Program-made: the position numbers and the translations under genes
Source: Candidatus Bathyarchaeota archaeon
Lineage (GTDB): Archaea; Thermoproteota; Bathyarchaeia; 40CM-2-53-6
Assembly: GCA_963835925.1 (NCBI GenBank)
Contig: CAWIHH010000004.1
Coordinates: 505,289-569,288 of the forward strand
Length of the DNA stretch: 64,000 bases
Reading direction: 5' to 3'
Notes under the pieces: generated by a model
What the model was told of the DNA's origin: nothing
Seen by the model: the letters and a program-made list of their open reading frames with translations, nothing else
Databases searched by the model: none
In this document: positions 1 to 64,000 of the stretch, one piece after another
Position numbering within the stretch: the stretch's first letter is position 1
Layout of the letters: the number at the start of each line of letters is the position of its first letter

Positions 1-1654
1 ACACCCCAGTAGTCATTGGGGTGCCCCATTGTTAAAACCGAAACTACACCGCGGTGATCCGCGAAGGGTAGGAGCTCTTTGAGTTCCGGTGTTTGGGGAG
101 GGAAAACAAACTGATACGGGGTGGTCCGAATTAGGGTGTAGGAGGAATCTGGGTGGGGGATCAGACCGTCCTTACTGGCTTTCCATGTAATATCCGCAGC
201 AGGGGTTGTCCATACTCCCGCATTCTGGTCACGGGTGTATTTTGATCCGGGCACATCGAATGCTCCTAGAATCATGAGCAACAAGTGCATACTCCAACCA
301 TTGGCTGATCCATGGACATGATTTGGTGGGCTTGAGAAGTAAGTCGTGGCAACAGGTCTCAATGGATACTCTTTTCCTGATACTACGATTTTGCTGCCAA
401 CCTGTGCTGCTTGTCCGAACTCATTTGCTATGCGGCGGATCGTTCCGGCTTGCACAGTGGTTATTGGTGCAGCCCATTCGGGTGTCATCGGCTTGACCGT
501 GTTCTTGAGCAGTTGCCATCCTGGATTTGTGTCCACACCGTCAACTGTGAACGTGCCCTCGATCGCGTAATCTTTGACCGTTGGGTCGTCGAAGGTTTTC
601 GCCTTATTGTCAACCGGGTCCCAGATTAGTGGCTTGTTTGTTGCTTTGTCTCGTGCGAAATAGCCATTGTCTGATCTTACGAGGTAGGGGCCGCTTGTCC
701 ACTTCTTTATGAAATCCACATCATAGATGCCCAACTCGTGAATGAGCACGTTGAGCATTGCAGATGAAAAAGCACCATCGGTGGAAGGAAGAATCGAAAT
801 CCACTCATCAACCGTGTTCACTCCACTGGACATCATCGGATTAATGTAGACGATTTTCATGCCTCGGTCATGGGCGTTCGTTACGTACTCTGCGAGTTGA
901 GTTGAGTCGTAAACGAAGGCTGGTTCAGATCCGAACATTATCAAGTAGTTGCAGTACTGCATGTCTGGATTGTCAGCAAATGCGCCGTGCGCCAATCTGT
1001 GCGAGTAGTGCATAACGTGGCCGCACCAGTTCATTCCCATCTCTACGGCGTAGCAACCAGCCGACATGGAGCCACTAAAGGCGCCAGAGTAAATTCCACT
1101 TTGGCTGTAGCTTAGCCGCGAGTAATCGCTAAACCACATGTTGCCATTATTGCCCTTTGCTCTGACCGTCTTCGCTTGGGCCGCTACGGTATTGTAGGCT
1201 TCGTCCCAGCTGATCTCGACCCATTTAGGATCTACACCTATGCCTTTCTGCGGATTCGTCCTCTTCAGCGGGGCCTTCACGGGTAGGGGTCGTAGACCCA
1301 CCAGAAGCCTGATTTCCCTTTTGAACAGAGCTTGCCCTTTGTTCTATTCGGATCTGGGTATCCCTCGATCTTGTCAATAACTCCGTCCACAACGTGAACG
1401 TTGATGTAATCGACTGTCGCGCACACTCTGCATTCGCTTTTGATCCATTGGTCTTGTTGAACTGCTGCGGGCGCTGCTCCCGCCACCAGCATCTTCAACG
1501 GATCCTTCAACGCGAAATCAGTGACCGCCGCCACTGTTCCAAAAGTTGCGGATAGCTTCAGAAAGTCCCTTCTAGAAATCGACGCTTTACCTCTCTCCGA
1601 ACTCGTACCTATTACTTCTTGTTTAGACAATTTCTTAATTCCTATTCCTATCAT
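1..1654 (-). pseudogene. CISM/DMSO-reductase-family molybdopterin catalytic subunit A1 (Psr/Phs-like, Tat-exported). Only the 5' ~550 codons are present; the 3' end lies left of the window. Frame is broken near 1280.
   Basis: ORF 1277-1654 encodes an SRRDFLKL twin-arginine signal and a CRVC..Y..KLC N-terminal cluster motif, then stops after VYDPYP. The adjacent frame continues PVKAPLKRTNPQKGIGVDPKWVEISWDEAYNT and stays in that frame to base 1 (..PELKELLPFADH..). It is colinear with paralogs 7291-10030 and 18659-21431. Confidence 0.85.
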
Positions 1655-1870
1655 GTTCGTTGCCCGAGCCCAACTCCATTAAGCCCTTCACAGCCTTCGC
1701 TCACGAAGGACTCACAGAGTTGCAACAAGCAACACACAGGAACTGGTGCGCTGAGAATAAGTTCCTTTGCCACATATTCTATTCACTAAGACTGCCGAGC
1801 AATAGGTCTACGTGTTGTAATTACCTCGCGATGTTACCATTCAGCAATATATATACCGCATATCGAAAAT
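1655..1870 (-). promoter_or_regulatory. Conserved upstream/leader region of A1, with a TATA-like box near 1846-1855, a CGATATG half-site at 1859-1865 and an inverted repeat AGGAAC-N17-GTTCCT at 1738-1766
   Basis: About 88% identical by eye to 10031-10245 upstream of A2, including identical runs of 44 and 24 nt. This is at least as conserved as the adjoining coding sequence. Confidence 0.5.
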
Positions 1871-1903
1871 CGTTTCAATTCTCTACAGATTTCAATTCTT
1901 GCA

Positions 1904-3223
1904 TCAGATAGCCACACGATATAGGTAGGTTGCGACGGCAAAGCCCAGAACGCAGAAGCCGACTTCAGTCATGGGGAAACTGGGCGAGCCAACGGACTGG
2001 AGAAACACAGAATACGCGAGAATAGACAACTGAAAAACTAGCACCACAGCAAGCACTACTATCGCAACGATACGCGGAATCTTATGCGCTATCTTCAGGG
2101 AATTCTGAGATAAGCGCAACTTCGAAAAGACATTTCTGCTTATGAGCAAGCGAACGATACCAAAGATAAGGAGAGCAGTCACGACCAGCGAACCGTAGAA
2201 TGTTATTGGGTTAATCGCTAGATCGTTTAAGGAGGTTATGGGGTCAACAAGATTTCCCGCACGGTAGCCCCACAGAGTAACAAGGACTATGTCTAGCATT
2301 GCCGTTATACCCACGGTTACCTGAAGAGCACGACCCGTAGCACCAAGACCGCGCTGCATATCATGAAAAGGAATCAGAGTGAAGACGAGAATGAAGGTGA
2401 ATGGAAGAAGAACAGTAACCAAAAAGACTTCCAATCCCGTCCGAAGCAGAGCGTAGATGCCGGTAAGATACCATTCTGGGATAATTATCATTGAAGGCTG
2501 ACCTGGAATGAACTTCGAGCCAAGTTCCACGGGCGCCAAGCCGCCCACAAGAAAGGATACACCTATCATTGCTAGAACGACAGGCGTGTCAAAGGCTAGC
2601 TTGCGTGGGAAATGGATGGCGAACAGAACCACCATTAGCCCCGGTAGAAGGACGATATGATATGCGTACATTCTCAGGATAGTATCACTGTACGAGAATC
2701 CCTGAAATCCATAGATCGCGAGATTAGGGCCAATGCTGGTGACAATTCCAGCGCCAATATCAAGGGCAAGCATAGCTCTCAAATTCATTATCAGAACATA
2801 ACCAGTGTAGGTCACGCCTACTGTAAGGACCCCAAGGACTATGCCAGTAACCCATAAGATCTCATCGTACAGCTTGTACTTACGAGTGAAGTAAAGATAG
2901 AAAAGATGCAGGATAGATAGGACTATCATGAAATTCGCGAGCCAATAATGGAGGTTCCTCACCTCAGAGCCGTATGGAATCAGATTACTGATCGCAGCTA
3001 CGCTGTCGTAACTTGTAGTCAATCCCGGGACATAGTAAAACATTAGCAGCACGCCGGTTACGCCGAGCAGTATGAAACAAATGAAAGCAAGCATGCCCAA
3101 GTAGGATAATGGATTGGCGGGTTCAAAGGAAAGAAACGCTGGCACGAGATATGTTCTAGCCAGACGCGACTTAATCCACTTGAGAACACCTTTTCCAGTA
3201 ATCTCTTCTTCTCTATCGCCCAT
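1904..3223 (-). CDS. Cytochrome b (Rieske/cyt b complex subunit, b6-type His spacing) with a long C-terminal membrane extension
   Basis: 439 aa and polytopic. The helix-B pair is RNLHYWLANFMIVLSILH (13 residues between the His). The helix-D pair is YHIVLLPGLMVVLFAIH (14 between). It overlaps the Rieske gene by 11 nt. Confidence 0.85.
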   Translation of the reverse strand: MGDREEEITGKGVLKWIKSRLARTYLVPAFLSFEPANPLSYLGMLAFICFILLGVTGVLLMFYYVPGLTTSYDSVAAISNLIPYGSEVRNLHYWLANFMIVLSILHLFYLYFTRKYKLYDEILWVTGIVLGVLTVGVTYTGYVLIMNLRAMLALDIGAGIVTSIGPNLAIYGFQGFSYSDTILRMYAYHIVLLPGLMVVLFAIHFPRKLAFDTPVVLAMIGVSFLVGGLAPVELGSKFIPGQPSMIIIPEWYLTGIYALLRTGLEVFLVTVLLPFTFILVFTLIPFHDMQRGLGATGRALQVTVGITAMLDIVLVTLWGYRAGNLVDPITSLNDLAINPITFYGSLVVTALLIFGIVRLLISRNVFSKLRLSQNSLKIAHKIPRIVAIVVLAVVLVFQLSILAYSVFLQSVGSPSFPMTEVGFCVLGFAVATYLYRVAI

Positions 3224-3707
3224 AGCCGATAACCCCTACTATGTCGTATGCATAGATGTCCCCGTTCTCGTCCTCATCCAGCTTTATGGTGGGCAGAGCT
3301 CTAGGTGCAGGGCCTGAGATATTGGTTCCATCGGTGGCATTGTACGCGCTTCCGTGACAGGGGCAGACGATTTGATTGGTCGTCGGATCATAGTTCACGA
3401 TACACTGCAAATGTGTGCAGACCCTATTGAAAGCGTACAAATTGGAGTGACGACCCATTCCGGCACCCTCGCGTCCTCTAATCAGCAGGTTCGTGTGGTA
3501 GGGGTGCGATTCAGTCGGCCACTGAAAGATTATGGCCGAGTATGGTTTCAGCTCGGCTATGTTTCCAATCTTCTTCCTCTCGATCTTAGGATTGCTGCCA
3601 TACGATAAGAAGCCTCCAGAAGGTACGAGGGAGGCGAGCGCTGACAATCCAGATACCGCGACAATGAGTTTAACGAAGTCTCTTCTAGCCAACTGCAACT
3701 CTGTCAC
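3213..3707 (-). CDS. Rieske [2Fe-2S] protein with a Tat-type signal
   Basis: RRDFVKL signal followed by a hydrophobic segment. Cluster boxes CTHLQC and CPCHGS are present. GTG start. Confidence 0.9.
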   Translation of the reverse strand: MTELQLARRDFVKLIVAVSGLSALASLVPSGGFLSYGSNPKIERKKIGNIAELKPYSAIIFQWPTESHPYHTNLLIRGREGAGMGRHSNLYAFNRVCTHLQCIVNYDPTTNQIVCPCHGSAYNATDGTNISGPAPRALPTIKLDEDENGDIYAYDIVGVIGYGR

Positions 3708-5276
3708 CTAAGTAAGACTCTCATGCGCAGGTCTTGAGAATCGATATACGTAGAACATTAGGATGCAGAAAATGAGGTACCCTATTGTAATCGCTAGAAC
3801 ACTTTGCTGAGCGGTCACCAATGGGTAAGTCTTCGATAGCGGTTCTAGATTTACGTAATTTTGATAGGCCCACGAATTCACAGTGTCCTGCGAAGCGGGG
3901 TCTATCGTCACTATACCTCCTCCTCTAAGAAAAGCTACGTCCATGAACTTCGCCAACACGCCCAACGGGGCGATTGAAGCAGCAATCGGAATGAGAATAT
4001 ATCGCCCCATCTTCATCTTTCTTGCAAGCAAGAATGCCACTGGAATGGCGACAACGAACGAAACAGGCGGCCATGGAACCCCACCATATTGTGCTGCGAG
4101 GTACCATTGGTTATGTGGCCCAACATAGAGCAGAATACCAATGCACGCCAAGGCAAAGAGGAGCACAGGTATTCGAAGCCTCATCTGGCCTTTCGAGTAT
4201 CGCCAGAGAGTAACCGAGATCAAGTAGCCTCCTAGAAGCACATATGCGGCCAGAACCCCCTGTGTTGGATAAGAAATGCTAGCGTCCAACGCTCCGAAGA
4301 CGGCGAGCGTCCACAGAACAAGACTGAGCAAGATCATCAATTGGATTACACGCCCCCGATTGTACTGCGGCCGACTATTCCTTGTGTCAAGATCGAGATA
4401 GTAAGCGACAGCAGCTGCTCCCATGAGCATCGCTCCAATCACACCGAGATGCCAGAGTGGGCTCACAGTTGAGGTTAAACTGGCGGCCAAGCCTCCACCA
4501 GTGCTTCCCATTAGGCCGAGCGCGATTGTCGGCGTGAGTGTGTGGAAGATTGCAGCGTTCCAATACCCTATGATAGGTATCGGCGCTCCAAAAAATAATC
4601 CAGTTTTGAAACACCACGTGGCCTGAAATCTTAACCGATGCCCTGCTTCACCGTCGACCACATTCCGGTAACGCAGCACGGCAACTGCTGAGAGGATAAG
4701 CGATGCGGTGAGAGAACCAGCCAGAAACATTTTCAAAGTCAGAGGCAACCAGGCTCGATTCACCATCAATGACAACTGCCCACCCCAACCCAGACTATCA
4801 GGCCTCAAAACGGCGATGACACCTTGGGGCAGTTGTGGTGCGAGCGTGTACGTATGAATTAGCATGAAGGCAAGAATGGCCCCCGCAGCGAATACACAGA
4901 CCAGAGAAGCAAGAAACAAATGCGCCCTCTTATTCTCATTAAGGGCGCTCCACGTCCTCGTGTAGAATGTAACCAGCAGTAGTTCAATGATAAACAGGCT
5001 GGTCATTAGGATTAAGGGCTTACTGAAGACAGCCGGGTCGAAGAAAGATGATAATGCTGTTGGCTGCATAATCGCGGAAAAAATCAATCCCATTGAGAAG
5101 ATGAGCGCAACCGCGAGGGATACTTGTCCCAGCTTCGCGAACAAGTAGCCGCACTCGTCGTATTCCCGCACTCGCGCGTAAACACCTATCACTTCACTCA
5201 ATGTCGCGAGGTATGCGGAACCCACGCCGACTATCAGGAAAAAGAAGAAGACCAGATATAGAACGGTATCAAGCAA
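3708..5276 (-). CDS. Polytopic membrane protein of unknown function, first gene of the Rieske/cyt b operon
   Basis: 522 aa with about 14 hydrophobic segments. Its TAG stop directly abuts the GTG start of the Rieske gene. I recognise no cofactor motif. Confidence 0.6.
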   Translation of the reverse strand: MLDTVLYLVFFFFLIVGVGSAYLATLSEVIGVYARVREYDECGYLFAKLGQVSLAVALIFSMGLIFSAIMQPTALSSFFDPAVFSKPLILMTSLFIIELLLVTFYTRTWSALNENKRAHLFLASLVCVFAAGAILAFMLIHTYTLAPQLPQGVIAVLRPDSLGWGGQLSLMVNRAWLPLTLKMFLAGSLTASLILSAVAVLRYRNVVDGEAGHRLRFQATWCFKTGLFFGAPIPIIGYWNAAIFHTLTPTIALGLMGSTGGGLAASLTSTVSPLWHLGVIGAMLMGAAAVAYYLDLDTRNSRPQYNRGRVIQLMILLSLVLWTLAVFGALDASISYPTQGVLAAYVLLGGYLISVTLWRYSKGQMRLRIPVLLFALACIGILLYVGPHNQWYLAAQYGGVPWPPVSFVVAIPVAFLLARKMKMGRYILIPIAASIAPLGVLAKFMDVAFLRGGGIVTIDPASQDTVNSWAYQNYVNLEPLSKTYPLVTAQQSVLAITIGYLIFCILMFYVYRFSRPAHESLT

Positions 5277-5520
5277 CGCCTTGTCGAAAAGAAAAGTGAA
5301 GATTGATGTTTCTATGCCCGTATTGTCTTCCGCTCCATGCCTATTGGTTATGGTTTGCCGAAAGAGTCAAGAGTTCTTAGCATTTACAGTATGAAGTAAG
5401 TCCATCAGTACATACAAATGCCAAATCCAATTTCAAGCTTCGTATTGACTCAATACTGGAGTGGAGAAGGGTCCACACCAATGAGTTGAACAGAAGCGTT
5501 CTCCGCCTAGAATAGTAACT

Positions 5521-5582
5521 GCAAAGAAAGGAAATAAATGAAAAAGGGAAAGTTTTCTGTGGTCAGGTTCGTATTTTTTGTT
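5521..5582 (-). terminator. Oligo-T (minus strand) tract downstream of C2, a probable archaeal terminator
   Basis: The plus strand is purine-rich (gaaaggaaataaatgaaaaagggaaag ... tattttttg), giving T-runs on the transcript. Similar GAAAAA..GGAAAG blocks follow C3, B4 and C7. Confidence 0.4.
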
Positions 5583-6678
5583 TTAGGTTTTCTTGGTTGC
5601 GGTTGTTAGTTTGGTTGTTGGGATGATTTTCGCAGCGACCACGTAGGCGGCGACTAGGATTACGAAGAAGACGCCTACCACCATGTAATCGAAGCCTTGT
5701 GGAATCATGGCTGGGAAATAGGTTTGAGGAGTCAAATCAGCCGCCTCAGGAACGCCCACAGAGACCACCAGGTACCGCACCAGCAGTCCGCCCGTTAATA
5801 GTAGGAGGCTGCTGATGGCTGCGAGCAACGGAAGCCTGCCACCATTCTTCACACCCAACCCTAGCAGAGCTATGGGAAGTATGAGACCTGCAACAATCAA
5901 ACCACCCCAGAACAACACCGAGAACGAACCCGACGTCAGGAGCATTCTAGATTCTAGTGCTGAAGGCACCATACCAGCCGTCACAGTGTAAAAGAACAAC
6001 ACAGCCAACACGAAGACACCAAGCGCAAGCAAAGGCGCAACCAAACTTCTGATCATACCAGTTACCTGTTCATTCGCTTCACCAACACTACGCGCCTGGT
6101 AGACTCCGAGAACCATCACCGTCGCGGCAGTGCCCGTCATCAAAGCCACACCAATGAACAGCAACGGAAGCAACCCATTCTCCCAGAATGGGACATGGGC
6201 AAGACTCATGGCAACGCCTGGGTAGGTCATGACGCCAAGCGCTAGCACTGCACCGATGATCCCCAGCGCCCTTCGAAGCACAGTAGCCTTCTCTAATAGT
6301 TTGAACGGCCAAATCCACAACCCAATGTGTACCACTGACACGACCAAGAATGCTGTGATGAACACTGAACCAATCGCAATTAGGGAACCGAAGTTGCCGA
6401 AGACAGACATGAACCGTTCCGGACGCCCAAGATCCAACATCAGAAACAGCACGCCCCCAATCACCAGAGGAGCGCTAAGGAAGACACCGACCTTCGACGT
6501 GATCCTATTCCTCTCACCAAGATAGTCAGCTAAGACGCCTACAATGTACGCTCCGGCTCCAGCTCCGGCTAGGAAGAAGTCCCAGATCAGCAACCAACCC
6601 CACTCAGTCTGAACAGGAATCATGTTCTACAACTCCCCCTTGAAACCCACATAGTACACTGAAGGCCTCGTGCCAAGC
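5573..6678. repeat. Copy 1 of a ~1.1-kb apparently identical segmental duplication (C2 gene plus the 3' tail of B2)
   Basis: Same sequence as 11374-12479 at a constant offset of 5801 nt. The 346-aa proteins and the antisense shadow ORFs are identical. Confidence 0.85.
5583..6623 (-). CDS. NrfD/PsrC-type membrane anchor subunit C2
   Basis: 346 aa and multi-TM, with N-terminal WGWLLIWDFFLAGAGAGAY as in NrfD-family quinol-interacting anchors. It lies directly downstream of A2-B2. Confidence 0.85.
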   Translation of the reverse strand: MIPVQTEWGWLLIWDFFLAGAGAGAYIVGVLADYLGERNRITSKVGVFLSAPLVIGGVLFLMLDLGRPERFMSVFGNFGSLIAIGSVFITAFLVVSVVHIGLWIWPFKLLEKATVLRRALGIIGAVLALGVMTYPGVAMSLAHVPFWENGLLPLLFIGVALMTGTAATVMVLGVYQARSVGEANEQVTGMIRSLVAPLLALGVFVLAVLFFYTVTAGMVPSALESRMLLTSGSFSVLFWGGLIVAGLILPIALLGLGVKNGGRLPLLAAISSLLLLTGGLLVRYLVVSVGVPEAADLTPQTYFPAMIPQGFDYMVVGVFFVILVAAYVVAAKIIPTTKLTTATKKT

Positions 6679-7280
6679 GCCGGCTTCAACGGCATCGCCC
6701 GCAGTTTGATGATCTCCTGTGAGATTTGACTATTCGGATCATCCAGATCACCGAAAACCCGCGCACGTCCTAGGCAAGTGTTCACGCAGGATGGGGTCGC
6801 GTCCCGGTCCACACCGGGTTTAAGGCCGTTCTTCACGCCCGCATCAACACGTTGAACACAGAACGTACACTTCTCCACGACGCCTACTTGGTGTTGCGCG
6901 TATGCTCGGTTCTCCCAAGCCGTTAGGCCTGATGGATAATAGCCCTCAATGCTAGCCATGAAGTGACGTGCTGCGTATGGACATGCTTGCATGCAATACT
7001 TGCATCCGATGCACTTGTCATAGTCCACCAGCACAATCCCGTCAGCCCGCTTGTGACTCGCACCTGTTGGGCAGACCGCGACGCATGGCGCATTCTCACA
7101 GTGCATACACAACGTCGGAATATAGAACCTCCCGGTGTTGGGGTACTTTCCGGTCTCACCTTCAATTGCTGCAGCCCAAAATATGCCTTTAGTAGTCTTG
7201 TTCTCAGCTTTGCAGGCGGATGTGCACCCATAGCATCCGATGCAACGGGACAGTTTAATCAACATGCCATAATGTGTCAT
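6627..7280 (-). CDS. Four-cluster [4Fe-4S] ferredoxin subunit B2 (PsrB/DmsB-like)
   Basis: Cys groups are CIGCYGCTSAC, CMHCENAPCVAVCP, CIGCKYCMQACP and CTFC..CVNTC. Confidence 0.9.
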   Translation of the reverse strand: MTHYGMLIKLSRCIGCYGCTSACKAENKTTKGIFWAAAIEGETGKYPNTGRFYIPTLCMHCENAPCVAVCPTGASHKRADGIVLVDYDKCIGCKYCMQACPYAARHFMASIEGYYPSGLTAWENRAYAQHQVGVVEKCTFCVQRVDAGVKNGLKPGVDRDATPSCVNTCLGRARVFGDLDDPNSQISQEIIKLRAMPLKPALGTRPSVYYVGFKGEL

Positions 7281-7290
7281 TGCATCTCAC

Positions 7291-10030
7291 CTAAGCCTTG
7301 TATACCCTCACTTTGACATCGTTCTCAAGCGCGTCGGTGAGCTTGTCAGTGTATTCAAGCTTGTCAGGCCTCATGGCTTGGTGTGGAAGTCCAAGATGTC
7401 TATTGTTGAGGTCCTTGACTACAGAGTTTCCAGCCCAGCGGCCGAAGTGACGACTTACCGCGATAACCTTTGGGTGAATCGCCTGTGAAAGCTTCGCATA
7501 TCCTTGGCGCTTGTCTTGCTCTGACTCAACCCAGATGAGGTCTCCATTCGTGATTCCTTTGTTCTTCGCTGTGTTGTCGTTCATCCAAACGTACAGTCCG
7601 TACGGATCAAGCTTCTCCCCTATATCAGCAAGCCATGGGATGACCTCTGTGCACATGTAGCCACCAGTGTTCTGCAGGTAGGCGATCTCGATCAGATCGT
7701 AAGGCGGGGTGTCCGTGTGGATGTGGCTTGGGATCCATGTCGGAAGTGTGGCGTAATCCGCATAATCCCAGGCCACACCGTTCTTCTCCAATGTCTGCCG
7801 CAACTGGTCGGCGACTCGCTTGTGCACCTCCACGTAAATCGGTAGCCGCTGCTTCTTGGTCTTATACCACTCATACACAGCATCGCAGCTTGTCTTGTCT
7901 GCTGCACTCACGCCTCCGTTCTGCTTCCACCAGTCTAGACCTTTGCCGTTGGTGCTCTTGCAGATCGTGCTCGAAGATTTGCTCGGTTGTGTACTTCGTG
8001 TTCAAGTCCAGTTTATAGGGGTCTTTGAGGCTGCCGTTAGCCAAGTCGTTGAAGCCACCTTTACCGTATAGAACACCTGTCCTGTCGCATATTTCGACAA
8101 AGACATCGTAAATGTGCGGTATTGGGTTGAGCGGCTCGACGACCGGCTGCTCCAACCAGTTGTTGAGTTGATATTCTTCTAGGTAGCATCTGTCAGGTAG
8201 AACTATGTCTGCAAGGTCGGTGGGTTCCTCAAGCCAGATGCATGACAGAGCGAGGAACGGGACTGTGCTTAGGACCTCGGCCATCGTGCTGACGGCGTAC
8301 ATGGATAACATGCCGTAGGCATGGCCGAAACCGAATTCGATGCGGTGCGCTTTCCCAACGTTCCAGTAGTCGTTGGGGTTCGCCATTGTCAAGAGTGACA
8401 GTGCGCCTTTGTGGTCTCCGAATGGGAACAACTCATCCAGTTCGACTGTCTTAGGTGGAAAAACATTGTTCCATGTTTTTTCTCGTGTTACACTGTAGGC
8501 AGCCGCTGGATGGGGAATCAGGCCGTCCTGAGTGGTCTTCCACTGAACATCCGCCTGAGGATTCGTCGCATATGTCGGTAGATAGGAATTTGGCATCATA
8601 CAGCTAGATCCAGGTGTGTCCCACGCGCCCACGATCGTAAGCAGCATCATTATGCTCCATGAGTTGGCAAATCCATGCACATGGTTTGATGGGTTTGACC
8701 CAAAACTCGCTGCCACAGGCCTGTAGGCGCGTTCGACGCCGTTAACGATTATCGTGCTTCCTATTTGAGCCGCTTGAGCCCACTCGTTCGCTATGCGGCG
8801 TATGGTTGCTGCGGGCACGGTGGTTATGGGCGCAGCCCATTCCGGCGTCATGGGTTTGACCGAGTCTTTCAGAAGTTGCCACGATGGACTTGTGTTCACG
8901 CCACCAACTGTGAAGCTGCCCTCAATCGCATAGTCCTTGATTGTCTTATCATCGAATGTCTTAGCCTTATTATCAACTGGATCCCAAACTAGTGGTTTGT
9001 TGGTCACAGTATCTCGGGCGTAGTAGCCGTTGTCAGCTCGGACAAGGTAGGGGCCGTCTGTCCACTTCTTTATGAAATCCACGTCATAGATACCAAGCTC
9101 ATGAATGAGCACGTTTAGCATTCCCGACGCGAAGGCCCCGTCGGTCGCGGGATGGATGGGGACCCATTCGTCAACGATGTTCCCCCCATACGATCGGTTG
9201 GGAGTTAATACAACATTCCTGGCGCCCTTGTCGTGTGCGTTTGCCAATAGTTCACCGAACGCGATAGAGTCATAGACGAAACCGTTCTCCCTTCCGAAGA
9301 TGATCTGGTATTTGTTGTGTAGGTAGTCGGTGTTGCCAACAAATCCGCCATGCGCCACCCTATGGATATAGTGTAGGATGTGGCCGCACCAGTTCATCCC
9401 CATGTCTACTGAATAGCAATTCCCCGTCATGGCGGTGTTGAAAGCTGACCGAAGTGAACTCTGGCTGTAGTTCATTCGCCCAGCGGTGTTGAACCACACC
9501 GTGCCGTCTTTGCCTTTTGCCATGACCTTCTTTGCTTGTTCAGCGATAGTGTTGTATGCTTCGTCCCAGCTGATCTCAACCCATTTCGGATCAACGCCAA
9601 TCCCTTTCTGCGGATTCGTCCTCTTCACTGGAGTCTTGACTCGGTAAGGATCGTAAACGTAAAAGTGCCCTGCACTCCCTCGAGCACAGAGCTTTCCATT
9701 GGTCGCGGACGGACTTCCAGTACTCATCGACGGGTCTCCGTCAATCTTGTCGATGATTCCGTTCACAACGTGGACTTGTATGCAATCAAGCGTCGAGCAG
9801 ACTCTGCACATGCTTTTGATCCATTGGTCCTGTTGAGCTGCTGTGGGGGTTGCTCCAGCCACCAGCACCTTCAACGGTTCGTTCAGCGCAAAGTCAGTGA
9901 CTGCTGCGACTGTTCCAAAAGTTGCTGATAATTTTAGAAAGTCTCTTCTGGAAATTGATGCTTTATCTCGCTCCGAATTCCTACTGACTATCTCTTGTTT
10001 AGACAATTTCTTATTTCCTATTCCTATCAT
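7291..10030 (-). pseudogene. CISM catalytic subunit A2 (Psr/Phs-like, Tat signal), split by a 1-nt indel near 7960
   Basis: ORFs 7871-10030 and 7291-7911 overlap. The upstream frame reads ..TTEQIFEHDL. After one orphan base, the downstream frame reads KSTNGKGLDWWKQNGG.. and matches A4. It has an SRRDFLKL signal and a CRVCSTLDC..KLC motif. The start may be the TTG at 10006. Confidence 0.85.
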
Positions 10031-10245
10031 GTTTGTTGCCCGCTCTAAACTCCATTAAGCCCTCCACAGCCTTCACTCAAGACGGCTTCACAGAGCTGCA
10101 ACAAGCAACACAAAGGAACGGACTCGCAGAGAATAAGTTCCTTTGCCACATATTCTATTCACTAAGACTGCCCAACAATAGGTCTACGTGTTGTAATTAC
10201 ACCGCGATGTTACCGTTCAGTAACATATATACCGCATCAACAACG
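10031..10245 (-). promoter_or_regulatory. Conserved upstream/leader region of A2, paralogous to 1655-1870, with a perfect 9-bp inverted repeat CAAAGGAAC-N17-GTTCCTTTG
   Basis: Alignment by eye with the A1 upstream region. A TATATAT box lies about 195 nt upstream of the ATG. Confidence 0.5.
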
Positions 10246-10293
10246 GAAATCGTATCAAAGCCAGTCTAGAAGCTGCATTTACGAATGCACCGT

Positions 10294-11028
10294 TCACCCA
10301 ACAGGCAGATGTAGGTTGCTCTCGGCCAACTTGATGTACGAGCTGACATTTTCCGCTTCGAGCGAAAGGAAGCCTTTCGTGAATCGAGCAACACCTCGAT
10401 AGAAATCAGTGCGTGCATCTTGAAGGACGGCATCACAGAATTTTGGAACCCATTGGGACAAGTGTTCAAGAAGAAAAGCCTCCTCTGATCGGAGGCACTT
10501 GATAGCGTCTATGTGGTTAGATTTCTTCCATAATTCCGTCTCATTCTCAGTCAAGTGCCTCATGAAGTCAAGCTCAACTCCGACGTAGTCAACTCGTTGT
10601 CCGGCCTTTTCGTCCATACCTACTCCTGCCTCTCTGTATATCTTCATCACATCTCCAATACCCTGTCTCGAATCCTGACCCGACCCCTCCTTGTAGACAG
10701 ACTCGTAGGGTGGAGGAGGCCCATAGCCACGTTTCAATCCTCGGAAAAGCCTTGTCCATTCTACAGCGAGTTCTTCTGCCAGCTTGTTTCGCGGACGATC
10801 CTTCGTTTCTTCTACGAATCTTTCCATCGTCCTCAGTCCTTCCTTCATCTCGCTAGAGACTTCATCAGACGCGGCTATTGACCTAAGTGACAGAAACTTT
10901 TCTCCGAGAAGGGTTGTAGCAAACTCATTGTTTGGAATTCGAACGTAGAGCGCACTCAAGAAGCCATATAATTTGCTTCTAGATTGAGCGAGTTGGCCAA
11001 ATTCGTCCGCAGAGATTGAGTCATCCAT
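10294..11028 (-). CDS. TorD/DmsD-family redox-enzyme maturation chaperone 1
   Basis: 244 aa with the motifs EWTRLFRGLKRGYGPPPPYESVY and DYVGVELDFMRHL, typical of TorD-like chaperones. Confidence 0.8.
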   Translation of the reverse strand: MDDSISADEFGQLAQSRSKLYGFLSALYVRIPNNEFATTLLGEKFLSLRSIAASDEVSSEMKEGLRTMERFVEETKDRPRNKLAEELAVEWTRLFRGLKRGYGPPPPYESVYKEGSGQDSRQGIGDVMKIYREAGVGMDEKAGQRVDYVGVELDFMRHLTENETELWKKSNHIDAIKCLRSEEAFLLEHLSQWVPKFCDAVLQDARTDFYRGVARFTKGFLSLEAENVSSYIKLAESNLHLPVG

Positions 11029-11067
11029 TAGAAAACATCACAGCTGAAAGTCATCTTCGTGATCATC

Positions 11068-11334
11068 TTAACGAGTACTAACATTGCTTTGTCCTTCGAT
11101 CCTAGAAAAAGATCTCAAGTAGGCACCACAGGACGAACAAAACTTTGGATCTTGCATGAGTTCGCTTCCACAAATTGGGCAAGTTGACAAGCGTTCCACA
11201 TCGGGACCAAATCCGTAGGCCATCCTAATATGTGCACCCCAAACATTGGACGTATCCCACACATGACAAGACCGGAGGCCGAAGACCGAGCATAGTTTGA
11301 GATGCTTTGGCGCATTACCGGATAAGTTTGGCAA
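11068..11334 (-). CDS. Small zinc-ribbon protein (start uncertain)
   Basis: C-terminal CPICGSEL..FCSSCGAYL CxxC pairs. The N-terminal part of the ORF is uninformative. Confidence 0.4.
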   Translation of the reverse strand: MPNLSGNAPKHLKLCSVFGLRSCHVWDTSNVWGAHIRMAYGFGPDVERLSTCPICGSELMQDPKFCSSCGAYLRSFSRIEGQSNVSTR

Positions 11335-11383
11335 AAAAAGAAGAACAGAAAAAGTGGAAAGAAAGGTTAATGTTTTTTTTGTT
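11335..11383 (-). terminator. Oligo-T tract downstream of C3
   Basis: Plus strand reads aaaaaaagaagaacagaaaaagtggaaagaaagg..tgttttttttg. Confidence 0.4.
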
Positions 11384-12424
11384 TTAGGTTTTCTTGGTTG
11401 CGGTTGTTAGTTTGGTTGTTGGGATGATTTTCGCAGCGACCACGTAGGCGGCGACTAGGATTACGAAGAAGACGCCTACCACCATGTAATCGAAGCCTTG
11501 TGGAATCATGGCTGGGAAATAGGTTTGAGGAGTCAAATCAGCCGCCTCAGGAACGCCCACAGAGACCACCAGGTACCGCACCAGCAGTCCGCCCGTTAAT
11601 AGTAGGAGGCTGCTGATGGCTGCGAGCAACGGAAGCCTGCCACCATTCTTCACACCCAACCCTAGCAGAGCTATGGGAAGTATGAGACCTGCAACAATCA
11701 AACCACCCCAGAACAACACCGAGAACGAACCCGACGTCAGGAGCATTCTAGATTCTAGTGCTGAAGGCACCATACCAGCCGTCACAGTGTAAAAGAACAA
11801 CACAGCCAACACGAAGACACCAAGCGCAAGCAAAGGCGCAACCAAACTTCTGATCATACCAGTTACCTGTTCATTCGCTTCACCAACACTACGCGCCTGG
11901 TAGACTCCGAGAACCATCACCGTCGCGGCAGTGCCCGTCATCAAAGCCACACCAATGAACAGCAACGGAAGCAACCCATTCTCCCAGAATGGGACATGGG
12001 CAAGACTCATGGCAACGCCTGGGTAGGTCATGACGCCAAGCGCTAGCACTGCACCGATGATCCCCAGCGCCCTTCGAAGCACAGTAGCCTTCTCTAATAG
12101 TTTGAACGGCCAAATCCACAACCCAATGTGTACCACTGACACGACCAAGAATGCTGTGATGAACACTGAACCAATCGCAATTAGGGAACCGAAGTTGCCG
12201 AAGACAGACATGAACCGTTCCGGACGCCCAAGATCCAACATCAGAAACAGCACGCCCCCAATCACCAGAGGAGCGCTAAGGAAGACACCGACCTTCGACG
12301 TGATCCTATTCCTCTCACCAAGATAGTCAGCTAAGACGCCTACAATGTACGCTCCGGCTCCAGCTCCGGCTAGGAAGAAGTCCCAGATCAGCAACCAACC
12401 CCACTCAGTCTGAACAGGAATCAT
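11384..12424 (-). CDS. NrfD/PsrC-type membrane anchor subunit C3, identical to C2
   Basis: The 346-aa translation is identical to that of 5583-6623. Confidence 0.85.
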   Translation of the reverse strand: MIPVQTEWGWLLIWDFFLAGAGAGAYIVGVLADYLGERNRITSKVGVFLSAPLVIGGVLFLMLDLGRPERFMSVFGNFGSLIAIGSVFITAFLVVSVVHIGLWIWPFKLLEKATVLRRALGIIGAVLALGVMTYPGVAMSLAHVPFWENGLLPLLFIGVALMTGTAATVMVLGVYQARSVGEANEQVTGMIRSLVAPLLALGVFVLAVLFFYTVTAGMVPSALESRMLLTSGSFSVLFWGGLIVAGLILPIALLGLGVKNGGRLPLLAAISSLLLLTGGLLVRYLVVSVGVPEAADLTPQTYFPAMIPQGFDYMVVGVFFVILVAAYVVAAKIIPTTKLTTATKKT

Positions 12425-12426
12425 GT

Positions 12427-12479
12427 TCTACAACTCCCCCTTGAAACCCACATAGTACACTGAAGGCCTCGTGCCAAGC
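12427..12479 (-). pseudogene. Orphan 3' tail of a B2-type ferredoxin gene, carried along with the duplicated C gene
   Basis: The sequence equals 6626-6678 (..LGTRPSVYYVGFKGEL stop) but has no upstream B2 body. The genuine B3 gene ends at 12510. Confidence 0.65.
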
Positions 12480-12509
12480 CAACTCCAAGTCGACTGTAAA
12501 GGCGTCAAC

Positions 12510-13163
12510 TCAAAAACTCCTGATGTAGTATACGGATGGCTTCGTGCCAAGCTCCGACTTAAGCTGCTGGCCTTGATATGTTCGTATGAGCCGTGACACT
12601 CCGCTGTTAGGATCGTCGAGGTCGCCGAAGGTCCTTGAGAAGGTTATGCATGTTCCTACGCATGCGGGTGAGGCTTCAGGATCTACTCCCGGTTTGAAGC
12701 CTTTCGTGATTCCAGAGTGGATCCTATCGACGCAGAAGGTGCATTTCTCGACGACGCCGACCATATGCTTAGCGTAACCGGCCTGCTCAAGAGTCGTCAG
12801 TCCCTTCTGGGGGTAGTATCCTTCAATCTTGTCGTTAAAGTGTCTCGCCCCGTAGGGACATGCTTGGATGCAGTAGCGGCAGCCGATGCACTTGTTGTAC
12901 TCGACGAGCACCATGCCTTCGTTGGTCTTATAGGATGCGCCTGTCGGACAGACTGAGACACATGGAGCTTTCTCACAATGCATGCAGAGAACGGGGAGTA
13001 GGGTTCTCGTACTGCTGGGCCACTTTCCAGATTCACTCTGCACAATATGCGTCCACAAAACCCCTTTCGCCGTGGAATTCTCCATCTTGCAGGCTAACGT
13101 GCATGCCTGGCATGCGATGCACCCGGCCATATCGATTACCATTCCATATCTTACCATCCTCAA
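12510..13163 (-). CDS. Four-cluster [4Fe-4S] ferredoxin subunit B3
   Basis: Cys groups are CIACQACTLAC, CMHCEKAPCVSVCP, CIGCRYCIQACP and CTFC..CVGTC. Confidence 0.9.
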   Translation of the reverse strand: MRMVRYGMVIDMAGCIACQACTLACKMENSTAKGVLWTHIVQSESGKWPSSTRTLLPVLCMHCEKAPCVSVCPTGASYKTNEGMVLVEYNKCIGCRYCIQACPYGARHFNDKIEGYYPQKGLTTLEQAGYAKHMVGVVEKCTFCVDRIHSGITKGFKPGVDPEASPACVGTCITFSRTFGDLDDPNSGVSRLIRTYQGQQLKSELGTKPSVYYIRSF

Positions 13164-13167
13164 TCAC

Positions 13168-15830
13168 CTATGCCTTGTACACCTTCACCTTGATGGCGTT
13201 CTCGAGGTTTGCGACCTGCTTGTCGCAGTAGTCGAAGCCCCAGGGGCGCAGCCGCATGTACTGGACGCCAAGGTGCTGCAGATTGTAACTCTTCACGACC
13301 TCATTCACCGCGTAGCCTCCTGGGTTTATGCAAATCCCCACAGCCTTCGGGTGTATACCCTGGGAGAGTTTAGCTATTCCTTGCACCTTGTCTTGGACTG
13401 ATTCCACCCAGAGAAGGTCTCCGTCGCTTATGCCCTTCGCTTTCGCCGTGTTTTCATTCATCCATAGGTAGAATGTATAGGGGTCTGTCTCTTGTGCTTC
13501 CATTAAGTAGGGAAGCGCCCGAGAATTTGTGGCCGAGAATCCGATCTTTCGATACGGCGCTGTTATGAGGTCGTACGGTGGCGTATCTTTGTGTATGAAG
13601 CTTGGGATCCAGCGCGGTAGCGGATCGTAGCTGGCGTAATCCCATTGAATACCTGCTTTGTCCATGTTCACCTTCAACGCATCTCCAACTTCCTTTTGCC
13701 ACTCCATGTAGATTGGAAGTCTGACCCCGAGCGTTTTGTACGGCTGGTACTGTGCCATCATATCCTCGGGCCCCTGTACGCCCCCGTTTTGCATTGCCCA
13801 TTGGAGATCCTTGCCAGTGATGGACGCGGCTATGTGACTTACAACATCCTTTGAGGTATACTTCGTATTGAGATCGAGTTTCTGATCTGCGGTCGGTATC
13901 TGTCCATTCAACCTGTCGTTGAGGCCACCCTTGCCGTAAAGGAAACCGGTTCTATCAGCGATTTCTATGTAGTTGTCGAGCACGTTAGGCAGGTTGTAGA
14001 GTGGGGTTACGACTGGCTGCGTGATCCATCCCTTCACTTCGATGCCAAGGTCGTAGCTCTGCATTGCAAACTGCCAGCCCTCGTGCATCGTGCTTTCGGG
14101 AATTATAATGTCCGAGTAAAGACCAGTCTCATCAATCAGATCGCTTATGGAGATTATGGTCATAGTGGCGTAAAGTTCCTCCAAGTCACTGGATGCGTAA
14201 TTCATGATAAGCGGGTTCGCCTTTCGCAAGAAGACAAGATCAGCCTTTTGGCCTCCGTAGTACTTGTCGGGGTGTGCCATCTTCAAGGAAGGAATCCAAG
14301 TCGTGCAAAACCCAATCGGAAAGAATTCACTGAGATCATTTGACGTGGGAGGATACACCCAAGGCGTCGCGGTCGGTGTAAGCGGGGCGTTTAGACCGTC
14401 AATCCATTTATTGAAGTTCCTGCCTCCGATTGCTGCGTTTTTACAATACCAGGCTCCGGGAACGCTTTGTGCACCTACAAGAGTAGGTAAGAGGTTCAAG
14501 GGCATACCCATGCTCTGGATTGCGGAAAGGTGACCTGACCCACTTCCAGCTCCGTGCGCAATAACGACTGGTCGGTATGGCAATACCACACCATTTATTG
14601 TAACGGTGCTTCCTATGCTGGCGGTATTACCCCACTCCGTTGCTAACCGTCGAATATCTTGAGCTGAAGCACCGGTAACGGTAGCAGCCCATTCTGGCGT
14701 GTACCCCTCCGTCCTAATTCGGTCCTTTAGGAGAGCAAACGCGGGGCTACACGGCTTGCCAGCCACTGTGTATGTTCCTTCCAGCGCATAGTCCTTGACC
14801 GCCTTGTCGTCATAGGTCTTAGCAACCTTGTCGACCGCATCCCAGACCATGGGCTTCTTCGTTGTCGGATCTCTCACGTAGTACCCATCGCTGCTGCCAA
14901 TGAGGTACGGTGCGTTCGTCCATTGCTTAAGGAACTGAGCATCATAAACTCCCTGTTCAAGAAGCAGAACGTAGACCATTCCAAGCGCTAATGCACCGTC
15001 AGTTGCTGGATGACAAGGAATCCACTCATTAGCCTTTGAAGCAGCAACAGTACCCAGGGGCATAAGGTTAACCACTTTCAGTCCCGCGCGTCTGGCGATC
15101 GCCAGACGACCAGATGACGCGTTTGAATGCGTACTTGTCTCACCTCCCCGGAGTAAGTCGCTTGAATCAAGAGTTTCGTCATATGTTTCGTATCGTAGTC
15201 CATGTCCATGACCCATCCTCCGGACATGGCAACATCGGTGTAATGGCCTGTTTCACACCAACTCATTCCCATGCCAATATTGGTACATGGACCCCTCATT
15301 GCTGAAGAAAACGAGCTACCGAACTGGCTGTTGTGCCCGCTCTGGTTGATGGAGAAAACACCATTTACACCCTTCGCTCGAACCTTCTTAATCATGTCCG
15401 CAACTGTGTTGTAGGCTTCGTCCCAGCTTATCTCAACCCACTTAGGATCTACACCTGGACCCTTCTCCGGGTTGGTTCTCTTCATCGGTGCCTTAACACG
15501 CCAAGGGTCGTAGATTCTCGTTATGCCTGCATTCCCATTTGCACAGATAGGGTGAAATCTTCCCACCTGCCCTCCAGACTCCCAGAGCCCATCGGGGTCG
15601 CCCTCTACCTTAATCGCTACACCGTTGACTCGGTGAACAATTACTTGATCCCATTCCTGACATTGATTACAAGTAGTCTTTATCCACACATCTTCGTTTG
15701 GAACGGGAGCTTGGGCGGCAGCAGACGCCTTTTCGACAAGGCCGTTAATTCCACCGCCAATCAAGAAATTGCTGAGAGTCGCTACAGCACCTGTTGCAGC
15801 GGTCAGTTTTAGAAAGTCACGTCTGTCCAA
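13168..15830 (-). pseudogene. CISM catalytic subunit A3 (Tat signal MDRRDFLKL), frame broken in a short C/G run near 15146-15149
   Basis: ORFs 15078-15830 and 13168-15216 overlap. ..DYDTKHMTKLLIQATYSG joins GETSTHSNASSGRLAIARRAGLKVVNLMP if one G is added. It is colinear with the other A subunits. Confidence 0.85.
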
Positions 15831-16220
15831 TTACAAAACACTGAAACGTCGCATTCTTGTAGATGAGCTCTTAATATCTCGCCATTTACCACTATATACC
15901 CTACAACAGACATCCAAACCATATACTTGGCTGCCTTGAAACTGCCGACGGTGTTTACACATGTAATTGGTCCATTGGAAAACATTTACCAAACGAATAT
16001 GCGATAAAGTCTGTGCACTATTTCAGTTGAATCTTCCCGACATGGTGATCGTAAAATATTCCGAGAACCACGAGAACGTAGACGTTCATTCGAATTTGGT
16101 TAGATCGCGCATTACAAAATGGCACGTCTCGCTGGTGACTAAAGCGGAAAGTGACGTTTGATGCTGAAATAGAGCGGGAAAGGTTATAGACGCGCGCTAG
16201 ATTGTCTTGCAAGTGGATTT

Positions 16221-16961
16221 TTGTCAGCAGATAGAACTTCTTCGACAACAGTAACGACCAAAGACTTTCACGAACTTGCCTCAGCACGGAGTAGGACCTA
16301 TAGTTTCCTAGCCTCCATGTATCTGAACGTACCGACCGATGAACTTGCCAATAGACTCCAACGTGGAGAAGTCGCAAATCTGAAAACGAAAGCCATCCCC
16401 GATGAGAAGCCCTCTGAAATCACAAGTGGGTTCGAACTTCTGAGTCAATACGCAGCCGATATTCATGAGAAGCCAGTTCACGCGCTGGCTGAAGAGCTTG
16501 CTGTGGAGTGGACTCGTCTCTTCCGAGGATTGAAACGTGGCTATGGGCCTCCTCCACCCTACGAATCTGTCTACGGCGGAACAGAACGAACTATGGGACC
16601 TGCAGCGATTGACGTTTCAAGAATCTACGCTGAAGCAGGTGCAGGTCTTTCAAAAGAGCTGCATCAGCTGCCTGACTACATAGGCGTCGAACTAGACTCG
16701 ATGCGATTCATGTGCGCCAAGGAAGCGGAGGCCTGGAGCCAAGGCAAGGTTGAGGACGCGAGACGGATGCTGCAGCTTGAAGGAACATTGCTCAAGGACC
16801 ATCTTGCGGCGTGGATTCCGAAGTTCTGCGATACCGCCATGGAAGAAGCGAAGAACGAATTTTACACAGCTGTACTGAAGATCACGAAAGGCGTAGTAAT
16901 TTCAGAAACTGATCAAGTAGACGACCTGATAGCCACAGCTAATTCTGCACAGGCTACCTAG
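16221..16961 (+). CDS. TorD/DmsD-family maturation chaperone 2
   Basis: 246 aa with the block LAEELAVEWTRLFRGLKRGYGPPPPYESVY and the motif DYIGVELDSMRFM. Confidence 0.8.
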   Translation: MSADRTSSTTVTTKDFHELASARSRTYSFLASMYLNVPTDELANRLQRGEVANLKTKAIPDEKPSEITSGFELLSQYAADIHEKPVHALAEELAVEWTRLFRGLKRGYGPPPPYESVYGGTERTMGPAAIDVSRIYAEAGAGLSKELHQLPDYIGVELDSMRFMCAKEAEAWSQGKVEDARRMLQLEGTLLKDHLAAWIPKFCDTAMEEAKNEFYTAVLKITKGVVISETDQVDDLIATANSAQAT

Positions 16962-17697
16962 AGAACCGCCAATAAGAGAGGTACATTATGTCTCTCGTCG
17001 TCAACAGTCCAGGCGAACGCTTTGAACCATGCTGACGTCTTAGAGCGTTCATTCTGAGCATCTGTCCCTGAACGACTGATGCGGCCTCCTGCCATGAACG
17101 GTATTCGGGAAGCTGATACTTAGTGACCACCCAGTTTTCTATTTCAGAATCGACATCATCGATCGCATAGGCGTGCAACATGAACGGATATTCCGAGAGG
17201 ACGTGCTCCATGAATGTTCTGGAGAGGCTCTCGACGCGTTCGGAGATGTCACTCCCTCGGCCGACGCCGTAGCAGCGGAACCAAGGCGCTTTCTCGCCGC
17301 TGCTATAACGTTTGAGGAAGGGCTCAAGTACGATAGTGATGTGGTCCCTTTCGATTATCGGTAGAAATGGGTACAGGCGACAGCGAAGTGGCCTGTGCCC
17401 AAAAATGCTACAGTGGTTCTGTTGATCCCTGTCGTAGAATGTGCAGGTTCCTCCGACGCCATGCATAGGTTTAGGCACAATGAGTTTCTGGTTGCCCTTG
17501 CGCTTCTGAGTAAGGTTTTTCCTTATCGCGTCAGGGAGTTCGGGAAGTTCGCTTGGAAAGTAGAATGGATGAAGGCAGCAGTTCATGCAAGCCAGTTCAC
17601 ATTCAAATTTACTGATAGTGGTCGGATGCCAAATGATGGGCGCATGCTCAGCAAAATATGCGTATGCGTCGGTCTGCAAGTTGCTTCTTGCCGTCAA
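16954..17697 (-). CDS. YkgJ-family (CxxCxxCC-type) Fe/Zn-binding cysteine-cluster protein
   Basis: CELACMNCC near the N-terminus and GTCTFYDRDQQNHCSIFGHRPLRCRLYPF, which matches the second YkgJ/UPF0153 motif. It converges on TorD2 with an 8-nt overlap. Confidence 0.65.
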   Translation of the reverse strand: MTARSNLQTDAYAYFAEHAPIIWHPTTISKFECELACMNCCLHPFYFPSELPELPDAIRKNLTQKRKGNQKLIVPKPMHGVGGTCTFYDRDQQNHCSIFGHRPLRCRLYPFLPIIERDHITIVLEPFLKRYSSGEKAPWFRCYGVGRGSDISERVESLSRTFMEHVLSEYPFMLHAYAIDDVDSEIENWVVTKYQLPEYRSWQEAASVVQGQMLRMNALRRQHGSKRSPGLLTTRDIMYLSYWRFSR

Positions 17698-17924
17698 ATC
17701 TCTATACCAAGCATTTCAAAGTTCTGGCTTGAAACCTCATGTGAAGCCTACAACACACTGGACGCCTATCGTGACAACGATTCCTAGCATTTCAGTTCTG
17801 CAGCCCAACTGAAAATCCACAAAGAATCTCGACCCCCCCCAGTTTCGAGTCCCTCGCGTCGTAAATGGAAATTCGTGAAAATCCATCAGGTGTCTAGACG
17901 ACAGGAGCTCTCTTTGAGGAGAAC

Positions 17925-17975
17925 CTAGAAGAGAAAAATGGAAAGAGAGCGGTTGTTTATTTCTGGAGTCGAATT
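17925..17975 (-). terminator. Oligo-T tract downstream of B4
   Basis: Plus strand reads agaagagaaaaatggaaagagag. Confidence 0.35.
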
Positions 17976-17993
17976 TGTGTTTGCTGTTGCTCT

Positions 17994-18648
17994 CTACAAT
18001 TCTTCTTTGAAACCCGCATAGTATACTGAAGGTTTCGTGCCAAGCGCCGGCTTCAACGGCATCGCCCGCAGTTTGATGATCTCCTGTGAGATTTGACTAT
18101 TCGGATCATCCAGATCACCGAAAACCCGCGCACGTCCTAGGCAAGTGTTCACGCAGGATGGGGTCAGCGTCCCGGTCCACACCGGGTTTAAGGCCGTTCT
18201 TCACGCCCGCATCAACACGTTGAACACAGAACGTACACTTCTCCACGACGCCTACTTGGTGTTGCGCGTATGCTCGGTTCTCCCAAGCCGTTAGGCCTGA
18301 TGGATAATAGCCCTCAATGCTAGCCATGAAGTGACGTGCTGCGTATGGACATGCTTGCATGCAATACTTGCATCCGATGCACTTGTCATAGTCCACCAGC
18401 ACAATCCCGTCAGCCCGCTTGTGACTCGCACCTGTTGGGCAGACCGCGACGCATGGCGCATTCTCACAGTGCATACACAACGTCGGAATATAGAACCTCC
18501 TAGCGTTGGGATACTTTCCAGTTTCACCTTCAATTGCTGCAGCCCAAAATATGCCTTTAGTAGTCTTGTTCTCAGCTTTGCAGGCGGATGTGCACCCATA
18601 GCATGCGGCGCAACGGGACACTTTGATTAGCATACCATAATGTGTCAT
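17994..18648 (-). pseudogene. Ferredoxin subunit B4, about 97% identical to B2 but with a 1-nt insertion at about 18166
   Basis: gggtcagcgtccc here versus gggtcgcgtccc in B2. The gene splits into ORFs 18115-18648 and 17994-18182. Confidence 0.85.
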
Positions 18649-18658
18649 TGCAATTCAC

Positions 18659-21431
18659 CTAAGCCTTGTACACCTTCACTTTGACGCAGTTCTCAAGTGT
18701 CGCATTGAGTGTGTCGATGTACTCGAGCTTGTCAGGTCTCAAAGCTTGGTGCGCAAGTCCCAGGTGTCTGTCGCTGAGGCTTTTGGTTACTGAGTTTGCA
18801 GCCCATTTGCCAAAGTGGCGGCTTACCGCGATCACCCTCGGGTGAATTGTTTGCGAAACCTTCGCTCTAGCTTGGTTTTTGCTGTTTTCTGACTCAACCC
18901 AGATTAGATCTCCATTTGCTATTCCCCGAGCCTTCGCCGTGTCCTCGTTGATCCAGACGTAGAGTCCATACGGGTCTAGTTTTTCGCTTATGTCACCGAT
19001 CCATGGGTTAGCCTCAGTGCTCATGAAACCTCCAGTGTTTTGTAGATAGGCAACCTCGACGAGGTCGTATGGCGGTGTGTCAGTGTTGATGTGGCTTGGG
19101 ATCCACTTGGGTAGGGTGAAGTAGTCATCATACTTCCACGTCACCCCGTTCTTCTCGTTGTTCTGCCGCAACTGGTCGGCGATTCGCTTGTGCAACTCCA
19201 CGTACATGGGAAGCCTCAGCTTCCGGTTCTTGTACCACTCCATGACGCCCAAGCTGATTGCCGTCGCAGGTGCGATGCATTGGCCCGAGTTAGCCAGAGC
19301 CGGATCCAATCCCGGAATGGTGGCTATGGGGCCACCGTTTTCCTTCCACCAGTCGAGACCCTTTCCGTTGGTGCTGTAAGAGATCGCGTCGAACATTTGT
19401 TCGGTTGTGTACTTCTTGTTCAGGTCGAGTTTGTACTGGGCGCCGAGGCCGGCGTTGACTAGGTCATTGAAACCACCGGGCCCATATAGGGCGCCTGTCC
19501 TGTCGCATAATTCTACGAAGACGTCGTAAATGTGCGGTATTGGGTTGAGCGGTTCCACGACCGGCTGCTGCAACCAGCCTGCGGTTTGTAGGTACTCTTC
19601 AAGGTAGCATCTATCGGGTAGAATTATGTCTGCAGCGTCTGTGGGTTCCTCCAGGAAGATGCAGGAAAGCGCCACGAATGGAGTTGTGCTCAGAATGTCT
19701 AGAATCGTGTCTATGGCGTACATGGACATGAGGCCGTAGGCGTGGCCGAACGCCGAACTCAATGTGATTTGCGCCAGCCCCCCACAGGTCTTTCGGATTC
19801 GACATTGTCAAAACCGAGACGGCGCCGAGGTGGTCTCCAAAGGGTAGCAACTCCTTGAGTTCCGGCGTCTTAGGTGGAAACGCGTACTTCCATGGCGCGC
19901 GGTGCATAGTGTAGGCTGCGTCCGGATGCGGTATGAGACCGTCCTTGCTGGCCTGCCATGTCAGTTCGGCCGCTCCGCCTACGTAGCCCATCCCTGAAGA
20001 ATAGACTCCTCCGGGTACGTCCAGTCCTCCGATTATCATGGGCAGGAGGTGGGTGCTCCATTCGTTGGCTGATCCATGGACGTGATTTGTCGGGCCTGAG
20101 TGGTAAAAGGTTCCAGCAGGTCTCAGCGGGTAGACTTTTCCTCCGATGGTGACCGTGCTGCCCACCTGGGCTGCTTGGCCGAACTCGTTGGCTATGCGGC
20201 GAATCGTCCCGGCAGGGACGGTGGTTATTGGTGCAGCCCATTCCGGTGTCATCTGCTTGACAGTGTCCTTGAGCAGTTGCCAACCTGGATTCGTGGTTAC
20301 TCCGCCAACTGTGAACGTGCCCTCAATCGCGTAGTCTTTGAATGTTGGATCGTCAAAGGTCTTCGCCTTATTATCGACCGGATCCCAGATCAGAGGCTTG
20401 TTCGTCGCTGCGTCTCGGGCGTAGTAGCCGTTGTCGGCTCTAACAAGGTAGGAGCCGGTCGTCCACTTCTTAATGTAATCCGGATCGTACACGCCCATCT
20501 CGTGGATGAGCACGTTGAGCATCGCAGACGCGAAGGCGCCGTCGGTTGAGGGAAGAATCGGAATCCACTCGTCAATCGTGTTTACGCCAGTCGACATTAC
20601 TGGGTTTACATAGACTATTTTCATACCTCTCTCATGCGCGTTTGTTAGAGGCTCCATCATCGTTATTGCCTCGTTGACAAAGCCCCGTTCGGATCCGAAC
20701 ATTATGACGTAGTTGCCGTATTGGAAATCTGGGCTTTGTTGGAATGCGCCGTGAAGCAACCTTCCGAGGTAGTGCGTAACGTGACCGCACCAGTTCATTC
20801 CCATGTCGACTGAATAGCTGTTGCCGGCCATGGCTTGTTTGAAGGCTGTGTAGAGTGCTCCCTGAGAGTAGCTTGTTCGCGAGTAGTCGTTGAACCACAT
20901 TACGCCGTTGGCTCCTTTTGCTCTGACTTGCTTCGCCTGCGCGGCGATTGTGTTGTAGGCTTCGTCCCAGCTGATCTCAACCCACTTCGGATCTATGCCT
21001 CGACCCTTCTGAGGATTGGTCCTCTTGAGTGGAACCTTGACGCGGTAAGGGTCGTAGACGTACCAGAAACCCGCATGGCCTCTCGCGCACAACTTGCCCC
21101 TGTTTCTCGTATCAGGGAACCCTTCGATCTTGCTGATCATTCCATCTACAACGTGAACGTTGATGTAGTCAATCACCGAACAGATTCTGCACTCGCTCTT
21201 GATCCATTGGTCTTGTGTGGGTGCAGTTACAGATGGCGCTCCTGCTACCAGTGTCTTTATCGGTCCGACTAATGTGAAGTCGCTGAGAGCCGCAACTGCT
21301 CCAAGACTTCCTGAAAGTTTTAGAAAGTCCCTCCTTGAAACTAGATTTTTAATTTCTGAAGTTTTGTTAATGGTTTCACCGATCACTTCTTGCTTCAACT
21401 TTCTACTTCCTTTTCGGTTTGTGCGTAACAA
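18659..21431 (-). pseudogene. CISM catalytic subunit A4 (Psr/Phs-like), with a 1-nt insertion at about 19750
   Basis: ..NHIEFG (g) FGHAYGLMSMY.. is split between ORFs 19611-21431 and 18659-19762. It has an SRRDFLKL signal. The probable start is the TTG at 21398 (KQEVIGE). Confidence 0.85.
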
Positions 21432-21506
21432 CGCCTGTCCGTAGAACCTTTTACGATGTGACTAACGATTCTATATGTGACATCGTACTTTCGGAATTCT
21501 ATAAAT

Positions 21507-21544
21507 TATGACTGGTCAGTAATATTATCAACCAGTCATATCGC
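21507..21544. promoter_or_regulatory. Operator-like inverted repeat TATGACTGGT-N14-ACCAGTCATA next to a TTTATAG box, upstream of A4
   Basis: Perfect 10-bp arms. The 14-mer ACCAGTCATATCGC recurs exactly upstream of A7 (37149-37162). Confidence 0.5.
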
Positions 21545-21625
21545 GAAACCGCTTTTGCATAGACCTCTGATTGAAGGTGTTCCTAGACCACCGGCGCAAA
21601 CAAAGACAACTGTAAGCTTGTTCCA

Positions 21626-22042
21626 TTATGTGATGCGAATGTTGCCTTGCCATCTGGCCAGTAGGAGAGCCAAAACAACGACGATCACGGCTAGGGGTAG
21701 AAGCCAATCGGTGTTAGCTTGCAGGAATTGCAAGTACGTAGGTACCACTACCGTCATGACGTTGAGACTGGTCAACGTAGCGGTTGTTGTGACCTGAGTG
21801 GTTCCTCCTAAGCTGGTTGATGTGATCTGTCTTGTGGAAGTATTGGTTTGGACTATTAGGACCGTAGTGTTGTGGACCGAATACTCGGTGGTAACGGAGA
21901 TACTTACGAATGTGGTAGTCAAGTAGCCTACAGTACTAGTCACCGTAGCAAGCTGTTGACTACTAACCGTCTGCGACCCCAATGCAAGGAATAGTGAAAG
22001 AAAAAGAAGAATGTAGATCAGACAATTATGCTTAGTCTGCAA
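21626..22042 (-). CDS. Secreted Thr/Ser/Val-rich protein with an N-terminal signal and a C-terminal TM anchor
   Basis: 138 aa. The N-terminus is hydrophobic (LIYILLFLSLFLALG), the core is T/S/V-rich, and the C-terminus reads LLPLAVIVVVLALLLARW. Confidence 0.5.
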   Translation of the reverse strand: MQTKHNCLIYILLFLSLFLALGSQTVSSQQLATVTSTVGYLTTTFVSISVTTEYSVHNTTVLIVQTNTSTRQITSTSLGGTTQVTTTATLTSLNVMTVVVPTYLQFLQANTDWLLPLAVIVVVLALLLARWQGNIRIT

Positions 22043-22368
22043 AATGACCTATCACCAGACAAGAATTGCCCAATGCCATGAAAGCTAAACCCAGTCTTTA
22101 ATGAGATAATTCTCCATATTACAGTTTGCAAAGGTCAAGCCATATAATTGGCAATTCCTCACAAATCTTTCCTTTGCGGTTTATTGAGCAATCGGCTTGG
22201 ATTAGACGCCCCGTTCACCGTTTCAGGTCTTAAGAGATTGCTTCTGTGAGATATTGGCTTGGGTGCGAACGGTTACTCCAATCGTGGAATCTCGGTCGCT
22301 ACTTGGCCACGTTAATGTTATCGGCGAGCGTAATCAAAACACCAGTTGGCAAACATTGAATGGCATCT

Positions 22369-24138
22369 CTAAGAGTACCTTGCCCTCTCGGCACCTGTTA
22401 GGTCGAATATGCTCGCTGTGAAGTGGTCGGTATCCTCGCCTTCCATCAGGCCGAAAGATGAACGAATTGCATCCCTCATGCGCCGCCTATACCCGTAGGG
22501 GTCAGTCTCCGTTGAAGGCGCTTCTGGCGAGAAGTATTCGTCAAGAGCGCTTCTCAGCGACCTTAGCCTTGTCGCCCGCTCGCTCTCACCGAGCGTTAGA
22601 ATTCGATCGTTTTCTTCAATCGCTATTCTTTCTGCTGCTACTTTGAATCGGTTTACCGAGGTTTCAGTTTTGCCATATATTCCGAATTTCTCTCTCTCAT
22701 AGATGGGGTTCTCGATGGATTCTAAGATGAAGTTGGCAAGAGCCTGTCTATCGAGATGTTCCGTTTCATAGCTGATCCATTGATGCCAAGAAGGTAATGA
22801 GACACCTTTGATATACTCCTCTAGGTTTCTGAAGATGAGCCGGTATCCGTACTTGGCAGGAAAATCAAAGGCTAAGGATCCAGGATCAAGAAGAATCATT
22901 TGACCGAACATCGGTCCACCTATAGGGAAGTACCGCTCCAGGTTTCTGAACGTGCCTTTCAGACGCGCCCTCTGATCTAGGAAGCAGAGTTCTTCCCACA
23001 TCTTCCATGTTTCCCGAATGGTTTCTGAGTTTTCTTCAGCCAGGCCCACCATGAAGAAGAAGGTGATTGGAACCCCGAACCTCGAACAGGCATTAGCTGT
23101 TCTCATGTAATCCTCATTCGTCCAGGAACGTCCATGTGACCTTCGCACTTGGTATGATCCAGACTCTGGAGAAATATTCAGAATTGTTCGAATCCCGGTT
23201 CTAGATAGGGCTTCCACAAATCCCTCGTCGGCTGGGCTAAGTAGGTCTATCGCGAGTCTAACACAATCTATCTTTTCCCGGGCCAATCCTGCTATCAGCT
23301 CTTGGCAATACGCCTTCCCTCCCATCCTAGGATCCTGTGAAAGTTCAATGTACTGAACATGCCGCTCGGCGAGCTCCTGCATGTCCTCTATTATCTTTCC
23401 AGGGCTCCTCAGAGAAAGACTTTGCATGCCAAAATAGGTCCTGTAGCTATAGGAAGAACCTCCGCAAGCTGCGCAATTGTATATGCAGCCCCGACAGACA
23501 GGTATCTTCCAAAAGACGGGCATAGATCGCTTGGGCTCAAGGAGATCGGGCTTAGTGAACTCGAATTCATCGAGGGTCACGCTCGGTCTCATAAGCGGAG
23601 CGACAGAGATACTGCCATTCTCGTTACGGCAGGTTACGTTCGGACTTACGCTGAGGGGCTTGTTTCCCATCACGTTCTTAACGAGTTGTAGGAGAGGTTT
23701 TTCCGCCTCTCCTCTGATTACCGCGTCTACGAAACTGAATTTTCGAATAATTTCATCGTGAAAGCAGGTGGCGGTAAGTCCACCCAGAATCACAAGCGAG
23801 TTCGGATGAAGAGCCTTGCATAGTTTTGCTAATTCTATCGCACCTTGACAGTGAACAATCCAGTGCAGGTCAATGGCGTAGATGCGGGCGGACGTGTTCC
23901 TGATGTGACTTTCAACATCGAAGTCGCTACTGCTCACCATTCTAAAACCGATGTTATCCACCAGGGTATTGTATCCGTTTCTGGCCAGATAATTCGCGAT
24001 ACTCAACATTCCGAACGGAACGATTATGAATTGCTCTGTGCTCTCAGCTAGTGTCTGAGCGATAGGCCCTGGAAATGTTACTCGCTTACGGAAATCGTGG
24101 ATTGCAGGCGGATGCAACATTAGGACATCGTACTGCAT
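22369..24138 (-). CDS. B12-binding-domain radical SAM protein (class B-like)
   Basis: 589 aa with an N-terminal Rossmann-like region followed by CRGCIYNCAAC (CxxxCxxC). Confidence 0.7.
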   Translation of the reverse strand: MQYDVLMLHPPAIHDFRKRVTFPGPIAQTLAESTEQFIIVPFGMLSIANYLARNGYNTLVDNIGFRMVSSSDFDVESHIRNTSARIYAIDLHWIVHCQGAIELAKLCKALHPNSLVILGGLTATCFHDEIIRKFSFVDAVIRGEAEKPLLQLVKNVMGNKPLSVSPNVTCRNENGSISVAPLMRPSVTLDEFEFTKPDLLEPKRSMPVFWKIPVCRGCIYNCAACGGSSYSYRTYFGMQSLSLRSPGKIIEDMQELAERHVQYIELSQDPRMGGKAYCQELIAGLAREKIDCVRLAIDLLSPADEGFVEALSRTGIRTILNISPESGSYQVRRSHGRSWTNEDYMRTANACSRFGVPITFFFMVGLAEENSETIRETWKMWEELCFLDQRARLKGTFRNLERYFPIGGPMFGQMILLDPGSLAFDFPAKYGYRLIFRNLEEYIKGVSLPSWHQWISYETEHLDRQALANFILESIENPIYEREKFGIYGKTETSVNRFKVAAERIAIEENDRILTLGESERATRLRSLRSALDEYFSPEAPSTETDPYGYRRRMRDAIRSSFGLMEGEDTDHFTASIFDLTGAERARYS

Positions 24139-24282
24139 TTCTGTTGAGGCTCGAGTTTAGCGGGCTCTAACTGCTATATATACATGTGATATGACTCTCT
24201 CGTTAAGTTACTTGCCGAAGCATATTCAGCAATCTCTGAAACTTCCATCCATTATTGACCGACAATTTAACGATGGTATCGA

Positions 24283-24918
24283 ATGATACTTCAACCGGAA
24301 GGAGAATTCTTGGTCAAGCTTGCCAGGAACACCTTCGTCAGATCACTCACCGAACCTGAGTACATTTCATTACCTAGCGTTGTCCACAACTTGCAAGAGA
24401 AACGCGGTGTCTTCGTAAGGGTCGCGAGATCACCGGACGCATCTTGGACGAAGAAGACGGAAATATTAGGTTGTCTTGGGTACCCTTTTCCTTCAAAAGA
24501 GCTCACTCAAGCCACGATCGACTCTACAGTGGCCTCCGCTGTTCGCATCGCAGAATCTAACGGCTTCAAGATTGGTCGCCTTGACAATTTGCTTTTTGAG
24601 GTGAGTGTGCTTACGAAACCCGAATTACTGAGCGTGAAGAAGCCCACCGAGTATGAGGATAGAATCGAATTGGGCAAAGACGGCTTGTTTGTTCAGTATG
24701 GTTTTGCCAGCGGCCTGATCCTTCCTCAAGTCGCAATCGAACGCAACTACGACGAGAAGGATCTTTTGAGCGAGTGCTGTTCAAAGGCCGGGCTTCCAAA
24801 TGATTCTTGGCTGACTTTGCATGACGTTGACGTGTACAAGTTCCAAGCTGAAATTTTCAGAGAAACATGTACCGACGGGAAAGTGGTGAAGTTTGATCTC
24901 GATACCCACGAGACCTGA
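24283..24918 (+). CDS. AMMECR1-domain protein
   Basis: The motifs RGVFVRV, LGCLGYPFP, VSVLTKPE and GLILPQVAIE..LLSECCSKAGLP match the AMMECR1 signature. Confidence 0.8.
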   Translation: MILQPEGEFLVKLARNTFVRSLTEPEYISLPSVVHNLQEKRGVFVRVARSPDASWTKKTEILGCLGYPFPSKELTQATIDSTVASAVRIAESNGFKIGRLDNLLFEVSVLTKPELLSVKKPTEYEDRIELGKDGLFVQYGFASGLILPQVAIERNYDEKDLLSECCSKAGLPNDSWLTLHDVDVYKFQAEIFRETCTDGKVVKFDLDTHET

Positions 24919-25049
24919 GACAAGCTAAGAATAACAGCGAGTCCTGAACGACTTCGACTAGGTCCACTTGCTTACTCGACTGGTCTTTTGAATTATGATT
25001 TTCGACTCGAAAAGAATGGGAGAGACGCCGAATTGTCTCGGCGCCTTCT

Positions 25050-25637
25050 TTAGGTTGAAGTGGTTGTTGCGGTTGTCAGTCCTGCGTAGTAGGCTTTAGG
25101 TACTGTTCCAAGTTCTGGGCTGAGCACCGTAGCTTTCTTGTCAGCTATAGCCGATGCTAAGGCTGTGTCGTCTCCGAGTGTGAGGACTTGGGTTGGGCAT
25201 GCGCTTACGCATGCTGGCTGTAAGCCTTGATCGAGTCTGTGGAGGCAGAGGTTGCATTTCTGGGGAATCTGAAGTTGGTCATTCCAGAAAATTTTCCCGT
25301 ATGGGCATGCGCCAACGATCTGTTTCTGGCCCCTGCTCTTAACTGGGTCGAAGAGTACGATCCCGTCAGGGCGTTTGTATGCGGCTCCGCCTGTGGCAGC
25401 AGCGACGCATGGAGGCTTGTCACATAACATGCAAGGCTCAGCTATGTATTGGACCTTCACGTTAGGAAACTTGCCCGACTCCTTCTCGGCTATAGACATC
25501 CACAGGTGTCCCGAGTCTGGCTGCGCCAACGAGTACGGTGGCCAGTCATTGTCTACGAATTGGTCCTTGCAGGCGATTGTGCAGACGTTGCATCCGATGC
25601 ATCGCGTTGTGTCAATTAACCACGCGTAGCGAGTCAT
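25050..25637 (-). CDS. Three-cluster ferredoxin subunit B5 (BthL-like)
   Basis: The start is taken at MTRYAWLIDTTRCIGCNVCTIAC. Cys group II lacks its fourth Cys (CMLCDKPPCVAAAT) and group III is reduced to ACPYG. It is a paralog of 37502-38086. Confidence 0.8.
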   Translation of the reverse strand: MTRYAWLIDTTRCIGCNVCTIACKDQFVDNDWPPYSLAQPDSGHLWMSIAEKESGKFPNVKVQYIAEPCMLCDKPPCVAAATGGAAYKRPDGIVLFDPVKSRGQKQIVGACPYGKIFWNDQLQIPQKCNLCLHRLDQGLQPACVSACPTQVLTLGDDTALASAIADKKATVLSPELGTVPKAYYAGLTTATTTST

Positions 25638-25641
25638 GTCT

Positions 25642-28277
25642 CTATCCCGTCCATTTCTCCACCTGTGCCATAATAGAGTTGTAACGTTCTGCGTAGGCGT
25701 GCGGTGACATTCCGTCCCGTGAGCTAAGCGTGTTTGCGTCGGCACCCGCGTCAACGGAGTCTGAGTTTCCAGGTTGGGATGGCTTGTACCAAGACCCTTC
25801 GGCCACCCAAACTACTCCTGGCGTTATTCTTTCAGTTATGTGGGTGTAGCAAAGGATTGCGCCTCTATCGTTGAACACTCTGACCAGGTCTTTCTCCTTG
25901 ATTCCCCGAGAGTTAGCGTCAATTGAGTTGATCCACATGGGTTCGTATCCTTGGTACTTGTAAAGATCTGTTAGCCATGACACGTTGTTCTGCGTACCAT
26001 GGTTGCGGTACTTGGGGTGGGCAGTAGTGACCTGTAATGGGTACTTTTTGCGAGTGGGCTCGATCTGCCCTCTGGGTCAGGGAAGTATTTCGGTACGGTT
26101 CCGATTGCGTTGCTGTTCTCACCGTAAAAGTCAGCTAACATCTGCGAGTAGAATTCGATCTTGCCGGACGGCGTCTTCAGGCCATTATTCACGAAGTCTG
26201 CGTTCGCAGGCATGTTGTAGAACCATCTGAACGCGTTGCTTCGAGGCCAGTCTTTACGCAACGGGAATACATAGTAGCCCTTCGCCTTAAACGCCTCCCA
26301 AGAAAGCGGCGTAGATGATAGTTCGTACAGTTTTCTCAGCCAATCATCCTCGCTGTTGCCTTCGGTGTATTTGTCTGCGAAGCCCAGACGATCCGCTATT
26401 CCCGTAAATACCTGCCAATCAGTCTTTGATTCGTAGAGTGGTTCGATGCATTGATGCTGGTACACCGAGATTCTACTGCTTACCGATACTGGGGTTCGCG
26501 CGGAACCTGAACCACGCGCCGCTTCAGAGACGTCATTATGTTCAAGGTTTGTGTTGATCGGCAGGACAATGTCCGCCCACATCGCATCTTGCTCCATGAA
26601 AATGTTCTGGACGACGAAGAACTCGATCTTGGGATTCTTGTAGGCTTTGGCATACGCACCCCAACCGCTCGCGCCCAAGCTGGAAGCGCCGTTCAGGTAA
26701 ATCATCTTGATCTCAGAGTTTCCGGGCGATGGGTATGTCCATTGTTTGAAGGCATCTTGCGGCACGTTTAACGTCTGGCCGCCGTGCCACTTCAGCGGTG
26801 GGTTTGCTTTGAAATCGGTCAAGATGGCTTCTGGGAAGTTGAGCCAGTCTACAACCTGAGTGATAGGATTGGTTGTTACTGTTTTTGCCACCAAGTTGAT
26901 GCCGCCCGCGTAGCCTGGGATGCACTTTTGCGCAGGATCGAAAGGTACACTCTGATCGTCACATATGTTTACCCCAGGTTTGCCGATACCTTGCATAGTC
27001 GTCAGTAGCGCCATTAATCTGGTCCATTCATGGGCGTAGGATATTCGACAGGCACCGGCATTATAGGCTAATAGGAACGTTGGTTTTGATGCCCATTCTC
27101 TGGCCAAGTTGGTTGTGGTTTGCGCGTCTACACCTGTGATGGTCTGAGCCCATGCAGGGGTTCTGTCGATTCCTCCGTCCACGCCGGGTGCCTTGCCTAA
27201 AACATAGTCGCTGAACTTATCAAACCCAACTGTGTGGGTAGCAACAAATTGCTTATCGTATGTTCCCTCTTTTATCCAAACATTTGCGATGGCCAAAGCA
27301 AGAGCGGTATCCGTTCCCTGATAGATGGGTATCCACTGGTCGCAATAAACTGCTGCGGTGTCCGTGTAAATTGGATTAATCGAGACCTGACGGATGCCCA
27401 ACTCTTTGTACCAAAAACGCCGAACATCAGCATCATGGCCTCTGTACATCGAGTTCGTCACCGCTGCGTCAGTCGACCAATGAATTATCAGCTTGCTGTT
27501 TAGCATCGTATCTTCAACAATGTCGCCCTTCTCGCCCAGCCCCTGTGACCACAAGTAATTCCAAACGTAACCAGTTCCGTAAATCCAGCCAGTCCAGCTG
27601 ACACCGTCCGTGATTCTCTGAGTGTAGCCGCCATACATACCGAAGAACCGATCCCAGTGAGTTCCCATCCCATGCAGCGTTCCCTGTTCCCTATGAGTTG
27701 AACTCCATGCTGTGAAGGCTGAGTTTCCGTACTTCGACTTTATCCGTTGCAATTCCTTAGCGATAGTATCCAACGCTTCGTCCCACGTGATGCGTACAAA
27801 TTCGCCTTTGCCCCTGTTGGAGACATCTCCAACACCACCGGGCTGGAAGCCAACGCGCTTCATCGGGTATTGCATACGGGTCGGCACGTAGACCCTCCTT
27901 CTGGTTGCCATTGCAACTTGACTAGGGTATAGCTTCCTGCCTTGGCTGAAATTCTTCCCTGCCGCAGTTATGGTCCAAGGTGTCGCCTCGTCTTGTCCAT
28001 AGTATATTGGTTCCACCCAACTAATTCTGCCATTCCGTACGTGAATGAAGAGGCTTCCCGTTGTTGTTATTGCCGGGTAGACCTGTTCCTCGACGAGTGG
28101 TACTGTTTGTGTGGCGGTCTGCGTGACCGTGGTTATGGGCCGTAATAGTTGGTTTGCCTCGTAGCCTGCACCTACTCCCACAACTACGGCTGCGGCGAGA
28201 ATTCCAGACCATTTCAGCATTGAACGTCTACTGATCTTCTGATCTGTAACTGATTCGTTCTTCTTTTCTTCAGACAT
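25642..28277 (-). pseudogene. Molybdopterin catalytic subunit A5 (no N-terminal Fe-S motif, Tat signal SRRSMLKW), frame broken in the T5 run at 26045-26049
   Basis: ..DPEGRSSPLAK joins KYPLQVTTAHPKYRNHGTQNNVSWLTDLYKY if the A run on the coding strand is 6 rather than 5. It is colinear with the intact A8. Confidence 0.85.
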
Positions 28278-28340
28278 ATTTCTCTAATTTCCTATTCAGA
28301 TTTGTTTGTTGCGTGACCGCAACTCGGCCTGCTCCTTCAG
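28278..28340 (-). promoter_or_regulatory. 5' leader of A5: hairpin GTTGCG-gtca-CGCAAC followed by AAACAAATCTGAATAGGAAATTAGAGAAAT before the ATG
   Basis: Near-identical to the A6 leader at 32162-32225. Related blocks precede A1, A2, A4 and A8. Confidence 0.5.
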
Positions 28341-28800
28341 AGCAAGCCTGAAGGAGAGAACACTATCGTTGTTGATCAGGCAACATTAAGGAAAAGAGAC
28401 CGACAGACAATATACGACTATGCTATGTACAAATTTTGCTTCTACATGTTGTAGTGACACGATATTACTAACTGGCAAGTATTTACCTCTTCACGCATAG
28501 TCGCGTGCTCGCAATGTTCTTCGATCACGTGGCAGCATGAGAAACCCTACACAGAGCAACGATCACGCGAGTCGACCAGGTGATCAGCGTAACTCTCCAT
28601 CTGGACGAGAAGGACTTGGAGAAATGGACCAAGTTGATTGAAGAACTCACCCAACACGAAGCAGCCGTGCTTTGATCTCTAGAACAGCATGCGACCACGC
28701 CATTAGTCAGACTGAGAGTGACCGCCCCCTCAATTCAGCCACGCTCAAAATCTGACAACTATCAAGAAAAAGTCATGGTATAGGAATGCGGTTTGTACTG

Positions 28801-29550
28801 TTAAGATTCTGTTGTTGTAGTGTAGTGCTGCAGATCCTCAACGCTAGTGGCTTTCAGCACGAGCTTATTCCGTGTCATTAATCCGTCAGGGATGCCCGTT
28901 ACGTCGCTGGGCGATGCGTAGAATTGCGTTCCAGTCGGGGTTCTCGCGTTGATTTGTAACGCTTTGTTCGGGTCGAATGTCACCAGTGATTTTTTCGCTG
29001 CAACCTTCGGTTTGAAAATTACTGCTGGGTTGGTCTGGGCGGAGTTGGGTAGTCCCTCAAGATCTCTGTTCGTTCCATACTTGTTCTGGAGGGTCTCCAG
29101 CGTGTCAAAGTCCAATGCTCTGGTCACGCATGACATGACGCAAATTGGTTTGAGTCCTTGTTCGAGACGGTCGATGCACATGTTGCACTTTGACGCATTC
29201 GCTATGGGTGCATCCGAGTCGAATACAATCGCTCCGTAGGGGCATGCTTGCCAAGCTTGCCTCATGCTTGGGCTTGAAGCCTTGTCAGGGTCGACCAGCA
29301 CCGCGCCGTACTTATCTTCCTTGAACATGGCTCCGTTCGCAGCGTCAACGCACAGCGGGTTCTCACAGTGATAGCATGGAGCAAATACGACGTTAATTCG
29401 TGGTGTGGGCCAAGTTCCTGTCTCCCATTGATATATCCGGGCCCATTTGACAGGACCTGGTGGCAGGTTGTTCCAGTCCTTACATGTTACTGCACAGGAT
29501 CCGCAATGGGTGCATCGAGATTGATCGAAGAAGAATCCGTATTGTGGCAT
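28801..29550 (-). CDS. Three-cluster ferredoxin subunit B6 with a C-terminal extension (BthL-like)
   Basis: Cys groups are CTHCGSCAVTC, CYHCENPLCVDAA (fourth Cys missing), ACPYG only, and CNMC..CVMSC. A tail of about 90 aa follows. Confidence 0.8.
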   Translation of the reverse strand: MPQYGFFFDQSRCTHCGSCAVTCKDWNNLPPGPVKWARIYQWETGTWPTPRINVVFAPCYHCENPLCVDAANGAMFKEDKYGAVLVDPDKASSPSMRQAWQACPYGAIVFDSDAPIANASKCNMCIDRLEQGLKPICVMSCVTRALDFDTLETLQNKYGTNRDLEGLPNSAQTNPAVIFKPKVAAKKSLVTFDPNKALQINARTPTGTQFYASPSDVTGIPDGLMTRNKLVLKATSVEDLQHYTTTTES

Positions 29551-29560
29551 TCAGATCACC

Positions 29561-32161
29561 TTATACTTTAACCACTTCTACTCGGCTCATCGTCCCTCGA
29601 AGCCTCGAGGGTGTTGTTTGGTCTGTCGTGAGTACGTTGAAGCATCCTCCTTTGTCGATACCGGTGTATGGATCTGGGTCCCAGTATTGTCCAACATAGA
29701 TGTGTACGTGTCCCGGGGTCAGTTTCGCAGTCACCGAGGCCGTAAGCTGGACAGTGTTGGATTGACTTGTGAAGCCTTGCACTCTCACGAGATCACCGTC
29801 TTTAATCCCTCTCGCCTTGGCATCTGGGACACTTAACTCCACCACATGTTCATACAGTTCGCCTTTCAGCTGCGGGTTCTGTGACATCCAAGAGTGGGTG
29901 GTCCATCTCGATTTCGTAGCCATTACTACAAGCGGGTACTTCGCCACGTTCGGGCCTGGGTCATTGAATCCTCCAAACTGTTTCTCCGGGTGATATGCAG
30001 GGTACGGATCAAGGAACCCTCCCCACCTCGTGGTCTTCAGGAACGCTTCACCTTGGGCGATATAGTCAGAGTAGGCGTTGATCTTCCCTGTCGCAGTTGG
30101 GAACGGAACTCCTTTCTGGATTTCATTGTAGAAGCCGTACTTCGATGTCGTAGGCATCTTCCAACGAAAGACCGGTTTCTTTCTGAATTCGGCCCAGCTT
30201 GGTGGATCAAGTGGTTTAATAGTTTCAGTTGCAGCCCATTGCTCGTAAGCAGCCTGAGCCATATCCTCCCACATCTGGTCCCATTTTGCATCTCCGTAAT
30301 CATTGTACTTAGAGAAGTAGTCGTTCAGCACACCGAGTCTCTGAGCCAGTTGGACGTCACGCCATTCTTGGCTCTTGCACTCACCAGGAGCGTTCACGAT
30401 CTTAGCGCAGTATACGAACCCGTTGTTAATGGCGGTAAAGGAACCAGATCCGTACTCTGAAGGTCGCTCCATCTCTTCCGTCATCGGCAGAATGAGGTCT
30501 GCAACCCGGTTGTGTGAGTCGTTCATCGCCACGCGATATGAGACCATGAAGTCAAGTTTCTTTATCACGGCGTCTATGTTGTTGACATTCTCATACATTT
30601 GAAGGCACCAGTGTGTAGAATACCACATGTGAATGTTGGGTGTAGGTGCATCTATTGCGGATCCAATCGCGTTATGATAGTCTTGCTTGGTCATTTGACC
30701 ACTGTCTAGTTGATCTCTTAGACGTACTGCGTTGAACCATCCTTGCGGAGCCAAGCTGCTATAGACGGGTGTCTTGGCACGTTTTCTGCCGGTCTGAGCA
30801 GCGAGGTTCGGAAGCGGGTAAGTCATAAAGGCTGCAGGACCCCTGCCGGAGCCGTCGGCGCTAAGAAAACCTCCGGGGATGCCGATGTTGCCCATCATCG
30901 CTTGCAGGATATATCCTCCCCAGGAGTAGCCCTCTGTGTGCGTACCTCGGCCCGGGCCATAGTTTATGATTAGCATGGCCGGCTTGGTCTTTCCGTAGAG
31001 TTCTGCGAATGCTCTGATCGTCTCAGCGGGTACGCCTGTTATGGGTTCTGCCCATTCCGGTGTCTTCGCCACATTGTCCGTTACGCCCATGACGTACCCT
31101 TTCCACTTATCGAAGCCGTAAACGAACTTGTCAACGAACGCAGTGTCATACAAATTCTCTTTAATCAGAACATTGGCAACAGCCAGCACCATTGCACCGT
31201 CAGTGCCTTTCCTTATCGGTATCCATTGATCAGCAATGATCTCGTCAGTGAGGTTGTACTTGCAACCGATGGATACGATCGGGATTCCCTTTTCATGCGC
31301 CAGCAGCGCGTAGTAGAGCTGCGTTGCGTCTCCGTTATCAGCTAGAGTGAGACCCCAGAATACCATCAGCTTTGTGTTGAACATGTCAGATACTTGAGAG
31401 CCTGAGCCGTAGGATTGGAGATCGGAGGTCGAAGGGAGTTTCGAGGGGTCACTAAGGGCAAAGTGGGTTGCGAATTGTAGGCCAGGGTTTGACCACGTCA
31501 TGTAGTGTGATATTCCAATTCCAGCCCAAGTGGGAACTGGGTTGGAGCTGTCTACGTCAAAGATCGAGTACGGCCCATACTTCTCGTTCATTTGCTTGAC
31601 ATTCGCTGCAAGTATGTCGAGTGCTTCAGTCCAGGTGATCCTAACGAATTGGCCGTTCGGATCTCCTCTTGCTCCAACTCTTTTCATTGGGTAGATGAGA
31701 TGTCTTGGATCGTAGAGCATTTGTCGGTAAGCCAACCACCTGCCACTTTCTCGACTCTGTAGGGTACCTTCCAGTACGTTGTTCCAATTCTCATCCTCTC
31801 GGGGAATGTTCGGGCTCACCGTGTCATCAGGCTCAATCGCCGTTATGACACCGTTCTTGACGTGTACTTTCAGAACTCCTAGGCAGCACCCACCCCTCCT
31901 GTAGGTGTTAGGAGTGTAGTATGTGATGGTTTCACCTGTGTGTCTGTTAATTAGGTCTTGTACGATGGCGTCTCTTCGTGCTTGCACGCTTGCTGATAGT
32001 GGGGGCTTGAAGCTGAGTGGTGGAGGCTTCATGAGTTCGGTGGCTCCGTACCCTGCGACAGCGCCTGCCGCGGCGGCTGCTGTGAGTGCTCCTGTCCATT
32101 TGAGGATTGAACGTCTACTGACTTTCTTTTCAGTACCAGTTTCCGTATCTTCTTCAGGCAT
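29561..32161 (-). CDS. Molybdopterin catalytic subunit A6 (AthL/DMSO-reductase type without an N-terminal cluster, Tat signal SRRSILKW)
   Basis: 866 aa and intact, containing YPMKRVGARGDPNGQFVRITWTEALD. Confidence 0.85.
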   Translation of the reverse strand: MPEEDTETGTEKKVSRRSILKWTGALTAAAAAGAVAGYGATELMKPPPLSFKPPLSASVQARRDAIVQDLINRHTGETITYYTPNTYRRGGCCLGVLKVHVKNGVITAIEPDDTVSPNIPREDENWNNVLEGTLQSRESGRWLAYRQMLYDPRHLIYPMKRVGARGDPNGQFVRITWTEALDILAANVKQMNEKYGPYSIFDVDSSNPVPTWAGIGISHYMTWSNPGLQFATHFALSDPSKLPSTSDLQSYGSGSQVSDMFNTKLMVFWGLTLADNGDATQLYYALLAHEKGIPIVSIGCKYNLTDEIIADQWIPIRKGTDGAMVLAVANVLIKENLYDTAFVDKFVYGFDKWKGYVMGVTDNVAKTPEWAEPITGVPAETIRAFAELYGKTKPAMLIINYGPGRGTHTEGYSWGGYILQAMMGNIGIPGGFLSADGSGRGPAAFMTYPLPNLAAQTGRKRAKTPVYSSLAPQGWFNAVRLRDQLDSGQMTKQDYHNAIGSAIDAPTPNIHMWYSTHWCLQMYENVNNIDAVIKKLDFMVSYRVAMNDSHNRVADLILPMTEEMERPSEYGSGSFTAINNGFVYCAKIVNAPGECKSQEWRDVQLAQRLGVLNDYFSKYNDYGDAKWDQMWEDMAQAAYEQWAATETIKPLDPPSWAEFRKKPVFRWKMPTTSKYGFYNEIQKGVPFPTATGKINAYSDYIAQGEAFLKTTRWGGFLDPYPAYHPEKQFGGFNDPGPNVAKYPLVVMATKSRWTTHSWMSQNPQLKGELYEHVVELSVPDAKARGIKDGDLVRVQGFTSQSNTVQLTASVTAKLTPGHVHIYVGQYWDPDPYTGIDKGGCFNVLTTDQTTPSRLRGTMSRVEVVKV

Positions 32162-32225
32162 TTTCTTAATTCCTATTCAGCTTGCTTGTTGCGCTATCGC
32201 AACTCGGTCTGTTCTACATAGCCGA
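32162..32225 (-). promoter_or_regulatory. 5' leader of A6: hairpin GTTGCG-atag-CGCAAC followed by AAGCAAGCTGAATAGGAATTAAGAAA before the ATG
   Basis: See 28278-28340. An in-frame TGA six codons upstream of the ATG shows this block is non-coding here. Confidence 0.5.
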
Positions 32226-32388
32226 AGCTCGGGAGAAAAACTCCGCACTCTATCTTTCCGCCCAGAAAGTTTTCCCAGTTTCCCTTTCACTCGGGTGAGG
32301 AGACCATCGCTCAACTTGAACCCTTCAAGAGTGAACTTCCGATTCACAACTCCAAAGGGTACCACCAAGATCCCCGGAGTCTAGGCAG

Positions 32389-32444
32389 GCAAGAAAGGAG
32401 AGAAAAAAGAAAGAAGGGTGAGAGGCTTGAGTGAACCCCTCGTC
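32389..32444 (-). terminator. Oligo-T tract downstream of C7
   Basis: Plus strand reads caagaaaggagagaaaaaagaaagaaggg. Confidence 0.4.
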
Positions 32445-33545
32445 TTATGTTTTCTTTGCTGTGGTTAGTTTTGTTGTAGGTATGATTCTTGCTGTGACGA
32501 AGTATGCTGCGACGAGTATCAGGAAGAAAACACCCACGACCGCGTAGTCGAAGGCTCCTGGCCCATAGGATTCGATGAATCTGGAGACGAACGGGGCCGG
32601 GTAGGCTTGGAAGTAAACCTCCTGACCCGAAGTGTAAGGTAGAGGCGCAACGGAGATACCTACTGAAACCACCAAATACCGCAACACCAATCCACCCGTC
32701 AGGAAGAGGAAGCTGCTGACCGCTGCGAGCAACGGAAGCGTCCCCTTCCCTCTAATCCCCACTCCTAACAGCACTATGGGCAGCAGTAAACCTACCACGA
32801 TCAGGCCGCCCCAGAACAACGCTGAGAACGGTCCAGACGTGAGAAGCATAGTGGATTCCTGAGCTGTTGGCGCCAAGGTTCCCGTAAACACAGTGTAGAA
32901 TAAGACTGCGACCAGCACGAACGCTCCCAGCCCAATCACTGCAACCCCCAACGCCTTAATCGAACCCACCGCCCTCTCCTTCGCATCACCCACACTCCGA
33001 CTGTAATAGACCGACAAAACCATCAAATTCGCTGCGACCCCGGACAATGTGGCAACCCCGATGAAAAGCAATGGAAGCAGACTCGTCTCCCAGAAAGAGA
33101 CATGCGTAAGACTCATCGCCACACCCGGATAAATCATCACGCCTAGAGCGAGCACTGCTCCGATCACGCCTAGTACTCTGCGAGCCACCGTGGCCTTCTC
33201 TAATAGTTTGAAGGGCCAAATCCATAATCCGATGTGTATGACTGAGACGATTAGGAATGCTGTGATGAACATTGAACCGAAAGTTATGAGCGAAGTGGCG
33301 CTGGTGAACACGTACATGAACCGTTCAGGATGCCCCAGATCAAACATAAGGAATATCACGCCACCAATCACCAGTGGAGCGCTAAGGAATACCCCGATCT
33401 TCGCCGCAACCCTATTCTCATCGCCTAGGTATTCCGCTATGATGCCTGAGAGGTATGCGCCTGCGCCTGTGCCTGCTAGGAAGAAGTCCCAGATCAGCAA
33501 CCAACCCCAACTAGTCTGCGTGAGAACCACCATCCCCCGGGTCAC
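32445..33545 (-). CDS. NrfD/PsrC-type membrane anchor subunit C7
   Basis: 366 aa and colinear with C2, with an inserted loop near the C-terminus. It overlaps B7 by 4 nt. Confidence 0.85.
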   Translation of the reverse strand: MTRGMVVLTQTSWGWLLIWDFFLAGTGAGAYLSGIIAEYLGDENRVAAKIGVFLSAPLVIGGVIFLMFDLGHPERFMYVFTSATSLITFGSMFITAFLIVSVIHIGLWIWPFKLLEKATVARRVLGVIGAVLALGVMIYPGVAMSLTHVSFWETSLLPLLFIGVATLSGVAANLMVLSVYYSRSVGDAKERAVGSIKALGVAVIGLGAFVLVAVLFYTVFTGTLAPTAQESTMLLTSGPFSALFWGGLIVVGLLLPIVLLGVGIRGKGTLPLLAAVSSFLFLTGGLVLRYLVVSVGISVAPLPYTSGQEVYFQAYPAPFVSRFIESYGPGAFDYAVVGVFFLILVAAYFVTARIIPTTKLTTAKKT

Positions 33546-34204
33546 CAGCCCTCCGTCAACCCAACGTAGTACACTTTCGGCTTCGTATCCAGTTCAGGAT
33601 GTATTGGTCTAGCATGCTTCAACGCTATCTGCTTCGAAACCTCGCTGTTCGGATCGTCAAGGTTACCGAAGACACGTGCGCCTGAGATGCAGGTAATCAC
33701 GCAAGCAGGCGTAGCATCCCTATCTACGCCTGGCACTAGCCCCTTGCTTACGGCTGGATCGATCCTGTGGGAGCAGAAGGTACACTTCTCCACAACCCCA
33801 ACCTGATGCTTCTGGTACGCGTAAAGCTCGTAGGGGTTTAACCCCTTACCAGGGAAGTACCCTCCAATCTCATTCATGAAAGTCCTCGCACCGTACGGGC
33901 ATGCTTGAATGCAGTACTTGCAACCAATGCACCTAGCGTAGTCAACCATCACAATCCCATCAGCCCGCTTATAGCTTGCACCCGTAGGGCAGACCGAAAC
34001 GCAAGGCGTATTCTCACAGTGCATACACAACAGCGGTGTATAGTTGATTTTCGCAGTGGGATAAGTTCCAACCTCTTCAGTCAAAACCTTAGACCAGAAC
34101 ACACCACGAGGCGTACCATTCTCAGCCTTACAAGCCACAGCGCAGGCGTGACAGCCCACGCATAGGTCTCGGTCAATCAACATACCATACCTAGTCATGC
34201 TCAA
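33542..34204 (-). CDS. Four-cluster [4Fe-4S] ferredoxin subunit B7
   Basis: Cys groups are CVGCHACAVAC, CMHCENTPCVSVCP, CIGCKYCIQACP and CTFC..CVITC. Confidence 0.9.
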   Translation of the reverse strand: MSMTRYGMLIDRDLCVGCHACAVACKAENGTPRGVFWSKVLTEEVGTYPTAKINYTPLLCMHCENTPCVSVCPTGASYKRADGIVMVDYARCIGCKYCIQACPYGARTFMNEIGGYFPGKGLNPYELYAYQKHQVGVVEKCTFCSHRIDPAVSKGLVPGVDRDATPACVITCISGARVFGNLDDPNSEVSKQIALKHARPIHPELDTKPKVYYVGLTEGW

Positions 34205-34208
34205 TCAC

Positions 34209-37004
34209 CTACCCCTTGTACACCTTCACCTTAGCACGGCCTTCCATGCCACCGCACACCGGGTTCATGACGGTCTCGTCGAATGCTACTAGATCGTTTA
34301 TGTTTGAGCCGCTCCTTGCTTGCGGGTTGTAGTCGACTGATCTTGATCCGTAGCATCCGCCCATGCCGATAACTTCTGGATGCACAGCCTCCGATGTCCT
34401 TACTTGGCCTCTGGTCTTTCCGTGTTGGGATTCTACCCAGACCCAGTCACCGTCCTTGAAACCCTTCGCAGTAGCAGTTGCACGGTTCATCCACACGTTC
34501 ATTGGGTACGGGTCGAAGAGCTCCGTTAGTTCGGCGATCCATGGGTTGTCCATGACCGTGGCCATTGTGGCCAGCATCGTCTTGTAGTGAATTGCCCACA
34601 TGTCAAACTCGGCAGGAGCTTGGAAGTTTGGTTCTGCAAACCACTGGGGTAGCGGCCTGTAGTGGCTAAACACGAAATCGTTCGAGGGCTTCAGTTGGGC
34701 TCCGGCTTTGTCGAGTTCGCTTTTAAGCTGCTTTCCAGCCCAGACGAGATATTCGACGTAAAGAGGGAGTCGCGTGTTCGGCCATCGGGTTATTCCATAA
34801 TACTGGTCAACCGTAGGAGCTGTTGCAGGTTGGTCGATTGACCAACCATTCTTGGAGAACCAATCAAGACCAAATTGGTCTCCGTGGGCTGATTTGAGTG
34901 CCAGGTCGATGATTTCAGAGTAGCTATACTTGCGATTGAGGTCGATGCTATACGGATTCTTAATGCCGAATTTAGATGCGAGCGTGCCGTTGAGCCCCTT
35001 TGCACCGTAGAGTATCCCAACTTTTTCGGCCAAGTCCATCAACACGTCAGGTACTTCTCGGGTGTTGTAGACGGTTTTTACAACTGGCTGCCTGAGGACA
35101 TCGGCCGCGACGAAGTATGGTTTGGCTGGGTCACCGGGGAAGACACCACGGTTGTAGTGGCCTAGGTCGGCTATGCGATGTCGTTCCAAGTACGAGCTTT
35201 CGGGCAACACAATGTCTGCCATTTCAGTGGGCTCGTCAAAATTGTACGAGAAGGTAACGAAGAATGGTACCTTCGCTATTGCTTCCGCCACGGAATCGCC
35301 CTTACCCATGCCGTTTATCGCGTTGAGGGCACAATGGAGTACCATTTCGACCTTATACGGCACTGGATATTGATCGGGCGTTGCTATGACATTGTACACT
35401 AGGGGGGCCGTCTTGTACGCAAGAGGGTACATGTCCGAAAGGTCAGCCACTTGCGGAGGATACTTGACAGATGCGTATTTGCTGGTGGGTTGTCCGGTGC
35501 CGGGTAGCACCACTCCGTCAGCTGGATCCGGAGGAGCATTTGGTACACCATCAGCTTTGGAGCCTCCCGGTACATCTATGTTGCCGAGGAGACAGTTCAC
35601 CATATACATAGCAAGCCGAGCGTCAAGTCCGCCCAGATGAACCTCACCGCCTTTACCAGTGTCAACAGCAGCCGGTCTGTACGGAAAGGTTACTCCGTTG
35701 ATTGTGATTGTACTTCCTATCTGAGCTGCGTTTACGAGTTCGTTCGTTATCCTCCTGATCGTATCTGTTGGCACAGTAGTGATGTTCGAAGCCCATTCAG
35801 GCGTGTAATCCTTGACTTGAGTTTTCAGGAGTTGAAAAGCTGGCTGACAGGTCACGCCATCAACATTGTACGTGCCATCAAGCGCATAGTCCTTGATCGT
35901 CTTATCGTCGAAGGACTTGGCCTTTTGGTCAACAGGATCCCATACGTATGGCTTCCCGAGCCTCTGATTCAATCGACCAGGGTCTGCGACGAGCGGATCC
36001 TTACCCCTAACGTAAAGCCCGTCAGCACCAATCAGGTAAGGTCCATTTGTTCTTTTCTTTATGAATCCCATGTCAAAGGTGTTAAGCTCATAGAGCATAG
36101 TGTGTACGATAGCCAGCAAAAAGGCCCCATCAGTGCTCGGTCTAACTGGAATCCATTCATCGGCCTTCCTTACTGAAGGAGCCATTACAGCATCGACTGC
36201 AACGCTCTTGAAGCCTCTCTCGCGGGCCTCCGTGAGGAGTAGGTTGCTGTAAGGCATCGCCTTGTTTGAAAGATACATTCCGCCGCCGAATGTGACGGTG
36301 TAGTTTGAGTATTTTACATTCGGCCCCGAGGTGAATGATCCATTGAACCAAGAACTCGTTGTGTGAAGCGTGCAACCACTGCAGAATATGCCACCGCCTG
36401 ATGCGGGAATTCCAGTGTTGGGAGTGCCGTATACCACGCCGAAATTGCCGGTAAGTATCATGTCCCCGCCTCTGTGACCTGCACCAAGTATGGCAAGCTT
36501 TCTGGGATCATCTTGTCGAATCTTGCTCATACGATCAGCCACTGTACTAATGGCTTCGTCCCAGCTTATCTCAACCCACTTGGGGTCGACCCCTCTGCCC
36601 TTCACCGGATTAGTCCTCTTCAAGGGACTCTTCACACGATAAAGATTATACAACGACATTATTCCAGAATTCGACCGCCCACAGATTCTACCTTTACTGT
36701 CAGGACTTGTTGGATCTCCCTCGATCTTCACTGCGACTCCGTTCACCACATGGACGTGCATTGCACATTGCGCATCGCACATGAAGCAACTCGAAGGAAT
36801 CCATTCATCTTGGACAGCCTGAGTCTGCTGAGCAAACCCCTTTTCAATCAGAGAGGTCAGCTGATTGCCGATTGTCAGCTCACCGAGCGTGGCTACCGAG
36901 GCAATGGTTCCAGATAGTTTCAGAAAGTCTCGTCTTGAAAGTGAATTATTCTTCTCTGAGTGGTTCTTAGTTTCATAGGTTACTACTTCTTGTTCGGACA
37001 TCAT
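34209..37004 (-). CDS. CISM catalytic subunit A7 (Psr/Phs-like), intact, with a canonical CxxCxxxC..C N-terminal cluster and an SRRDFLKL signal
   Basis: 931 aa with CFMCDAQC ... GRICGRS and VDPKWVEISWDEAIST. Confidence 0.9.
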   Translation of the reverse strand: MMSEQEVVTYETKNHSEKNNSLSRRDFLKLSGTIASVATLGELTIGNQLTSLIEKGFAQQTQAVQDEWIPSSCFMCDAQCAMHVHVVNGVAVKIEGDPTSPDSKGRICGRSNSGIMSLYNLYRVKSPLKRTNPVKGRGVDPKWVEISWDEAISTVADRMSKIRQDDPRKLAILGAGHRGGDMILTGNFGVVYGTPNTGIPASGGGIFCSGCTLHTTSSWFNGSFTSGPNVKYSNYTVTFGGGMYLSNKAMPYSNLLLTEARERGFKSVAVDAVMAPSVRKADEWIPVRPSTDGAFLLAIVHTMLYELNTFDMGFIKKRTNGPYLIGADGLYVRGKDPLVADPGRLNQRLGKPYVWDPVDQKAKSFDDKTIKDYALDGTYNVDGVTCQPAFQLLKTQVKDYTPEWASNITTVPTDTIRRITNELVNAAQIGSTITINGVTFPYRPAAVDTGKGGEVHLGGLDARLAMYMVNCLLGNIDVPGGSKADGVPNAPPDPADGVVLPGTGQPTSKYASVKYPPQVADLSDMYPLAYKTAPLVYNVIATPDQYPVPYKVEMVLHCALNAINGMGKGDSVAEAIAKVPFFVTFSYNFDEPTEMADIVLPESSYLERHRIADLGHYNRGVFPGDPAKPYFVAADVLRQPVVKTVYNTREVPDVLMDLAEKVGILYGAKGLNGTLASKFGIKNPYSIDLNRKYSYSEIIDLALKSAHGDQFGLDWFSKNGWSIDQPATAPTVDQYYGITRWPNTRLPLYVEYLVWAGKQLKSELDKAGAQLKPSNDFVFSHYRPLPQWFAEPNFQAPAEFDMWAIHYKTMLATMATVMDNPWIAELTELFDPYPMNVWMNRATATAKGFKDGDWVWVESQHGKTRGQVRTSEAVHPEVIGMGGCYGSRSVDYNPQARSGSNINDLVAFDETVMNPVCGGMEGRAKVKVYKG

Positions 37005-37137
37005 TCATTAACCCTATTTCATTAATTCATTACAACTCAAGATCCGAGTTGTAACAGGACCCGCATTCCTCAACGAGCAGCATTTAGATGATTCGAAACA
37101 ACTTTACCGAATATACGATGAATAGTATGTAAAGTAT

Positions 37138-37162
37138 CGATATGACCGACCAGTCATATCGC
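37138..37162. promoter_or_regulatory. Operator-like inverted repeat CGATATGAC-N6-GTCATATCG upstream of A7
   Basis: Perfect 9-bp arms. It shares the exact 14-mer ACCAGTCATATCGC with the A4 upstream region. Confidence 0.5.
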
Positions 37163-37501
37163 TCAGTAAATAGAAGATACCGAAAAAGCCGCTTAAGTCA
37201 CGCTCGCTCTTCTTTCGACTTGTTTTGGATCAAAATCATACTTTTGTCTTATACCTCAACTTAATTCCAGTAGCTTCTGGACGTAGTCTCGGAGGGTTCG
37301 TGTTAGACTTGTGGGCAATTCTTTTTGTGAAGCGGAAATAAGTTGGGAGAGAGAGGAGCGTTAGGCGAACAAGACTTCGGTTCTGAGAGAACTTACGATA
37401 CTGCGTAGTGGCGGAATAGCTTCCAGATCAGGGTCATCTTCGTCAGGAAAGACTGAAAAAAGGTTGGTTGGCGCTGACATCAAATCAGCGCCTTTCAGGT
37501 T

Positions 37502-38086
37502 CTAAGCGGTTGTGGTTGTTGGCGGTAGTCCTGCGTAGTAGACTTTTGGAGCAGCTCCGAGTTCTGGGGAGAGTACTGTTGCTTTCATGTTGGCCACGGT
37601 TGATGCGAGTGCAGTGTCGTCTCCGATTGTTATGGCCTGGGTGGGGCATGCGTCGACGCATGCGGGCTGTAAGCCTTGGTCGAGTCTGTGGGCGCACAGG
37701 GTGCATTTCTGCGGGATCTGAAGTTGATCGTTCCAGAAGATCTTGCCGTACGGGCACGCGTCCACGATTTGCTTCTGGCCCTTGCTCTTAGCTGGGTCGA
37801 GGATGACGATGCCGTCAGGGCGTTTGTACGCTGCGCCGTTCGTGGCTGCTGTGACGCATGGGGGCTTATCACACAGCATACAGGACTCTGGAATGTATCG
37901 GACTTTGACATTGACGCCTTTACCCCATTCTTTCTCTGCGACCGAGATCCAGAACTGCCCCGAGTCGGGCTGGGCGAGGGAGTATGGCGGCCAATCGTTT
38001 TCTACGAACTGGTCTTTGCATGTGGCTGTGCAGACGTTGCATGCGATGCATCTAGTAGTATCGATTACGAGTGCGTATCGTGTCAT
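37502..38086 (-). CDS. Three-cluster ferredoxin subunit B8 (BthL-like)
   Basis: 194 aa with the same Cys pattern as B5. Confidence 0.85.
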   Translation of the reverse strand: MTRYALVIDTTRCIACNVCTATCKDQFVENDWPPYSLAQPDSGQFWISVAEKEWGKGVNVKVRYIPESCMLCDKPPCVTAATNGAAYKRPDGIVILDPAKSKGQKQIVDACPYGKIFWNDQLQIPQKCTLCAHRLDQGLQPACVDACPTQAITIGDDTALASTVANMKATVLSPELGAAPKVYYAGLPPTTTTA

Positions 38087-38090
38087 TGCT

Positions 38091-40742
38091 CTATTTCACC
38101 CACTTCTCCACTTGGACTAGGGCAGGGGTGTATTTCTCGCCGTAGCAATGCGGTGACGCAGCACCCCCGATTAGGACGTTTATGTTGCCGCCTGTATCTA
38201 TGGACTTGAGGTTTCCAGGCTCGGCTCGTTTGCTCCATGAGCCCTCAGCCACCCAAATCACTCCGGGCATTAGTCTTTCGGTGATGTGGACGTAGCAGAG
38301 GATTTGGTCTCTGTCGTTGAAAATTCTAATAATATCCTTCTCTTTGATTCCTCGCGGTCCGGAGTCTGCAGCGTTCATCCACACCGGCTCGTATCCCTGG
38401 TACTTGTAAATGTCCGCCAACCATGATACGTTATTCCACTGTCCGTGGAAGCGAAACTTCTGGTGAGCGCTAACCGCCAACAATGGGTAGTTCTTCACGC
38501 GCGGGGCGTCTCTGCCATCGTCTGGGTCAGGGAAGTATTTTGGTACGGTTCCAATTGCGTTGCTGTTCTCACCATAGTAGTCAGCTAGCATCTTCGAGTA
38601 GAACTCTATCTTGCCCGATGGTGTGCTTACTCCAGTGGTGGGCGTTATCGAGTCTCCTGACTTCTGGTAGTACCATCGGAACGCTGTTTGTGGCTGGTAG
38701 TCTTTGGGCAATTCGAAGATGTAGTAACCCTTTGCCTTGAACGCCTCCCAAGAAAGCGGCACAGTGCCTGTGTTGTACATCTTCTCCAGCCACATGTCCT
38801 CAGTATTGCCTTCAGTGAACTTATCCGCGATGCCGAACCGGTCTGCGAGAGCCGCATAAACGTCGTAATCAACTTTCGATTCGTAGAGCGGTTCGATGCA
38901 CTTGCGTTGGTAGATTACAACTCTTGTGCTAATCCCAGTCGCTATTCGCCCTGTATAACCAGCTTCTGTGACGTCACTTCGTTCAAGAAGCGTGCAGGCG
39001 GGTAGTACGATGTCGGCGTACATTACTTCTGGTTCATTCCATGGCGTTTGGGCTACTATGAACTCGATTGCCGGGCTCTTGTACGCGCCTGCTGCCCCTC
39101 TGGCTGTTCCCTGTTGGGGCGTTCCGTTGAACTTACTGCCGCCAACTCTGTACACCATGAGGATTGTGGAGTTCCCTGGCATGGGGTAACTGTAGTCTTG
39201 GAGATACGTTGTCGGTGGCGATCCGAGACCAGTGCCGCCGTGCCATTTGAATGGCAGTGAGCTCGGATCCATGGTGAGCCGTGCCCAGTCTAGGGATGGT
39301 ACTTGCTGCTTGATCGGATTGGGTGGAACCACTTTGCAGGGGGGTGACATAGCAAAGGCATTGCGTGACGGCCCATACTGTCGCGGATCGTTTGGTGCGC
39401 CAGCGCCGCCTCCCGGTGAGCCTCCTCCGCCCCAAATGTTTACGCCGGGTTTACCTAGACCTTGCATCGCTTGGAGGGCTACCATCGCCCGCGCCCATTC
39501 GTGGCCATAGGATCCTCGATTTGCGCCAGAGGCGTAGCACATTAGCATGGTGGGTTTTGATGCCCACTCCCTGGCTAGGGTGCTTATGGTTTGGGCATCT
39601 ATGCCTGTGATCTTTGAGGCCCAGTCGGGGGTTCTATCGATCGCTCCGTCCACCCCGGGTGCCTTGCCTAGAACATAGTCGCTGAACTTGTCAAACCCGA
39701 TTGAATGCGTGGCAACGTACTGCTTGTCGTAGGTACCGTCTTTGATCCAAACGTTCGCTATAGCCAACGCAAGAGCCGTGTCACTGCCAGGACTGATTGG
39801 GATCCATTGATCGCAGTAAACGGCAGCCGTGTCTGTGTAGATTGGATTGATTGAGATCATCCTGATGCCCAACTCTCTCATCCAAAATCGGAAGTAACTT
39901 GGGTCATGTCCAGAGTGCATCTCTTCGACAGATACTGGATCTGTGCCCCACCACACGGCCAACTTACTGTTCTGCATCGTATCTTGGAGCAAGTCGAATT
40001 GGTCGCCTAACCCCATTTGCCAGTAGTATCCCCAGATGAATGGGCTCCCGTACATGTATCCCATCCAGCTAGCGGTAGGAGCGATTACGGATGTCTGACC
40101 GCCGAAAAAGTTGAGCAACCTATTGAATCCATTCGTATAGTGGAGTGTGCCCCATTCCCAGTGGGCACCCTCTCCTCCACTGAAAGCCGAGGCTCCGTAC
40201 TTTTGTTTTATTCGCTGCATCTCTTTCGCGATAGTGTCAAGCGCTTCATCCCAAGTGATGCGCACGAATTCACCCTTTCCTCTGTTGGAGACGTCACTTG
40301 TTCCTCCGGGTTGGAAGCCTACACGCTTCATTGGATATCTCAAACGGTCGGGTGAGTAGACCTTTCTTCGATGAGCCAGCGCGATTTGAGATGGTGGAAA
40401 CCTCGTTGGTGCAGTGTAAGACTTGCCTCCGGCGGTAATGGTCCACGGTTTGGCTTCGCTCTCACTATAGCGGAACGATTCGTACCGGCGGGCCACACCA
40501 TTCGAGACGTGTACGAGGATAGGCCCCCCAGTTGTGCATTGCTGAAATACCTGTTCCTCGACGAGCGGTACAGCCTGCGTTGCGGTTTGTGTTACCGTGG
40601 TTATGGGTCGTAGGAGTTGGTTTGTCTCGTAACCTGCTCCTATCCCTACAGCCGCGACCGCAGCCAATGCTCCCGTCCATTTGAGCATTGAACGCCTACT
40701 AATTTTGTTCTCGGAAATTGATTCTTTTTTCGTTTCGGACAA
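38091..40742 (-). CDS. Molybdopterin catalytic subunit A8 (paralog of A5, intact, Tat signal SRRSMLKW, TTG start)
   Basis: 883 aa with YPMKRVGFQPGGTSDVSNRGKGEFVRITWDEALD and no N-terminal Cys cluster. Confidence 0.85.
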   Translation of the reverse strand: MSETKKESISENKISRRSMLKWTGALAAVAAVGIGAGYETNQLLRPITTVTQTATQAVPLVEEQVFQQCTTGGPILVHVSNGVARRYESFRYSESEAKPWTITAGGKSYTAPTRFPPSQIALAHRRKVYSPDRLRYPMKRVGFQPGGTSDVSNRGKGEFVRITWDEALDTIAKEMQRIKQKYGASAFSGGEGAHWEWGTLHYTNGFNRLLNFFGGQTSVIAPTASWMGYMYGSPFIWGYYWQMGLGDQFDLLQDTMQNSKLAVWWGTDPVSVEEMHSGHDPSYFRFWMRELGIRMISINPIYTDTAAVYCDQWIPISPGSDTALALAIANVWIKDGTYDKQYVATHSIGFDKFSDYVLGKAPGVDGAIDRTPDWASKITGIDAQTISTLAREWASKPTMLMCYASGANRGSYGHEWARAMVALQAMQGLGKPGVNIWGGGGSPGGGAGAPNDPRQYGPSRNAFAMSPPCKVVPPNPIKQQVPSLDWARLTMDPSSLPFKWHGGTGLGSPPTTYLQDYSYPMPGNSTILMVYRVGGSKFNGTPQQGTARGAAGAYKSPAIEFIVAQTPWNEPEVMYADIVLPACTLLERSDVTEAGYTGRIATGISTRVVIYQRKCIEPLYESKVDYDVYAALADRFGIADKFTEGNTEDMWLEKMYNTGTVPLSWEAFKAKGYYIFELPKDYQPQTAFRWYYQKSGDSITPTTGVSTPSGKIEFYSKMLADYYGENSNAIGTVPKYFPDPDDGRDAPRVKNYPLLAVSAHQKFRFHGQWNNVSWLADIYKYQGYEPVWMNAADSGPRGIKEKDIIRIFNDRDQILCYVHITERLMPGVIWVAEGSWSKRAEPGNLKSIDTGGNINVLIGGAASPHCYGEKYTPALVQVEKWVK

Positions 40743-40901
40743 TTCACATAATCTCTATTCTGTTTCTTTCGTTGCACGAATACAGTTCGGCTCGGTCCTT
40801 CACAGCGTGGGCTTGGGAGAGAGCTTCATCTTTGTTTTCCATGCAACTACGAAAACGACTGTCATCTGAGAATCGATAAATAGAGATAGTACTTGCTTTT
40901 C

Positions 40902-42062
40902 TTACGCTACATGCTTTACTGCGATAAATTCATCGACGCGATTTAGACCAGAGATCAGATGATCCTGTGGGCAGCCGTAACCAATTCGCAGGTAGCCCTT
41001 CATTCTAAACTGTTCGCCAGGTACGATTAGAACACTCTTCTCTTTTAGAAGTCTCTTAGCTAGTTCGGTTGATGAAATTTTCAGTGTGTGTTTGACGTAG
41101 GTCACTGCGCCTGCCTTCGGGGGGATGAATGAGAAGTGTTCTTGGTTACGCTTGATCCAATCTTTGAGGATTGGAAGATTTGTGTTGAGTATGTTGCGAG
41201 TTCTCTCTAGTATCTTCGATCGTCTTTCGGTCTGGAAGACTTGTCTTGCGAGATAGTCGCTCAGAGCTGATGGGCATATCGTGGTGTAGTCGTGGTAGGA
41301 CCAAAGCTTGTCAGCAAGCTCGGGTTTGGTGATTATCCATCCTATGCGAAGACCTGGAAGCCCATAGGCCTTCGACAAGCCACCTGTTACAATGACCTTA
41401 TCATATTTCCCCCAAAAGGTCGGTGTCTCTTGCCCGTCTAGTTCTGCGCCACGGTAGACCTCGTCTGAAAGAATCCATGACCCATTCTTTCTGGCAATTT
41501 GACAGATCTCATCTATCGTCTCGTCATCCAAAACTGCTCCAGTCGGATTGTTCGGATTGCAGACAGCGATCAGCTTGGTTCGTCTATTTACGATCCGCTT
41601 CAGAGAACGAACATCCATGCCCCACCTATCACCATCATCTCGTAACCAGAATGCTTTCATTTCTCCATGCATGGTCTTCGCCAACCCCCATATCTGCATG
41701 TAGTTTGGAAGCACCATAACTATCTGAGCGCCGCGTTCAAGGAATGACCAAAGAGAAACAAAGTTAGCCTCCGAAGATCCATTAGTGACTAGAATGTTCC
41801 CTGCATTTGCATTAGGATAATAGAGGGCTATGCTTCTTCTCAACTCCGGCGTCCCGTTCGTTTGCACATAACCAAGAGGTTGGGTCGACAGTTCAGAGAA
41901 CGGTTCATCAAGGATCTCCCTCAGTAGAAGTGGATGAACTCCACTCTCAGCGAGATTGAATTGCACTTGGTTCTCCCACGTTGATTGCCAACGTTCCAAC
42001 TCGAATGGGTACAGCTTCACGGTTATCAACAGCAACAGATGTAACGCGGCCAGCGTTAACAA
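40902..42062 (-). CDS. Class I/II PLP-dependent aminotransferase (start probably internal to the ORF)
   Basis: VCNPNNPTG and the lysine motif SKAYGLPGLRIGW. Confidence 0.8.
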   Translation of the reverse strand: MLTLAALHLLLLITVKLYPFELERWQSTWENQVQFNLAESGVHPLLLREILDEPFSELSTQPLGYVQTNGTPELRRSIALYYPNANAGNILVTNGSSEANFVSLWSFLERGAQIVMVLPNYMQIWGLAKTMHGEMKAFWLRDDGDRWGMDVRSLKRIVNRRTKLIAVCNPNNPTGAVLDDETIDEICQIARKNGSWILSDEVYRGAELDGQETPTFWGKYDKVIVTGGLSKAYGLPGLRIGWIITKPELADKLWSYHDYTTICPSALSDYLARQVFQTERRSKILERTRNILNTNLPILKDWIKRNQEHFSFIPPKAGAVTYVKHTLKISSTELAKRLLKEKSVLIVPGEQFRMKGYLRIGYGCPQDHLISGLNRVDEFIAVKHVA

Positions 42063-42095
42063 GCTTTGCAGGTCAGACCGGACATGACTATTGCG

Positions 42096-42347
42096 TCAGA
42101 CGATTTTCTTTTTGAGTTTGGTCTCTAGGATGGCGCGGTTCACTCTTCGCGCCTCAACGGGGTCGTAATGTCTGTAGAAGCGGTCGAGGTCTTCGGTTAT
42201 CTTCTCTTTGCGGTTGATTGAACATTCAGCTCTCCCTAGGTATGCCTTCACCTGCTCAGGGTTCGACAGGTTGGCTTGATGGATGATAGCCTTCAGGGTG
42301 TTAACTGTTCCCCTAATCGTGGAATCTCGATATCCATTTTTCCGCAA
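42096..42347 (-). pseudogene. Short integrase-N-terminal-like (SAM-like domain) ORF, a possible recombinase stub
   Basis: LRKNGYRDSTIRGTVNTLKAI resembles the N-terminal region of the integrase at 51385-52485 (EKQNRSGSYISNCVKPVKSWL). No catalytic domain follows. Confidence 0.3.
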
Positions 42348-42462
42348 GTGGAATGCGAACGCTGCAATTTCGCTGAGGGGGGTGGGTCAGTTGATGGTGG
42401 GGCCGGTGTACAGTTGACTATAAGAACCCAATGACACGCTTACTCAAAACACTAACGGAGAT

Positions 42463-42879
42463 TTGGCATTTAACTCGGATGAAAAATCAGCCTTAGTTGA
42501 TCTTCTTGATTCAGGCGAAAGCCGGAACCTAGCCGCCGCGGTAGCTTCCGACAGTATCCGAGAGGAAAAGAGTTACGATCTCTGCTCTATGCTCGCAACA
42601 ATGTTTTGGACGTATGCCACGCTCCTACTGAAGCATACAAAGATTAATCTAAAGCAGTCGAAGACGCTTCCGAAGTATGCAGCAGAATATCCGCGAATTG
42701 TGGGAGCGATAACAAAGATAGCTAAGGCGGTTCCGAAAGTGTTTGGGACTAGTCTATCAGAGTATGCGGAAACACGCCTCTCTCAGAGAGAGACTCTTAC
42801 AAGTTTGTTTTTCTTTAACGTAAAATTTCGCAATTTTATGGCTAGACGCTCTCCTGACTTCACGGAGAAGCTTCGCTAG
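42463..42879 (+). CDS. Hypothetical protein upstream of cas1 (TTG start)
   Basis: ORF only, with no recognisable motif. Confidence 0.3.
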   Translation: MAFNSDEKSALVDLLDSGESRNLAAAVASDSIREEKSYDLCSMLATMFWTYATLLLKHTKINLKQSKTLPKYAAEYPRIVGAITKIAKAVPKVFGTSLSEYAETRLSQRETLTSLFFFNVKFRNFMARRSPDFTEKLR

Positions 42880-42987
42880 TGCAGCCAACCTGCACCGTCC
42901 ATGACCTACAATTTCTCCAAGCTTTCGAGCGAAATGCCCTCGATAGTACGCGACGTAGAAGAAGGACTCAAAGCCGGGAAGGTTTGA

Positions 42988-44193
42988 TTGGATATGAATC
43001 CGCTTTATCTCTCAGGTTTCAACGTGTCACTCAACGTAGATCGAGCAAGACTCGTTATTCGGGATGGCATTCACGAACCAGACATTGAACCAGAACAACT
43101 TGACGTTCAACCACGCCATGCGCATTTCGACTCAGTCATAATTGACGGACATTCAGGTACGATTAGCCTTGATGCGATCAAGTGGCTAATGCGCCACGGC
43201 ATCCCGCTGTTTGTTCTCGATTATAATGGAACACTCCTATCTTCGACATTGCCAAGGGACCCTGTTAATGGTCCATTGAAAATTGCTCAGATATCAGCCT
43301 ACAATGATCCTGAAACAAGAATGAACATCGCCAAGAAATTCATTGAAGCAAAATCGCAAAGGACAGTAGAAGAGCTCAGCTGGCTATCTGACAAGCACGA
43401 AGATCTAGACACACACGAGGTTGAATCTGAAATCGCACGAATAGCTGAATGCGACAGCTTGCCGAAACTAATGCAAGTTGAGGGGCACATTGCAGACCTG
43501 TACTCGCGACAGTTGCAACGGATTCTCCCACAGAAGCTGGGATTCAATTCAAGAGTGCACGAGTCACGTCAAATGAACGCATCCGACCCAATCAACTGCT
43601 TACTCAACTACGGATACGCGGTTCTAGAATCAGAATGCCGCAAGGCCATTAACAGCGTTGGGCTAGAGTCTACAATTGGTTTTCTGCACGAAGCTCAGCA
43701 ATCCAAGTATCCACTCGTTTATGATCTGCAGGAGCCGTTCAGATGGCTCATCGACATTACTCTGATCGAATGCTTAGAGTACAAACGTTTCAGCAAGAAA
43801 GACTTCTACAGGCTCGACAACTATGTCCTTCGATTGAAACCTGAAACAGCAAAGAAGCTACTAGCCGCGTTACAAATCAAATTCAACTCAACAACCCGCT
43901 ATAGGGGCAAGTTGTACGGTTGGGATACCGTGATGAGGCTGAAATGTCAGGAACTGGCGAGTTACATTCTCGGTAGACGAAGCGAACTCGATTTCGATAA
44001 TCCGCGGCCAGAATTGCCGAGAGACGATTCCGAAGCTGTAAGGAGTAGAATATTGTCCATGTCTTGCGCCGAAGCTAGAGAGCTTGGGATAAGGAAGAAC
44101 ACGCTCTGGTACATGCAACAGCGAGCCCGAACCGGCAAACCCATCAAAATCTACAACCAAGTCAGAAAGAAGCTGCCATGCGCATCTGTCTGA
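42988..44193 (+). CDS. cas1: Stand-alone Cas1-family integrase with a C-terminal HTH (casposase-like architecture)
   Basis: It has GTISLDAIKWLMRHGIPLFVLDYNG, VEGHIADLY, ASDPINCLLNYGYAVLE and GFLHE..LVYDLQEPFRWLID, then a tail AEARELGIRKNTLWYMQQRARTG. The likely ATG is at 42994. Confidence 0.85.
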   Translation: MDMNPLYLSGFNVSLNVDRARLVIRDGIHEPDIEPEQLDVQPRHAHFDSVIIDGHSGTISLDAIKWLMRHGIPLFVLDYNGTLLSSTLPRDPVNGPLKIAQISAYNDPETRMNIAKKFIEAKSQRTVEELSWLSDKHEDLDTHEVESEIARIAECDSLPKLMQVEGHIADLYSRQLQRILPQKLGFNSRVHESRQMNASDPINCLLNYGYAVLESECRKAINSVGLESTIGFLHEAQQSKYPLVYDLQEPFRWLIDITLIECLEYKRFSKKDFYRLDNYVLRLKPETAKKLLAALQIKFNSTTRYRGKLYGWDTVMRLKCQELASYILGRRSELDFDNPRPELPRDDSEAVRSRILSMSCAEARELGIRKNTLWYMQQRARTGKPIKIYNQVRKKLPCASV

Positions 44194-44208
44194 AATAACG
44201 GAATTCTG

Positions 44209-44300
44209 TTGCTCGGTTATGGCCTGGAATCCCGGCCGCCATTTGATCTGTCAGGAATTGATTGGGTGATTATTGGTGGCGAATCAGGATCGAACCGTAG
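44209..44300 (+). pseudogene. Fragment resembling a DUF5131 (phage Gp37/Gp68) family protein
   Basis: LSGIDWVIIGGESG matches the conserved C-terminal-half motif of that family. The rest of the protein is absent. Confidence 0.45.
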
Positions 44301-44401
44301 ACAAGTCAAGGCTGAAACATTTGATTTCTCAAATATGAACGTCAAACACCTCATTTATTCAGTTGCGCTGACCTTTTCTTTCTATGAGTTAGGCGATTTT
44401 T

Positions 44402-47400
44402 GTGAATGTGGGGCAAAGAAGCCGAGTCCGAAAATTCCTCCGCAACACCACAACAATGACAGCTTCCGGGAAAGCGAAACCCAAACGTGGCAGACATACT
44501 CCCCCCTGCTCCGACGTCAGGGCGCAAGCAGATGCAATCGAGCGTCTGGCTTCCTTTCCTGAGCTGAATCCGAACCCAGTCATTGAGGTGGATTCTGCTG
44601 GCAAAATCACCTACCGAAACCCTGCAACCGTTGAGACGCTGATAACGCTAGGCCTAGAGGATAACCCGAAGGCATTCTTGCCCAGAGACATGAACGAGAT
44701 ATTGGATGATCTAAAGCAGAAGAAGAAGAAGAAGAGCGAGTTCTACCGCGAGGTGCGGTTAGGGAATGCAATATTCGGCGAGACTTTTCACTTCACTCCG
44801 GACTACGGTGCTGTGCGCATCTACGCAACCGACATGACCGAACGCAAGAGGGCAGAGGTTGAGCTTCGAAGACAACGAGAAGAACTACAGACCATATTCG
44901 ACTCAGTGCCGGCGATGATATTCCAAGTGGACGGGAAGCATAGGCTTGTCCACGTCAATAGAGCGTACGTTGACGCGGTCGGCTTACCCAAGGAGAAACT
45001 GGAAGGCAAGTCAACCCGTGAGCTCTTCCCTAATCAGGCGAACAGGTATTGGAGAGACGACGAGGAAGTAATGACGTCAGGACGACCGAAAAAAGAGATA
45101 GTTGAGCCGTTCGAGACGCCCACAGGAACAAGATGGGCCCAGACAGACAAGACCCCATACAGAGACGCGACAGGTAATATCACTGGCGTATTGGCGTTTG
45201 CACTCGACATCACCGAACGCAAGCGGGCGGAAGGGAAGCTGCGGGAAAGTGAGCAGCTCTATCGTACTCTGGCCGAGTCATCCCCAGACGATATCATCAT
45301 TGTCAGACGGGACTCCAGTCTCCAGTACATGAATAGAAGCGGATTGAAACACTTTGGACTCACCCTAGAAGAGATAATTGGAAAGAAGGCGTCAGATCTC
45401 TTCCCACCGGAAGCGGCTAAGAGAGTGGGTGTTCCGGTATCAACAGTCCTTCAAACGGATGAACCAATCCATACTGAAGAGGAAGTGTCGTTTCCAGACG
45501 CCGTTTCCTGGAGGGATGAGCATTGGCTCCCCCTAAAAACAGGAAGCGAAACGACTGCTGTTCTCGTAATATCGCGCGACGTCACCGAACGCAAACGCTT
45601 GCTGGACGAGGTGCAGGAGAGAGAGAAGAAGTATCGCACTCTGATAGAGCAGTCGCTGCAAGGAATACTGGTAGCACAGGGGATTCCTCCTCGCTTGGTC
45701 TTCGCTAACCCCGCTATCGCGAAGTTCCTCGGGTATACTCCAGATGAGTTAACATCCCTCTCGCCTAAGCAAGTTGAGGAACTGGTGCACCGTGAAGACC
45801 GCGAGACCTTCTTCAGCCGTTTCAGAGAACGACTGCAAGGCAAACCTGTACTGTCGTCCTACGAGTTCCGCGCTATACGAAAAGGAGGTGAAGTACGCTG
45901 GCTGGAGGTCTCCGCAAATAGGATAGAGTACCAGGGACAGCCAGCCGTGCAAGCAACATTCGTAGACATCACCGAACGCGTCAGGCATGAAACTAGGCTG
46001 CAGACGTTACACGATCACGCGTCGCAACTCGGCTCAGCGAATGACATTGACGCTATCGTCAAGTGCACTCTTGATGCAATGGGGCTTACGCTTGGATTCG
46101 AACACGCCGACTTTCTGTTAGTGGAGAACGCTGCTCTACAAATGAAGGGGAGGAGAGGTCTTCCAGTAGTTTTCTCAGCGCAGCCATTGAATGGGCGCGG
46201 GTTAACAGTCAAAGCCACGAACACGAAATCGACGCTCAGAATATCCGACACCCGAAAAGAACCCGCCTACGTTGACCCTAAAGGGTACGATTGGACTGGA
46301 CCTCCCACCGTGCTTTCGGAACTGATCGTGCCCGTGTTTACATACAGTCAAGTGGTTGCAGTTCTATGTGTTGACAGCACGCGAACAGACAACTTCAACG
46401 ACGATGATCAGAACCTTCTCGAAACATTAGCAACACATGTAGGGGCAGCGCTTGGCCGCCTGAGAGATGTGGAGAGTCTCAGGAAAAGCGAGGCGATGTA
46501 TCGTCGGCTCTTTGAGTCAAGTCAAGAGGGCATAATCATTCTCGACGCGGATACGCTGAGGATCCTTGATTCTAACCCCTTCTTGCAGAGGCTGTCCGGC
46601 CTTTCCCTCGACCAGCTTCTGGGGAGGGAACTCCGGAAAATTGAAGCATTCAACGATGTTAAGGGCCTGATTGATGTGGAGGAGTTGCGGCAGAAGCCTT
46701 TCCTCCGCCTAGAGCCAACTCCCATCGAGGCCAAGGAAAGGGGAAGTGTGGACGTAGAATTCGTCAGCACCGTCTACGAAGCTGACGGTAGAAAAGTGAT
46801 TCAATGCAACATCCGCGATGTCACCGAGCGAACGAAGCTGCAGAAGGAGCTTCAACACCACGTAGAACATTTAGAAGAGGCAGTTCAAGAACGGACTCGA
46901 GAGTTGCGAGATAACGAGGAACGGTATCATCTGCTCGTAGACAATACCGAGACTGGTTTCGTGGTGGTTGATGACAAGGGCATTGTGATTGAAGCGAATG
47001 AGCCCTACTTACGCTTGGTTGGTGCAGGGACCATGAAGGAGATCATCGGTCATTCGGTGATTGAGTGGACTGCGCCTGAGGAAAAAAGTCACAACGCCGA
47101 AGCGGTTGCCTTATGCGCTCGGCAGGGATACATACAAGACCTCGAAACTACCTATCTGCAGAGCAACGGGACGCACGTTCAACCTTCTTATCAACGCTAC
47201 TTTGCAGGAGACATCGAACGGAAAAATGCTCACCGCGCTCTGCCGCAATGTGACTGAGCGTAAACGGCTGGAGAAGATGAGGGACCAGTTCATCTCCACG
47301 GTCACACATGAGCTACGTACTCCCTTAATCTCCATCAAAGGCTACGTGGATCTTACTCTTTCAGCTGAGCCGGGACAGATATCCAAGGAGGTGGAGTCCG

Positions 47401-47966
47401 ACCTGCAAGTGGTTAAACGCAACACGGACCGGCTCCTCAGCTTGGTTAGTGATCTGTTGGATGTTCAGCGGATGCAGGCTGGAAGACTCCAACTGAATTC
47501 TCAACCAACAGACCTCAAGAAAGTTACGGACAGCTGCATTAGAGAGATTAAACCTCTTCTGACGGACAGGCGGCTAAACCTTAGAGTAATAGTTCCAGAA
47601 GGCGAGCTTCTGATTCAAGGAGATGAGGTGAGACTTGCCCAGATCCTTGTGAATCTGCTCAGTAACGCCGCCAAGTACTCTCCCGAAGGCGGAGAAGTGA
47701 ACCTTCGTGTAGAAGAGGAAGACGAAACGGTCAAGGTTTCGATCTCGGACAACGGTATCGGCGTTAGAAAGGAGGATCTGCCGAGAGTTTTTGAGCCGTT
47801 CGCAGCCATCCAAAAACCGTCATACATCAAGGGTACAGGTTTAGGTCTCAGTGTATCAAAAGCCCTAGTTGAAGCTCACGGTGGCAAGATCTGGGCCGAA
47901 TCACAGGGGGAAGGAAAAGGGGCCACGTTCACGTTCACTCTCCCTAAACCCAAGAGGGCAGACTAG
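44402..47966 (+). pseudogene. Multi-PAS/GAF sensor histidine kinase with a 1-nt indel at about 47180
   Basis: PAS ends recur (DMTERKRAE, DITERKRAE, DVTERKRLL, DITERVRHE, DVTERTKLQ, NVTERKRLE). It also has a GAF-like block, the HisKA motif FISTVTHELRTPL, and HATPase motifs NLLSNAAKY, DNGIGV and GTGLGLSV. ORFs 44402-47257 and 47061-47966 overlap. The likely ATG is at 44456. Confidence 0.85.
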
Positions 47967-47967
47967 C

Positions 47968-48840
47968 TTGCCGGACCGGATTCTGGTTGTGGATGATGAG
48001 GAGGACAACCTCAACCTGACTAGAAGGATACTGGAGAAGAATGGATTCCAAGTGGTCACTGCTTCTAACTCTGAGGAGACCTTACTGAAGGCGGAGGCTG
48101 AGATACCTAACCGGGTATTGTTAGATGTGGTCATGTCACGGAAGACCGGGTTAGAAGTCTGCAAAATTCTGAAAAGCCAAACCAAAACTAAACACGTCCC
48201 AATTGTAATGTTCACTGCTCTCGGACGAGATGTTGACCGAAAGATGGCTGCTGACGCTGGAGCGGATGGCTACTTCACCAAACCCTTCACCCCTGAAGCA
48301 CTCATAGCAGAAGTGAAGCAACAATTGGAGAAGGCTAGGGGTGAGAAGTTCTCCGAACAATTAGGAGTTACCCACGAGACGCTGCAGGGAAGAAAGATCC
48401 TCTTAGAATTCGATCCGTCCACACCTTTCGAGAGATTCGTGAGAGATTTCGTCATGGAAAGCATCGCCCATACTGAATCGAGCCTTGTCTTGACTAAGAG
48501 AGACAGCACTATTCGAAAGGTTGTTGGTGACGAGAAAAGAGTTGAGTTCGTTGAGATGATGCCTGGTTTGATGCTGTCACCCCTGTTGGAGAAGCACCGT
48601 GAGGGGCCTCTCAGCTTGGTCTACGATAACCTCACAGACCTCGCATTGTCCACAGACTTCAAAACGGCCTACGCATTCGCCAGCAACGCAATCGAACAAC
48701 TCTCCAACCCCAGAATAACTGCTCTCATACTCCTGAACCCATTAGCCCACGAACAGAAAGACATCTACGGCATACAAGGACTCTTCAGCAACCAAATCAC
48801 CTACGGAAAAGAAGGCATCACCAAAACCAAGACCTCTTAA
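47968..48840 (+). CDS. Response regulator: receiver domain fused to a degenerate RecA/KaiC-like domain (TTG start assumed)
   Basis: The receiver reads ILVVDDEEDN..LLDVVMSRKTG..FTKPF. The C-terminal half (ILLEFDPSTPFE..) looks KaiC-like but lacks a Walker A GK[ST]. Confidence 0.7.
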   Translation: MPDRILVVDDEEDNLNLTRRILEKNGFQVVTASNSEETLLKAEAEIPNRVLLDVVMSRKTGLEVCKILKSQTKTKHVPIVMFTALGRDVDRKMAADAGADGYFTKPFTPEALIAEVKQQLEKARGEKFSEQLGVTHETLQGRKILLEFDPSTPFERFVRDFVMESIAHTESSLVLTKRDSTIRKVVGDEKRVEFVEMMPGLMLSPLLEKHREGPLSLVYDNLTDLALSTDFKTAYAFASNAIEQLSNPRITALILLNPLAHEQKDIYGIQGLFSNQITYGKEGITKTKTS

Positions 48841-49805
48841 CTTGTCAAAAACATGAAATTTTAACAGCCATTAGCGAGCGCAAGTTACCAGAATCACATT
48901 CTTTTGTCGAACCACAACAAACGTACAATCCTTCACAATCTCACAGCCAAATGCGTACTCTTCCGTTTCGTCAACCGACATCCTAGCACAATAAGTTCTG
49001 AGTATAATTTTTCACGATTCATGCTATGCAGGCAGAGTCACATTTGTCAACGTTCGAGCATACTATGAATGCCTAACGAACCTGTCCAAGAAATACACCA
49101 TAACCGTACTGCCTCGAGGTATCTCTTGGAAGACTCCACGCGGCATCACTAACGCACAATTCGATCAACTTCGTCTCGAATTTGAACGAGTGCCACAAAT
49201 CTCTTCTGAAAATGTAGATTCAAAACATGGATTTGCGTAAATTCCCCGCCTTTGTCACTGCCGCGGTCTTTCTCTCTTTTATCAAGGAATGGGAATTGCA
49301 GTCATGAAACAGGAAAATACAGCATAGGCATTTTATCTGTACAGTAATACCTGTAGTAAGAAAAGGTAGCGATCATGGAACTTACACTAAGAAAACTGAG
49401 GACTCATGGGACCGGCAAGCACGATATCAACCTTCGAGTTGGTAACATCGGCAAGCGTTCGAGCCAAGCAAAACGTGTATTTCCCAACAGCGTCATCTAG
49501 CCTAGCAGAACTCGAAAGCAACGCCACCCTCATGAGCTTATCCTCTGTAGCAAACTCCATCAGTTAGCATGCCACAATTTTAGCTCCGACAATGAATAAT
49601 CATTACTTAGAACAATTGGGGTCAAAACCTAAGTCAGTTAAGGCGCGGTAATTGTCTCGGAACTTCGTGGGGACGAACGCATTTCCAAGAGTGGTCCAGA
49701 AGCTAACCCAATTTAAGGTTCGCAGCGGTGCTTACAGCAGTTCGCAATTGGATTGAATATGCCTCGGCTAGCATTATTTGACATTCGATGAGGTCATCGG
49801 GTTGG

Positions 49806-50237
49806 CTAGATGTTGTCCTTCCAGGTTTTCAATACAGGAACCACTTGGCTACCTGTGACGCCGTTTATGGTTTTGATTCTTGACGTTATGAAGTCTGAAA
49901 GTTCTGAGTTTGTTGAAGTTCGAACCCACAGTAGAAGGTCGCCGTAGGTGTGGGTTTCGTAGACTCCAAGAACATTTTCGAGATTGGTGAGCGCAGCTGC
50001 AACATGAGGCATTAACGATGGCATTACTGTGATGGCTACGAGAGCAGCCGTCCCTAATCCCAGGTGAACAGGGTCTATTACCGCACGAAAACCGTGGAGA
50101 ATACCTTTCTTCTGAAGTCGACGTACGCGGTAACGTATTGTGCCTTCGGTAACATGCAACGTCCTAGATATCCTCACGAACGGAGTTAGACAATTCTTGG
50201 AAAGAATCTTCAGTATTTTCTCGTCTAGTTCGTCCAA
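49806..50237 (-). CDS. Lrp/AsnC-family transcriptional regulator
   Basis: An HTH (ISRTLHVTEGTIRYRVRRLQKKGIL) is followed by a RAM domain. Confidence 0.85.
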   Translation of the reverse strand: MDELDEKILKILSKNCLTPFVRISRTLHVTEGTIRYRVRRLQKKGILHGFRAVIDPVHLGLGTAALVAITVMPSLMPHVAAALTNLENVLGVYETHTYGDLLLWVRTSTNSELSDFITSRIKTINGVTGSQVVPVLKTWKDNI

Positions 50238-50336
50238 GGTTATTCTACTGTAGCGTCACCGTGCTTTATGTAAAAAACCTTGTTCTGTTTTACGTAATCC
50301 GTAAATATTATCCAGGACTTTCCTGTACTAGCAATT

Positions 50337-50672
50337 GTGTGGGAGGCGAGAAAGAAAATGGATTCACGATACGCATACCTTGGAGCGATAACAGCAATCC
50401 TCGCATTCATCGGCCTGATCATGAGATATTTCATGCCTTTGCATGAACCCTACCAGTCAATCTCAATCATTGTATTATTCATCATAGGCTTCATCGTCTT
50501 CGGTTACGGCTACGGCGACGGATGGAAATGGCCTGTATGGTTAGGATCAATCCTAGTTATGGCAGGATTCATTCTACTAGCCAACCTACCAATACTCTGG
50601 TTCGTCTTCGCAATCGGACTTGGAACAATTAGCTACTCATCACAAAGACAAACGATCCACGGCCACCATTAG
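50337..50672 (+). CDS. Small membrane protein
   Basis: Three to four hydrophobic segments. The start is uncertain. Confidence 0.4.
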   Translation: MWEARKKMDSRYAYLGAITAILAFIGLIMRYFMPLHEPYQSISIIVLFIIGFIVFGYGYGDGWKWPVWLGSILVMAGFILLANLPILWFVFAIGLGTISYSSQRQTIHGHH

Positions 50673-50984
50673 GCGTGACCGAATCAGCCCAGACGGTCTC
50701 CATCACCTCTTTCTTTTTCCTACTTGACTCCGTCAATTTCATTCTTGGGCGCTAACCCGGAAATGTCTCTTCACTCTGACGCTGACATGAATCAAAGGGG
50801 CATATGCGGGCACAGGACAATCTGATCCAGCAGCGAGCCTCTGCAGCATTCGCTCCGACACTAGCTAAGGTTTGATGATTAAGGGTAAGAGGTTAAGCTG
50901 GCTTCCTCATAGCGTGCATGAGGCATACGTTGGCATGACGGCTCTCTTGTATCGAACCAGCAAACTGGCAATTGGAGGCTCAAC

Positions 50985-51383
50985 TTGACCGGAGCATCTG
51001 GACAAGATACCTCGAAGGCCCAGGGCCCGGTAAGTGTCATGATTCCACTTTCAGAGCCAGATAAAACAGTCGTTAGAGTCAGAGACTTGATGACTCAAGC
51101 ACTAATTTCTATTGACTTAGAGAGAAACGTTATGGAAGCTGCCAGATTGATGACTGAAAAACATGTGTCTTCCATTCTCGCCTCCCAGAGAGGAAAACTA
51201 TTGGGCATAATCACAGATCACGACATAATCAGCAGAGTTGTAGCGAAAGGACTGAACCCGAACGAAGTTAGCGTTGCTAGAGTGATGAGTTCTCCGCTGA
51301 TAACAGTCAGCGATGAAGAGACAATTGACGAGGCCGCGAAAGGAATGGCTGCCCAGAAAGCAGGCCACGAACTTCCTGCTTGA
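50985..51383 (+). CDS. CBS-domain protein whose second CBS domain appears truncated
   Basis: The first CBS is VRDLMTQALISIDL..LLGIITDHDIISRVV. The second ends at ..AAKGMAAQKAGHELPA stop, missing the usual VV..G.LVGI.T..D strand. Confidence 0.65.
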   Translation: MTGASGQDTSKAQGPVSVMIPLSEPDKTVVRVRDLMTQALISIDLERNVMEAARLMTEKHVSSILASQRGKLLGIITDHDIISRVVAKGLNPNEVSVARVMSSPLITVSDEETIDEAAKGMAAQKAGHELPA

Positions 51384-51384
51384 C

Positions 51385-52485
51385 ATGGTAACTGAACTTG
51401 AAAAACAGAACCGAAGTGGGAGCTACATTTCGAATTGTGTTAAGCCGGTGAAAAGCTGGCTAGAATTCAATGGGATTCAGGTACAGCAGCGGATCAAGAT
51501 CGCTAGACGTGATGAACTCGTAAGGACTGCGGACGAACGGCCACCAACACCCGAAGAGCTGAAACGCATCTTTGACATGGCAGATTTTCGAACACGTGTC
51601 GCCTGCGCACTAGTCGCCTTCAGCGGAGTCAGAATAGAAGTCATAGGTAACTATCTGGGAAAGGATGGGCTTCAGTTACGTGACTTTCCTGAACTCAGCA
51701 TCAAGGACCGCAACGTGGAGTTCTCGAAGATACCCACTCTGATACTTGTTCGGAAGAGCCTTTCCAAAACTAGGAACCAGTTCTTCACATTTCTGAGCGA
51801 AGAAGGTTGTGAATACCTGAAAGAATACTTGGAATTTAGACTGATGACAGAAACGCTAACGCCCAACTCGCCGGTAATCACCCCATCTAAGCATGCCCTT
51901 TCAGGAAAACATATTCGCACAGTGAATGTCAGCGACTTGATCCGAAAACCAATCCGTGCAGCAGCATTCAAATGGAGACCATACGTGCTAAGGAGATACT
52001 TCGACACACGACTGATGATGGCAGAATCTGATGCCCTACTCATCAGAGATTACCGCATTTTCTGGATGGGGCACAAGGGCGACATGGAGCACACTTACAC
52101 GGTAAACAAAGGCCTTTCACAAGATGTAGTGGAGAAGATGCGAGAGTCCTACGCAAAGGCTGCGGCGAAATATCTCCAAACCAAGAAATCCGAAGCTGGC
52201 GAAGACAAGATCAAGGAAGCGGTCAAGAAGCATCTGTTGGAAGTCGTGGGCTTCACTGAGAAAGACTTCGCCAAGCGGGACCTAAACAAGATGTCGAACG
52301 ATGAAATCTTGGACTTGATGAAGCAGAAGTTAACTGGCACTAGTGCGACAGATGGTACGAATGGGTCGAAAAATGGAGCAAAGCAGAAGGTGATCCCCAA
52401 CGGTCAACTGGAACAGTACGTTGAGGGCGGCTGGGAATATGTTGCAACCGCAGGCGAAAAGATCGTAGTAAAAATGCCAGCTTAA
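51385..52485 (+). mobile_element. Tyrosine recombinase / integrase
   Basis: Catalytic elements are FSGVRIEV (Arg), LRRYFDT (Arg) and FWMGHKGDMEHTY (His..Tyr). The ATG at 51385 follows the CBS stop by one base. Confidence 0.8.
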
Positions 52486-52529
52486 GTTCTCAAGAACTCT
52501 CAAAACCTGCTTGAAAATGAATCAATCGT

Positions 52530-52577
52530 CCGGTAAACAGGGGCGGGGGAGGGGATTTCAGCCCCAATTTACCGGTA
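52530..52577 (+). repeat. Hairpin repeat copy A: CCGGTAAA..GGGGATTTCAGCCCC..TTTACCGG
   Basis: The 28-nt core AGGGGATTTCAGCCCCAATTTACCGGTA matches copy B (57326-57353) with 1 mismatch. Confidence 0.7.
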
Positions 52578-52668
52578 CATATAGGCCAGCAGTGAAGCAT
52601 CACGGAACGACGTCAGTTCAGATTACAGTGCCAGTACCATTAGGACCGCATGCACAATTGAAGGATAA

Positions 52669-53106
52669 CTACTCTGTCCTGCCTTCCTTGACTCCTTCTT
52701 TCAGGCCTTCCTCGGATTTTTCCATTGCTTTTCCAGCGTATTTTGCTATAAAGAAAACCACGACAGCAACGATCAGGAAATCTACAATAACTCCCACGAA
52801 ATCTCCTATTGCGAAATTCATGCCCGCCCCGATGGGTAAACTTACCACGGCTTTCCTCCAGTCTCCACCAGGGATTAACGCACCTGGGATGGGCATGATT
52901 ATGTCCTGAACGAGAGCTGAAACCACCTTGCCGATGTACGTGCCCATAATGAATCCTACGGCCAGTCCGATTACTCCCGCCTTGCCAATGAAATCCATAA
53001 ACTCAGCGATCAGTCCCTTTGGTTTCGGTTCGGGTGGCGCCGACTTCGGAGTGACTGCCTCTCGGATCTTCCTTAGCTCGTCCAACATTTCATTTTCAAA
53101 TGACAT
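52669..53106 (-). CDS. mscL: Large-conductance mechanosensitive channel
   Basis: FMDFIGKAGVIGLAVGFIMG..VSALVQDIIMPIPG..GGDW matches the MscL signature. Confidence 0.85.
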   Translation of the reverse strand: MSFENEMLDELRKIREAVTPKSAPPEPKPKGLIAEFMDFIGKAGVIGLAVGFIMGTYIGKVVSALVQDIIMPIPGALIPGGDWRKAVVSLPIGAGMNFAIGDFVGVIVDFLIVAVVVFFIAKYAGKAMEKSEEGLKEGVKEGRTE

Positions 53107-53327
53107 TCAAGATCAATCCAAGCGTGCCCGTTTGTGCGTATATATGAGTTTTCGAAGGTCGCTATCCATTCGAAGAGAAAGATCGTCATTGATAATCGAT
53201 TCAAAATGGCAAAATAAGTGAACGATTGGGAATTATCCATTCAGTTTGTGTGTGGGCACGGCTAGACCGCACATCACAAAAGAAAGCAACGGCAAAAATA
53301 GGGGGTAACCTCTGGTGGACAGAGGTT

Positions 53328-53522
53328 CTATTCGGTGATGTCGACGATCTTAGCTTTGGAAGCGTTGGCCTTCACCGATTTGATTCCTCTCTTGCAGCCT
53401 TCTTTTGATTCGTACCCTTGACCTGACGCCATCTCTTCGTCGTTCGAAGCTTTCAATCTCCATCTGAACTTTTCAGCATGGTCTTTGTAGACTTCGAATT
53501 TTGATTCTGCTGGCATTAACAT
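53328..53522 (-). CDS. YegP/DUF1508-family small protein
   Basis: FEVYKD..KFRWRLKASN.EEMASGQGYESKEGCKRGIKSVK. Confidence 0.75.
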   Translation of the reverse strand: MLMPAESKFEVYKDHAEKFRWRLKASNDEEMASGQGYESKEGCKRGIKSVKANASKAKIVDITE

Positions 53523-53731
53523 TCACCTCATTATTTTGCTCAATTTTCCTTTTTTTCGAATTTCAATTCCCTGCTTAGTCTTCGTCTTTCCTCTTCCTTT
53601 CCAAGGCTCTTCCTCTTCATCTTTCTCTGACAATCTCACTCAAGTGGTCCACTTTCCTTTTCGTGGTCGTAGACGTTGGTGAGTTTGAATGGGAAAAATG
53701 GGGTGGTTCCTGCTCTGTGCAGAGCGGGAGT

Positions 53732-53947
53732 TTACTCTTTCTTTCCGAACATGCTACCCAGTTTACCGGCAACTCCGGCAGCTCCTCCACTGGAGGCTCC
53801 GCCAGCTAGCACGGCGTCAATCTGACTCGCAACTGGAGCTGGAAGTTTACTCTTGAGCACGCCCACGACTGCATCAACTGCACCCTGAGCTTGCTGCTGC
53901 GACAAACCAGTTTTCTGAGCAACAGTAGCAACAATATTACTTGACAT
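53732..53947 (-). CDS. Small hypothetical protein with a Gly/Ala-rich tail
   Basis: MSSNIVATVAQKTGLSQQQAQGAVDAVVGVLK.. The start is taken at the internal ATG. Confidence 0.45.
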   Translation of the reverse strand: MSSNIVATVAQKTGLSQQQAQGAVDAVVGVLKSKLPAPVASQIDAVLAGGASSGGAAGVAGKLGSMFGKKE

Positions 53948-54021
53948 AAATTCACCTCCAGCGTCTATGCGCATATGAAGGAGCAAATGCTATTTAACAA
54001 TATGTACGTAAACATATTTAT

Positions 54022-54213
54022 ATGTCCATTCTTATCTACTTAGTTCACGATAGGATTGATGCTGTACACTTGGGTAAACTGTACATAGTGCTCTCAGACG
54101 ATATTGAGCGGCGACTGCGATTAGAGGCAGTAAAGAGACTCGGTGGAAAGAAAGGCGCTCTCAGCGCCGCCATAGAAACGGCCGTCAAAGACTGGCTGAA
54201 CAAAAAGACTTGA
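54022..54213 (+). CDS. Ribbon-helix-helix (CopG/Arc-like) DNA-binding protein (start uncertain)
   Basis: KLYIVLSDDIERRLRLEAVKR...LSAAIETAVKDWL. Confidence 0.5.
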   Translation: MSILIYLVHDRIDAVHLGKLYIVLSDDIERRLRLEAVKRLGGKKGALSAAIETAVKDWLNKKT

Positions 54214-54320
54214 AATCAATCCCTACAGGGTCCGGACACTAAGCTCCTCATTCCCATTCCTCTTCCTCATCATTGACATCATCATCAACATCGTCGTCTT
54301 CCACATCGTCATCAACATCG

Positions 54321-54350
54321 TTCATCATCATTCATCATCATTCATCATCC
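54321..54350. repeat. Three tandem copies of a 10-nt unit TTCATCATCA within a CAT/CGT-rich tract (54260-54350)
   Basis: Read directly from the sequence. The minus strand would encode an Asp/Glu-rich peptide. Confidence 0.8.
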
Positions 54351-54366
54351 ATTGCCGAGCCGTGAA

Positions 54367-54591
54367 CTATGTTGTTGTTCCCCTAATGATTCTTATCAGT
54401 TCAAGTGCGTGGCTTTGAATCGAAGGCTCTAGAGCCTCGTCGCCTATTTCAATGAGCGCAGGTATTGCCACAACGCCGTACGCTGCAATTGCATCAAGTG
54501 CCTTCAATATTGGGTCCAACGAGTCGTTCGATGAGGATGATGGTTTGAGTGCGATTTGCTTGAGTTTGTCTATTTGCAGGTTTTCTGACAA
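54367..54591 (-). CDS. Small helical (HEAT-repeat-like) protein
   Basis: AIAAYGVVAIPALIEIGDEALEPSIQSHALELI. Confidence 0.3.
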   Translation of the reverse strand: MSENLQIDKLKQIALKPSSSSNDSLDPILKALDAIAAYGVVAIPALIEIGDEALEPSIQSHALELIRIIRGTTT

Positions 54592-54619
54592 AACTAAGTC
54601 ATCTTCTATTCCGTTGCCG

Positions 54620-54811
54620 TTAGTGTGGCCCTATTGGCACACTTTCACAGTTCAGATTGTGAAATACTTGAAGACAGTTCTTACAGAACATAACTGCGCA
54701 AGTTTCACATCTGCCCCAGTTTGGAACTGGTCTATTGATTAGATCTTTGCCACATTCTCGACAGTTACTCTGAACTGCCGCTTTGTTCACCATGAGATGC
54801 TCACACCCCAC
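54620..54811 (-). CDS. Small Cys-rich zinc-finger protein
   Basis: CRECGKDL..CETCAVMFCKNC. Confidence 0.4.
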   Translation of the reverse strand: MGCEHLMVNKAAVQSNCRECGKDLINRPVPNWGRCETCAVMFCKNCLQVFHNLNCESVPIGPH

Positions 54812-54996
54812 GTTACGAAGCGAGCTACTTAATGCATTACCGCAGAGTAAGATTCGAGTTTACTGCAAACGTCAGCCCTGAGCTCAGGAACAAGAAGAGC
54901 ACTATCGCTGGTTTAGAGTGTATTGCGCATTCTCAATCACAATGGGCAGGGAGATTGCGGAGTCATGAGGCTGAGAAATGAAGCAGGTCGTTGTGG

Positions 54997-55389
54997 TCAA
55001 ACTCGTTTATCCGGGTTGAAGAATCCCAGGGAAACTGTCACTGTAAAACCTGCTGCAGAAGCGTCACGTTGAATTTTAGCATCAAAGTATGGTTTGGCAA
55101 GAGTGGCGATAGATTTCTCCTGCAAAATAGTCAACGCTTGATTGCGAAGACGTGAGATGATCCCGCTCCGATTAGCGGGTATGTCAGCAATCGTAAGATC
55201 CACGTCGGCAAACTGTTCTGTGAAGTCAACGAAACCGTTAGCCTGTTGTTTTGGCTCGCAAAATATCGAATTACCGGAAAGATGTTCAAGCACGTTGTTC
55301 TCTACCTGCCTACGAAACACGCCTAGCAGCTCATTCTTATCGTTGAACAAGTCGAGCAAACTGGATTGACTGGACATGCACTGAACCAT
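54997..55389 (-). CDS. Hypothetical protein
   Basis: ORF only. Confidence 0.3.
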   Translation of the reverse strand: MVQCMSSQSSLLDLFNDKNELLGVFRRQVENNVLEHLSGNSIFCEPKQQANGFVDFTEQFADVDLTIADIPANRSGIISRLRNQALTILQEKSIATLAKPYFDAKIQRDASAAGFTVTVSLGFFNPDKRV

Positions 55390-55736
55390 TCAAGCTTCTT
55401 TATTTCAACTTTCTAATCAACTTCAAGCATCAGATGAGTTGATCTGCGGGCCTTGCTATAATCGACATCCAGAATTGTAAAGCAGAATTGTTATGTGGCC
55501 GGCGTGAGAAAATTCCACGCCAGCCGCCCCAAAGGGACAAGCCACATTGGGACAACATCGCCTAAACTAGGCTTGAACGTGAAATCGCTTCAGGTGAGAT
55601 TAGAATGTACCCCTGAACTAAGCCACGTTGAATCAAGCACAACTTCGGTTAGGAAAAAAGTATTCTCGATAGGAAATAGGACTGGAAGAACTCAAGTCCA
55701 AGTTGAAACCAGCACAATTTTATTCTATCTCTTGAT

Positions 55737-55967
55737 TTGGGGGTGTTACGTGAATCTAAGAACCCAGTTCTAATTTGCCGCTGCATGCAAGTCTTCACCG
55801 AACTCCATTCCTCAAGTACGCCTGTTTGCGAGAAATGCGGTCACAACGTGCGCAATCACTTCTCACAGAATGCACCTTTGCGAAAGCGTTGCTGTGAGCA
55901 TCAGTGCAAGTGCGATTGGGCTTGGGATGGAAACGGTGGGACGAAACCTATGACGCGACCTGACTGA
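55737..55967 (+). CDS. Small Cys-rich protein
   Basis: CRC..CEKCGH..CCEHQCKC. Confidence 0.3.
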   Translation: MGVLRESKNPVLICRCMQVFTELHSSSTPVCEKCGHNVRNHFSQNAPLRKRCCEHQCKCDWAWDGNGGTKPMTRPD

Positions 55968-56030
55968 AACGGAAGACGGGTCGCTCGGAAAATATTCCTG
56001 ATGTCCGCGCTGCCGCTTAACCTTTGACCC

Positions 56031-56804
56031 TTATCCGCCGAATAGTCGTGGGGCGACGAAACCGATAAGATATCCGATTGCGGCGGAGCCGCTTCCAATG
56101 CATAGGACTTGAATTGCGCTTCGAAGTAGTGTCATCCTAGCGACCTTCCCCTTTACTACTCCCAGCGCGAACAGAGCGATGGCAGTCGTTACGAGTGAGA
56201 CGGGTAGTGCGAGAGCCAAAGGCAACATAAGGTAGGGCCATAGAGGTATGAGGGCGGCTCCGGCGTAGGATGAACCTACAACAATTGCGTCTTTACGTGC
56301 TGCTCCGGTTTCTCCGTATGATAAGCCTAATTCCTTCTCTATCATTGTCTTGTTCAGCGAAATAGGTGACCGCGCGATGATCTCGCTGGCTAATCTTGAA
56401 TCTTCGGGGCTGAGTTTCTCTTCTCTGAGTAGCATTTCGAGTTCCAGACGTTTCACTTCCGGATGTTCTCTAATCTGGGACTCTTCATCCTGAATCTCTG
56501 ATTCGAACAATTGGTTCTCAGCTTGACTTGCTAGGAAGCTCGCGGACCCCATTGCGAGTGCTCCTGCTGCGGCTTCTGCTAGTCCACCGACTATGACTGC
56601 GATCGGTCTAAAGCCTGCAGCAGCCAAGCCTGTAACAACGGCTAAGGGTACAAGCAAGCCGTCTTGGAATCCGAGAACAAGTTCGCGAACGCGTGAGAGA
56701 CGTGAGATTCTTCCCCTTTCGCTGAGGGCTCTAACCCGCAATTCCTCTCCTGAAGTCGGATGCGGGGATCGTGGACTACGGGATCTCCGTTTGTGCGGCA
56801 GCAA
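56031..56804 (-). CDS. VIT1/CCC1-family iron/manganese transporter
   Basis: RELVLGFQDGLLVPLAVVTGLAAAG, a central acidic helical region, and C-terminal TM segments. Confidence 0.75.
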   Translation of the reverse strand: MLPHKRRSRSPRSPHPTSGEELRVRALSERGRISRLSRVRELVLGFQDGLLVPLAVVTGLAAAGFRPIAVIVGGLAEAAAGALAMGSASFLASQAENQLFESEIQDEESQIREHPEVKRLELEMLLREEKLSPEDSRLASEIIARSPISLNKTMIEKELGLSYGETGAARKDAIVVGSSYAGAALIPLWPYLMLPLALALPVSLVTTAIALFALGVVKGKVARMTLLRSAIQVLCIGSGSAAIGYLIGFVAPRLFGG

Positions 56805-56869
56805 AATCCTTCTCGGTTTCTTGACTTATTGGTTCTCTATATGAACACTGTAAACCCATGGTGTCGGGC

Positions 56870-57160
56870 TCAAGGGGGTAGTCCGATCGACTGCCTAATT
56901 TCTCGAATCTTTTCTGGCAGAAACGGGTTTTGATTCCAAGTTTTCGTCATGTCTGCTATGGCGAAGGGTTCGCGCTGAATAGACTCAACCTTCTCAACGA
57001 CCATATCTTGCGTATCACATTTTAGGAGAGCGACGAAAACGTAGTTTGGTGAACCACTCTCCACAAGGAGACTGGCAATAACGTGGTTCTCGTATCGGTA
57101 TACGTGTGGAGTGTACTGTTTTTGGAGTAGCTCTATTACTCTGTCTAGGTCGAGAGCCAT
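56870..57160 (-). CDS. Hypothetical protein
   Basis: ORF only. Confidence 0.3.
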   Translation of the reverse strand: MALDLDRVIELLQKQYTPHVYRYENHVIASLLVESGSPNYVFVALLKCDTQDMVVEKVESIQREPFAIADMTKTWNQNPFLPEKIREIRQSIGLPP

Positions 57161-57325
57161 GTACCGTATTGCTGGCGGCTGACTATTTTCGACTTGCGTT
57201 CCGAATTAGCGTTAACCATTCGTTGCTACTCCCAAACTGGTGTGAGTAGATTCGAACCCTGCTTTTCCACGTCCGTTGTGACTGCCACGATCTTCATCTA
57301 TGGTACTCGCTCAAGAAAATGGGGT

Positions 57326-57353
57326 AGGGGATTTCAGCCCCAGTTTACCGGTA
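57326..57353 (+). repeat. Hairpin repeat copy B
   Basis: AGGGGATTTCAGCCCCAGTTTACCGGTA. Confidence 0.7.
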
Positions 57354-57421
57354 GACCACGGGTACAATGCTTCTCAGATAATAACAGAATGTACTTGAGA
57401 TGCAGAGAGAACTCTACTGGC

Positions 57422-57658
57422 TTAGCTGCCTTCTATCACTAACATTGTCAAGGTCGACCGGACTTTCTCGAGCTTTCTTATCCTCCAAGTAATTATCTCT
57501 TTCAGTTTGTCTAGCGATTCAGCCTCGACCTTAGCAACTACATCGTATACACCATAAACAGCATACGACTCCTTGACGTTTCCGATCTTACGCAACTCAG
57601 CCACCACCTCGTCTTCTGAGCCCACCTCTGCATTTACAAGGACGATAACTACAGGCAT
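57422..57658 (-). CDS. Stand-alone Lrp/AsnC ligand-binding (RAM) domain protein
   Basis: 78 aa: VIVLVNAEVGSEDEVVAELRKIGNVKESYAVYGVYDVVAKVEAESLDKL. Confidence 0.7.
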   Translation of the reverse strand: MPVVIVLVNAEVGSEDEVVAELRKIGNVKESYAVYGVYDVVAKVEAESLDKLKEIITWRIRKLEKVRSTLTMLVIEGS

Positions 57659-57756
57659 CGCAGAAACACGCGTAGGCTATTGCTTTTCAGCCGATTCTAA
57701 AGGTTCCTCCTTCGAGTGATTGTTCATTTGCGCTTAGCCAGACTTCAGAGATGGTT

Positions 57757-57781
57757 AGGGGATTCCAACCCTACTGTAACC
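57757..57781 (+). repeat. Diverged hairpin repeat copy D (GGTTA-GGGGATTCCAACCC-..-TAACC)
   Basis: It has the same stem-in-stem layout and partial sequence similarity to copy A. Confidence 0.4.
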
Positions 57782-58563
57782 TTAGGCTGAGAAGATCGAG
57801 TTGGTCCTTCGAGTGACTGTCCAGAGTTCGGAACAGTTTTAGTTAATTGATGCCCAGAGGATTATAGGAGCCAACAAGTAGTCAAATCCCAACATGCGGA
57901 GTGGCCAGTATGCCTTCATTGCAGCGCGAATAATCTTCTGCTTGAACAATCCTAGATGGGTCTTTCTACGTATTGATGGAAACATGTGCGCCATGATTCT
58001 CTGCTCGTAGGATCCCTTGGCTCTGACGCTCATAAGCGGTGTTCAAGAGATCGCACTATTTCGAGAAACAGATTATGTCGAAAACAGAATATTCACAAAC
58101 TCGACACATGCACTCAACACATGCAGAATAATAGAAACACCGCTCGAAGAAAGGAACACTTCACCTAGGGCACCATCCAGCTGGATCGGCGCGGATATGC
58201 GTTTGATGACCAAGTCGGAACCATGAACGCAGCTGAATGTGTCGGAATTTGTAACGCGAACTTATATCGAATCAACCACAAGTCGAGCGAATGTTCGACT
58301 CAATCAAACGGTTCATTGTGGGCTTGAAAGTGCCTTTCCTCGTATCAATAATCACCAGCGCCATATCGATAATGGCAATCTATTTTCTCCACCCCTAGAT
58401 GCGAGGTAAAATGTCATCCGCAGGGCTAGCCGAACGAATGACACATGATAGTGTTTGTCTGTTCACGTGTCAGGTCAACGTCATTAATTGTCGTCTTTCT
58501 CTCTCGTGAATTCTTCGCCTTCCGGTTTCAGTAGCGTCTATGTCGTTCGAGTGGGACACGTAT

Positions 58564-58833
58564 TCAACTTGCCCGATAACGCCACCAGAACCCTACATTA
58601 AGGAACATTGCCAGCAACTCAATCGCTGTAACTAACACTGCAAACGCCCAAGTCACTGCTTTGGGATTATTGATTAGGTGGTAAAACACAACTGCATTTG
58701 TAAGTAGAACGACCAATAGCGTCCTTGCCATCAAGTGGCTGTATCCATACTTTCTCAATATTGCTCCCACCTCCCAAAGTACAGTCCAAACCTGTAGGAA
58801 CGATTTCAGCTGGCTAAACGAGCCGACACCCAA
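58564..58833 (-). CDS. Small membrane protein
   Basis: Three hydrophobic segments. Confidence 0.35.
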   Translation of the reverse strand: MGVGSFSQLKSFLQVWTVLWEVGAILRKYGYSHLMARTLLVVLLTNAVVFYHLINNPKAVTWAFAVLVTAIELLAMFLNVGFWWRYRAS

Positions 58834-58886
58834 CGCTCTTCAATGAAGATGAAATACGGCAATACTCCAAGAGCTTGACGTCGTAG

Positions 58887-59108
58887 CTACTGTTTTCGTT
58901 TGAAGGGCCAGCATTTTCTTGAGTGCAGGTAATAGAGTTCCAGAATGCCAACTAGGTTCACGAAAATGAATACTATGAACCATGCTTTTTCGCCATTCCT
59001 CGCAGAAAACCAGAGACCGATGATTTTCCAAAAAGTGCTCCATACGGCCACCGGAACTAGCAAGACCAGCAAGAGAGAGTTATCGAAAGGAAACAAAGTT
59101 CTATTCAC
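58887..59108 (-). CDS. Small membrane protein
   Basis: Two hydrophobic segments with WFSARNGEKAWF between them. Confidence 0.4.
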   Translation of the reverse strand: MNRTLFPFDNSLLLVLLVPVAVWSTFWKIIGLWFSARNGEKAWFIVFIFVNLVGILELYYLHSRKCWPFKRKQ

Positions 59109-59165
59109 ATCTCATCGTTGAGAAGTGTGTCGGCCTTTAAAGCGTAATTATCGGAATTCACGTAC

Positions 59166-59190
59166 GTGGGTTTCAACCCCAATCTACCGG
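59166..59190 (+). repeat. Diverged hairpin repeat copy C
   Basis: GTGGGTTTCAACCCCAATCTACCGG matches copy A at about 21 of 28 positions. Confidence 0.45.
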
Positions 59191-59717
59191 CGCGTTGGAG
59201 ACCAGATTTGCAGGTCGATTGGATATGGATCAGTCGTCATTGCCAGTATTCTGAGCGAAGGGCTTTTGAAGTCAATCATCCAGCATCTAATCAGGTGGAA
59301 TGAGTCAGAGCAGGCGTTGAGGTGGGTGCGAGTCCCACCTCCCGGCGCCAAGAGACCAACTGTGACTTTCACAGGACTTTTTGCCCATCAATGTGAGTAT
59401 TAATGACGTTCTAAGTGGTATTTCTGTGGCAGTAGACGTCATGCATGACTGCTTCCACTTGTTATTGCCCTTGACACTGCCACCGCTAGCCTACTGGATT
59501 GATCGTATTCCGTCTGGTCCGTTGTCCCATCTTCTGCCGCACTCCTCACAGGCGTAACTGAGGATAGTAACATAGTTGGCTCCCTTCCACATCTCGGTTC
59601 TGGCGGTACAGGGCATCCACTCATGGCAATATGGACAATCCAGCTAAGCCACCTGCGTTGCGAAGATTAGTCCGAAGTCACAGACAGGTTTGTTTTCTGA
59701 ATCTAGGTCGTGGCTGA

Positions 59718-59930
59718 TTATCCGCTTTTTGTGGATTGATCCATATCGTTTGTTCGTCGAACGAGCATGATGCGGAGGGGATTCAGCCGATCGTGCAGTA
59801 TCTCAACCTTGTCACCGGATCTGAGACCGAGAGTTCTCATCATAGCCTCGCCAAGAGCTTCTGAGTCAAAATCCTGAGACATTCTTGGATCACGAGACCA
59901 GACAACCAACACTGCGGTAATAACCGCCAT
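59718..59930 (-). CDS. Possible AbrB/SpoVT-like small DNA-binding protein
   Basis: LGLRSGDKVEILHD resembles the swapped-hairpin motif. Weak. Confidence 0.25.
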   Translation of the reverse strand: MAVITAVLVVWSRDPRMSQDFDSEALGEAMMRTLGLRSGDKVEILHDRLNPLRIMLVRRTNDMDQSTKSG

Positions 59931-59985
59931 CGACCATTGCAGGAGGTGGGGTAACTGAAAGTATTCTCTGCTGCGAGAATCAAAC

Positions 59986-60285
59986 TCAAGCCACCTGTGG
60001 TGCGTTAGGACGGGTTTGCTTGGGAAGTGGAGCGATTGATGATGACTTCGACTTGGTCGCCCTCGACACTGACTTTGAAGGCTTCTTCCGTCTTCGGGGA
60101 TGGCTGTCTCGGTACGCTTTCTCTCGCCATCTGATGAGCCCTTTGCCGTAGGAGTCTTCTGGATCTCGGGACCAGTTGTATGGAATGCTGCTCAACGCCC
60201 AAGCGTCAGAAATCAGTTCAAGTGGACTGAGCAGGAAATCTCGAATGTGCCTGAGAGACTCGTGGATATTCAATTTGGTTTTCAC
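59986..60285 (-). CDS. Hypothetical protein with a basic tail
   Basis: ORF only. Confidence 0.3.
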   Translation of the reverse strand: MKTKLNIHESLRHIRDFLLSPLELISDAWALSSIPYNWSRDPEDSYGKGLIRWREKAYRDSHPRRRKKPSKSVSRATKSKSSSIAPLPKQTRPNAPQVA

Positions 60286-60413
60286 CTCAAAAGAATAGGG
60301 TCAGGTAATGTGAATAGACGAGACAAAGCGTTTTTTGTTTCTATCTTGAATGGCCAATGAACTTGAGGGCCGTTTCTCGCGGGACAGCGTAGAATTCAAA
60401 ATATTCCAATAGC

Positions 60414-60884
60414 TCACGTATTGACAGAATTCTCTCCCTGAGTTATCAGTTCACGAATTTCTGGAGTCTCAAGTCCCCATGCCGCGAGCCTAATTCGAAC
60501 GATGTCTTCATCAATACTGAGATAGTCTGGGACGTAGTCTTCTTCAGTCCATGTGAGTACGTGAGCAAGTTCATGTGCCAACGCATAGGTTCTGAAGCCC
60601 TTGTCTGCTTTCATAAAGGGCGGAAATAATTCGATTAAGTAATTGTTATCCCCGACTCGGCTTGGCCGTGCGCTTCTTTTTCGGCTGCGGCCTACCTTCA
60701 CGACGATATTCACCTCACGGAGCACCTTCCTATCGTATTCGTGCATTCGCGGCAAGATTTCTGTAATCGCGCCGTTTACATCGGTTCCAAGCTTACCGCG
60801 TACTGCAATTCTAAGCTGCGGCAAATCGACATCTTTGTTCTGAACGAAATCGACCAAAGCGCTTTTCGTACGCTTACCATCCAT
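60414..60884 (-). CDS. Putative Zn-metalloprotease (HExxH)
   Basis: YALAHELAHVL motif. I cannot assign a family. Confidence 0.45.
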   Translation of the reverse strand: MDGKRTKSALVDFVQNKDVDLPQLRIAVRGKLGTDVNGAITEILPRMHEYDRKVLREVNIVVKVGRSRKRSARPSRVGDNNYLIELFPPFMKADKGFRTYALAHELAHVLTWTEEDYVPDYLSIDEDIVRIRLAAWGLETPEIRELITQGENSVNT

Positions 60885-61120
60885 ATGGCTTTCACTTCCC
60901 TACCTGCCATGGTACGTAATGTGAATTTTCAAGTAGAATGCAAGAATTCCTGAATAAGAATCAGTCAAAGGGCACCGGATTTAGAGTTCCAACTCCGTTT
61001 CAATCTCGGCAACGTGAAGGCCTTCAACCCTCGACTTTGATGACGCTCTTCAGCGAGTAATGGCCTTCTTCAGCAAACCCCTAGGAGGGCGGAGCACGCA
61101 TTTGGCGCCTTACTGAACCG

Positions 61121-61197
61121 CAAACGATCAACAAACCGAACCCAAACCCGCCAACAAACCCAGAACAAACCGCCCCGCATCCCGTCCGCAAACCGCC
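61121..61197. repeat. Iteron array L: about seven CAAAC(C/G)-centred units at 11-12 bp spacing
   Basis: CAAAC occurs at 61121, 61132, 61143, 61155, 61166 and 61189. Confidence 0.75.
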
Positions 61198-61275
61198 ATA
61201 TTCAGCGTAACCTCGAAGCCAAACTCGAATTCCCACCTTGAAGAGAAGAAATCCCATTCCGGGACGGCATTGCGT

Positions 61276-61345
61276 CGCGTTTGCGCCGCTTTTGCGGAAT
61301 GGTTTGGGGTAGGTTTGGGGGCCGTTTGCGGGAGCTTTGCGGCCT
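61276..61345. repeat. Iteron array R: six GTTTG(C/G)GG units at 11-12 bp spacing, inverted relative to array L
   Basis: (G/T/C)TTTG occurs at 61279, 61290, 61302, 61313, 61324 and 61335. Confidence 0.75.
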
Positions 61346-61504
61346 CTTTGTTGCTGAAAAAGTGGAAGATAAGCGGCTTGGCCGGCTGGCGTCGTTCGGC
61401 TAGTGCTGTGGCCGGTCGCACTCGTAGTAGGGACAGCCTTGTACGGTGCACTTGGCGCCTGTGAGGGGCTGCTGCTAGTAGTAGACGACGTTAGGTGTTG
61501 TTAG

Positions 61505-61555
61505 CTGTTGTTTGTTCATGTTTGCTGTCGTTCGGGTTTGTTCTTGTTTGTTAGT
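61505..61555. repeat. Third, looser GTTTG(T/C)T array
   Basis: GTTTG occurs at 61510, 61520, 61536 and 61546. Confidence 0.5.
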
Positions 61556-61920
61556 AATGTTCCGATTCGTTCCTTTCTGTGCTCATTTTCTGGGCTTTGG
61601 TGTGTTGACATGCAGTGATCATTCATGCTTTAACACGATGAAACTGGGATTGCAAGTGGTAAGTGTTCTAGTTTGGGGAGCTTGCATGGTGTTGTGGGTG
61701 GAATAGGGTGTGTTAGGTGAAGGTTTTCTGGAAGATTCAGGCGCATCTTCGAGGAGGAGATCCAATACGAACTTGGGAGTGCGTTGCCCATCCGCCAGTA
61801 ACTGGCTGGTTGACTGTGGACAGGCTGCTCGGCTGCTCTCTTTTGCCGTCTACTTGACTGGGACACTTGGTTGGAGGTGTTTGATGGCGCAGTGTGGTTG
61901 TCATATTGTCCTTGTGTATG

Positions 61921-62733
61921 CTATTCTGTGTAGTTGCAGTTGGCCTCTGTGCATCGCCATCCTAACGCCCCTGGGAAGGCGGCTAAGGGGCCAAATTTCA
62001 GGTCCGTACTGTGTTGGGGGCATTTTCTCCATGAGATTTCTGTTTGGTTCTTGAACTCTTGGAAGTTGTCTTTGGTTAGTCCAGCTTCGATGAAGCCGCT
62101 GAGTAGTGCTCGTCTCTGGTCCTGGTTTAGCTTTTTCGGGTTCTTGAGGAAGGGTAGGATGGATTCTTTGTTTCTTTGTTTTAGTGAGTCGGCTATGTAT
62201 TCTGCGGTGCTTAGTCGTATTCGAGGTACGAGGGCTCCGTGCTTCTTCAGTTCTACGATCACTAGGTCTACGATTGTCTGCTCGATTATTTCGGAGTAGG
62301 GTTGTTCGGTGGGGTCGTTTGACAGCATGTTAGCTATGTGCTGCTGGTGTTGTCGTAGTAGGTGTTTGTCTCGTCCCAGTACTCCAAGAACCCAATAGGC
62401 TGGAGTCAGATATTTCTCAATCTTTTTCCGCTCTTGCATGTCTTTGGCTAACTGCTCGGTGATGCTGAGACGTCGTTTCTGCAGGTCGTGCACGTCGTCT
62501 ATGAGGTGATCACGCTCTGCCTGGATCGCGTTCCTTAGCCCTGCAGCAATGTTGATTTCGTCTATGATCTGGAGCTTTCTTCTTGTCTGAAATGATACTC
62601 CCTCTTCCAATTCATTCTTCCTCTGCAGCAGTGTTACGTTGCTGCTCAGCTGCAATGCGACTTGCGCGGGGTCGCCTCCTCTGGCTTTAACCTCCGCGAG
62701 AACCCTTCTGATCATTTCCACATCCGTGTCCAT
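61921..62733 (-). CDS. Hypothetical helical protein with a C-terminal Cys/His zinc-finger-like tail
   Basis: 270 aa, ending ..WRKCPQHSTDL..WRCTEANCNYTE. Confidence 0.45.
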   Translation of the reverse strand: MDTDVEMIRRVLAEVKARGGDPAQVALQLSSNVTLLQRKNELEEGVSFQTRRKLQIIDEINIAAGLRNAIQAERDHLIDDVHDLQKRRLSITEQLAKDMQERKKIEKYLTPAYWVLGVLGRDKHLLRQHQQHIANMLSNDPTEQPYSEIIEQTIVDLVIVELKKHGALVPRIRLSTAEYIADSLKQRNKESILPFLKNPKKLNQDQRRALLSGFIEAGLTKDNFQEFKNQTEISWRKCPQHSTDLKFGPLAAFPGALGWRCTEANCNYTE

Positions 62734-62771
62734 TCAGATCCCTCCCACTCATGCTAGCATCCTAGTGCTGG

Positions 62772-63899
62772 TCAAGTTTTGATCCCTGCTTGACGCAGCT
62801 CAATTCGGAACAACTTCGTATCCTCGATATCTTGCAACGTCATCTCTTCCTCTGCAAGCTTCTTCTCGACCCGCTTGTTCGATTCTTCAATTCTTGCATT
62901 TGCGTCTGCTTCGGCGCGTTGGACCAGATCCTTGGATGCTTGAATTCGAGCGGCCGCTTCCGCCTCAGCTACGCGTGCTCGTCGTTCCGCCTCCTCCTCG
63001 TCCCTTTCGGCCTGCGCACGTTTGCTTTCTAAGTCGATGATCGTTTTGTTGAGGCCGTCAGCTTTCTCTGCGCGGCTCTGGAGTTCGTCGCCCAGATTTT
63101 GAACCATGGTTGACAGAGTTGGCGTGTTCAGAATTAGGCCCGCCACAAAACGAGGGTCATAGCCGAGTTTCAGCATTTCTTCAAAGAAGGCTCGTGCTTT
63201 GCCGACGTTTGACAAATCGACTCCAACAACGCCATGCATGTAGTTGCGGTCAAGTTCGTAGCGTCTGAGCGCCTCATCCGTCTGCCCTGCCTTCGCTAGC
63301 CGGTCTTCGATGGCATCGAGCTGTAGCTGTTTGCTTTGGATCGTTTGATTGAGTTGGAGTTCCTGGCTCTTCAAAGGAGCGATTCGACTTTGCAATTCCG
63401 TTTCTTCTACTCGGCGCCTCTGCACCTCCACCGTCAAGTTGTTGTACGTTGCTTCAATGCTCTCAATGCCTAATCCGCTCTCCTTCTCGCGCCGGTAAAT
63501 CCTCGCAATCGCATCGGCGTATTCTTCAACTGGAAATTCGGGAGTTTTCAGTTTGACTGCAGCATCCACAATATCCCAGATCTTCTCCGGGTCCAGCTTC
63601 AAGCCCTTGAATTTGCCCGCTAGTGGCAGGGCCCGAAAGCAATCAGTCGGAGTGATGCCAGTCTTCTTCATGGCTTTCGCAAGTTTGGCCAGTTCGACCG
63701 CATCCAGCAGATCGTCCTTCTCGAGCGTCTGCGAGAGCCCGTCCGCCTGGGTCTTCGCCACAAACCCCTGCCAGATGGTATTCACGGTGGGAAGCGAAAT
63801 GTGCTCTTTCTCCGCGGTCTCCCTCTGGGTTAACCCCTCGTACAAAATGTCGACGATCACACGTCGCCTGGCCACTTCAGATATCTCGTTGCCAGTCAT
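62772..63899 (-). CDS. N-terminal HTH plus long coiled-coil protein
   Basis: 375 aa with EGLTQRETAEKEHISLPTVNTIW (HTH-like). The C-terminal third is E/A/R-rich heptad-like sequence. Confidence 0.5.
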   Translation of the reverse strand: MTGNEISEVARRRVIVDILYEGLTQRETAEKEHISLPTVNTIWQGFVAKTQADGLSQTLEKDDLLDAVELAKLAKAMKKTGITPTDCFRALPLAGKFKGLKLDPEKIWDIVDAAVKLKTPEFPVEEYADAIARIYRREKESGLGIESIEATYNNLTVEVQRRRVEETELQSRIAPLKSQELQLNQTIQSKQLQLDAIEDRLAKAGQTDEALRRYELDRNYMHGVVGVDLSNVGKARAFFEEMLKLGYDPRFVAGLILNTPTLSTMVQNLGDELQSRAEKADGLNKTIIDLESKRAQAERDEEEAERRARVAEAEAAARIQASKDLVQRAEADANARIEESNKRVEKKLAEEEMTLQDIEDTKLFRIELRQAGIKT

Positions 63900-64000
63900 C
63901 GTGTCTCATCCTGCCTCAGTTGTTTCTCTTCCCGACTGATCAGAAACAGCCATACCCGTATCTTTACCACGAATTCCGAAGCTTGAAGCTCGTCCCCTTC

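Follow-up and report, generated by a model that had tools for sequence, protein, structure and literature searches.

A tandem array of eight paralogous operons, probably for exported molybdenum or tungsten enzymes, in a probable member of the Bathyarchaeia

The 64-kb stretch of DNA analysed here (the window) carries eight catalytic-subunit (A) loci on the minus strand between positions 1 and 40742, each with PF00384 and/or PF01568. This Pfam domain content confirms the eight co-directional molybdoenzyme sets proposed in the initial annotation, and the gene order given there holds as well: A1, A2-B2-C2, A3-B3-C3, A4-B4, A5-B5, A6-B6, A7-B7-C7 and A8-B8. All features described below lie on the minus strand unless the plus strand is named. 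A1 is partial, as had been stated, because the locus runs off the window start, and the part of set 1 beyond A1 lies outside the window. A T-rich stretch is found at the end of each operon. Every A translation contains a twin-arginine (TAT) motif, S/DRRxFLK or SRRSxLK, in line with the claim that all A subunits carry such a signal. The proposed division of the A subunits into two lineages is also borne out by their identities. In lineage I, A1, A2 and A4 share 64-70%, with A3 at ~40% and A7 at 33-38%; in lineage II, A5 and A8 share 58%, with A6 at ~30%; between the lineages identity is 21-28%.

Lineage I comprises A1-A4 and A7, which group with the Psr/Arr clade. All five carry an FS0 cluster and a Cys ligand; their partners are four-cluster B subunits and NrfD anchors. 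A1 (1-1654) was recognised by PF04879 and the TAT signal in a 125-aa ORF. This ORF starts at 1654, while the leader alignment described below points to a TTG at 1630 as the probable true start; for A2 the probable true start is a TTG at 10012. A2 (7291-10030), A3 (13168-15830) and A4 (18659-21431) were assigned with Pfam and, after repair of a frameshift in each, give proteins of 913 aa (without internal stop), 888 aa and 924 aa, respectively. A7 (34209-37004) is intact and was assigned with Pfam, PDB alignments and an AF2 model. The five N-terminal Cys clusters of the initial annotation are present as FS0 motifs, but the canonical form, CxxCxxxC...C, occurs only in A7: the translations read CxxCxxxD in A1, A3 and A4, where Asp replaces the third Cys, and CxxCxxxDC in A2. 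The B subunits B2 (6627-7280; Fer4_11 and related families), B3 (12510-13163), B4 (17994-18648) and B7 (33542-34204), the last three assigned with Pfam, contain four full Cys groups, as had been claimed. The anchors C2 (5583-6623), C3 (11384-12424) and C7 (32445-33545) are NrfD proteins (PF03916). The pairing of lineage I with such anchors thus holds for three of its five sets; no anchor gene follows B4 in the A4-B4 set.

Lineage II consists of A5, A6 and A8, which are Ser-type and lack the FS0 cluster. A5 (25642-28277; PF21423, PF00384 and PF01568) is represented in the database by gene call P0125, a 768-aa N-terminal fragment. A8 (38091-40742; PF21423) is intact, with a Thr/Gln-rich linker after its TAT signal. 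Both are AhtL-like, and their partners B5 (25050-25637; Fer4_11, with a Thr-rich C-terminal tail) and B8 (37502-38086) are 80% identical three-cluster ferredoxin subunits, as the initial annotation had proposed. A6 (29561-32161; Pfam), also intact and with a TAT signal, is nearest to DorA/TorA (PDB 1dms, E=3.6e-47; 4v4c, E=1e-37), and the alignment leaves its metal-ligand position ambiguous. Its partner B6 (28801-29550; Fer4_11) is a DmsB-like ferredoxin subunit of 249 aa that scores 127 bits against NCBIfam DMSO_dmsB (cut-off 214).

Several other genes lie in the block. Between set 2 and set 1 we found the Rieske/cytochrome b module that had been reported: a 439-aa cytochrome b with N- and C-terminal domains (1904-3223; PF00033, PF13631, PF00032) and a Rieske [2Fe-2S] protein that itself contains an RR motif, ARRDFVK (3213-3707; PF00355). 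The best NCBIfam match of the cytochrome b was ExtP (129 bits, cut-off 290) and that of the Rieske protein the arsenite oxidase small subunit (68 bits, cut-off 96), and neither is a member of these families. An orphan polytopic membrane protein of 522 aa (3708-5276) is encoded in the same operon. It has no Pfam or NCBIfam matches, falls in only 8 clusters among 1.84 billion representatives and was modelled by AF2 as all-helical (pLDDT 54); in the sister contig L001, a 552-aa protein without Pfam matches follows a Psr-like operon. Both expected TorD/NarJ-type maturation chaperones are present (PF02613), at 10294-11028 (E=2.5e-25) and 16221-16961 (E=1.7e-25), but the second is on the plus strand. 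The block further encodes a CxxCxxCC (YkgJ-type) putative Zn/Fe-binding protein (16954-17697; PF03692), a B12-binding radical SAM protein (22369-24138; PF02310, PF04055) and, on the plus strand, an AMMECR1-family protein (24283-24918; PF01871). The latter two genes are syntenic beside transhydroxylase-like sets in three genomes, including those of L002 and L164. Within the 64-kb window we found nothing that indicates quinone or pterin cofactor synthesis by the organism.

The substrates are not named by motifs alone, as the initial annotation had cautioned: every A subunit falls short of all NCBIfam equivalog cut-offs. For lineage I, ArrA and PsrA are the best PDB matches, and Cys208 of A7 aligns with the Mo-ligand Cys of both. 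The AF2 model of A7 (pLDDT 76) has ArrA (6cz7) as its best fold match and PsrA as its ninth. PhsA is the best NCBIfam match for A7 and A2, and the lineage I sets have the same subunit build as PsrABC, together with the Cys ligand and the TAT signal. On this evidence, lineage I could consist of ordinary respiratory reductases for polysulfide/thiosulfate (Psr/Phs) or arsenate (Arr), which would make the island a locus of sulfur and arsenic respiration. However, the equivalog cut-offs are far above the A7 scores (PhsA, 258 vs 694 bits; ArrA, 160 vs 1600 bits), and the earlier label 'Psr/Phs-like' describes a resemblance but not family membership. The best NCBIfam matches of B7 (DsrO, ArrB and TtrB) are all under their cut-offs. 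Moreover, the sequence matches to ArrA and PsrA lie mainly in the N-terminal third, and both enzymes lack a conserved beta-rich insert of ~70 residues (A7 residues ~322-388). Opposite the arsenate-binding residues of ArrA (Arg165, Tyr166, His189, Ser190 and Lys198), the alignment shows Gly, His, Pro, Ala and Thr. In addition, a GTDB scan with the A7-family alignment found a homologue in Azoarcus sp. Aa7, 32% identical to A7, that is cytoplasmic and encoded beside an acyl-CoA dehydrogenase, so that the wider family is not limited to chalcogen oxyanions. We consider it unlikely that lineage I represents ordinary Psr, Phs or Arr enzymes.

The A5-B5 and A8-B8 pairs resemble the alpha-beta pair of pyrogallol transhydroxylase and resorcinol hydroxylase. 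A8 matches 4v4c_A over its full length (E=7e-128) and keeps Ser175, His144 and Trp176, whereas it scores 416 bits against NCBIfam dmsA_ynfE (cut-off 778). B8 matches 4v4c_B (E=4.8e-44), and the cysteines missing in the three-cluster beta subunit of the transhydroxylase are also missing in B5 and B8. Taken with the Ser ligand and the AhtL-like Pfam domain, this would fit true pyrogallol-phloroglucinol transhydroxylases fermenting plant polyphenols. However, A8 has Ala at Asp174 and Gly at Tyr404, which are catalytic residues of the transhydroxylase, and Thr at Arg153; A5 has Val at the Asp position. The loss of two of the three catalytic residues suggests that lineage II acts on something else. 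The C-terminal barrel domain is absent from B5 and B8. Homologues in Chloroflexota MAGs are usually called transhydroxylases, and there is precedent for such an annotation (PMC3971608). The Pelobacter enzyme, however, is cytoplasmic (PMC10100899), whereas A5 and A8 carry predicted TAT signals. Downstream phloroglucinol metabolism is cytoplasmic as well. It is thus very improbable that these two sets are true transhydroxylases for polyphenol fermentation.

In the assembly, only A6, A7 and A8 have intact ORFs; the interruption of the other five A genes had been overlooked in the initial annotation. Judged from the deposited sequence rather than from reads, there is one frameshift each in A1 (~1282; 1281-1283), A2 (~7957), A3 (~15147), A4 (~19751), A5 (~26044) and B4 (~18162). 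In A1, tblastn with A2 and A4 continues beyond the shift in frame -3, from 1289 to 3. The shifts in A3, B4 and A5 lie in runs of four G, four C and five A, respectively, and in all three or four of the six are in homopolymers. An array that is largely decaying, in which recent frameshifts have turned five A genes and B4 into true pseudogenes and left sets 6, 7 and 8 as the only functional ones, would be expected of redundant paralogs and would explain why the shifts appear both in the assembly and in public gene calls such as the A5 fragment. The sites in A2 and A4 and that in a histidine kinase gene are outside homopolymers, and A1 and the A7 orthologue of L001 are shifted at the identical codon boundary, a strange coincidence for random error. 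The short-read assembly L164 contains an A gene reduced to a clearly truncated remnant, which indicates that real decay does occur in the family. Against decay here, each affected gene has a single indel with no nonsense codons and no deletions, and the reading frame continues without a stop for as many as 682 codons past the shift, where dN/dS (0.14-0.20) is as low as upstream (0.19). The kinase gene, shifted near 47165, is unrelated to the molybdoenzymes. Genes that are whole here are broken in sister long-read contigs: orthologues of A7, at different positions, and the radical SAM gene. The short-read L164, in contrast, has the radical SAM gene and three A genes intact. Promoters and leaders are also still conserved before A1, A2 and A5. 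The six frameshifts are therefore most likely indel errors of long-read assembly and not gene death, and we hold widespread decay of the array to be improbable.

DNA identity within the array is mosaic. Most paralogs show a DNA identity of 65-75% and are thus not collapsed repeats. For C2 and C3, however, the DNA identity is 99.9% over 1108 bp (5571-6678 vs 11372-12479) and that of the proteins 100%, whereas A2 and A3 share 42%. Likewise, B2 and B4 are 95% identical and A2 and A4 64%; B2 with the A2 C-terminus and B4 with the A4 C-terminus share 87% DNA identity over 1248 bp. In a sliding comparison with L002, C7 is ~100% identical over ~800 nt, B7 93-94% and A7 60-87%. Cross-mapping of reads during polishing could produce such identity, and a false tandem series might have resulted from the joining or polishing of repeated or strain-mixed segments. 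However, identity in the remaining paralog pairs is 65-87% and their flanks are unique, long reads easily span a 1.1-kb repeat, and three independent contigs, including the short-read L164, show the same type of array with local synteny. The T-rich stretch that closes each operon also speaks for real paralogs. An assembly artefact, which the initial annotation had named as a concern, is hence most improbable, and the mosaic identity of the anchor genes suggests gene conversion.

A structured 5′ leader of ~110 nt with covariation support is common to both lineages and found in five contigs. In the window it lies upstream of A1 (1628-1741; CM R1 45.7 bits, E=1.6e-6; MFE z-score -5.6), A2 (10010-10110; 36.1 bits, E=1.6e-4), A5 (28278-28392; 50.9 bits, E=1.3e-7; z-score -3.1) and A8 (40741-40855; 46.2 bits, E=1.3e-6). 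Upstream of A6 only its 3′ half gave a weak partial match (32159-32208; 18.4 bits, E=0.77), with an nhmmer E=1e-16 over 32160-32247. The conserved promoter and leader are thus present in five window sets, counting the partial A6 copy, and in related operons of sister genomes. As far as sequence can tell, this sharing implies common post-transcriptional control.

The array host is probably an uncultured archaeon of the Bathyarchaeia. This assignment rests on a flanking aminotransferase, whose only named close homologue is from a Candidatus Bathyarchaeota MAG (62% identity), and on the sister contigs, one of which (L163) carries Hjc, RadA and family-B polymerase genes. At least seven further A paralogs lie on the 1.36-Mb contig of the window, giving at least 15 A genes in all. 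The paralog density, called unusual in the initial annotation, is so for archaea but it is not unique, since comparable arrays are carried by the sister archaeal contigs L001, L002 and L164. Bacterial precedents have long been known, with 53-57 genes in Desulfitobacterium and 34 in Eggerthella (PMC3306737).

From their architecture, the lineage I catalytic subunits, with FS0 and a Cys ligand to the metal, would be folded with the aid of the TorD-type chaperones and exported by TAT, and by analogy the signal-less four-cluster B subunit probably hitch-hikes out with them. The complex would dock on the NrfD membrane subunit and exchange electrons with the quinone pool. Again by analogy, electrons may pass from quinol via NrfD, four [4Fe-4S] clusters and FS0 to Mo/W and the substrate at the outer membrane face, or in reverse. 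The TAT-exported lineage II enzymes with their Ser-type active site may be tethered by an uncleaved signal and the Thr-rich linker, and the operon of the Rieske, cytochrome b and orphan membrane proteins would be the obvious candidate to link these anchorless sets to the quinone pool, both by analogy with known systems. The enzyme superfamily itself is well known. As one joint explanation, covering the array, its lineages, homogenisation, the leader and frameshifts by sequencing error, we think it probable that the block is genuine: a dense tandem array in which paralogous operons encode exported Mo/W-bis-pyranopterin enzymes of the DMSO-reductase (MopB) superfamily. Such an array would have grown by duplication, with the catalytic subunits diverging while repeated gene conversion or recombination may have homogenised the anchor and ferredoxin genes.

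Within positions 1-40742 of the window we found eight loci for catalytic (A) subunits of the Mo/W-bis-pyranopterin (DMSO reductase) superfamily, all on the minus strand. PF00384 and/or PF01568 was detected in all eight, and a domain missing from one fragment of a split gene sits in the other fragment of the same gene. By these two domains, all eight loci belong to the DMSO reductase (Mo/W-bisPGD, MopB) superfamily. The initial annotation had described eight co-directional minus-strand sets of an A subunit, alone or together with a ferredoxin subunit (B) and an NrfD-type membrane anchor (C), and domain searches and translations showed this inventory to be essentially right. The twin-arginine (TAT) signal ascribed to every A subunit was likewise present in all eight translations. 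Read 5′ to 3′ on the minus strand, the array starts with A8-B8, followed by A7-B7-C7, A6-B6 and A5-B5. After these come an AMMECR1 gene on the opposite (plus) strand, the gene of a B12-binding radical SAM protein, the gene of a small Thr-rich membrane protein, A4-B4, the gene of a CxxCxxCC protein, a TorD-like gene on the plus strand and A3-B3-C3. A second TorD-like gene, on the minus strand, separates A3-B3-C3 from A2-B2-C2. An operon for a 522-aa membrane protein, a Rieske protein and a cytochrome b lies between A2-B2-C2 and A1, which comes last and runs beyond the window, so that set 1 is incomplete here. Both TorD-type chaperones that had been annotated are present (PF02613), but not both on the minus strand. 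C2, C3 and C7 are NrfD-type anchors; sets 2, 3 and 7 thus have the A-B-NrfD architecture of complex iron-sulfur molybdoenzymes, accompanied by the two PF02613 (TorD/NarJ) genes, and set 4 is without an anchor. The observation is therefore real, with corrections, and its interpretation is supported in part. We consider it rather probable that the block is a functional island of exported Mo/W enzymes of two architectures, built by duplication and module homogenisation and partly under the control of a common leader.

That the array could be an assembly artefact of repeated segments is countered by a self-comparison, in which most paralogs were only 65-75% identical in DNA. Of the A genes, A6, A7 and A8 alone are intact in the given sequence; A1, A2, A3, A4, A5 and B4 are each divided into two reading frames by a single frameshift, at about 1282 (A1), 7957 (A2), 15147 (A3), 19751 (A4), 26044 (A5) and 18162 (B4). 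Repair of one position per gene yielded full-length proteins of 878-924 aa without internal stop (for A1, 551 aa up to the window edge). Such genes might be pseudogenes of a decaying array, which we regard as unlikely, and several things in the sequence point to indel errors of a long-read assembly. All lesions are indels, one per gene and without any nonsense codon, and the frames stay open for up to 682 codons past the lesion. Past the lesions, paralogs give a dN/dS of 0.14-0.20, which is as low as the value of 0.19 ahead of them. Short homopolymer runs are found at three or four of the six lesions, and the location of the others outside homopolymers counts in favour of decay. An unrelated gene, for a multi-PAS histidine kinase, is shifted too, with one frameshift at about 47165 (plus strand) between ORFs 44402-47257 and 47061-47966, which indicates that the indels are not confined to molybdoenzyme genes. 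On two long-read sister contigs (269 and 286 kb) that stem from a single ENA metagenome assembly, the A7 orthologues are split at other positions and a radical SAM gene is also split; the short-read contig of L164 has an intact radical SAM gene and three intact A genes. The same L164 holds a genuine truncated A-gene remnant, which fits decay.

Decay is also favoured by a shift site that two genes have in common. In A1 (at about 1281-1283) and in the A7 orthologue of the sister locus L001 (at about 9995-10003), the frame shifts at one and the same codon boundary, between Arg and Val of a conserved YxPYR-VK motif, and in a third paralog, P0028, the gene call begins at a Met just past this motif. 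The odds that the shared site arose by coincidence were estimated at a few percent. It may be a k-mer-specific (context-specific) basecalling error, and it could also be a coincidence or a recoding site. Programmed frameshifting at this site is unlikely, as a -1 slip would re-pair well only in A1. Selenocysteine was rejected as the reason for the split genes, since what breaks them is a change of frame and not an in-frame TGA codon.

A1 to A4 and A7 form a Psr/Arr-like lineage (lineage I), within which A1, A2 and A4 share 64-70% identity; their identity to A3 is about 40% and that to A7 33-38%. The best solved relatives of A7 by sequence are ArrA of Shewanella sp. ANA-3 (6cz7, E=5e-40) and then PsrA of Thermus thermophilus (2vpw, E=1e-38), with alignments covering mainly residues 23-321. 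In a Foldseek ranking, the AlphaFold model of A7 (pLDDT 76, pTM 0.80) was closest to ArrA (TM 0.64/0.72, 21% identity), followed by PcrA, EbdA and PsrA. Both the ArrA and the PsrA alignments skip residues 322-388 or so, a confidently modelled beta-rich insert with residues that are conserved through the family (16-sequence alignment). In A7, Cys208 occupies the position of the metal-ligand Cys in the ArrA and PsrA alignments and is invariant in the same 16 sequences. Although ArrAB is thus the top match in sequence and fold, with an aligned Cys ligand, A7 does not qualify as an ArrA: it scores 160 bits against a cut-off of 1600, and Arg165, Tyr166, His189, Ser190 and Lys198, which we take to be the arsenate-binding residues of ArrA, align with Gly, His, Pro, Ala and Thr. 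A further difference from ArrAB is the NrfD anchor in sets 2, 3 and 7. The remaining curated NCBIfam cut-offs were not reached by A7 either (PhsA 258 versus 694 bits, QrcB 147 versus 440, TtrA 36 versus 1750), and A2 scored 190 bits against the PhsA cut-off of 694. The statement that motifs do not name the substrates has held up, since none of A7, A2, A6 and A8 scores above any curated family cut-off.

In layout, the lineage I sets resemble PsrABC (2VPW) and PhsABC: a TAT-exported Mo-bisPGD subunit, which in A7 has the canonical motif of an N-terminal iron-sulfur cluster (FS0) and an aligned Cys ligand, is combined with a four-cluster B subunit and a quinol-binding NrfD anchor. Among NCBIfam models, both A7 and A2 match PhsA best, and B8 and B7 align with PsrB. 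Identity to these systems is only about 20%, however, scores are far under the cut-off, the A subunits are 150-170 residues longer and contain the conserved beta-rich insert, and A4-B4 is anchorless. An N-terminal Cys cluster had been annotated in five A subunits, but among the lineage I subunits the canonical four-Cys FS0 of PsrA/PhsA/SrrA, CxxCxxxC...C, is found in A7 alone, where the Cys ligand is also aligned. In three of the five the third Cys is replaced by Asp (CxxCxxxD; A1 at about 1420-1440, A3 at about 15660-15680, A4 at about 21190-21210), and A2 has Asp followed by Cys (DC) at about 9800-9820. As judged from the motif, the Asp suggests an Asp-ligated or 3Fe-type cluster. The pairing of this lineage with four-cluster B subunits is borne out by four complete Cys groups in B2, B3, B4 and B7, but an NrfD anchor accompanies them only in sets 2, 3 and 7. 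By their PsrABC-like architecture, the lineage I sets would oxidise quinol at NrfD, electrons would pass along an FeS wire from there to the catalytic subunit, and catalysis would take place at the outer face.

A GTDB scan with A7-specific peptides gave no relative. A second GTDB scan showed the wider lineage I family to be large, with at least 594 confirmed loci, those among the matches listed being mostly bacterial and at most 44% identical. This second scan and a metagenome scan yielded, among the matches listed, almost only bacterial homologues of at most 44% identity, and one further copy (locus L128) of the leader described below. A homologue from Azoarcus sp. Aa7 (L066, 8592-15936), 32% identical to A7, is without TAT signal and is flanked by genes for an acyl-CoA dehydrogenase and an FAD-binding oxidoreductase (PF00890). 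These gene neighbours indicate that the family is not confined to sulfur and arsenic oxyanions and suggest organic, CoA-ester-type substrates for a part of it.

A5, A8 and the more distant A6 make up lineage II. A8 matched the large subunit of pyrogallol-phloroglucinol transhydroxylase over its full length (4v4c_A, residues 68-881, E=7e-128), and B8 matched the small subunit (4v4c_B, E=4.8e-44). A5 likewise aligns with the large subunit along its entire length. The AhtL-like first domain, PF21423, was detected in A5 and A8, but not in A6. With its full-length match, the AhtL-like domain and no FS0, A8 has the features of a PgtL/RhL/AthL large subunit. In the structure paper of 2004, His144, Asp174 and Tyr404 are reportedly catalytic or substrate-binding, and the numbering agrees with the 4v4c sequence. 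The Mo ligand Ser175 aligns with a Ser in both A8 (ASW) and A5 (VSW). A8 retains His144 and Trp176 in addition to Ser175, but Asp174 is replaced by Ala, Arg153 by Thr and Tyr404 by Gly, which leaves only His144 of the three catalytic residues; in A5, Asp174 is replaced by Val. The Asp-Ser-Trp motif is retained in other members of this clade (P0143, P0164 and P0166). Judging by the active-site alignment, with Asp174 and Tyr404 replaced, the lineage II proteins appear to be exported Ser-type enzymes that are kin to the hydroxyl-transferring branch of the superfamily and are not transhydroxylases.

The lineage had been described as pairing three-cluster B subunits with no anchor, and this agrees with B5 and B8, in which the cysteines missing from the three-cluster beta subunit are missing too. 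The C-terminal barrel of that subunit is absent from B5 and B8, which end in Thr-rich tails; sister contigs encode it as CarboxypepD_reg. The idea that a barrel domain is hidden further downstream of the two genes was rejected, because it is encoded in no frame. A5, A6 and A8 contain the TAT motif SRRSxLKW (PF10518), so a cytoplasmic location does not apply to them, whereas the Pelobacter transhydroxylase is cytoplasmic (PMC10100899). In the archaeal lineage II clade, the first 60 or so residues (signal, hydrophobic stretch and Thr/Gln-rich linker) are far more conserved than the remainder, and the bacterial homologues P0166 and P0154 are without this N-terminus. We also observed that B5, B6 and B8 all have Thr-rich C-terminal tails, and A5, A6 and A8 an N-terminal TAT signal and a Thr/Gln-rich linker. 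These N-termini and tails may be signal-anchors and glycosylated linkers. In sum, the A5 and A8 sets share with AthL/BthL (PgtL) of Pelobacter acidigallici (4V4C) and with resorcinol hydroxylase RhLS the missing FS0, Ser175, His144, Trp176 and the beta subunit with three [4Fe-4S] clusters. They differ from AthL/BthL in TAT export with the conserved signal and Thr/Gln linker, in the replaced Asp174, Tyr404 and Arg153 of A8, in the missing barrel and in being archaeal. A6 is nearest to DorA/TorA (1dms, E=3.6e-47; dmsA_ynfE, 339 bits), below all cut-offs, and its metal-ligand Ser position is ambiguous in the DorA alignment; B6 is nearest to DmsB. Like DorA/TorA, A6 has a TAT signal and no FS0, but DorA/TorA works without a ferredoxin subunit, and DmsA has FS0 and a DmsC anchor. 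In a survey of 2023, none of 285 RhL/PgtL matches was archaeal (PMC10100899). The transhydroxylase/resorcinol-hydroxylase-like family, which was reported as purely bacterial, has here radiated in an archaeon into exported enzymes whose active-site residues are altered.

The operon between A2-B2-C2 and A1 encodes a Rieske protein (PF00355) together with a di-haem cytochrome b (PF00033, PF00032), in which two His pairs are visible in the helices, as in bc-type cytochromes; no curated equivalog cut-off was reached by the pair. The anchorless A-B pairs need a link to the quinone pool, and the Rieske/cytochrome b operon would be the obvious candidate for it, by analogy with haloarchaea. There, the nitrate reductase NarGH is exported, and NarB (Rieske) and NarC (cytochrome b) are thought to connect it to the quinone pool. 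Both systems have a TAT-exported archaeal enzyme of the DMSO reductase family beside Rieske and cytochrome b genes, but NarG is an Asp-ligated type II enzyme, and in the array the two genes are in a separate operon with an orphan membrane protein. This polytopic 522-aa protein, encoded upstream of the Rieske gene (3708-5276, minus), had no Pfam or NCBIfam match, and among 1.84 billion representative proteins it has no more than eight clusters. Its AF2 model is all-helical and, with a pLDDT of 54, too poor for a fold search. In L001, a homologue is encoded behind a Psr-like operon.

A transhydroxylase-like A-B pair is directly followed by the AMMECR1 and B12-binding radical SAM genes in the window (22369-24918), in L002 (6104-8518) and in L164 (13592-16021). 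This conserved position in three genomes hints at a functional link to the pair, for example in maturation. Beyond the A8 end of the array we noted a gene for a Cas1 protein of 401 aa (42988-44193, plus) and, 7 kb further, a weak phage-integrase-family gene (51313-52485, plus). No CRISPR array was found anywhere in the window, and the Cas1 may be a Cas1-solo, a casposon-like remnant or another mobile element at the island edge. A search for tRNA genes found none.

Outside the window, the 1,355,405-bp contig that bears A7 (P0001), the 768-aa N-terminal fragment of A5 (P0125) and a flanking aminotransferase (P0241) encodes seven further A-type proteins, of which three fall into lineage I and four into lineage II. 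The aminotransferase has a single named close homologue, 62% identical, from a Candidatus Bathyarchaeota MAG. The paralog density had been called unusual, and with at least 15 A genes on 1.36 Mb and eight in 41 kb it is high, but sister archaeal contigs have similar arrays. In L001, four sets are packed into 21 kb together with an IS110 transposase, the orphan-membrane-protein homologue and a TorD gene; its contig (contig_65496, which also carries L163) encodes Hjc, two RadA/Rad51 proteins and a family-B DNA polymerase. L002 and L164 share the local order AhtL-like A-B, AMMECR1 (opposite strand), B12-radical SAM. Relatives thus have arrays comparable to ours (L001, L002 and L164), none of them with a characterised substrate.

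Against a background of paralog DNA identities of mostly 65-75%, some electron-transfer genes are nearly identical. C2 and C3 are 99.9% identical in DNA over 1108 bp (5571-6678 versus 11372-12479) and encode identical proteins, while A2 and A3 are only 42% identical. B2 with the C-terminus of A2 is 87% identical over 1248 bp to B4 with the C-terminus of A4; B2 and B4 are 95% identical (dS of about 0.1), A2 and A4 64%. Between the window (32700-33500) and L002 (12740-13816), C7 is about 100% identical in DNA over some 800 nt, B7 93-94% and A7 60-87%, and the flanks do not align. Taking both near-identical anchor pairs together, identity between the neighbouring catalytic genes is only 42-75%. 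Near-identical anchors and B genes beside divergent A genes suggest, at the level of sequence, that the electron-transfer and anchor modules were repeatedly homogenised by gene conversion or recombination while the catalytic subunits diverged. The identity of C2 with C3 and that of C7 could conceivably be polishing artefacts from cross-mapped reads. With homogenisation, the array would be a clean natural example of modular evolution, in which diversifying catalytic subunits are combined with homogenised electron-transfer modules.

About 160 nt upstream of A1, A2, A5, A6 and A8 can be aligned with each other and with the upstream regions of A genes of both lineages in relatives (three each in L001 and L002, two in L164, one each in L163 and L128). 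The leader is common to both enzyme lineages of the window, between which the protein sequences diverge by more than 70%, and it recurs in four other clade contigs. A covariance model built from six copies recovered 15, all directly upstream of A genes: 28278-28392, 40741-40855, 1628-1741, 10010-10110 and 32159-32208 (all minus) in the window; 4400-4515, 9533-9647 and 14687-14799 in L001; 2310-2424, 9102-9213 and 19668-19770 in L002; 9895-10002 in L163; 1000-1102 and 9898-10003 in L164; and 1005-1113 in L128. The search also took in 837 kb of 89 other loci, including those of bacterial homologues, and found no leader there. The leader of about 110 nt consists of an imperfect hairpin of about 90 nt, followed by AACAAAC, AAUAGGAAUUA, which is likely the Shine-Dalgarno region, and the start codon. 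Some 25 nt ahead of the hairpin, where the conserved transcribed part starts, there is a conserved GTATGTAGCATAGT..TTTATC box, which lies about 150 nt upstream of the start codons of A5, A8, A1 and A2 (for example near 28410-28437) and has equivalents in L001 and L002. This box is probably a BRE/TATA promoter and may contain a regulator site as well. The N-terminus MIGIGIKKL, which an ATG start gives for A1 and A2, is the translated tail of the leader, and the true starts are probably the TTG codons at 1630 and 10012.

RNAalifold predicted no structure from a plain MAFFT alignment of 14 leaders; the structure came from a six-sequence subset and was then tested with the covariance model. In the model-fitted alignment, 82% of the cells pair, versus 34-48% with slid partners, and 16 of 32 pairs show two-sided changes, versus 5-9 when slid. 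The observed covariation score was reached by none of 500 shuffles. G-U cells outnumber A-C cells (73 versus 21), and pairing is better in sense (82%) than in antisense (70%); both speak for an RNA on the mRNA strand. As the fitted alignment leans towards the structure, we grade this support as good, though short of conclusive. No Rfam family, the Moco riboswitch RF01055 included, matched positions 1-42500 at gathering score or at E<=1. Like RF01055, the leader is a structured 5′ region before molybdenum-cofactor enzyme genes; unlike it, it is archaeal and has a single long imperfect hairpin with an A-rich tail. We propose it as a candidate new archaeal cis-regulatory RNA. One possibility is a riboswitch-like element that senses, for example, a redox signal or the Mo/W pterin cofactor; another is that a dedicated regulator binds there. 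The leader is absent upstream of A3, A4 and A7. Upstream of A4 (21531-21544) and A7 (37149-37162), both minus, lies the identical 14-nt element GCGATATGACTGGT, part of a palindrome; at least two matches with two or fewer mismatches occurred in 7 of 100 shuffles.

Large families of molybdoenzyme paralogs have long been known from Desulfitobacterium hafniense (53-57) and Eggerthella lenta (34) (PMC3306737). These families, to which the catechol dehydroxylases belong, illustrate how many DMSO-reductase-family paralogs, with mostly unknown substrates, a single anaerobe can have (PMC3306737, PMC7028382). In contrast to these bacteria with genomes of 3.6-5.7 Mb, the array belongs to an archaeal contig of 1.36 Mb with at least 15 such genes, eight of them in a 41-kb block, and the catechol dehydroxylases cluster with acetylene hydratase, unlike both array lineages. 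The array does not overturn established knowledge of the superfamily; its value is in the specific enzymes, the leader RNA and the orphan membrane partner, all of which are open to testing.

Bathyarchaeia are among the most abundant uncultured archaea of soils and sediments, and their energy metabolism is still debated. At least 15 genes for exported, quinone-linked Mo/W enzymes per 1.36 Mb suggest a respiratory or extracellular redox versatility that is seldom credited to them. It is a long shot that the leader is an undescribed archaeal cis-regulatory RNA that gates translation of an entire exported molybdoenzyme family. If true, this leader and the exported archaeal transhydroxylase-like enzymes would hint at extracellular transformation of phenolic or other organic compounds by Bathyarchaeia of soils or sediments.

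Follow-up and report, generated by a model that had tools for sequence, protein, structure and literature searches.

A probable casposon relic with an intact casposase gene in a Candidatus Bathyarchaeota archaeon

Results and discussion

A solitary cas1 gene in a 64 kb stretch of DNA from a Candidatus Bathyarchaeota archaeon (this whole stretch is called the window throughout) probably belongs to a recently truncated and immobile casposon relic, an ordinary transposon remnant. Mobile-element fragments make up the locus, which is bordered by an aminotransferase gene on one side and a sensor kinase on the other (Table 1). To account for its present state, we propose that a compact family-2-type casposon of ~5.9 kb, from a clade associated with Bathyarchaeia, inserted here with the original layout PolB(-) HNH(-) HTH(-) X(+) Cas1(+), its Cas1-side end falling at ~44211-44216. 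A later deletion or rearrangement would have removed the left terminus, the entire replication half (PolB, HNH and the HTH protein) and ~136 codons from the start of gene X, the rest of which would then have gained a TGG>TAG nonsense mutation. The junction lies beside a tyrosine-integrase stub, which suggests that another integrating element may have been involved in the truncation. The promoter-proximal part of the remnant's operon would also have been lost, and the casposase ORF is still intact, most likely owing to the recency of the truncation. With a single end and without a polymerase, the remnant should be unable to transpose itself, and it would probably have no current function.

Table 1. 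Positions, in the window, of the parts of the casposon-derived locus, of its immediate flanks and of the split genes
Feature	Position	Strand	Remarks
Tyrosine recombinase (integrase) N-terminal stub, without catalytic domain	42096..42347	-	83-aa ORF
Left junction or breakpoint region, from integrase stub to truncated gene X	42348..42423		tblastn and blastn start points
Gene X, pseudogene (cluster c25), directly upstream of Cas1	42424..42987	+	~136 N-terminal codons gone; in-frame TAG at 42877-42879
Casposase gene (family-2-type Cas1 with C-terminal HTH), intact	42994..44193	+	399 aa from the probable ATG start
C-terminal HTH domain of the casposase	43996..44175	+	tblastn with casposon PolB C-termini; aligns to the 6OPM tail
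Cas1-proximal terminal segment, apparently retained	44194..44216		homology to intact relatives stops here
DUF5131 (phage Gp37/Gp68-like) gene fragment, abuts the casposon end	44239..44412	+	Pfam PF07505
Five large genes, each split into two overlapping ORFs	1-1654, 7291-10030, 13168-15830, 18659-21431, 44402-47966		four oxidoreductases and a PAS/GAF histidine kinase

The Cas1 protein and its casposase features

As called mechanically, the ORF that carries cas1 occupies 42988..44193 on the plus strand and encodes 401 aa if it is read from the TTG at 42988; the initial annotation had reported this ORF together with a series of Cas1 hallmark motifs, and both the ORF and all of the motifs quoted are found in the translation. 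The true start is probably the first in-frame ATG, at 42994, because the database copy (P0001, 100% identical to the window Cas1) is 399 aa long and the relatives open with MNPLYLSG. The predicted product is beyond doubt a Cas1: Pfam PF01867 (Cas_Cas1) matches the ORF along positions 1-282 of its 283-position profile, with 194.5 bits (E=2.8e-57); TIGR00287, for which the cutoff is 71.7, gives 191 bits; and many of the Cas1 models of PADLOC match as well. All of the 24 diverse family members compared, the window protein among them, share the catalytic residues E163, H232, D244 and E247 (numbered as in the 399-aa protein), and their equivalents in E. coli Cas1 (E141, H208, D218 and D221) were assigned by motif position (VEGH, GFLHE and YDLQEP).

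When all solved structures were searched, the best match was 6OPM, the casposase of Methanosarcina mazei, with 316 bits over residues 4-392, whereas the best CRISPR Cas1 structure, 4N06, scored 109 bits in an alignment that stops at residue 332. Since the alignment to 6OPM extends to residue 392, the C-terminal tail is homologous to that of the M. mazei casposase. The last ~50 aa of the PolBs from 16 casposon loci match positions 43996-44175 of the window (tblastn, best E=2.7e-8), and the HTH of the casposase is homologous to the C-termini of casposon PolBs. According to the comparative literature, a C-terminal HTH fusion is found in every family 2 casposon Cas1 and in no other Cas1, and the C-termini of family 2 PolBs bear a similar HTH (PMC4046053); the casposase HTH is needed for integration in vitro (PMC6977970). 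Every one of the CRISPR subtype-specific Cas1 models scored below its curated cutoff for the ORF, the best being I-B with 130.5 against a cutoff of 304. Because of the match to 6OPM, the subtype models below cutoff and the C-terminal HTH, we assign the window protein, on sequence grounds, to the family-2-type casposases. Both the HTH-like tail of ~60 aa and the equation of Cas1 plus C-terminal HTH with a casposase, as initially annotated, are thereby upheld.

The surroundings of the gene also bear on the class of Cas1 to which it belongs. A PADLOC scan of the 64 called window ORFs detected no other Cas family besides Cas1, and no cas2, cas4 or effector genes; no CRISPR array was detected within the 64 kb by TRF, by a direct-repeat search or by Rfam; and neither Rfam families nor tRNAs were found in the window. 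PolB is absent from the 64 kb, as judged by tblastn with ~90 casposon PolBs and by a Pfam bulk scan. The earlier description of the stretch as lacking PolB, cas2, cas4, effectors and a CRISPR array is therefore confirmed by PADLOC, Pfam, tblastn and repeat searches alike. It is extremely unlikely that the gene is a CRISPR-associated Cas1 of the usual kind, separated from its array and partner cas genes because these are located beyond the window or have decayed. Generic Cas1 models do match the ORF strongly, and the cas search covered the 64 kb window; against this, the casposase score is three times that of any CRISPR Cas1, the subtype-specific models all fall far below their cutoffs, the HTH of family 2 casposases is present, the relatives are embedded in PolB casposons and not in cas operons, and no cas genes (cas2, cas4 or effectors) or repeats occur in the 43 kb that precede Cas1 or in the 20 kb that follow it.

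Relatives in intact casposons

At the level of clusters, over 100 relatives of the window protein share 50-78% identity with it, and the few of these that carry names come mostly from Bathyarchaeia or Thermoproteota. We surveyed the gene context of 158 related loci and of the loci of the two closest relatives that were looked up, with ORFs called mechanically and then clustered. Within the clade of the window protein, every locus that extends at least ~3 kb upstream of Cas1, with the exception of L107, contains a cassette in the order c1-c3-c2-X-Cas1, and the two closest of the relatives looked up (77-78% identity) are found in the same cassette. Its first three genes, a family-B polymerase (c1, ~820-890 aa), an HNH protein (c3, ~150 aa) and an HTH protein (c2, ~180 aa), lie on the minus strand, opposite to Cas1, and the variable gene X (200-325 aa) is placed between c2 and Cas1 on the strand of Cas1 (+). 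The same PolB-HNH-HTH-X-Cas1 order is seen in genomes of Methanosarcina, Methanolobus, Methanococcoides and Nitrosopumilus. Searches of Pfam, NCBIfam and PHROGs with the cassette proteins returned almost nothing. Against PDB, the c1 profile matched family-B DNA polymerases only (best E=3.5e-7) and the c3 profile matched HNH nucleases (McrA, E=3e-5); one c1 member has a weak precomputed match to PF03175, and motifs Exo I-III and polymerase A/B/C are visible in c1 upon inspection. By its gene content, the cassette corresponds to the family 2 core (PMC4046053). None of c1, c2 and c3 was found anywhere in the window by tblastn with 80-90 members of each.

Pairwise DNA homology between related elements that reside in different contexts extends from about the PolB stop to ~21 nt beyond the Cas1 stop, and it is because of this span that we regard the elements of the clade as compact casposons of ~5.9 kb. 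The intact relatives yielded only chance-level pairs in a generic inverted-repeat search of six elements for TIRs, and local alignments of outward ends against outward ends, in 13 elements plus the two closest relatives, stayed at chance level as well. No TSDs were identified in the clade relatives compared, and no tRNA targets were found beside the related elements.

The phylogenetic placement agrees with a casposon origin: in a simple NJ tree, constructed with casposase-type relatives and no CRISPR Cas1 outgroups, the window Cas1 pairs with a protein (P0002) that is located in an intact casposon, and the terminal branch of the window Cas1 is of ordinary length.

Among the Cas1 sequences found, the one most like that of the window (82-86% identity) is a 5'-truncated fragment at positions 3402-4111 of L107 that covers residues 162-399 only, and the genes upstream of it are unrelated. 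L107 is another relic of this casposon lineage, truncated independently of the one in the window.

We found no paper on casposons in Bathyarchaeota in a literature search, so the host range and size of the Bathyarchaeia casposon clade may be under-reported. The clade is an extension of what is known rather than a surprise.

Gene X and the left break

The loss of the partner genes can be followed into the gene that directly precedes cas1. Window positions 42424-42978 align to residues 137-320 of the 325-aa gene X protein of L083 with 55% identity, and the alignment continues through the stop of a 138-aa ORF, this stop lying opposite a Trp of the relative (EKLRWC in L083, EKLR*C in the window), as would be produced by a TGG>TAG nonsense change. 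Because the match to L083 starts at residue 137 and reads through the TAG, gene X must be both 5'-deleted and nonsense-mutated. Homology to casposons begins at 42424-42436, with stop codons in the c25 frame just upstream. On the other side of the junction, the integrase stub is 51% identical to residues 45-116 only of a full-length relative (L079:3-986), in which PF00589 (Phage_integrase) covers residues 126-284.

On L079, only ~3.5 kb separate that full-length integrase gene from a casposon (4466-10655) that is complete and belongs to the clade of the window Cas1, a hint that casposons of this clade and integrases of this type may be found together or use common insertion regions. The window itself has another integrase-family ORF, of full length, at 51313-52485 (+), ~7 kb downstream of Cas1; it encodes 390 aa and has a weak match to PF00589 (E=1.9e-4). 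We considered whether it might be the missing part of the 83-aa stub and rejected the idea, as the two show no similarity.

The right end

At the Cas1 side, blastn homology between the window and the elements L159-L162 stops at 44199-44206. A motif after the stop codon (AATAACGG..AATTCTGTTGCTCG) is common to the window, L159 and L161 and can be recognised up to ~44211-44216, and the mutual homology of L159 and L161 stops ~21 nt after the Cas1 stop. The Cas1-side terminus, of ~20 nt, thus seems to have been kept in the window, as read from homology breakpoints. The DUF5131 fragment just beyond it matches PF07505 with E=8.5e-7 at profile positions 169-222 of 243 only, and it has partial PADLOC matches to PDC-M41B and PDC-M30B. 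The initial annotation had described the flanks as gene stubs and a large signalling kinase, and we do see there fragments of an integrase, of gene X and of DUF5131, together with a PAS/GAF histidine kinase.

The search for a second terminus gave no partner for this end. An inverted-repeat search around the gene retrieved chance-level pairs only and no credible TIR, in line with what had been noted before; TIRs are not recognisable in the intact members of the clade either. The sequence of the Cas1-side terminus recurs nowhere else in the window, and the DNA upstream holds no inverted partner for it, the best score being 23 as compared with a mean of 22.7 and a maximum of 29 for shuffled sequences. 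No TSD is possible at this locus, because the left end is deleted.

These observations also speak to the idea that the locus is a non-autonomous (mini) casposon that has kept both of its ends and depends on the host or on a helper for its mobilisation and replication, which we consider very unlikely. Casposase families without PolB have been proposed (family 5, PMC9755687), and a sister clade described below also lacks PolB. In the window, however, homology to intact elements begins in the middle of gene X and not at a terminus, the upstream region offers no inverted partner to the Cas1-side end, and gene X is a pseudogene. Of the three options that the initial annotation had left for the locus, the relatives in intact elements and the pseudogene X bear out the first, a stripped relic whose integrase has remained intact; a non-autonomous element lacks its second end, and a domesticated Cas1 has no positive support.

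Constraint on the surviving Cas1

Within the relic, cas1 shows no decay of its own. The window Cas1 deviates at none of 37 family-invariant columns and at 3 of 118 clade-conserved columns, where the median for the clade is 4; the one unusual deviation is W171S, a Ser where Trp is clade-invariant. Relative-rate tests against the sister protein in an intact element gave unique changes of 31:29, 25:24, 23:29, 32:29 and 38:22, with no excess. From its sequence the protein looks catalytically competent. The lack of decay in the ORF fits recency of the truncation, and it equally fits continued selection. Most of the measured divergence, nearly all of it, is older than the truncation, and the constraint tests do not show selection after immobilisation.

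A solo casposase might have been kept for its usefulness, either as an integrase that acts in trans on other casposon copies of the genome, complete or non-autonomous, or as an integrase or nuclease recruited (domesticated) by the host. We regard this as unlikely, even though the ORF is intact, has kept every invariant residue as well as the essential HTH, has evolved no faster than its sister from an intact casposon, and belongs to a class of enzymes that act alone in vitro, without Cas2 (PMC6977970). Among 15 billion proteins the window Cas1 remains a singleton, no other copy reaching >=90% identity, and the solo state is exceptional within the clade. The co-transcribed gene upstream and its 5' region have been destroyed, so that the native promoter is probably gone, and the single unusual substitution, W171S, falls at a clade-invariant Trp. 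Nor is the intact ORF statistically surprising: a single disabling point mutation placed at random in the ~1.75 kb remnant would strike the 555-nt gene X fragment, and not the 1200-nt cas1, with a probability of ~0.32. The related proposition that the intact, one-ended casposase gene is now under selection, as a trans-acting integrase for other casposons or, more speculatively, as a Cas1-type integrase captured by the host beside a single terminus, is one to which we give little credence. A recently truncated relic is the reading that we prefer.

The flanking aminotransferase gene offered no empty site for comparison, its nearest orthologs being 70-72% identical, with no shared synteny at this distance.

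Other features of the window

The large PAS/GAF histidine kinase downstream of the locus is split by a frameshift near 47170, which is not at a homopolymer. We had considered this frameshift as a sign of local decay and set it aside, since four other genes of the window are split as well, each into two overlapping ORFs in different frames (Table 1). These split genes could be either real pseudogenes or indel errors of a long-read assembly. The key evidence for the truncation, a large deletion and a base substitution, is independent of assembly indels.

Positions 1-40742 of the window hold a tandem array of about seven paralogous pairs of molybdopterin oxidoreductase and 4Fe-4S ferredoxin genes, along with NrfD-like and chaperone genes, and a 1.1 kb segment of this array is duplicated at 99.9% identity (5571-6678 and 11372-12479). 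The G+C content of the region at 48-60 kb is 0.45-0.49, lower than at the left of the window; because of this and of the second integrase ORF, the region could be another integrated element. In the PADLOC bulk scan, one window ORF weakly matches SduA/DUF4263 (Shedu; E=4.8e-7), and other ORFs have weak matches to PDC-M43B, PD-T4-6, SspA/DndA and CARF.

A sister clade with a different gene set

A sister clade of ~40 casposases, which are 40-45% identical to the window protein, carry the HTH tail and are mostly from Bathyarchaeia, has no PolB/HNH cassette beside Cas1 and is accompanied by a different conserved gene set instead. This set includes a P-loop protein of ~275-315 aa (c7/c12) with the motif PESGKT and weak AAA+/MCM-like matches only, a protein of ~137 aa (c5) with invariant DxD...GxH...DD motifs that are reminiscent of primase-polymerases, and a basic protein of ~130 aa (c6). 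In profile searches c5 had no match, and c7 had weak P-loop matches only. Its gene content suggests that the sister clade may represent casposons that do without PolB and use a different replication module. Its loci in our survey are L013, L014, L017, L023, L027, L028, L067, L068, L075, L108, L112-L114, L119, L121, L124-L126, L133, L136, L142, L149, L155 and L156, with Cas1 at ~10001 in the long loci.

Comparison with known systems

The closest described counterparts of the window locus are the family 2 casposons, represented by MetMaz-C1 of Methanosarcina mazei (PDB 6OPM) and AciBoo-C1 of Aciduliprofundum boonei, with which the window protein has in common the Cas1 fold, the catalytic residues and the C-terminal HTH. 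The five-gene core of family 2 (Cas1, PolB, HNH and two HTH-type proteins) also occurs in the relatives of the window element, whose PolBs likewise bear the HTH at their C-termini (PMC4046053). The window copy differs in that it lacks PolB, HNH, one HTH gene and one end; its host lineage is Bathyarchaeia-like and not from Euryarchaeota; the BLAST identity between the window Cas1 and the casposases of the Methanosarcina group that were compared is ~36-41%; and its intact relatives, at ~5.9 kb, rank among the smallest casposons and have no recognisable TIRs or tRNA targets.

Casposons in decay are known from earlier work, some with amber mutations or fragmented genes, others without TIRs or TSDs, reduced to solo-TIRs or left with a single end (PMC4046053, PMC4779613, PMC9939771), and the window locus adds one more of these to the ones already described. 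MetBur-C1 to C3 of Methanococcoides burtonii and the solo-TIRs of M. mazei are decayed remnants like that of the window, but in these either PolB is still there or a TIR is all that is left, whereas the window retains a casposase gene with one terminus. Cas1-solo group 1 of Methanomicrobiales resembles the window in having a stand-alone cas1 outside any CRISPR context; its members, however, have an incomplete catalytic set and are vertically inherited (PMC4046053), while the window protein has the full set and belongs to the casposase lineage (group 2). The CRISPR Cas1-Cas2 adaptation integrase has a homologous fold and the same catalytic residues; the window, in contrast, has no Cas2 or array, its Cas1 has an extra HTH, and the subtype models score below their cutoffs. 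The proposed PolB-less 'family 5' casposases of hot springs (PMC9755687) have no adjacent PolB either, but they form a separate clade without the HTH, and in the window the loss of PolB is secondary, in a clade that normally has it.

Implications

What follows most directly is a correction of the annotation, from 'CRISPR-associated Cas1' to 'casposase in truncated casposon', and a reminder that finding a solo Cas1 in a MAG is not in itself a sign of a CRISPR system. For specialists on casposons, the large Bathyarchaeia-type clade of compact, family-2-like casposons, found in genomes and metagenomes, may be of more interest than the relic of the window itself. A casposase gene with a solo terminus and without a polymerase resembles, by analogy, the hypothesised first step from a casposon to a CRISPR adaptation module. 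If the solo casposase of the window should be functional, the locus would be a natural case of a casposase with a single terminus, relevant to models in which CRISPR adaptation arose from casposons.

Follow-up and report, generated by a model that had tools for sequence, protein, structure and literature searches.

Opposed, helically phased repeat arrays beside a coiled-coil protein pair in Bathyarchaeia: a candidate docking site for the control or maintenance of a small mobile cassette

Within a 64-kb stretch of a Bathyarchaeia genome (64,000 nucleotides, referred to here as the window), a 1,035-bp intergenic gap contains arrays of short repeats that follow the turn of the DNA helix and face each other, close to genes for two predicted coiled-coil proteins. 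What might such a structure do? The initial annotation offered two possibilities, a replication origin or a partition site, in either case belonging to an integrated replicon. The Bathyarchaeia, as yet uncultivated, are archaea abundant in soils and sediments, and we know of no plasmid, origin or centromere described from them. The gap contains the following elements.

Positions 61074 to 61197, minus strand: left array, about seven units of GGTTTG(C/G/T)(G/T)G with a period of 11–12 bp
Positions 61198 to 61278: spacer between the opposed arrays, 81 bp, GC 0.51
Positions 61279 to 61357, plus strand: right array, seven units of (G/T/C)TTTG(C/G)GG with a period of 11–12 bp
Positions 61490 to 61556, plus strand: third array of GTTAG/GTTTG units with a period of 10 bp
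Positions 61098 to 61110 (plus strand) and 61448 to 61460: bracketing direct repeat, copy 1 GCATTTGGCGCCT and copy 2 GCACTTGGCGCCT
Positions 61049 to 61358: secondary motif around the arrays, TTCAGC at 61049, 61069 and 61201, with the complement GCTGAA at 61353
Positions 61128 to 61451, minus strand: 107-aa open reading frame that spans the arrays, spurious

On the plus strand, the CAAAC motifs of the left array start at 61074, 61121, 61132, 61143, 61155, 61166 and 61189, and the spacings from 61121 onward (11, 11, 12, 11 and 23 bp) agree exactly with those first reported; a degenerate unit, GGATGCGG, occupies the 23-bp step. The TTTG motifs of the right array start at 61280, 61291, 61303, 61314, 61325, 61336 and 61347. 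Here the phasing holds as well (11, 12, 11, 11, 11 and 11 bp), but there are seven units, one more than had been counted, and only four of the seven carry an exact GTTTG, the others reading TTTTG or CTTTG. Thirteen aligned units from both arrays give the consensus (G)GTTTG(C/G/T)(G/T)G. The two arrays do face each other, minus-oriented units being followed by plus-oriented ones, and the intervening distance, put at about 80 bp in the initial annotation, measures 81 bp. This spacer contains TTCAGC (61201–61206), a stray CAAAC (61220) and ATATTCAGCGT.

The third array is also real, but it begins at 61490 and repeats every 10 bp, not every 11. Its units are, in order, GTTAGGTGTT, GTTAGCTGTT, GTTTGTTCAT, GTTTGCTGTC, (GTTCGG), GTTTGTTCTT and GTTTGTTAGT; it is T-rich, with a GC content of 0.39, and lies 130 bp from the opposed arrays. 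The direct repeats said to bracket the whole structure are both present and identical at 12 of 13 positions, but their significance is marginal, as chance alone would yield about 0.13 of these pairs in the 900-bp stretch concerned.

The opposed arrays are non-random and non-coding. Chained at a spacing of 10–12 bp, the motifs reach a length of 7 (TTTG) and 5 (CAAAC), whereas the maximum in 200 order-2 Markov simulations of 64 kb each was 3, and no second chain of either motif occurs anywhere else in the window. The plus strand is rich in C and A in the left array (T 8%) and rich in G and T from 61279 to about 61920 (A 6–17%), so that strand composition flips at the spacer. GC content is 0.58–0.60 in the arrays, against a window mean of about 0.50. 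The suspicion that the 107-aa reading frame is an artefact proved justified: an 11-bp period is incompatible with coding, and the frame is unannotated in the source, absent from a collection of 15 billion proteins, without family matches and without a counterpart in related loci. The proposed kinship with plasmid and viral iterons, on the other hand, did not extend to sequence matches. A blastn search with positions 60885–61920 returned nothing from 50,697 phage records or 72,556 plasmid records, and no member of the cassette described below was found on the plasmid, phage or viral contigs searched.

The genes that concern us are the following.

Positions 62772 to 63899, minus strand: gene A, 375 aa, with a helix-turn-helix (HTH) head, a helical domain and long coiled coils with a small globular insert
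Positions 61921 to 62733, minus strand: gene B, 270 aa, with a coiled coil of some 100 residues between a short helical head and a globular region, and a CHCC zinc ribbon at the C terminus
Positions 60414 to 60884, minus strand: gene for a 156-aa HExxH protein (SprT-like by a weak match), on the same strand as the left array and 190 bp downstream of it
Positions 51313 to 52485, plus strand: gene for a tyrosine recombinase-like integrase, 390 aa

The A family is small, with 41 matches at E ≤ 1e-3 and 25 representatives at E ≤ 1e-10. In a scan of 22 members, the Pfam families HTH_23 and HTH_38 matched the N terminus in six and four proteins, respectively (best 1.7e-7), and the remainder was covered by coiled-coil families; the architecture is kept throughout the family alignment. 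An AlphaFold2 model of the A head is all-helical (pLDDT 81), and its top Foldseek matches are LuxR/GerE/sigma-4-type and MarR-like folds, at weak scores (E ≥ 0.16). For B, a structure model from three sequences reached a pLDDT of 62, and of less than 50 in the globular part. B comes after A in every locus, the two genes overlap by 4 bp in several, and in P0006 and P0021 they are fused to encode a single protein. Searches of Pfam, PHROGs, NCBIfam, PADLOC and PDB sequences with A, B, the 156-aa protein and protein C (a winged-HTH protein of some related loci) were negative or gave generic coiled-coil matches. A word-indexed protein search with A and B recovered the query alone, and profiles yielded little because the candidate list was filled by coiled-coil noise. 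No relative of A or B was found in GTDB representative genomes or in viral contigs. The family alignments are too diverse for pattern-based searches for further loci. We propose A as the candidate array-binding protein.

The evidence that arrays and proteins belong together comes from other lineages that carry the A–B pair. Their arrays read as follows.

L036: TGTTC seven times, then GAACA
L042 and L046: TTCA(GC) seven to eight times, then TGAA four times
L043: ATTCG six times, then CGAAT five times
L127: TTCG five times
L050: GTCGTCA three times, then TGACGAC three times

Two opposed arrays with a 9–11-bp phase lie within about 1.3 kb of A–B in six of the seven independent lineages with usable flanks, and the seventh, L050, has the shorter 3+3 arrangement. 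Control DNA (1.22 Mb) contains 1.47 regions with such chains per 100 kb, mostly within coding sequence, which corresponds to about 0.044 per 3-kb neighbourhood versus the six of seven observed (binomial P ~5e-8). As judged from these comparisons, the association of the arrays with the A–B pair is conserved, and the earlier supposition that the adjacent HTH/coiled-coil and zinc-finger proteins go with the arrays holds across independent lineages. What differs from lineage to lineage is the core motif; the period and the inverted layout persist. Similar recognition helices in A go with similar cores, L043 and L127 sharing (A/T)TTCG and L042 and L046 sharing TTCAGCA, so that, in a comparison of about six lineages, core and recognition helix co-vary. 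Arrays are no more than weak in L038/L039, the single lineage in which A is without its HTH head. Spacers range from 53 to 87 bp and from 0.37 to 0.52 in GC. Short non-coding homologies are retained at 35–45% protein identity, namely CTTTTGCGG-A-TGG and the spacer element ATATTCAGCGT, which the window shares with the array region of L042, and CTTTTGCGGAATGG, at the start of the right array, is conserved in L042 and L046.

Some further resemblances may be recorded here. The third array of the window looks like the TGTTC/CGTTCGG units of the L036 array, and the TTCAGC hexamer, a secondary motif in the window, is the principal array core in L042 and L046. A phased array in the integrase locus L056 was set aside as coding periodicity, lying as it does inside the gene for an 890-aa ATPase.

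The position of the arrays relative to the genes varies. In L036, L043 and L050 they are directly upstream of A. In the window they are downstream of B, and the 156-aa gene holds the position relative to the arrays that A holds in those three loci; it is possibly controlled from them. In L042, L046 and L127, gene C separates the arrays from A, and the arrays abut the 3' end of C, facing no gene start. Both of the latter arrangements indicate that the arrays are not a simple auto-operator, and in these three lineages C or another protein could be the array reader. Only A and B are common to the cassettes compared across loci.

Is the cassette mobile? Homologues of the window's integrase, 52% identical, lie directly beside A–B in L043 and L050, which makes the integrated mobile element of the initial annotation plausible, but in L036, L042, L046 and L127 the cassette sits among ordinary chromosomal genes without an integrase nearby. 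Altogether, the available flanks contain no integrase in six of nine A–B lineages (L036, L037, L038, L042, L046 and L127; L128 was outside this comparison), and, conversely, 78 of 80 integrase loci are without A–B. The integrase family itself has more than 340 metagenome relatives, was not found in the viral contig collection, and in most metagenome loci lies 250–320 bp downstream of a tRNA gene. In the window, A–B is about 9.4 kb from the integrase gene and convergent with it, the arrays are about 8.6 kb away, and the link between integrase and arrays is uncertain. A tRNA check found no tRNA. A 33-nt repeat beside the integrase was considered as a tRNA fragment and dropped, as a canonical T-arm did not fit and the repeat is not conserved beside the L043 integrase. 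Synteny with the nearest Bathyarchaeia metagenome-assembled genomes (L001–L003) was limited to the VIT gene.

On balance, we favor the view that the arrays are a cis-acting docking site for A and B through which a small mobile cassette is controlled or maintained. In such a site, each 9–11-bp unit would be read by one HTH head of A, and with one unit per helical turn the heads would line up along one face of the DNA. The long coiled coils of A, together with its partner B, could then link heads on the two opposed arrays, yielding a wrapped or bridged higher-order nucleoprotein complex. This complex would repress the adjacent promoter (that of A–B itself in L036, L043 and L050, and that of the 156-aa gene in the window), and probably also give the cassette a centromere-like handle by which it is stably inherited or tethered. 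KfrA/KfrC act in this way on their iterated operator in plasmid RA3, as does ParR on parC in plasmid R1. We infer the binding of A and B, the architecture of the complex and its roles in repression and maintenance. By analogy, a partition-like site appears more defensible than an origin as the outcome of the original either/or.

These same observations can be read in other ways. The arrays could be a transcriptional operator and nothing else, with A a repressor that uses many phased sites for tight cooperative control and B a co-repressor. The arrays immediately upstream of A in three lineages, and of the 156-aa gene in the window, are what one would expect, and proteins of the KfrA type are strong autorepressors that act through iterated operators (PMC7783346). 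We nevertheless regard this as improbable, because the arrays at the 3' end of gene C (L042, L046 and L127) face no gene start, because some 300 residues of coiled coil and a zinc-ribbon partner seem excessive for a simple repressor, and because 14–20 sites over more than 450 bp surpass ordinary operators. Another reading places the arrays in recombination, as arm-type or architectural sites near the end of the cassette, A and B being integration or excision factors for the tyrosine integrase. It draws on the adjacency of integrase and A–B in L043 and L050, on the targeting of tRNA genes by this integrase family and on the arrays at the cassette edge, beside unrelated chromosomal genes, in L036, L042, L043, L046 and L127. 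There is, moreover, an archaeal precedent in SNJ2, an integrated element whose tRNA-targeting tyrosine integrase is assisted by the coiled-coil protein Orf2 and the winged-HTH protein Orf3, two small factors (111 and 141 aa) transcribed together with the integrase gene (PMC5861418). In contrast, A and B have 375 and 270 residues, far more than known directionality factors, they usually occur without an integrase, and in the window they are not in one operon with it; phased arrays, as far as we know, are no part of the SNJ2 module. Further, both arrays lie on one side, with no matching repeats at the other end, and in the window they are internal, between B and the 156-aa gene. Together with the 78 of 80 integrase loci that lack A–B and the six A–B lineages without an integrase in the available flanks, this makes a recombination-accessory site unlikely.

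The same must be said, with slightly more emphasis, of an iteron-type origin belonging to a small integrative plasmid or virus, in which A with B would act as initiator without enzymatic activity, by oligomerising on the iterons, distorting nearby DNA and recruiting the host MCM and primase. Origins classically contain phased iterons in two orientations, and the phasing is confirmed here; the T-rich third array could serve as an unwinding region; and the putative L043 element seems to contain nothing beyond the integrase, B, A and the arrays, in which case A, B and the arrays would be the only candidates for its replication module. However, apart from the third array, the spacer and flanks do not appear AT-rich, and the genes give no specific sign of an origin either. 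No Rep, MCM, primase-polymerase, Orc/Cdc6 or HUH domain occurs in the window neighbours or related cassettes, and searches of Pfam, PHROGs, NCBIfam, PADLOC and PDB sequences revealed no initiator domain in A, B, C, the 156-, 99- and 70-aa proteins or other cassette proteins. A and B are mainly coiled coil, the cassettes of L036, L042, L046 and L127 are embedded among chromosomal genes with no integrase in the available flanks, and no member turned up on the plasmid, phage and viral contigs searched, as described above. Finally, the arrays might act as RNA, a long hairpin in which the CAAAC arm pairs with the GUUUG arm, or might be a functionless simple repeat generated by slippage. The arms are partly complementary (repeat pair I1, 71% over 31 nt), and minimum-free-energy folds do pair them, but the folding energy of positions 61090–61370 is no better than that of shuffled sequence on either strand (z –0.35 and –0.62), and Rfam gave nothing at its gathering threshold or even at E ≤ 1. 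The core changes across lineages while phasing and inversion persist, which points to a constraint on the DNA itself, and the conserved association with A–B argues against a junk repeat. Either of these last ideas would have to be called very improbable.

Returning to the docking site that we favor, one may ask how far it can be extended. In its strongest form, A, B and the opposed arrays would constitute a self-contained, NTPase-free maintenance module (a centromere, and possibly also an origin) of an unrecognised family of ~3-kb mobile cassettes or small integrative elements in Bathyarchaeia. We hold this extension to be doubtful, though less so than any of the alternatives just discussed. 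Against a centromere-like role, in this form and in the docking site that we favor, count the absence of an NTPase motor (ParA, ParM or TubZ) from every cassette and the placement of most cassettes among chromosomal genes, where a centromere seems unnecessary. Were the module real, Bathyarchaeia would have their first candidate for a cis-acting inheritance element, one on which genetic tools that replicate or stay stably tethered in this group could naturally be built. In any case, the locus pairs a candidate cis site, a 280-bp element, with two trans proteins that have no annotated relatives. The related loci supply naturally occurring variants of specificity: six recognition helices go with at least six distinct cores, a small set of co-varying pairs in which to study how the specificity of HTH heads shifts. 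The analysis also flags a large family of tRNA-targeting integrases.

Among known systems, several combine repeated sites with proteins of comparable design, and A has no detectable sequence homology to KfrA, ParR, StbA, pSK1 Par, RacA or RocS. In pSM19035, the repeats recognized by Omega are contiguous 7-bp heptads, and Omega, a ribbon-helix-helix protein, has a ParA-type ATPase as its partner; here the units are one helical turn apart and the proposed reader is an HTH/coiled-coil protein. The Omega repeats, short and both direct and inverted, are coated by this small protein and are at the same time a centromere and the operators for maintenance genes (PMC5016525). RacA, pSK1 Par and RocS are NTPase-free segregation or tethering proteins, each a single polypeptide with an N-terminal DNA-binding head, a central coiled coil through which it oligomerises and a C-terminal anchor, and RacA binds repeated centromere-like sites (PMC11500499). 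The A–B cassettes resemble them in the central coiled coil, in the repeated sites near the gene and in having no NTPase. They differ in the head, which is a MerR-type winged HTH in those proteins, while that of A is weakly closest to LuxR/GerE/sigma-4 folds and matches HTH_23/HTH_38, not MerR, in Pfam. They differ also in the anchor, there an amphipathic helix or a DivIVA-binding region and here a separate or fused zinc-ribbon protein. Like RacA, pSK1 Par binds repeats, near its own gene.

For the layout of the arrays, a close parallel is parC of plasmid R1. The R1 iterons are 11 bp long and all direct, the central segment of parC carries a promoter, and ParR, a ribbon-helix-helix protein, has the actin-like motor ParM as its partner. 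Two sets of five iterons, bound cooperatively by ParR, flank this segment (PMC2241845). Our arrays are strikingly alike in their 11-bp period and in falling into two clusters. In contrast, the clusters of the window (about seven units each, at 11–12 bp) are inverted, no promoter-like element is evident in the spacer, the proposed reader is an HTH/coiled-coil protein, and searches of the neighbouring genes in the window and of the conserved cassette found neither a ribbon-helix-helix adaptor of the ParR type nor an NTPase.

For the proteins, a close parallel is KfrA with KfrC. In RA3, KfrA combines an HTH head with a coiled-coil tail, is partnered by the alpha-helical KfrC and has a role in plasmid maintenance, and its operator consists of five 9-bp repeats, three one way and two opposite, around its own promoter (PMC7783346). 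A matches this architecture, with its N-terminal head and coiled-coil tail of about 300 residues, and B, like KfrC, is a second alpha-helical protein encoded alongside. In the KfrA family (RA3 of IncU, RK2/R751 of IncP-1) the operator, OK, comprises at least four short repeats, some in opposite orientation, around or near a promoter. The arrays here also consist of short repeats in both orientations, directly upstream of A in L036, L043 and L050 but downstream of B in the window and beyond gene C in L042, L046 and L127. KfrA resides on mobile DNA and is linked to stable maintenance, as A and B probably are. The differences are considerable. KfrA is bacterial and shares no detectable sequence homology with the archaeal A: the KfrA_N family did not match the window protein at E ≤ 0.1, nor was it among the 25 most frequently matched of 100 families in the 22-member scan. 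The sites here number 7+7+6, with two separated arrays and a spacer of 53–87 bp, and their position relative to the genes varies; B has a zinc ribbon and is, in two relatives, fused to A; and the ParA/ParB (IncC/KorB) neighbours are missing. Analogy without homology, to KfrA/KfrC of RA3 and to ParR/parC of R1, is our best reading of A, B and their arrays, and it would extend a bacterial theme, in which an oligomerising DNA-binding protein coats phased short repeats, to a family of archaeal proteins of unrelated sequence.

A 1,035-bp gap between two minus-strand genes (60885-61920) holds the repeat arrays, beside the genes for A and B:

61074-61197, minus strand: left array
61198-61278: spacer
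61279-61357, plus strand: right array
61490-61556, plus strand: third array
61921-62733, minus strand: gene for B, a 270-aa coiled-coil/zinc-ribbon protein
62772-63899, minus strand: gene for A, a 375-aa protein with an HTH head and coiled coils

On direct reading of the plus strand, CAAAC occurs in the left array at 61121, 61132, 61143, 61155, 61166, and 61189, reproducing the steps of 11, 11, 12, 11, and 23 nt described in the initial annotation, with additional copies at 61074 and 61220. The phasing reported for the right array likewise held, as TTTG falls at 61280, 61291, 61303, 61314, 61325, 61336, and 61347 (steps of 11, 12, 11, 11, 11, and 11). Aligned in one orientation, the 13 strong units give the consensus (G)GTTTG(C/G/T)(G/T)G, followed by two to three free positions. 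Because the strand switches from minus in the left units to plus in the right, the arrays face away from the spacer, which had been estimated at about 80 bp and measures 81 bp. The third GTTTG-type array does exist, but with GTTAG/GTTTG units and a period of 10 bp, and the direct repeat said to bracket the structure amounts to a 13-mer at 61098 and 61448 with one mismatch, which is only marginally unexpected (∼0.13 such pairs expected). On the plus strand, the left array is C+A-rich, and the sequence from the right array to almost 61920 is G+T-rich. Chains at 10-12-bp spacing reach 7 and 5 units in the window, versus at most 3 for either tetramer when all 64 kb were simulated 200 times under an order-2 Markov model, and no other chain of the array motifs occurs elsewhere in the window. 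The window's only other periodicity signal, a strong 6/12-nt CATCA/TGATG-rich repeat at 54235-54346, is unrelated to the arrays.

The array region is non-coding DNA, neither a gene nor a structured RNA. An 11-bp period makes a protein repeat impossible. The 107-aa ORF predicted across the arrays, previously suspected to be an artefact, is indeed one: it has no match in Pfam or PHROGs, is unannotated in the source, is missing from a collection of 15 billion proteins, and has no counterpart in related loci. RNA folds of 61090-61370 have energies no better than those of shuffled sequences on either strand (z = -0.35 and -0.62), and an Rfam search of the region gave no match, even at E ≤ 1.

A and B are both singletons at 90% identity, and curated families gave no match to either except weak HTH and coiled-coil hits. 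An exhaustive phmmer search recovered a small A family, with 41 members at E ≤ 1e-3, of which 25 pass E ≤ 1e-10; several are full length and 27-37% identical to A. In the family alignment, the N-terminal HTH leads into a helical domain and then into coiled coils broken by a small globular insert. Pfam matches within the family are to HTH_23 (6 members) and HTH_38 (4 members, best 1.7e-7), and a model of A residues 1-156 (pLDDT 81) has LuxR/GerE/sigma-4-type HTH domains as its best, weak structural matches. Two members (639 and 626 aa) run unbroken into a B-like half with the same terminal CxxH...CxxxxC zinc ribbon; thus, A and B make up one functional unit. The adjoining HTH/coiled-coil and zinc-finger proteins of the earlier description do go together with the arrays. 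A is followed by B in every contig recovered. Besides this pair, the lineages share only gene C, confined to one sub-family, and, in three lineages, an integrase. Gene C (247-294 aa) was found in three loci:

L042, 4322-5086
L046, 6864-7748
L127, 1586-2329

Its products are 38-52% identical to each other and have no family match; they begin with a winged-HTH-like segment and continue as helical repeats. The gene lies between the arrays and A, divergent from A; the window lacks it.

Phased arrays of a different core accompany A-B on other contigs:

L036: TGTTC ×7 in 10-bp steps, 6449-6517; opposed GAACA copies, 6575-6605; ∼125 bp upstream of A
L042: TTCA(GC) ×8, 9-10 bp apart, 4128-4190; opposed TGAA ×4, 4265-4304; beyond gene C
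L046: the L042-type core TTCA(GC), 6675-6733; core inverted, 6813-6842; beyond gene C
L043: ATTCG ×6, 7708-7764; opposed CGAAT, five or more, 7788-7947; reaching the start of A
L127 (fused A-B): TTCG ×5, 9-10 bp apart, 1367-1406; orientation ambiguous, as several units carry palindromic TTCGAA; beyond gene C
L050 (A relative 23% identical): GTCGTCA ×3; opposed TGACGAC ×3; just upstream of A

Across loci, the spacers between opposed arrays are 53-87 bp long with a GC content of 0.37-0.52. Counting as a chain any 4-mer with five or more units at 9-12-bp spacing, we found a background of 1.47 chains per 100 kb, mostly within genes, in 1.22 Mb of control DNA from the other loci. Such a chain lies within ∼1.3 kb of the pair in six of the seven usable A-B lineages, where those counts predict ∼0.044 per locus by chance (P ∼5e-8). 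Non-coding matches between the window and L042/L046 are short (ATATTCAGCGT and CTTTTGCGG-A-TGG); the window arrays are flanked by the hexamer TTCAGC, which L042 and L046 use as their main core.

As judged from sequence, the array cores track the predicted recognition helix of A. The helices HSSSTVQRVI in L043 and HSTSTIQSII in L127 go with a common core, (A/T)TTCG. In L042, CSIGTAHSHT goes with TTCAGCA, a core shared by L046, whose A is a fellow member of the P0015/P0016 sub-family; the L046 head is frameshifted, and its helix, CSVGAVHRRV, is borrowed from P0016, a relative. The window, L036, and L050 each differ from both groups. A constant period and layout, with a core that tracks its reader, is the signature expected of a protein-DNA recognition site, to which A would bind. 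That pattern is not the one expected of RNA or junk. In L038 and L039, whose A has no HTH head, the only repeats, GAGGGCTC/GAGCCCTC, are weak. There (L038 9342-12405, L039 3317-6569), an RHH/PIN toxin-antitoxin pair precedes the headless A, and TnpB fragments (IS200/605, Cas12f1-like_TNB) follow B; the module copy in this lineage seems to be decaying. HEPN/nucleotidyltransferase pairs occur near the module in this lineage and in L042.

The window also encodes a 390-aa tyrosine recombinase-like integrase (51313-52485, plus strand), whose family includes at least 342 metagenome relatives of 46-54% identity and has no member in IMG/VR viral contigs. Among 80 integrase loci, many copies are at contig ends, and in most loci a same-strand tRNA gene (Gly, Arg, Ala, Val, or Pro) precedes the integrase by 250-320 bp, which marks these as genuine tRNA-targeting integrases of integrated elements. 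The window has no tRNA gene, and none lies upstream of its integrase. A-B is present in only two of the 80 loci. Homologues 52% identical to the window's integrase lie near the pair in two loci: in L050, ∼1 kb before A, and in L043, ∼240 bp past B, with the contig ending inside that integrase gene. In L042, L046, and L127, a ∼3-kb cassette of arrays, C, A, and B instead sits between unrelated housekeeping genes without an integrase. Thus, the module behaves as a cassette that moves on its own, at times within integrase-bearing elements. The window ends 100 bp upstream of A, and no clear element ends were found within it. The one att-like feature present is a direct repeat of 33 nt, GGGG(G/T)AGGGGATTTCAGCCCCA(A/G)TTTACCGGTA, at 52545-52577, 60 nt past the stop of the integrase-like gene, and at 57321-57353 (94% identical, none expected by chance), with weaker copies at 57752-57784 and 59160-59192. 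As a tRNA fragment it fails, having no T-arm fit and not being kept beside the L043 integrase. Separately, in L127 a tRNA-like sequence (∼4421-4513; GGGCCTGTAGCTCAGCATGG...GGTTCAAATC) begins 100 nt downstream of the fused A-B gene and is truncated where the contig stops; it seems to carry an insertion, possibly an intron, and is uncalled by ARAGORN. An integrase-family element in L056 (5516-8188) encodes an 890-aa protein that joins a HerA/FtsK-like ATPase to a winged-helix and nuclease-like region at the C terminus, as well as membrane proteins, which suggests a conjugative or plasmid-like element using a window-type integrase.

The source contig is 1,355,405 bp long. GC content is 0.45-0.47 from ∼48 to ∼60 kb and returns to 0.50-0.53 at 61-64 kb; from ∼57.7 kb on, genes are short and mostly unmatched. 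The window is otherwise rich in DMSO-reductase-family enzymes, with at least five paralogous molybdopterin oxidoreductase genes in ∼28 kb (13168-40742), and in PAS kinases, one of which (951 aa) contains ∼375-bp-period repeats at 44825-45984 that are tandem PAS domains visible in the DNA. A solo Cas1 gene (42988-44193; TIGR00287, E 2.8e-56) stands beside a histidine kinase with a PAS domain instead of other cas genes. Candidatus Bathyarchaeia MAGs from soil and peat carry VIT-family genes 79-83% identical to the window's, with no synteny beyond this gene.

Based on the precedents of KfrA, R1 parC/ParR, and RacA/pSK1 Par/RocS, we propose that the heads of A would sit on the array units along one face of the helix, and that the coiled coils, with B, would bring the opposed arrays together in one complex, wrapped or bridged. 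Such a complex would silence the adjoining promoter and, by analogy, probably serve as a centromere-like handle. We tentatively suggest, as a possibility of fairly low likelihood, that A, B, and the arrays are an NTPase-free inheritance module, and possibly also an origin, for small mobile elements that form a new family in Bathyarchaeia. A simple auto-operator is disfavored by the size of the site, far larger than ordinary operators, and by its position, downstream of B in the window and beyond the divergent gene C in L042, L046, and L127. A classical centromere is disfavored by the absence of a motor ATPase and by the many cassettes among chromosomal genes.

Two other roles deserve weighing. 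In the SNJ2 precedent, coiled-coil and winged-HTH factors help an integrase (PMC5861418), and the arrays lie at the cassette edge, as a recombination-accessory site might; we consider this role unlikely, as most A-B loci lack the integrase and both arrays are on one side. An iteron origin, which with partition was the resemblance originally noted, fits the array anatomy and the content of L043, where only A-B and the arrays appear to accompany the integrase. It is nonetheless quite improbable: the spacer lacks the AT-richness of an unwinding element, there is no recognizable initiator, and searches of phages, plasmids, and viral contigs returned neither an episomal relative nor a relative of the arrays.

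Short phased repeats under an oligomerizing DNA-binding protein are already known from bacterial plasmids. In parC of plasmid R1, the iteron unit is 11 bp, and a promoter lies in the central segment. Its iterons form two sets of five, each coated by ParR (PMC2241845). RacA, pSK1 Par, and RocS, each an HTH plus coiled-coil protein, need no NTPase to segregate or tether DNA (PMC11500499). The closest documented functional precedent is KfrA of plasmid RA3, which couples an HTH head to ∼300 residues of coiled-coil tail. Its operator surrounds the promoter of its own gene with five 9-bp repeats, three in one orientation and two in the opposite one, and KfrA complexes with the alpha-helical KfrC (PMC7783346). 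What is new here is an unrelated archaeal protein family, for which Pfam, NCBIfam, PHROGs, PADLOC, and PDB hold no relatives, together with a zinc-ribbon partner that is either split or fused, the inverted two-array layout, and the Bathyarchaeia host.
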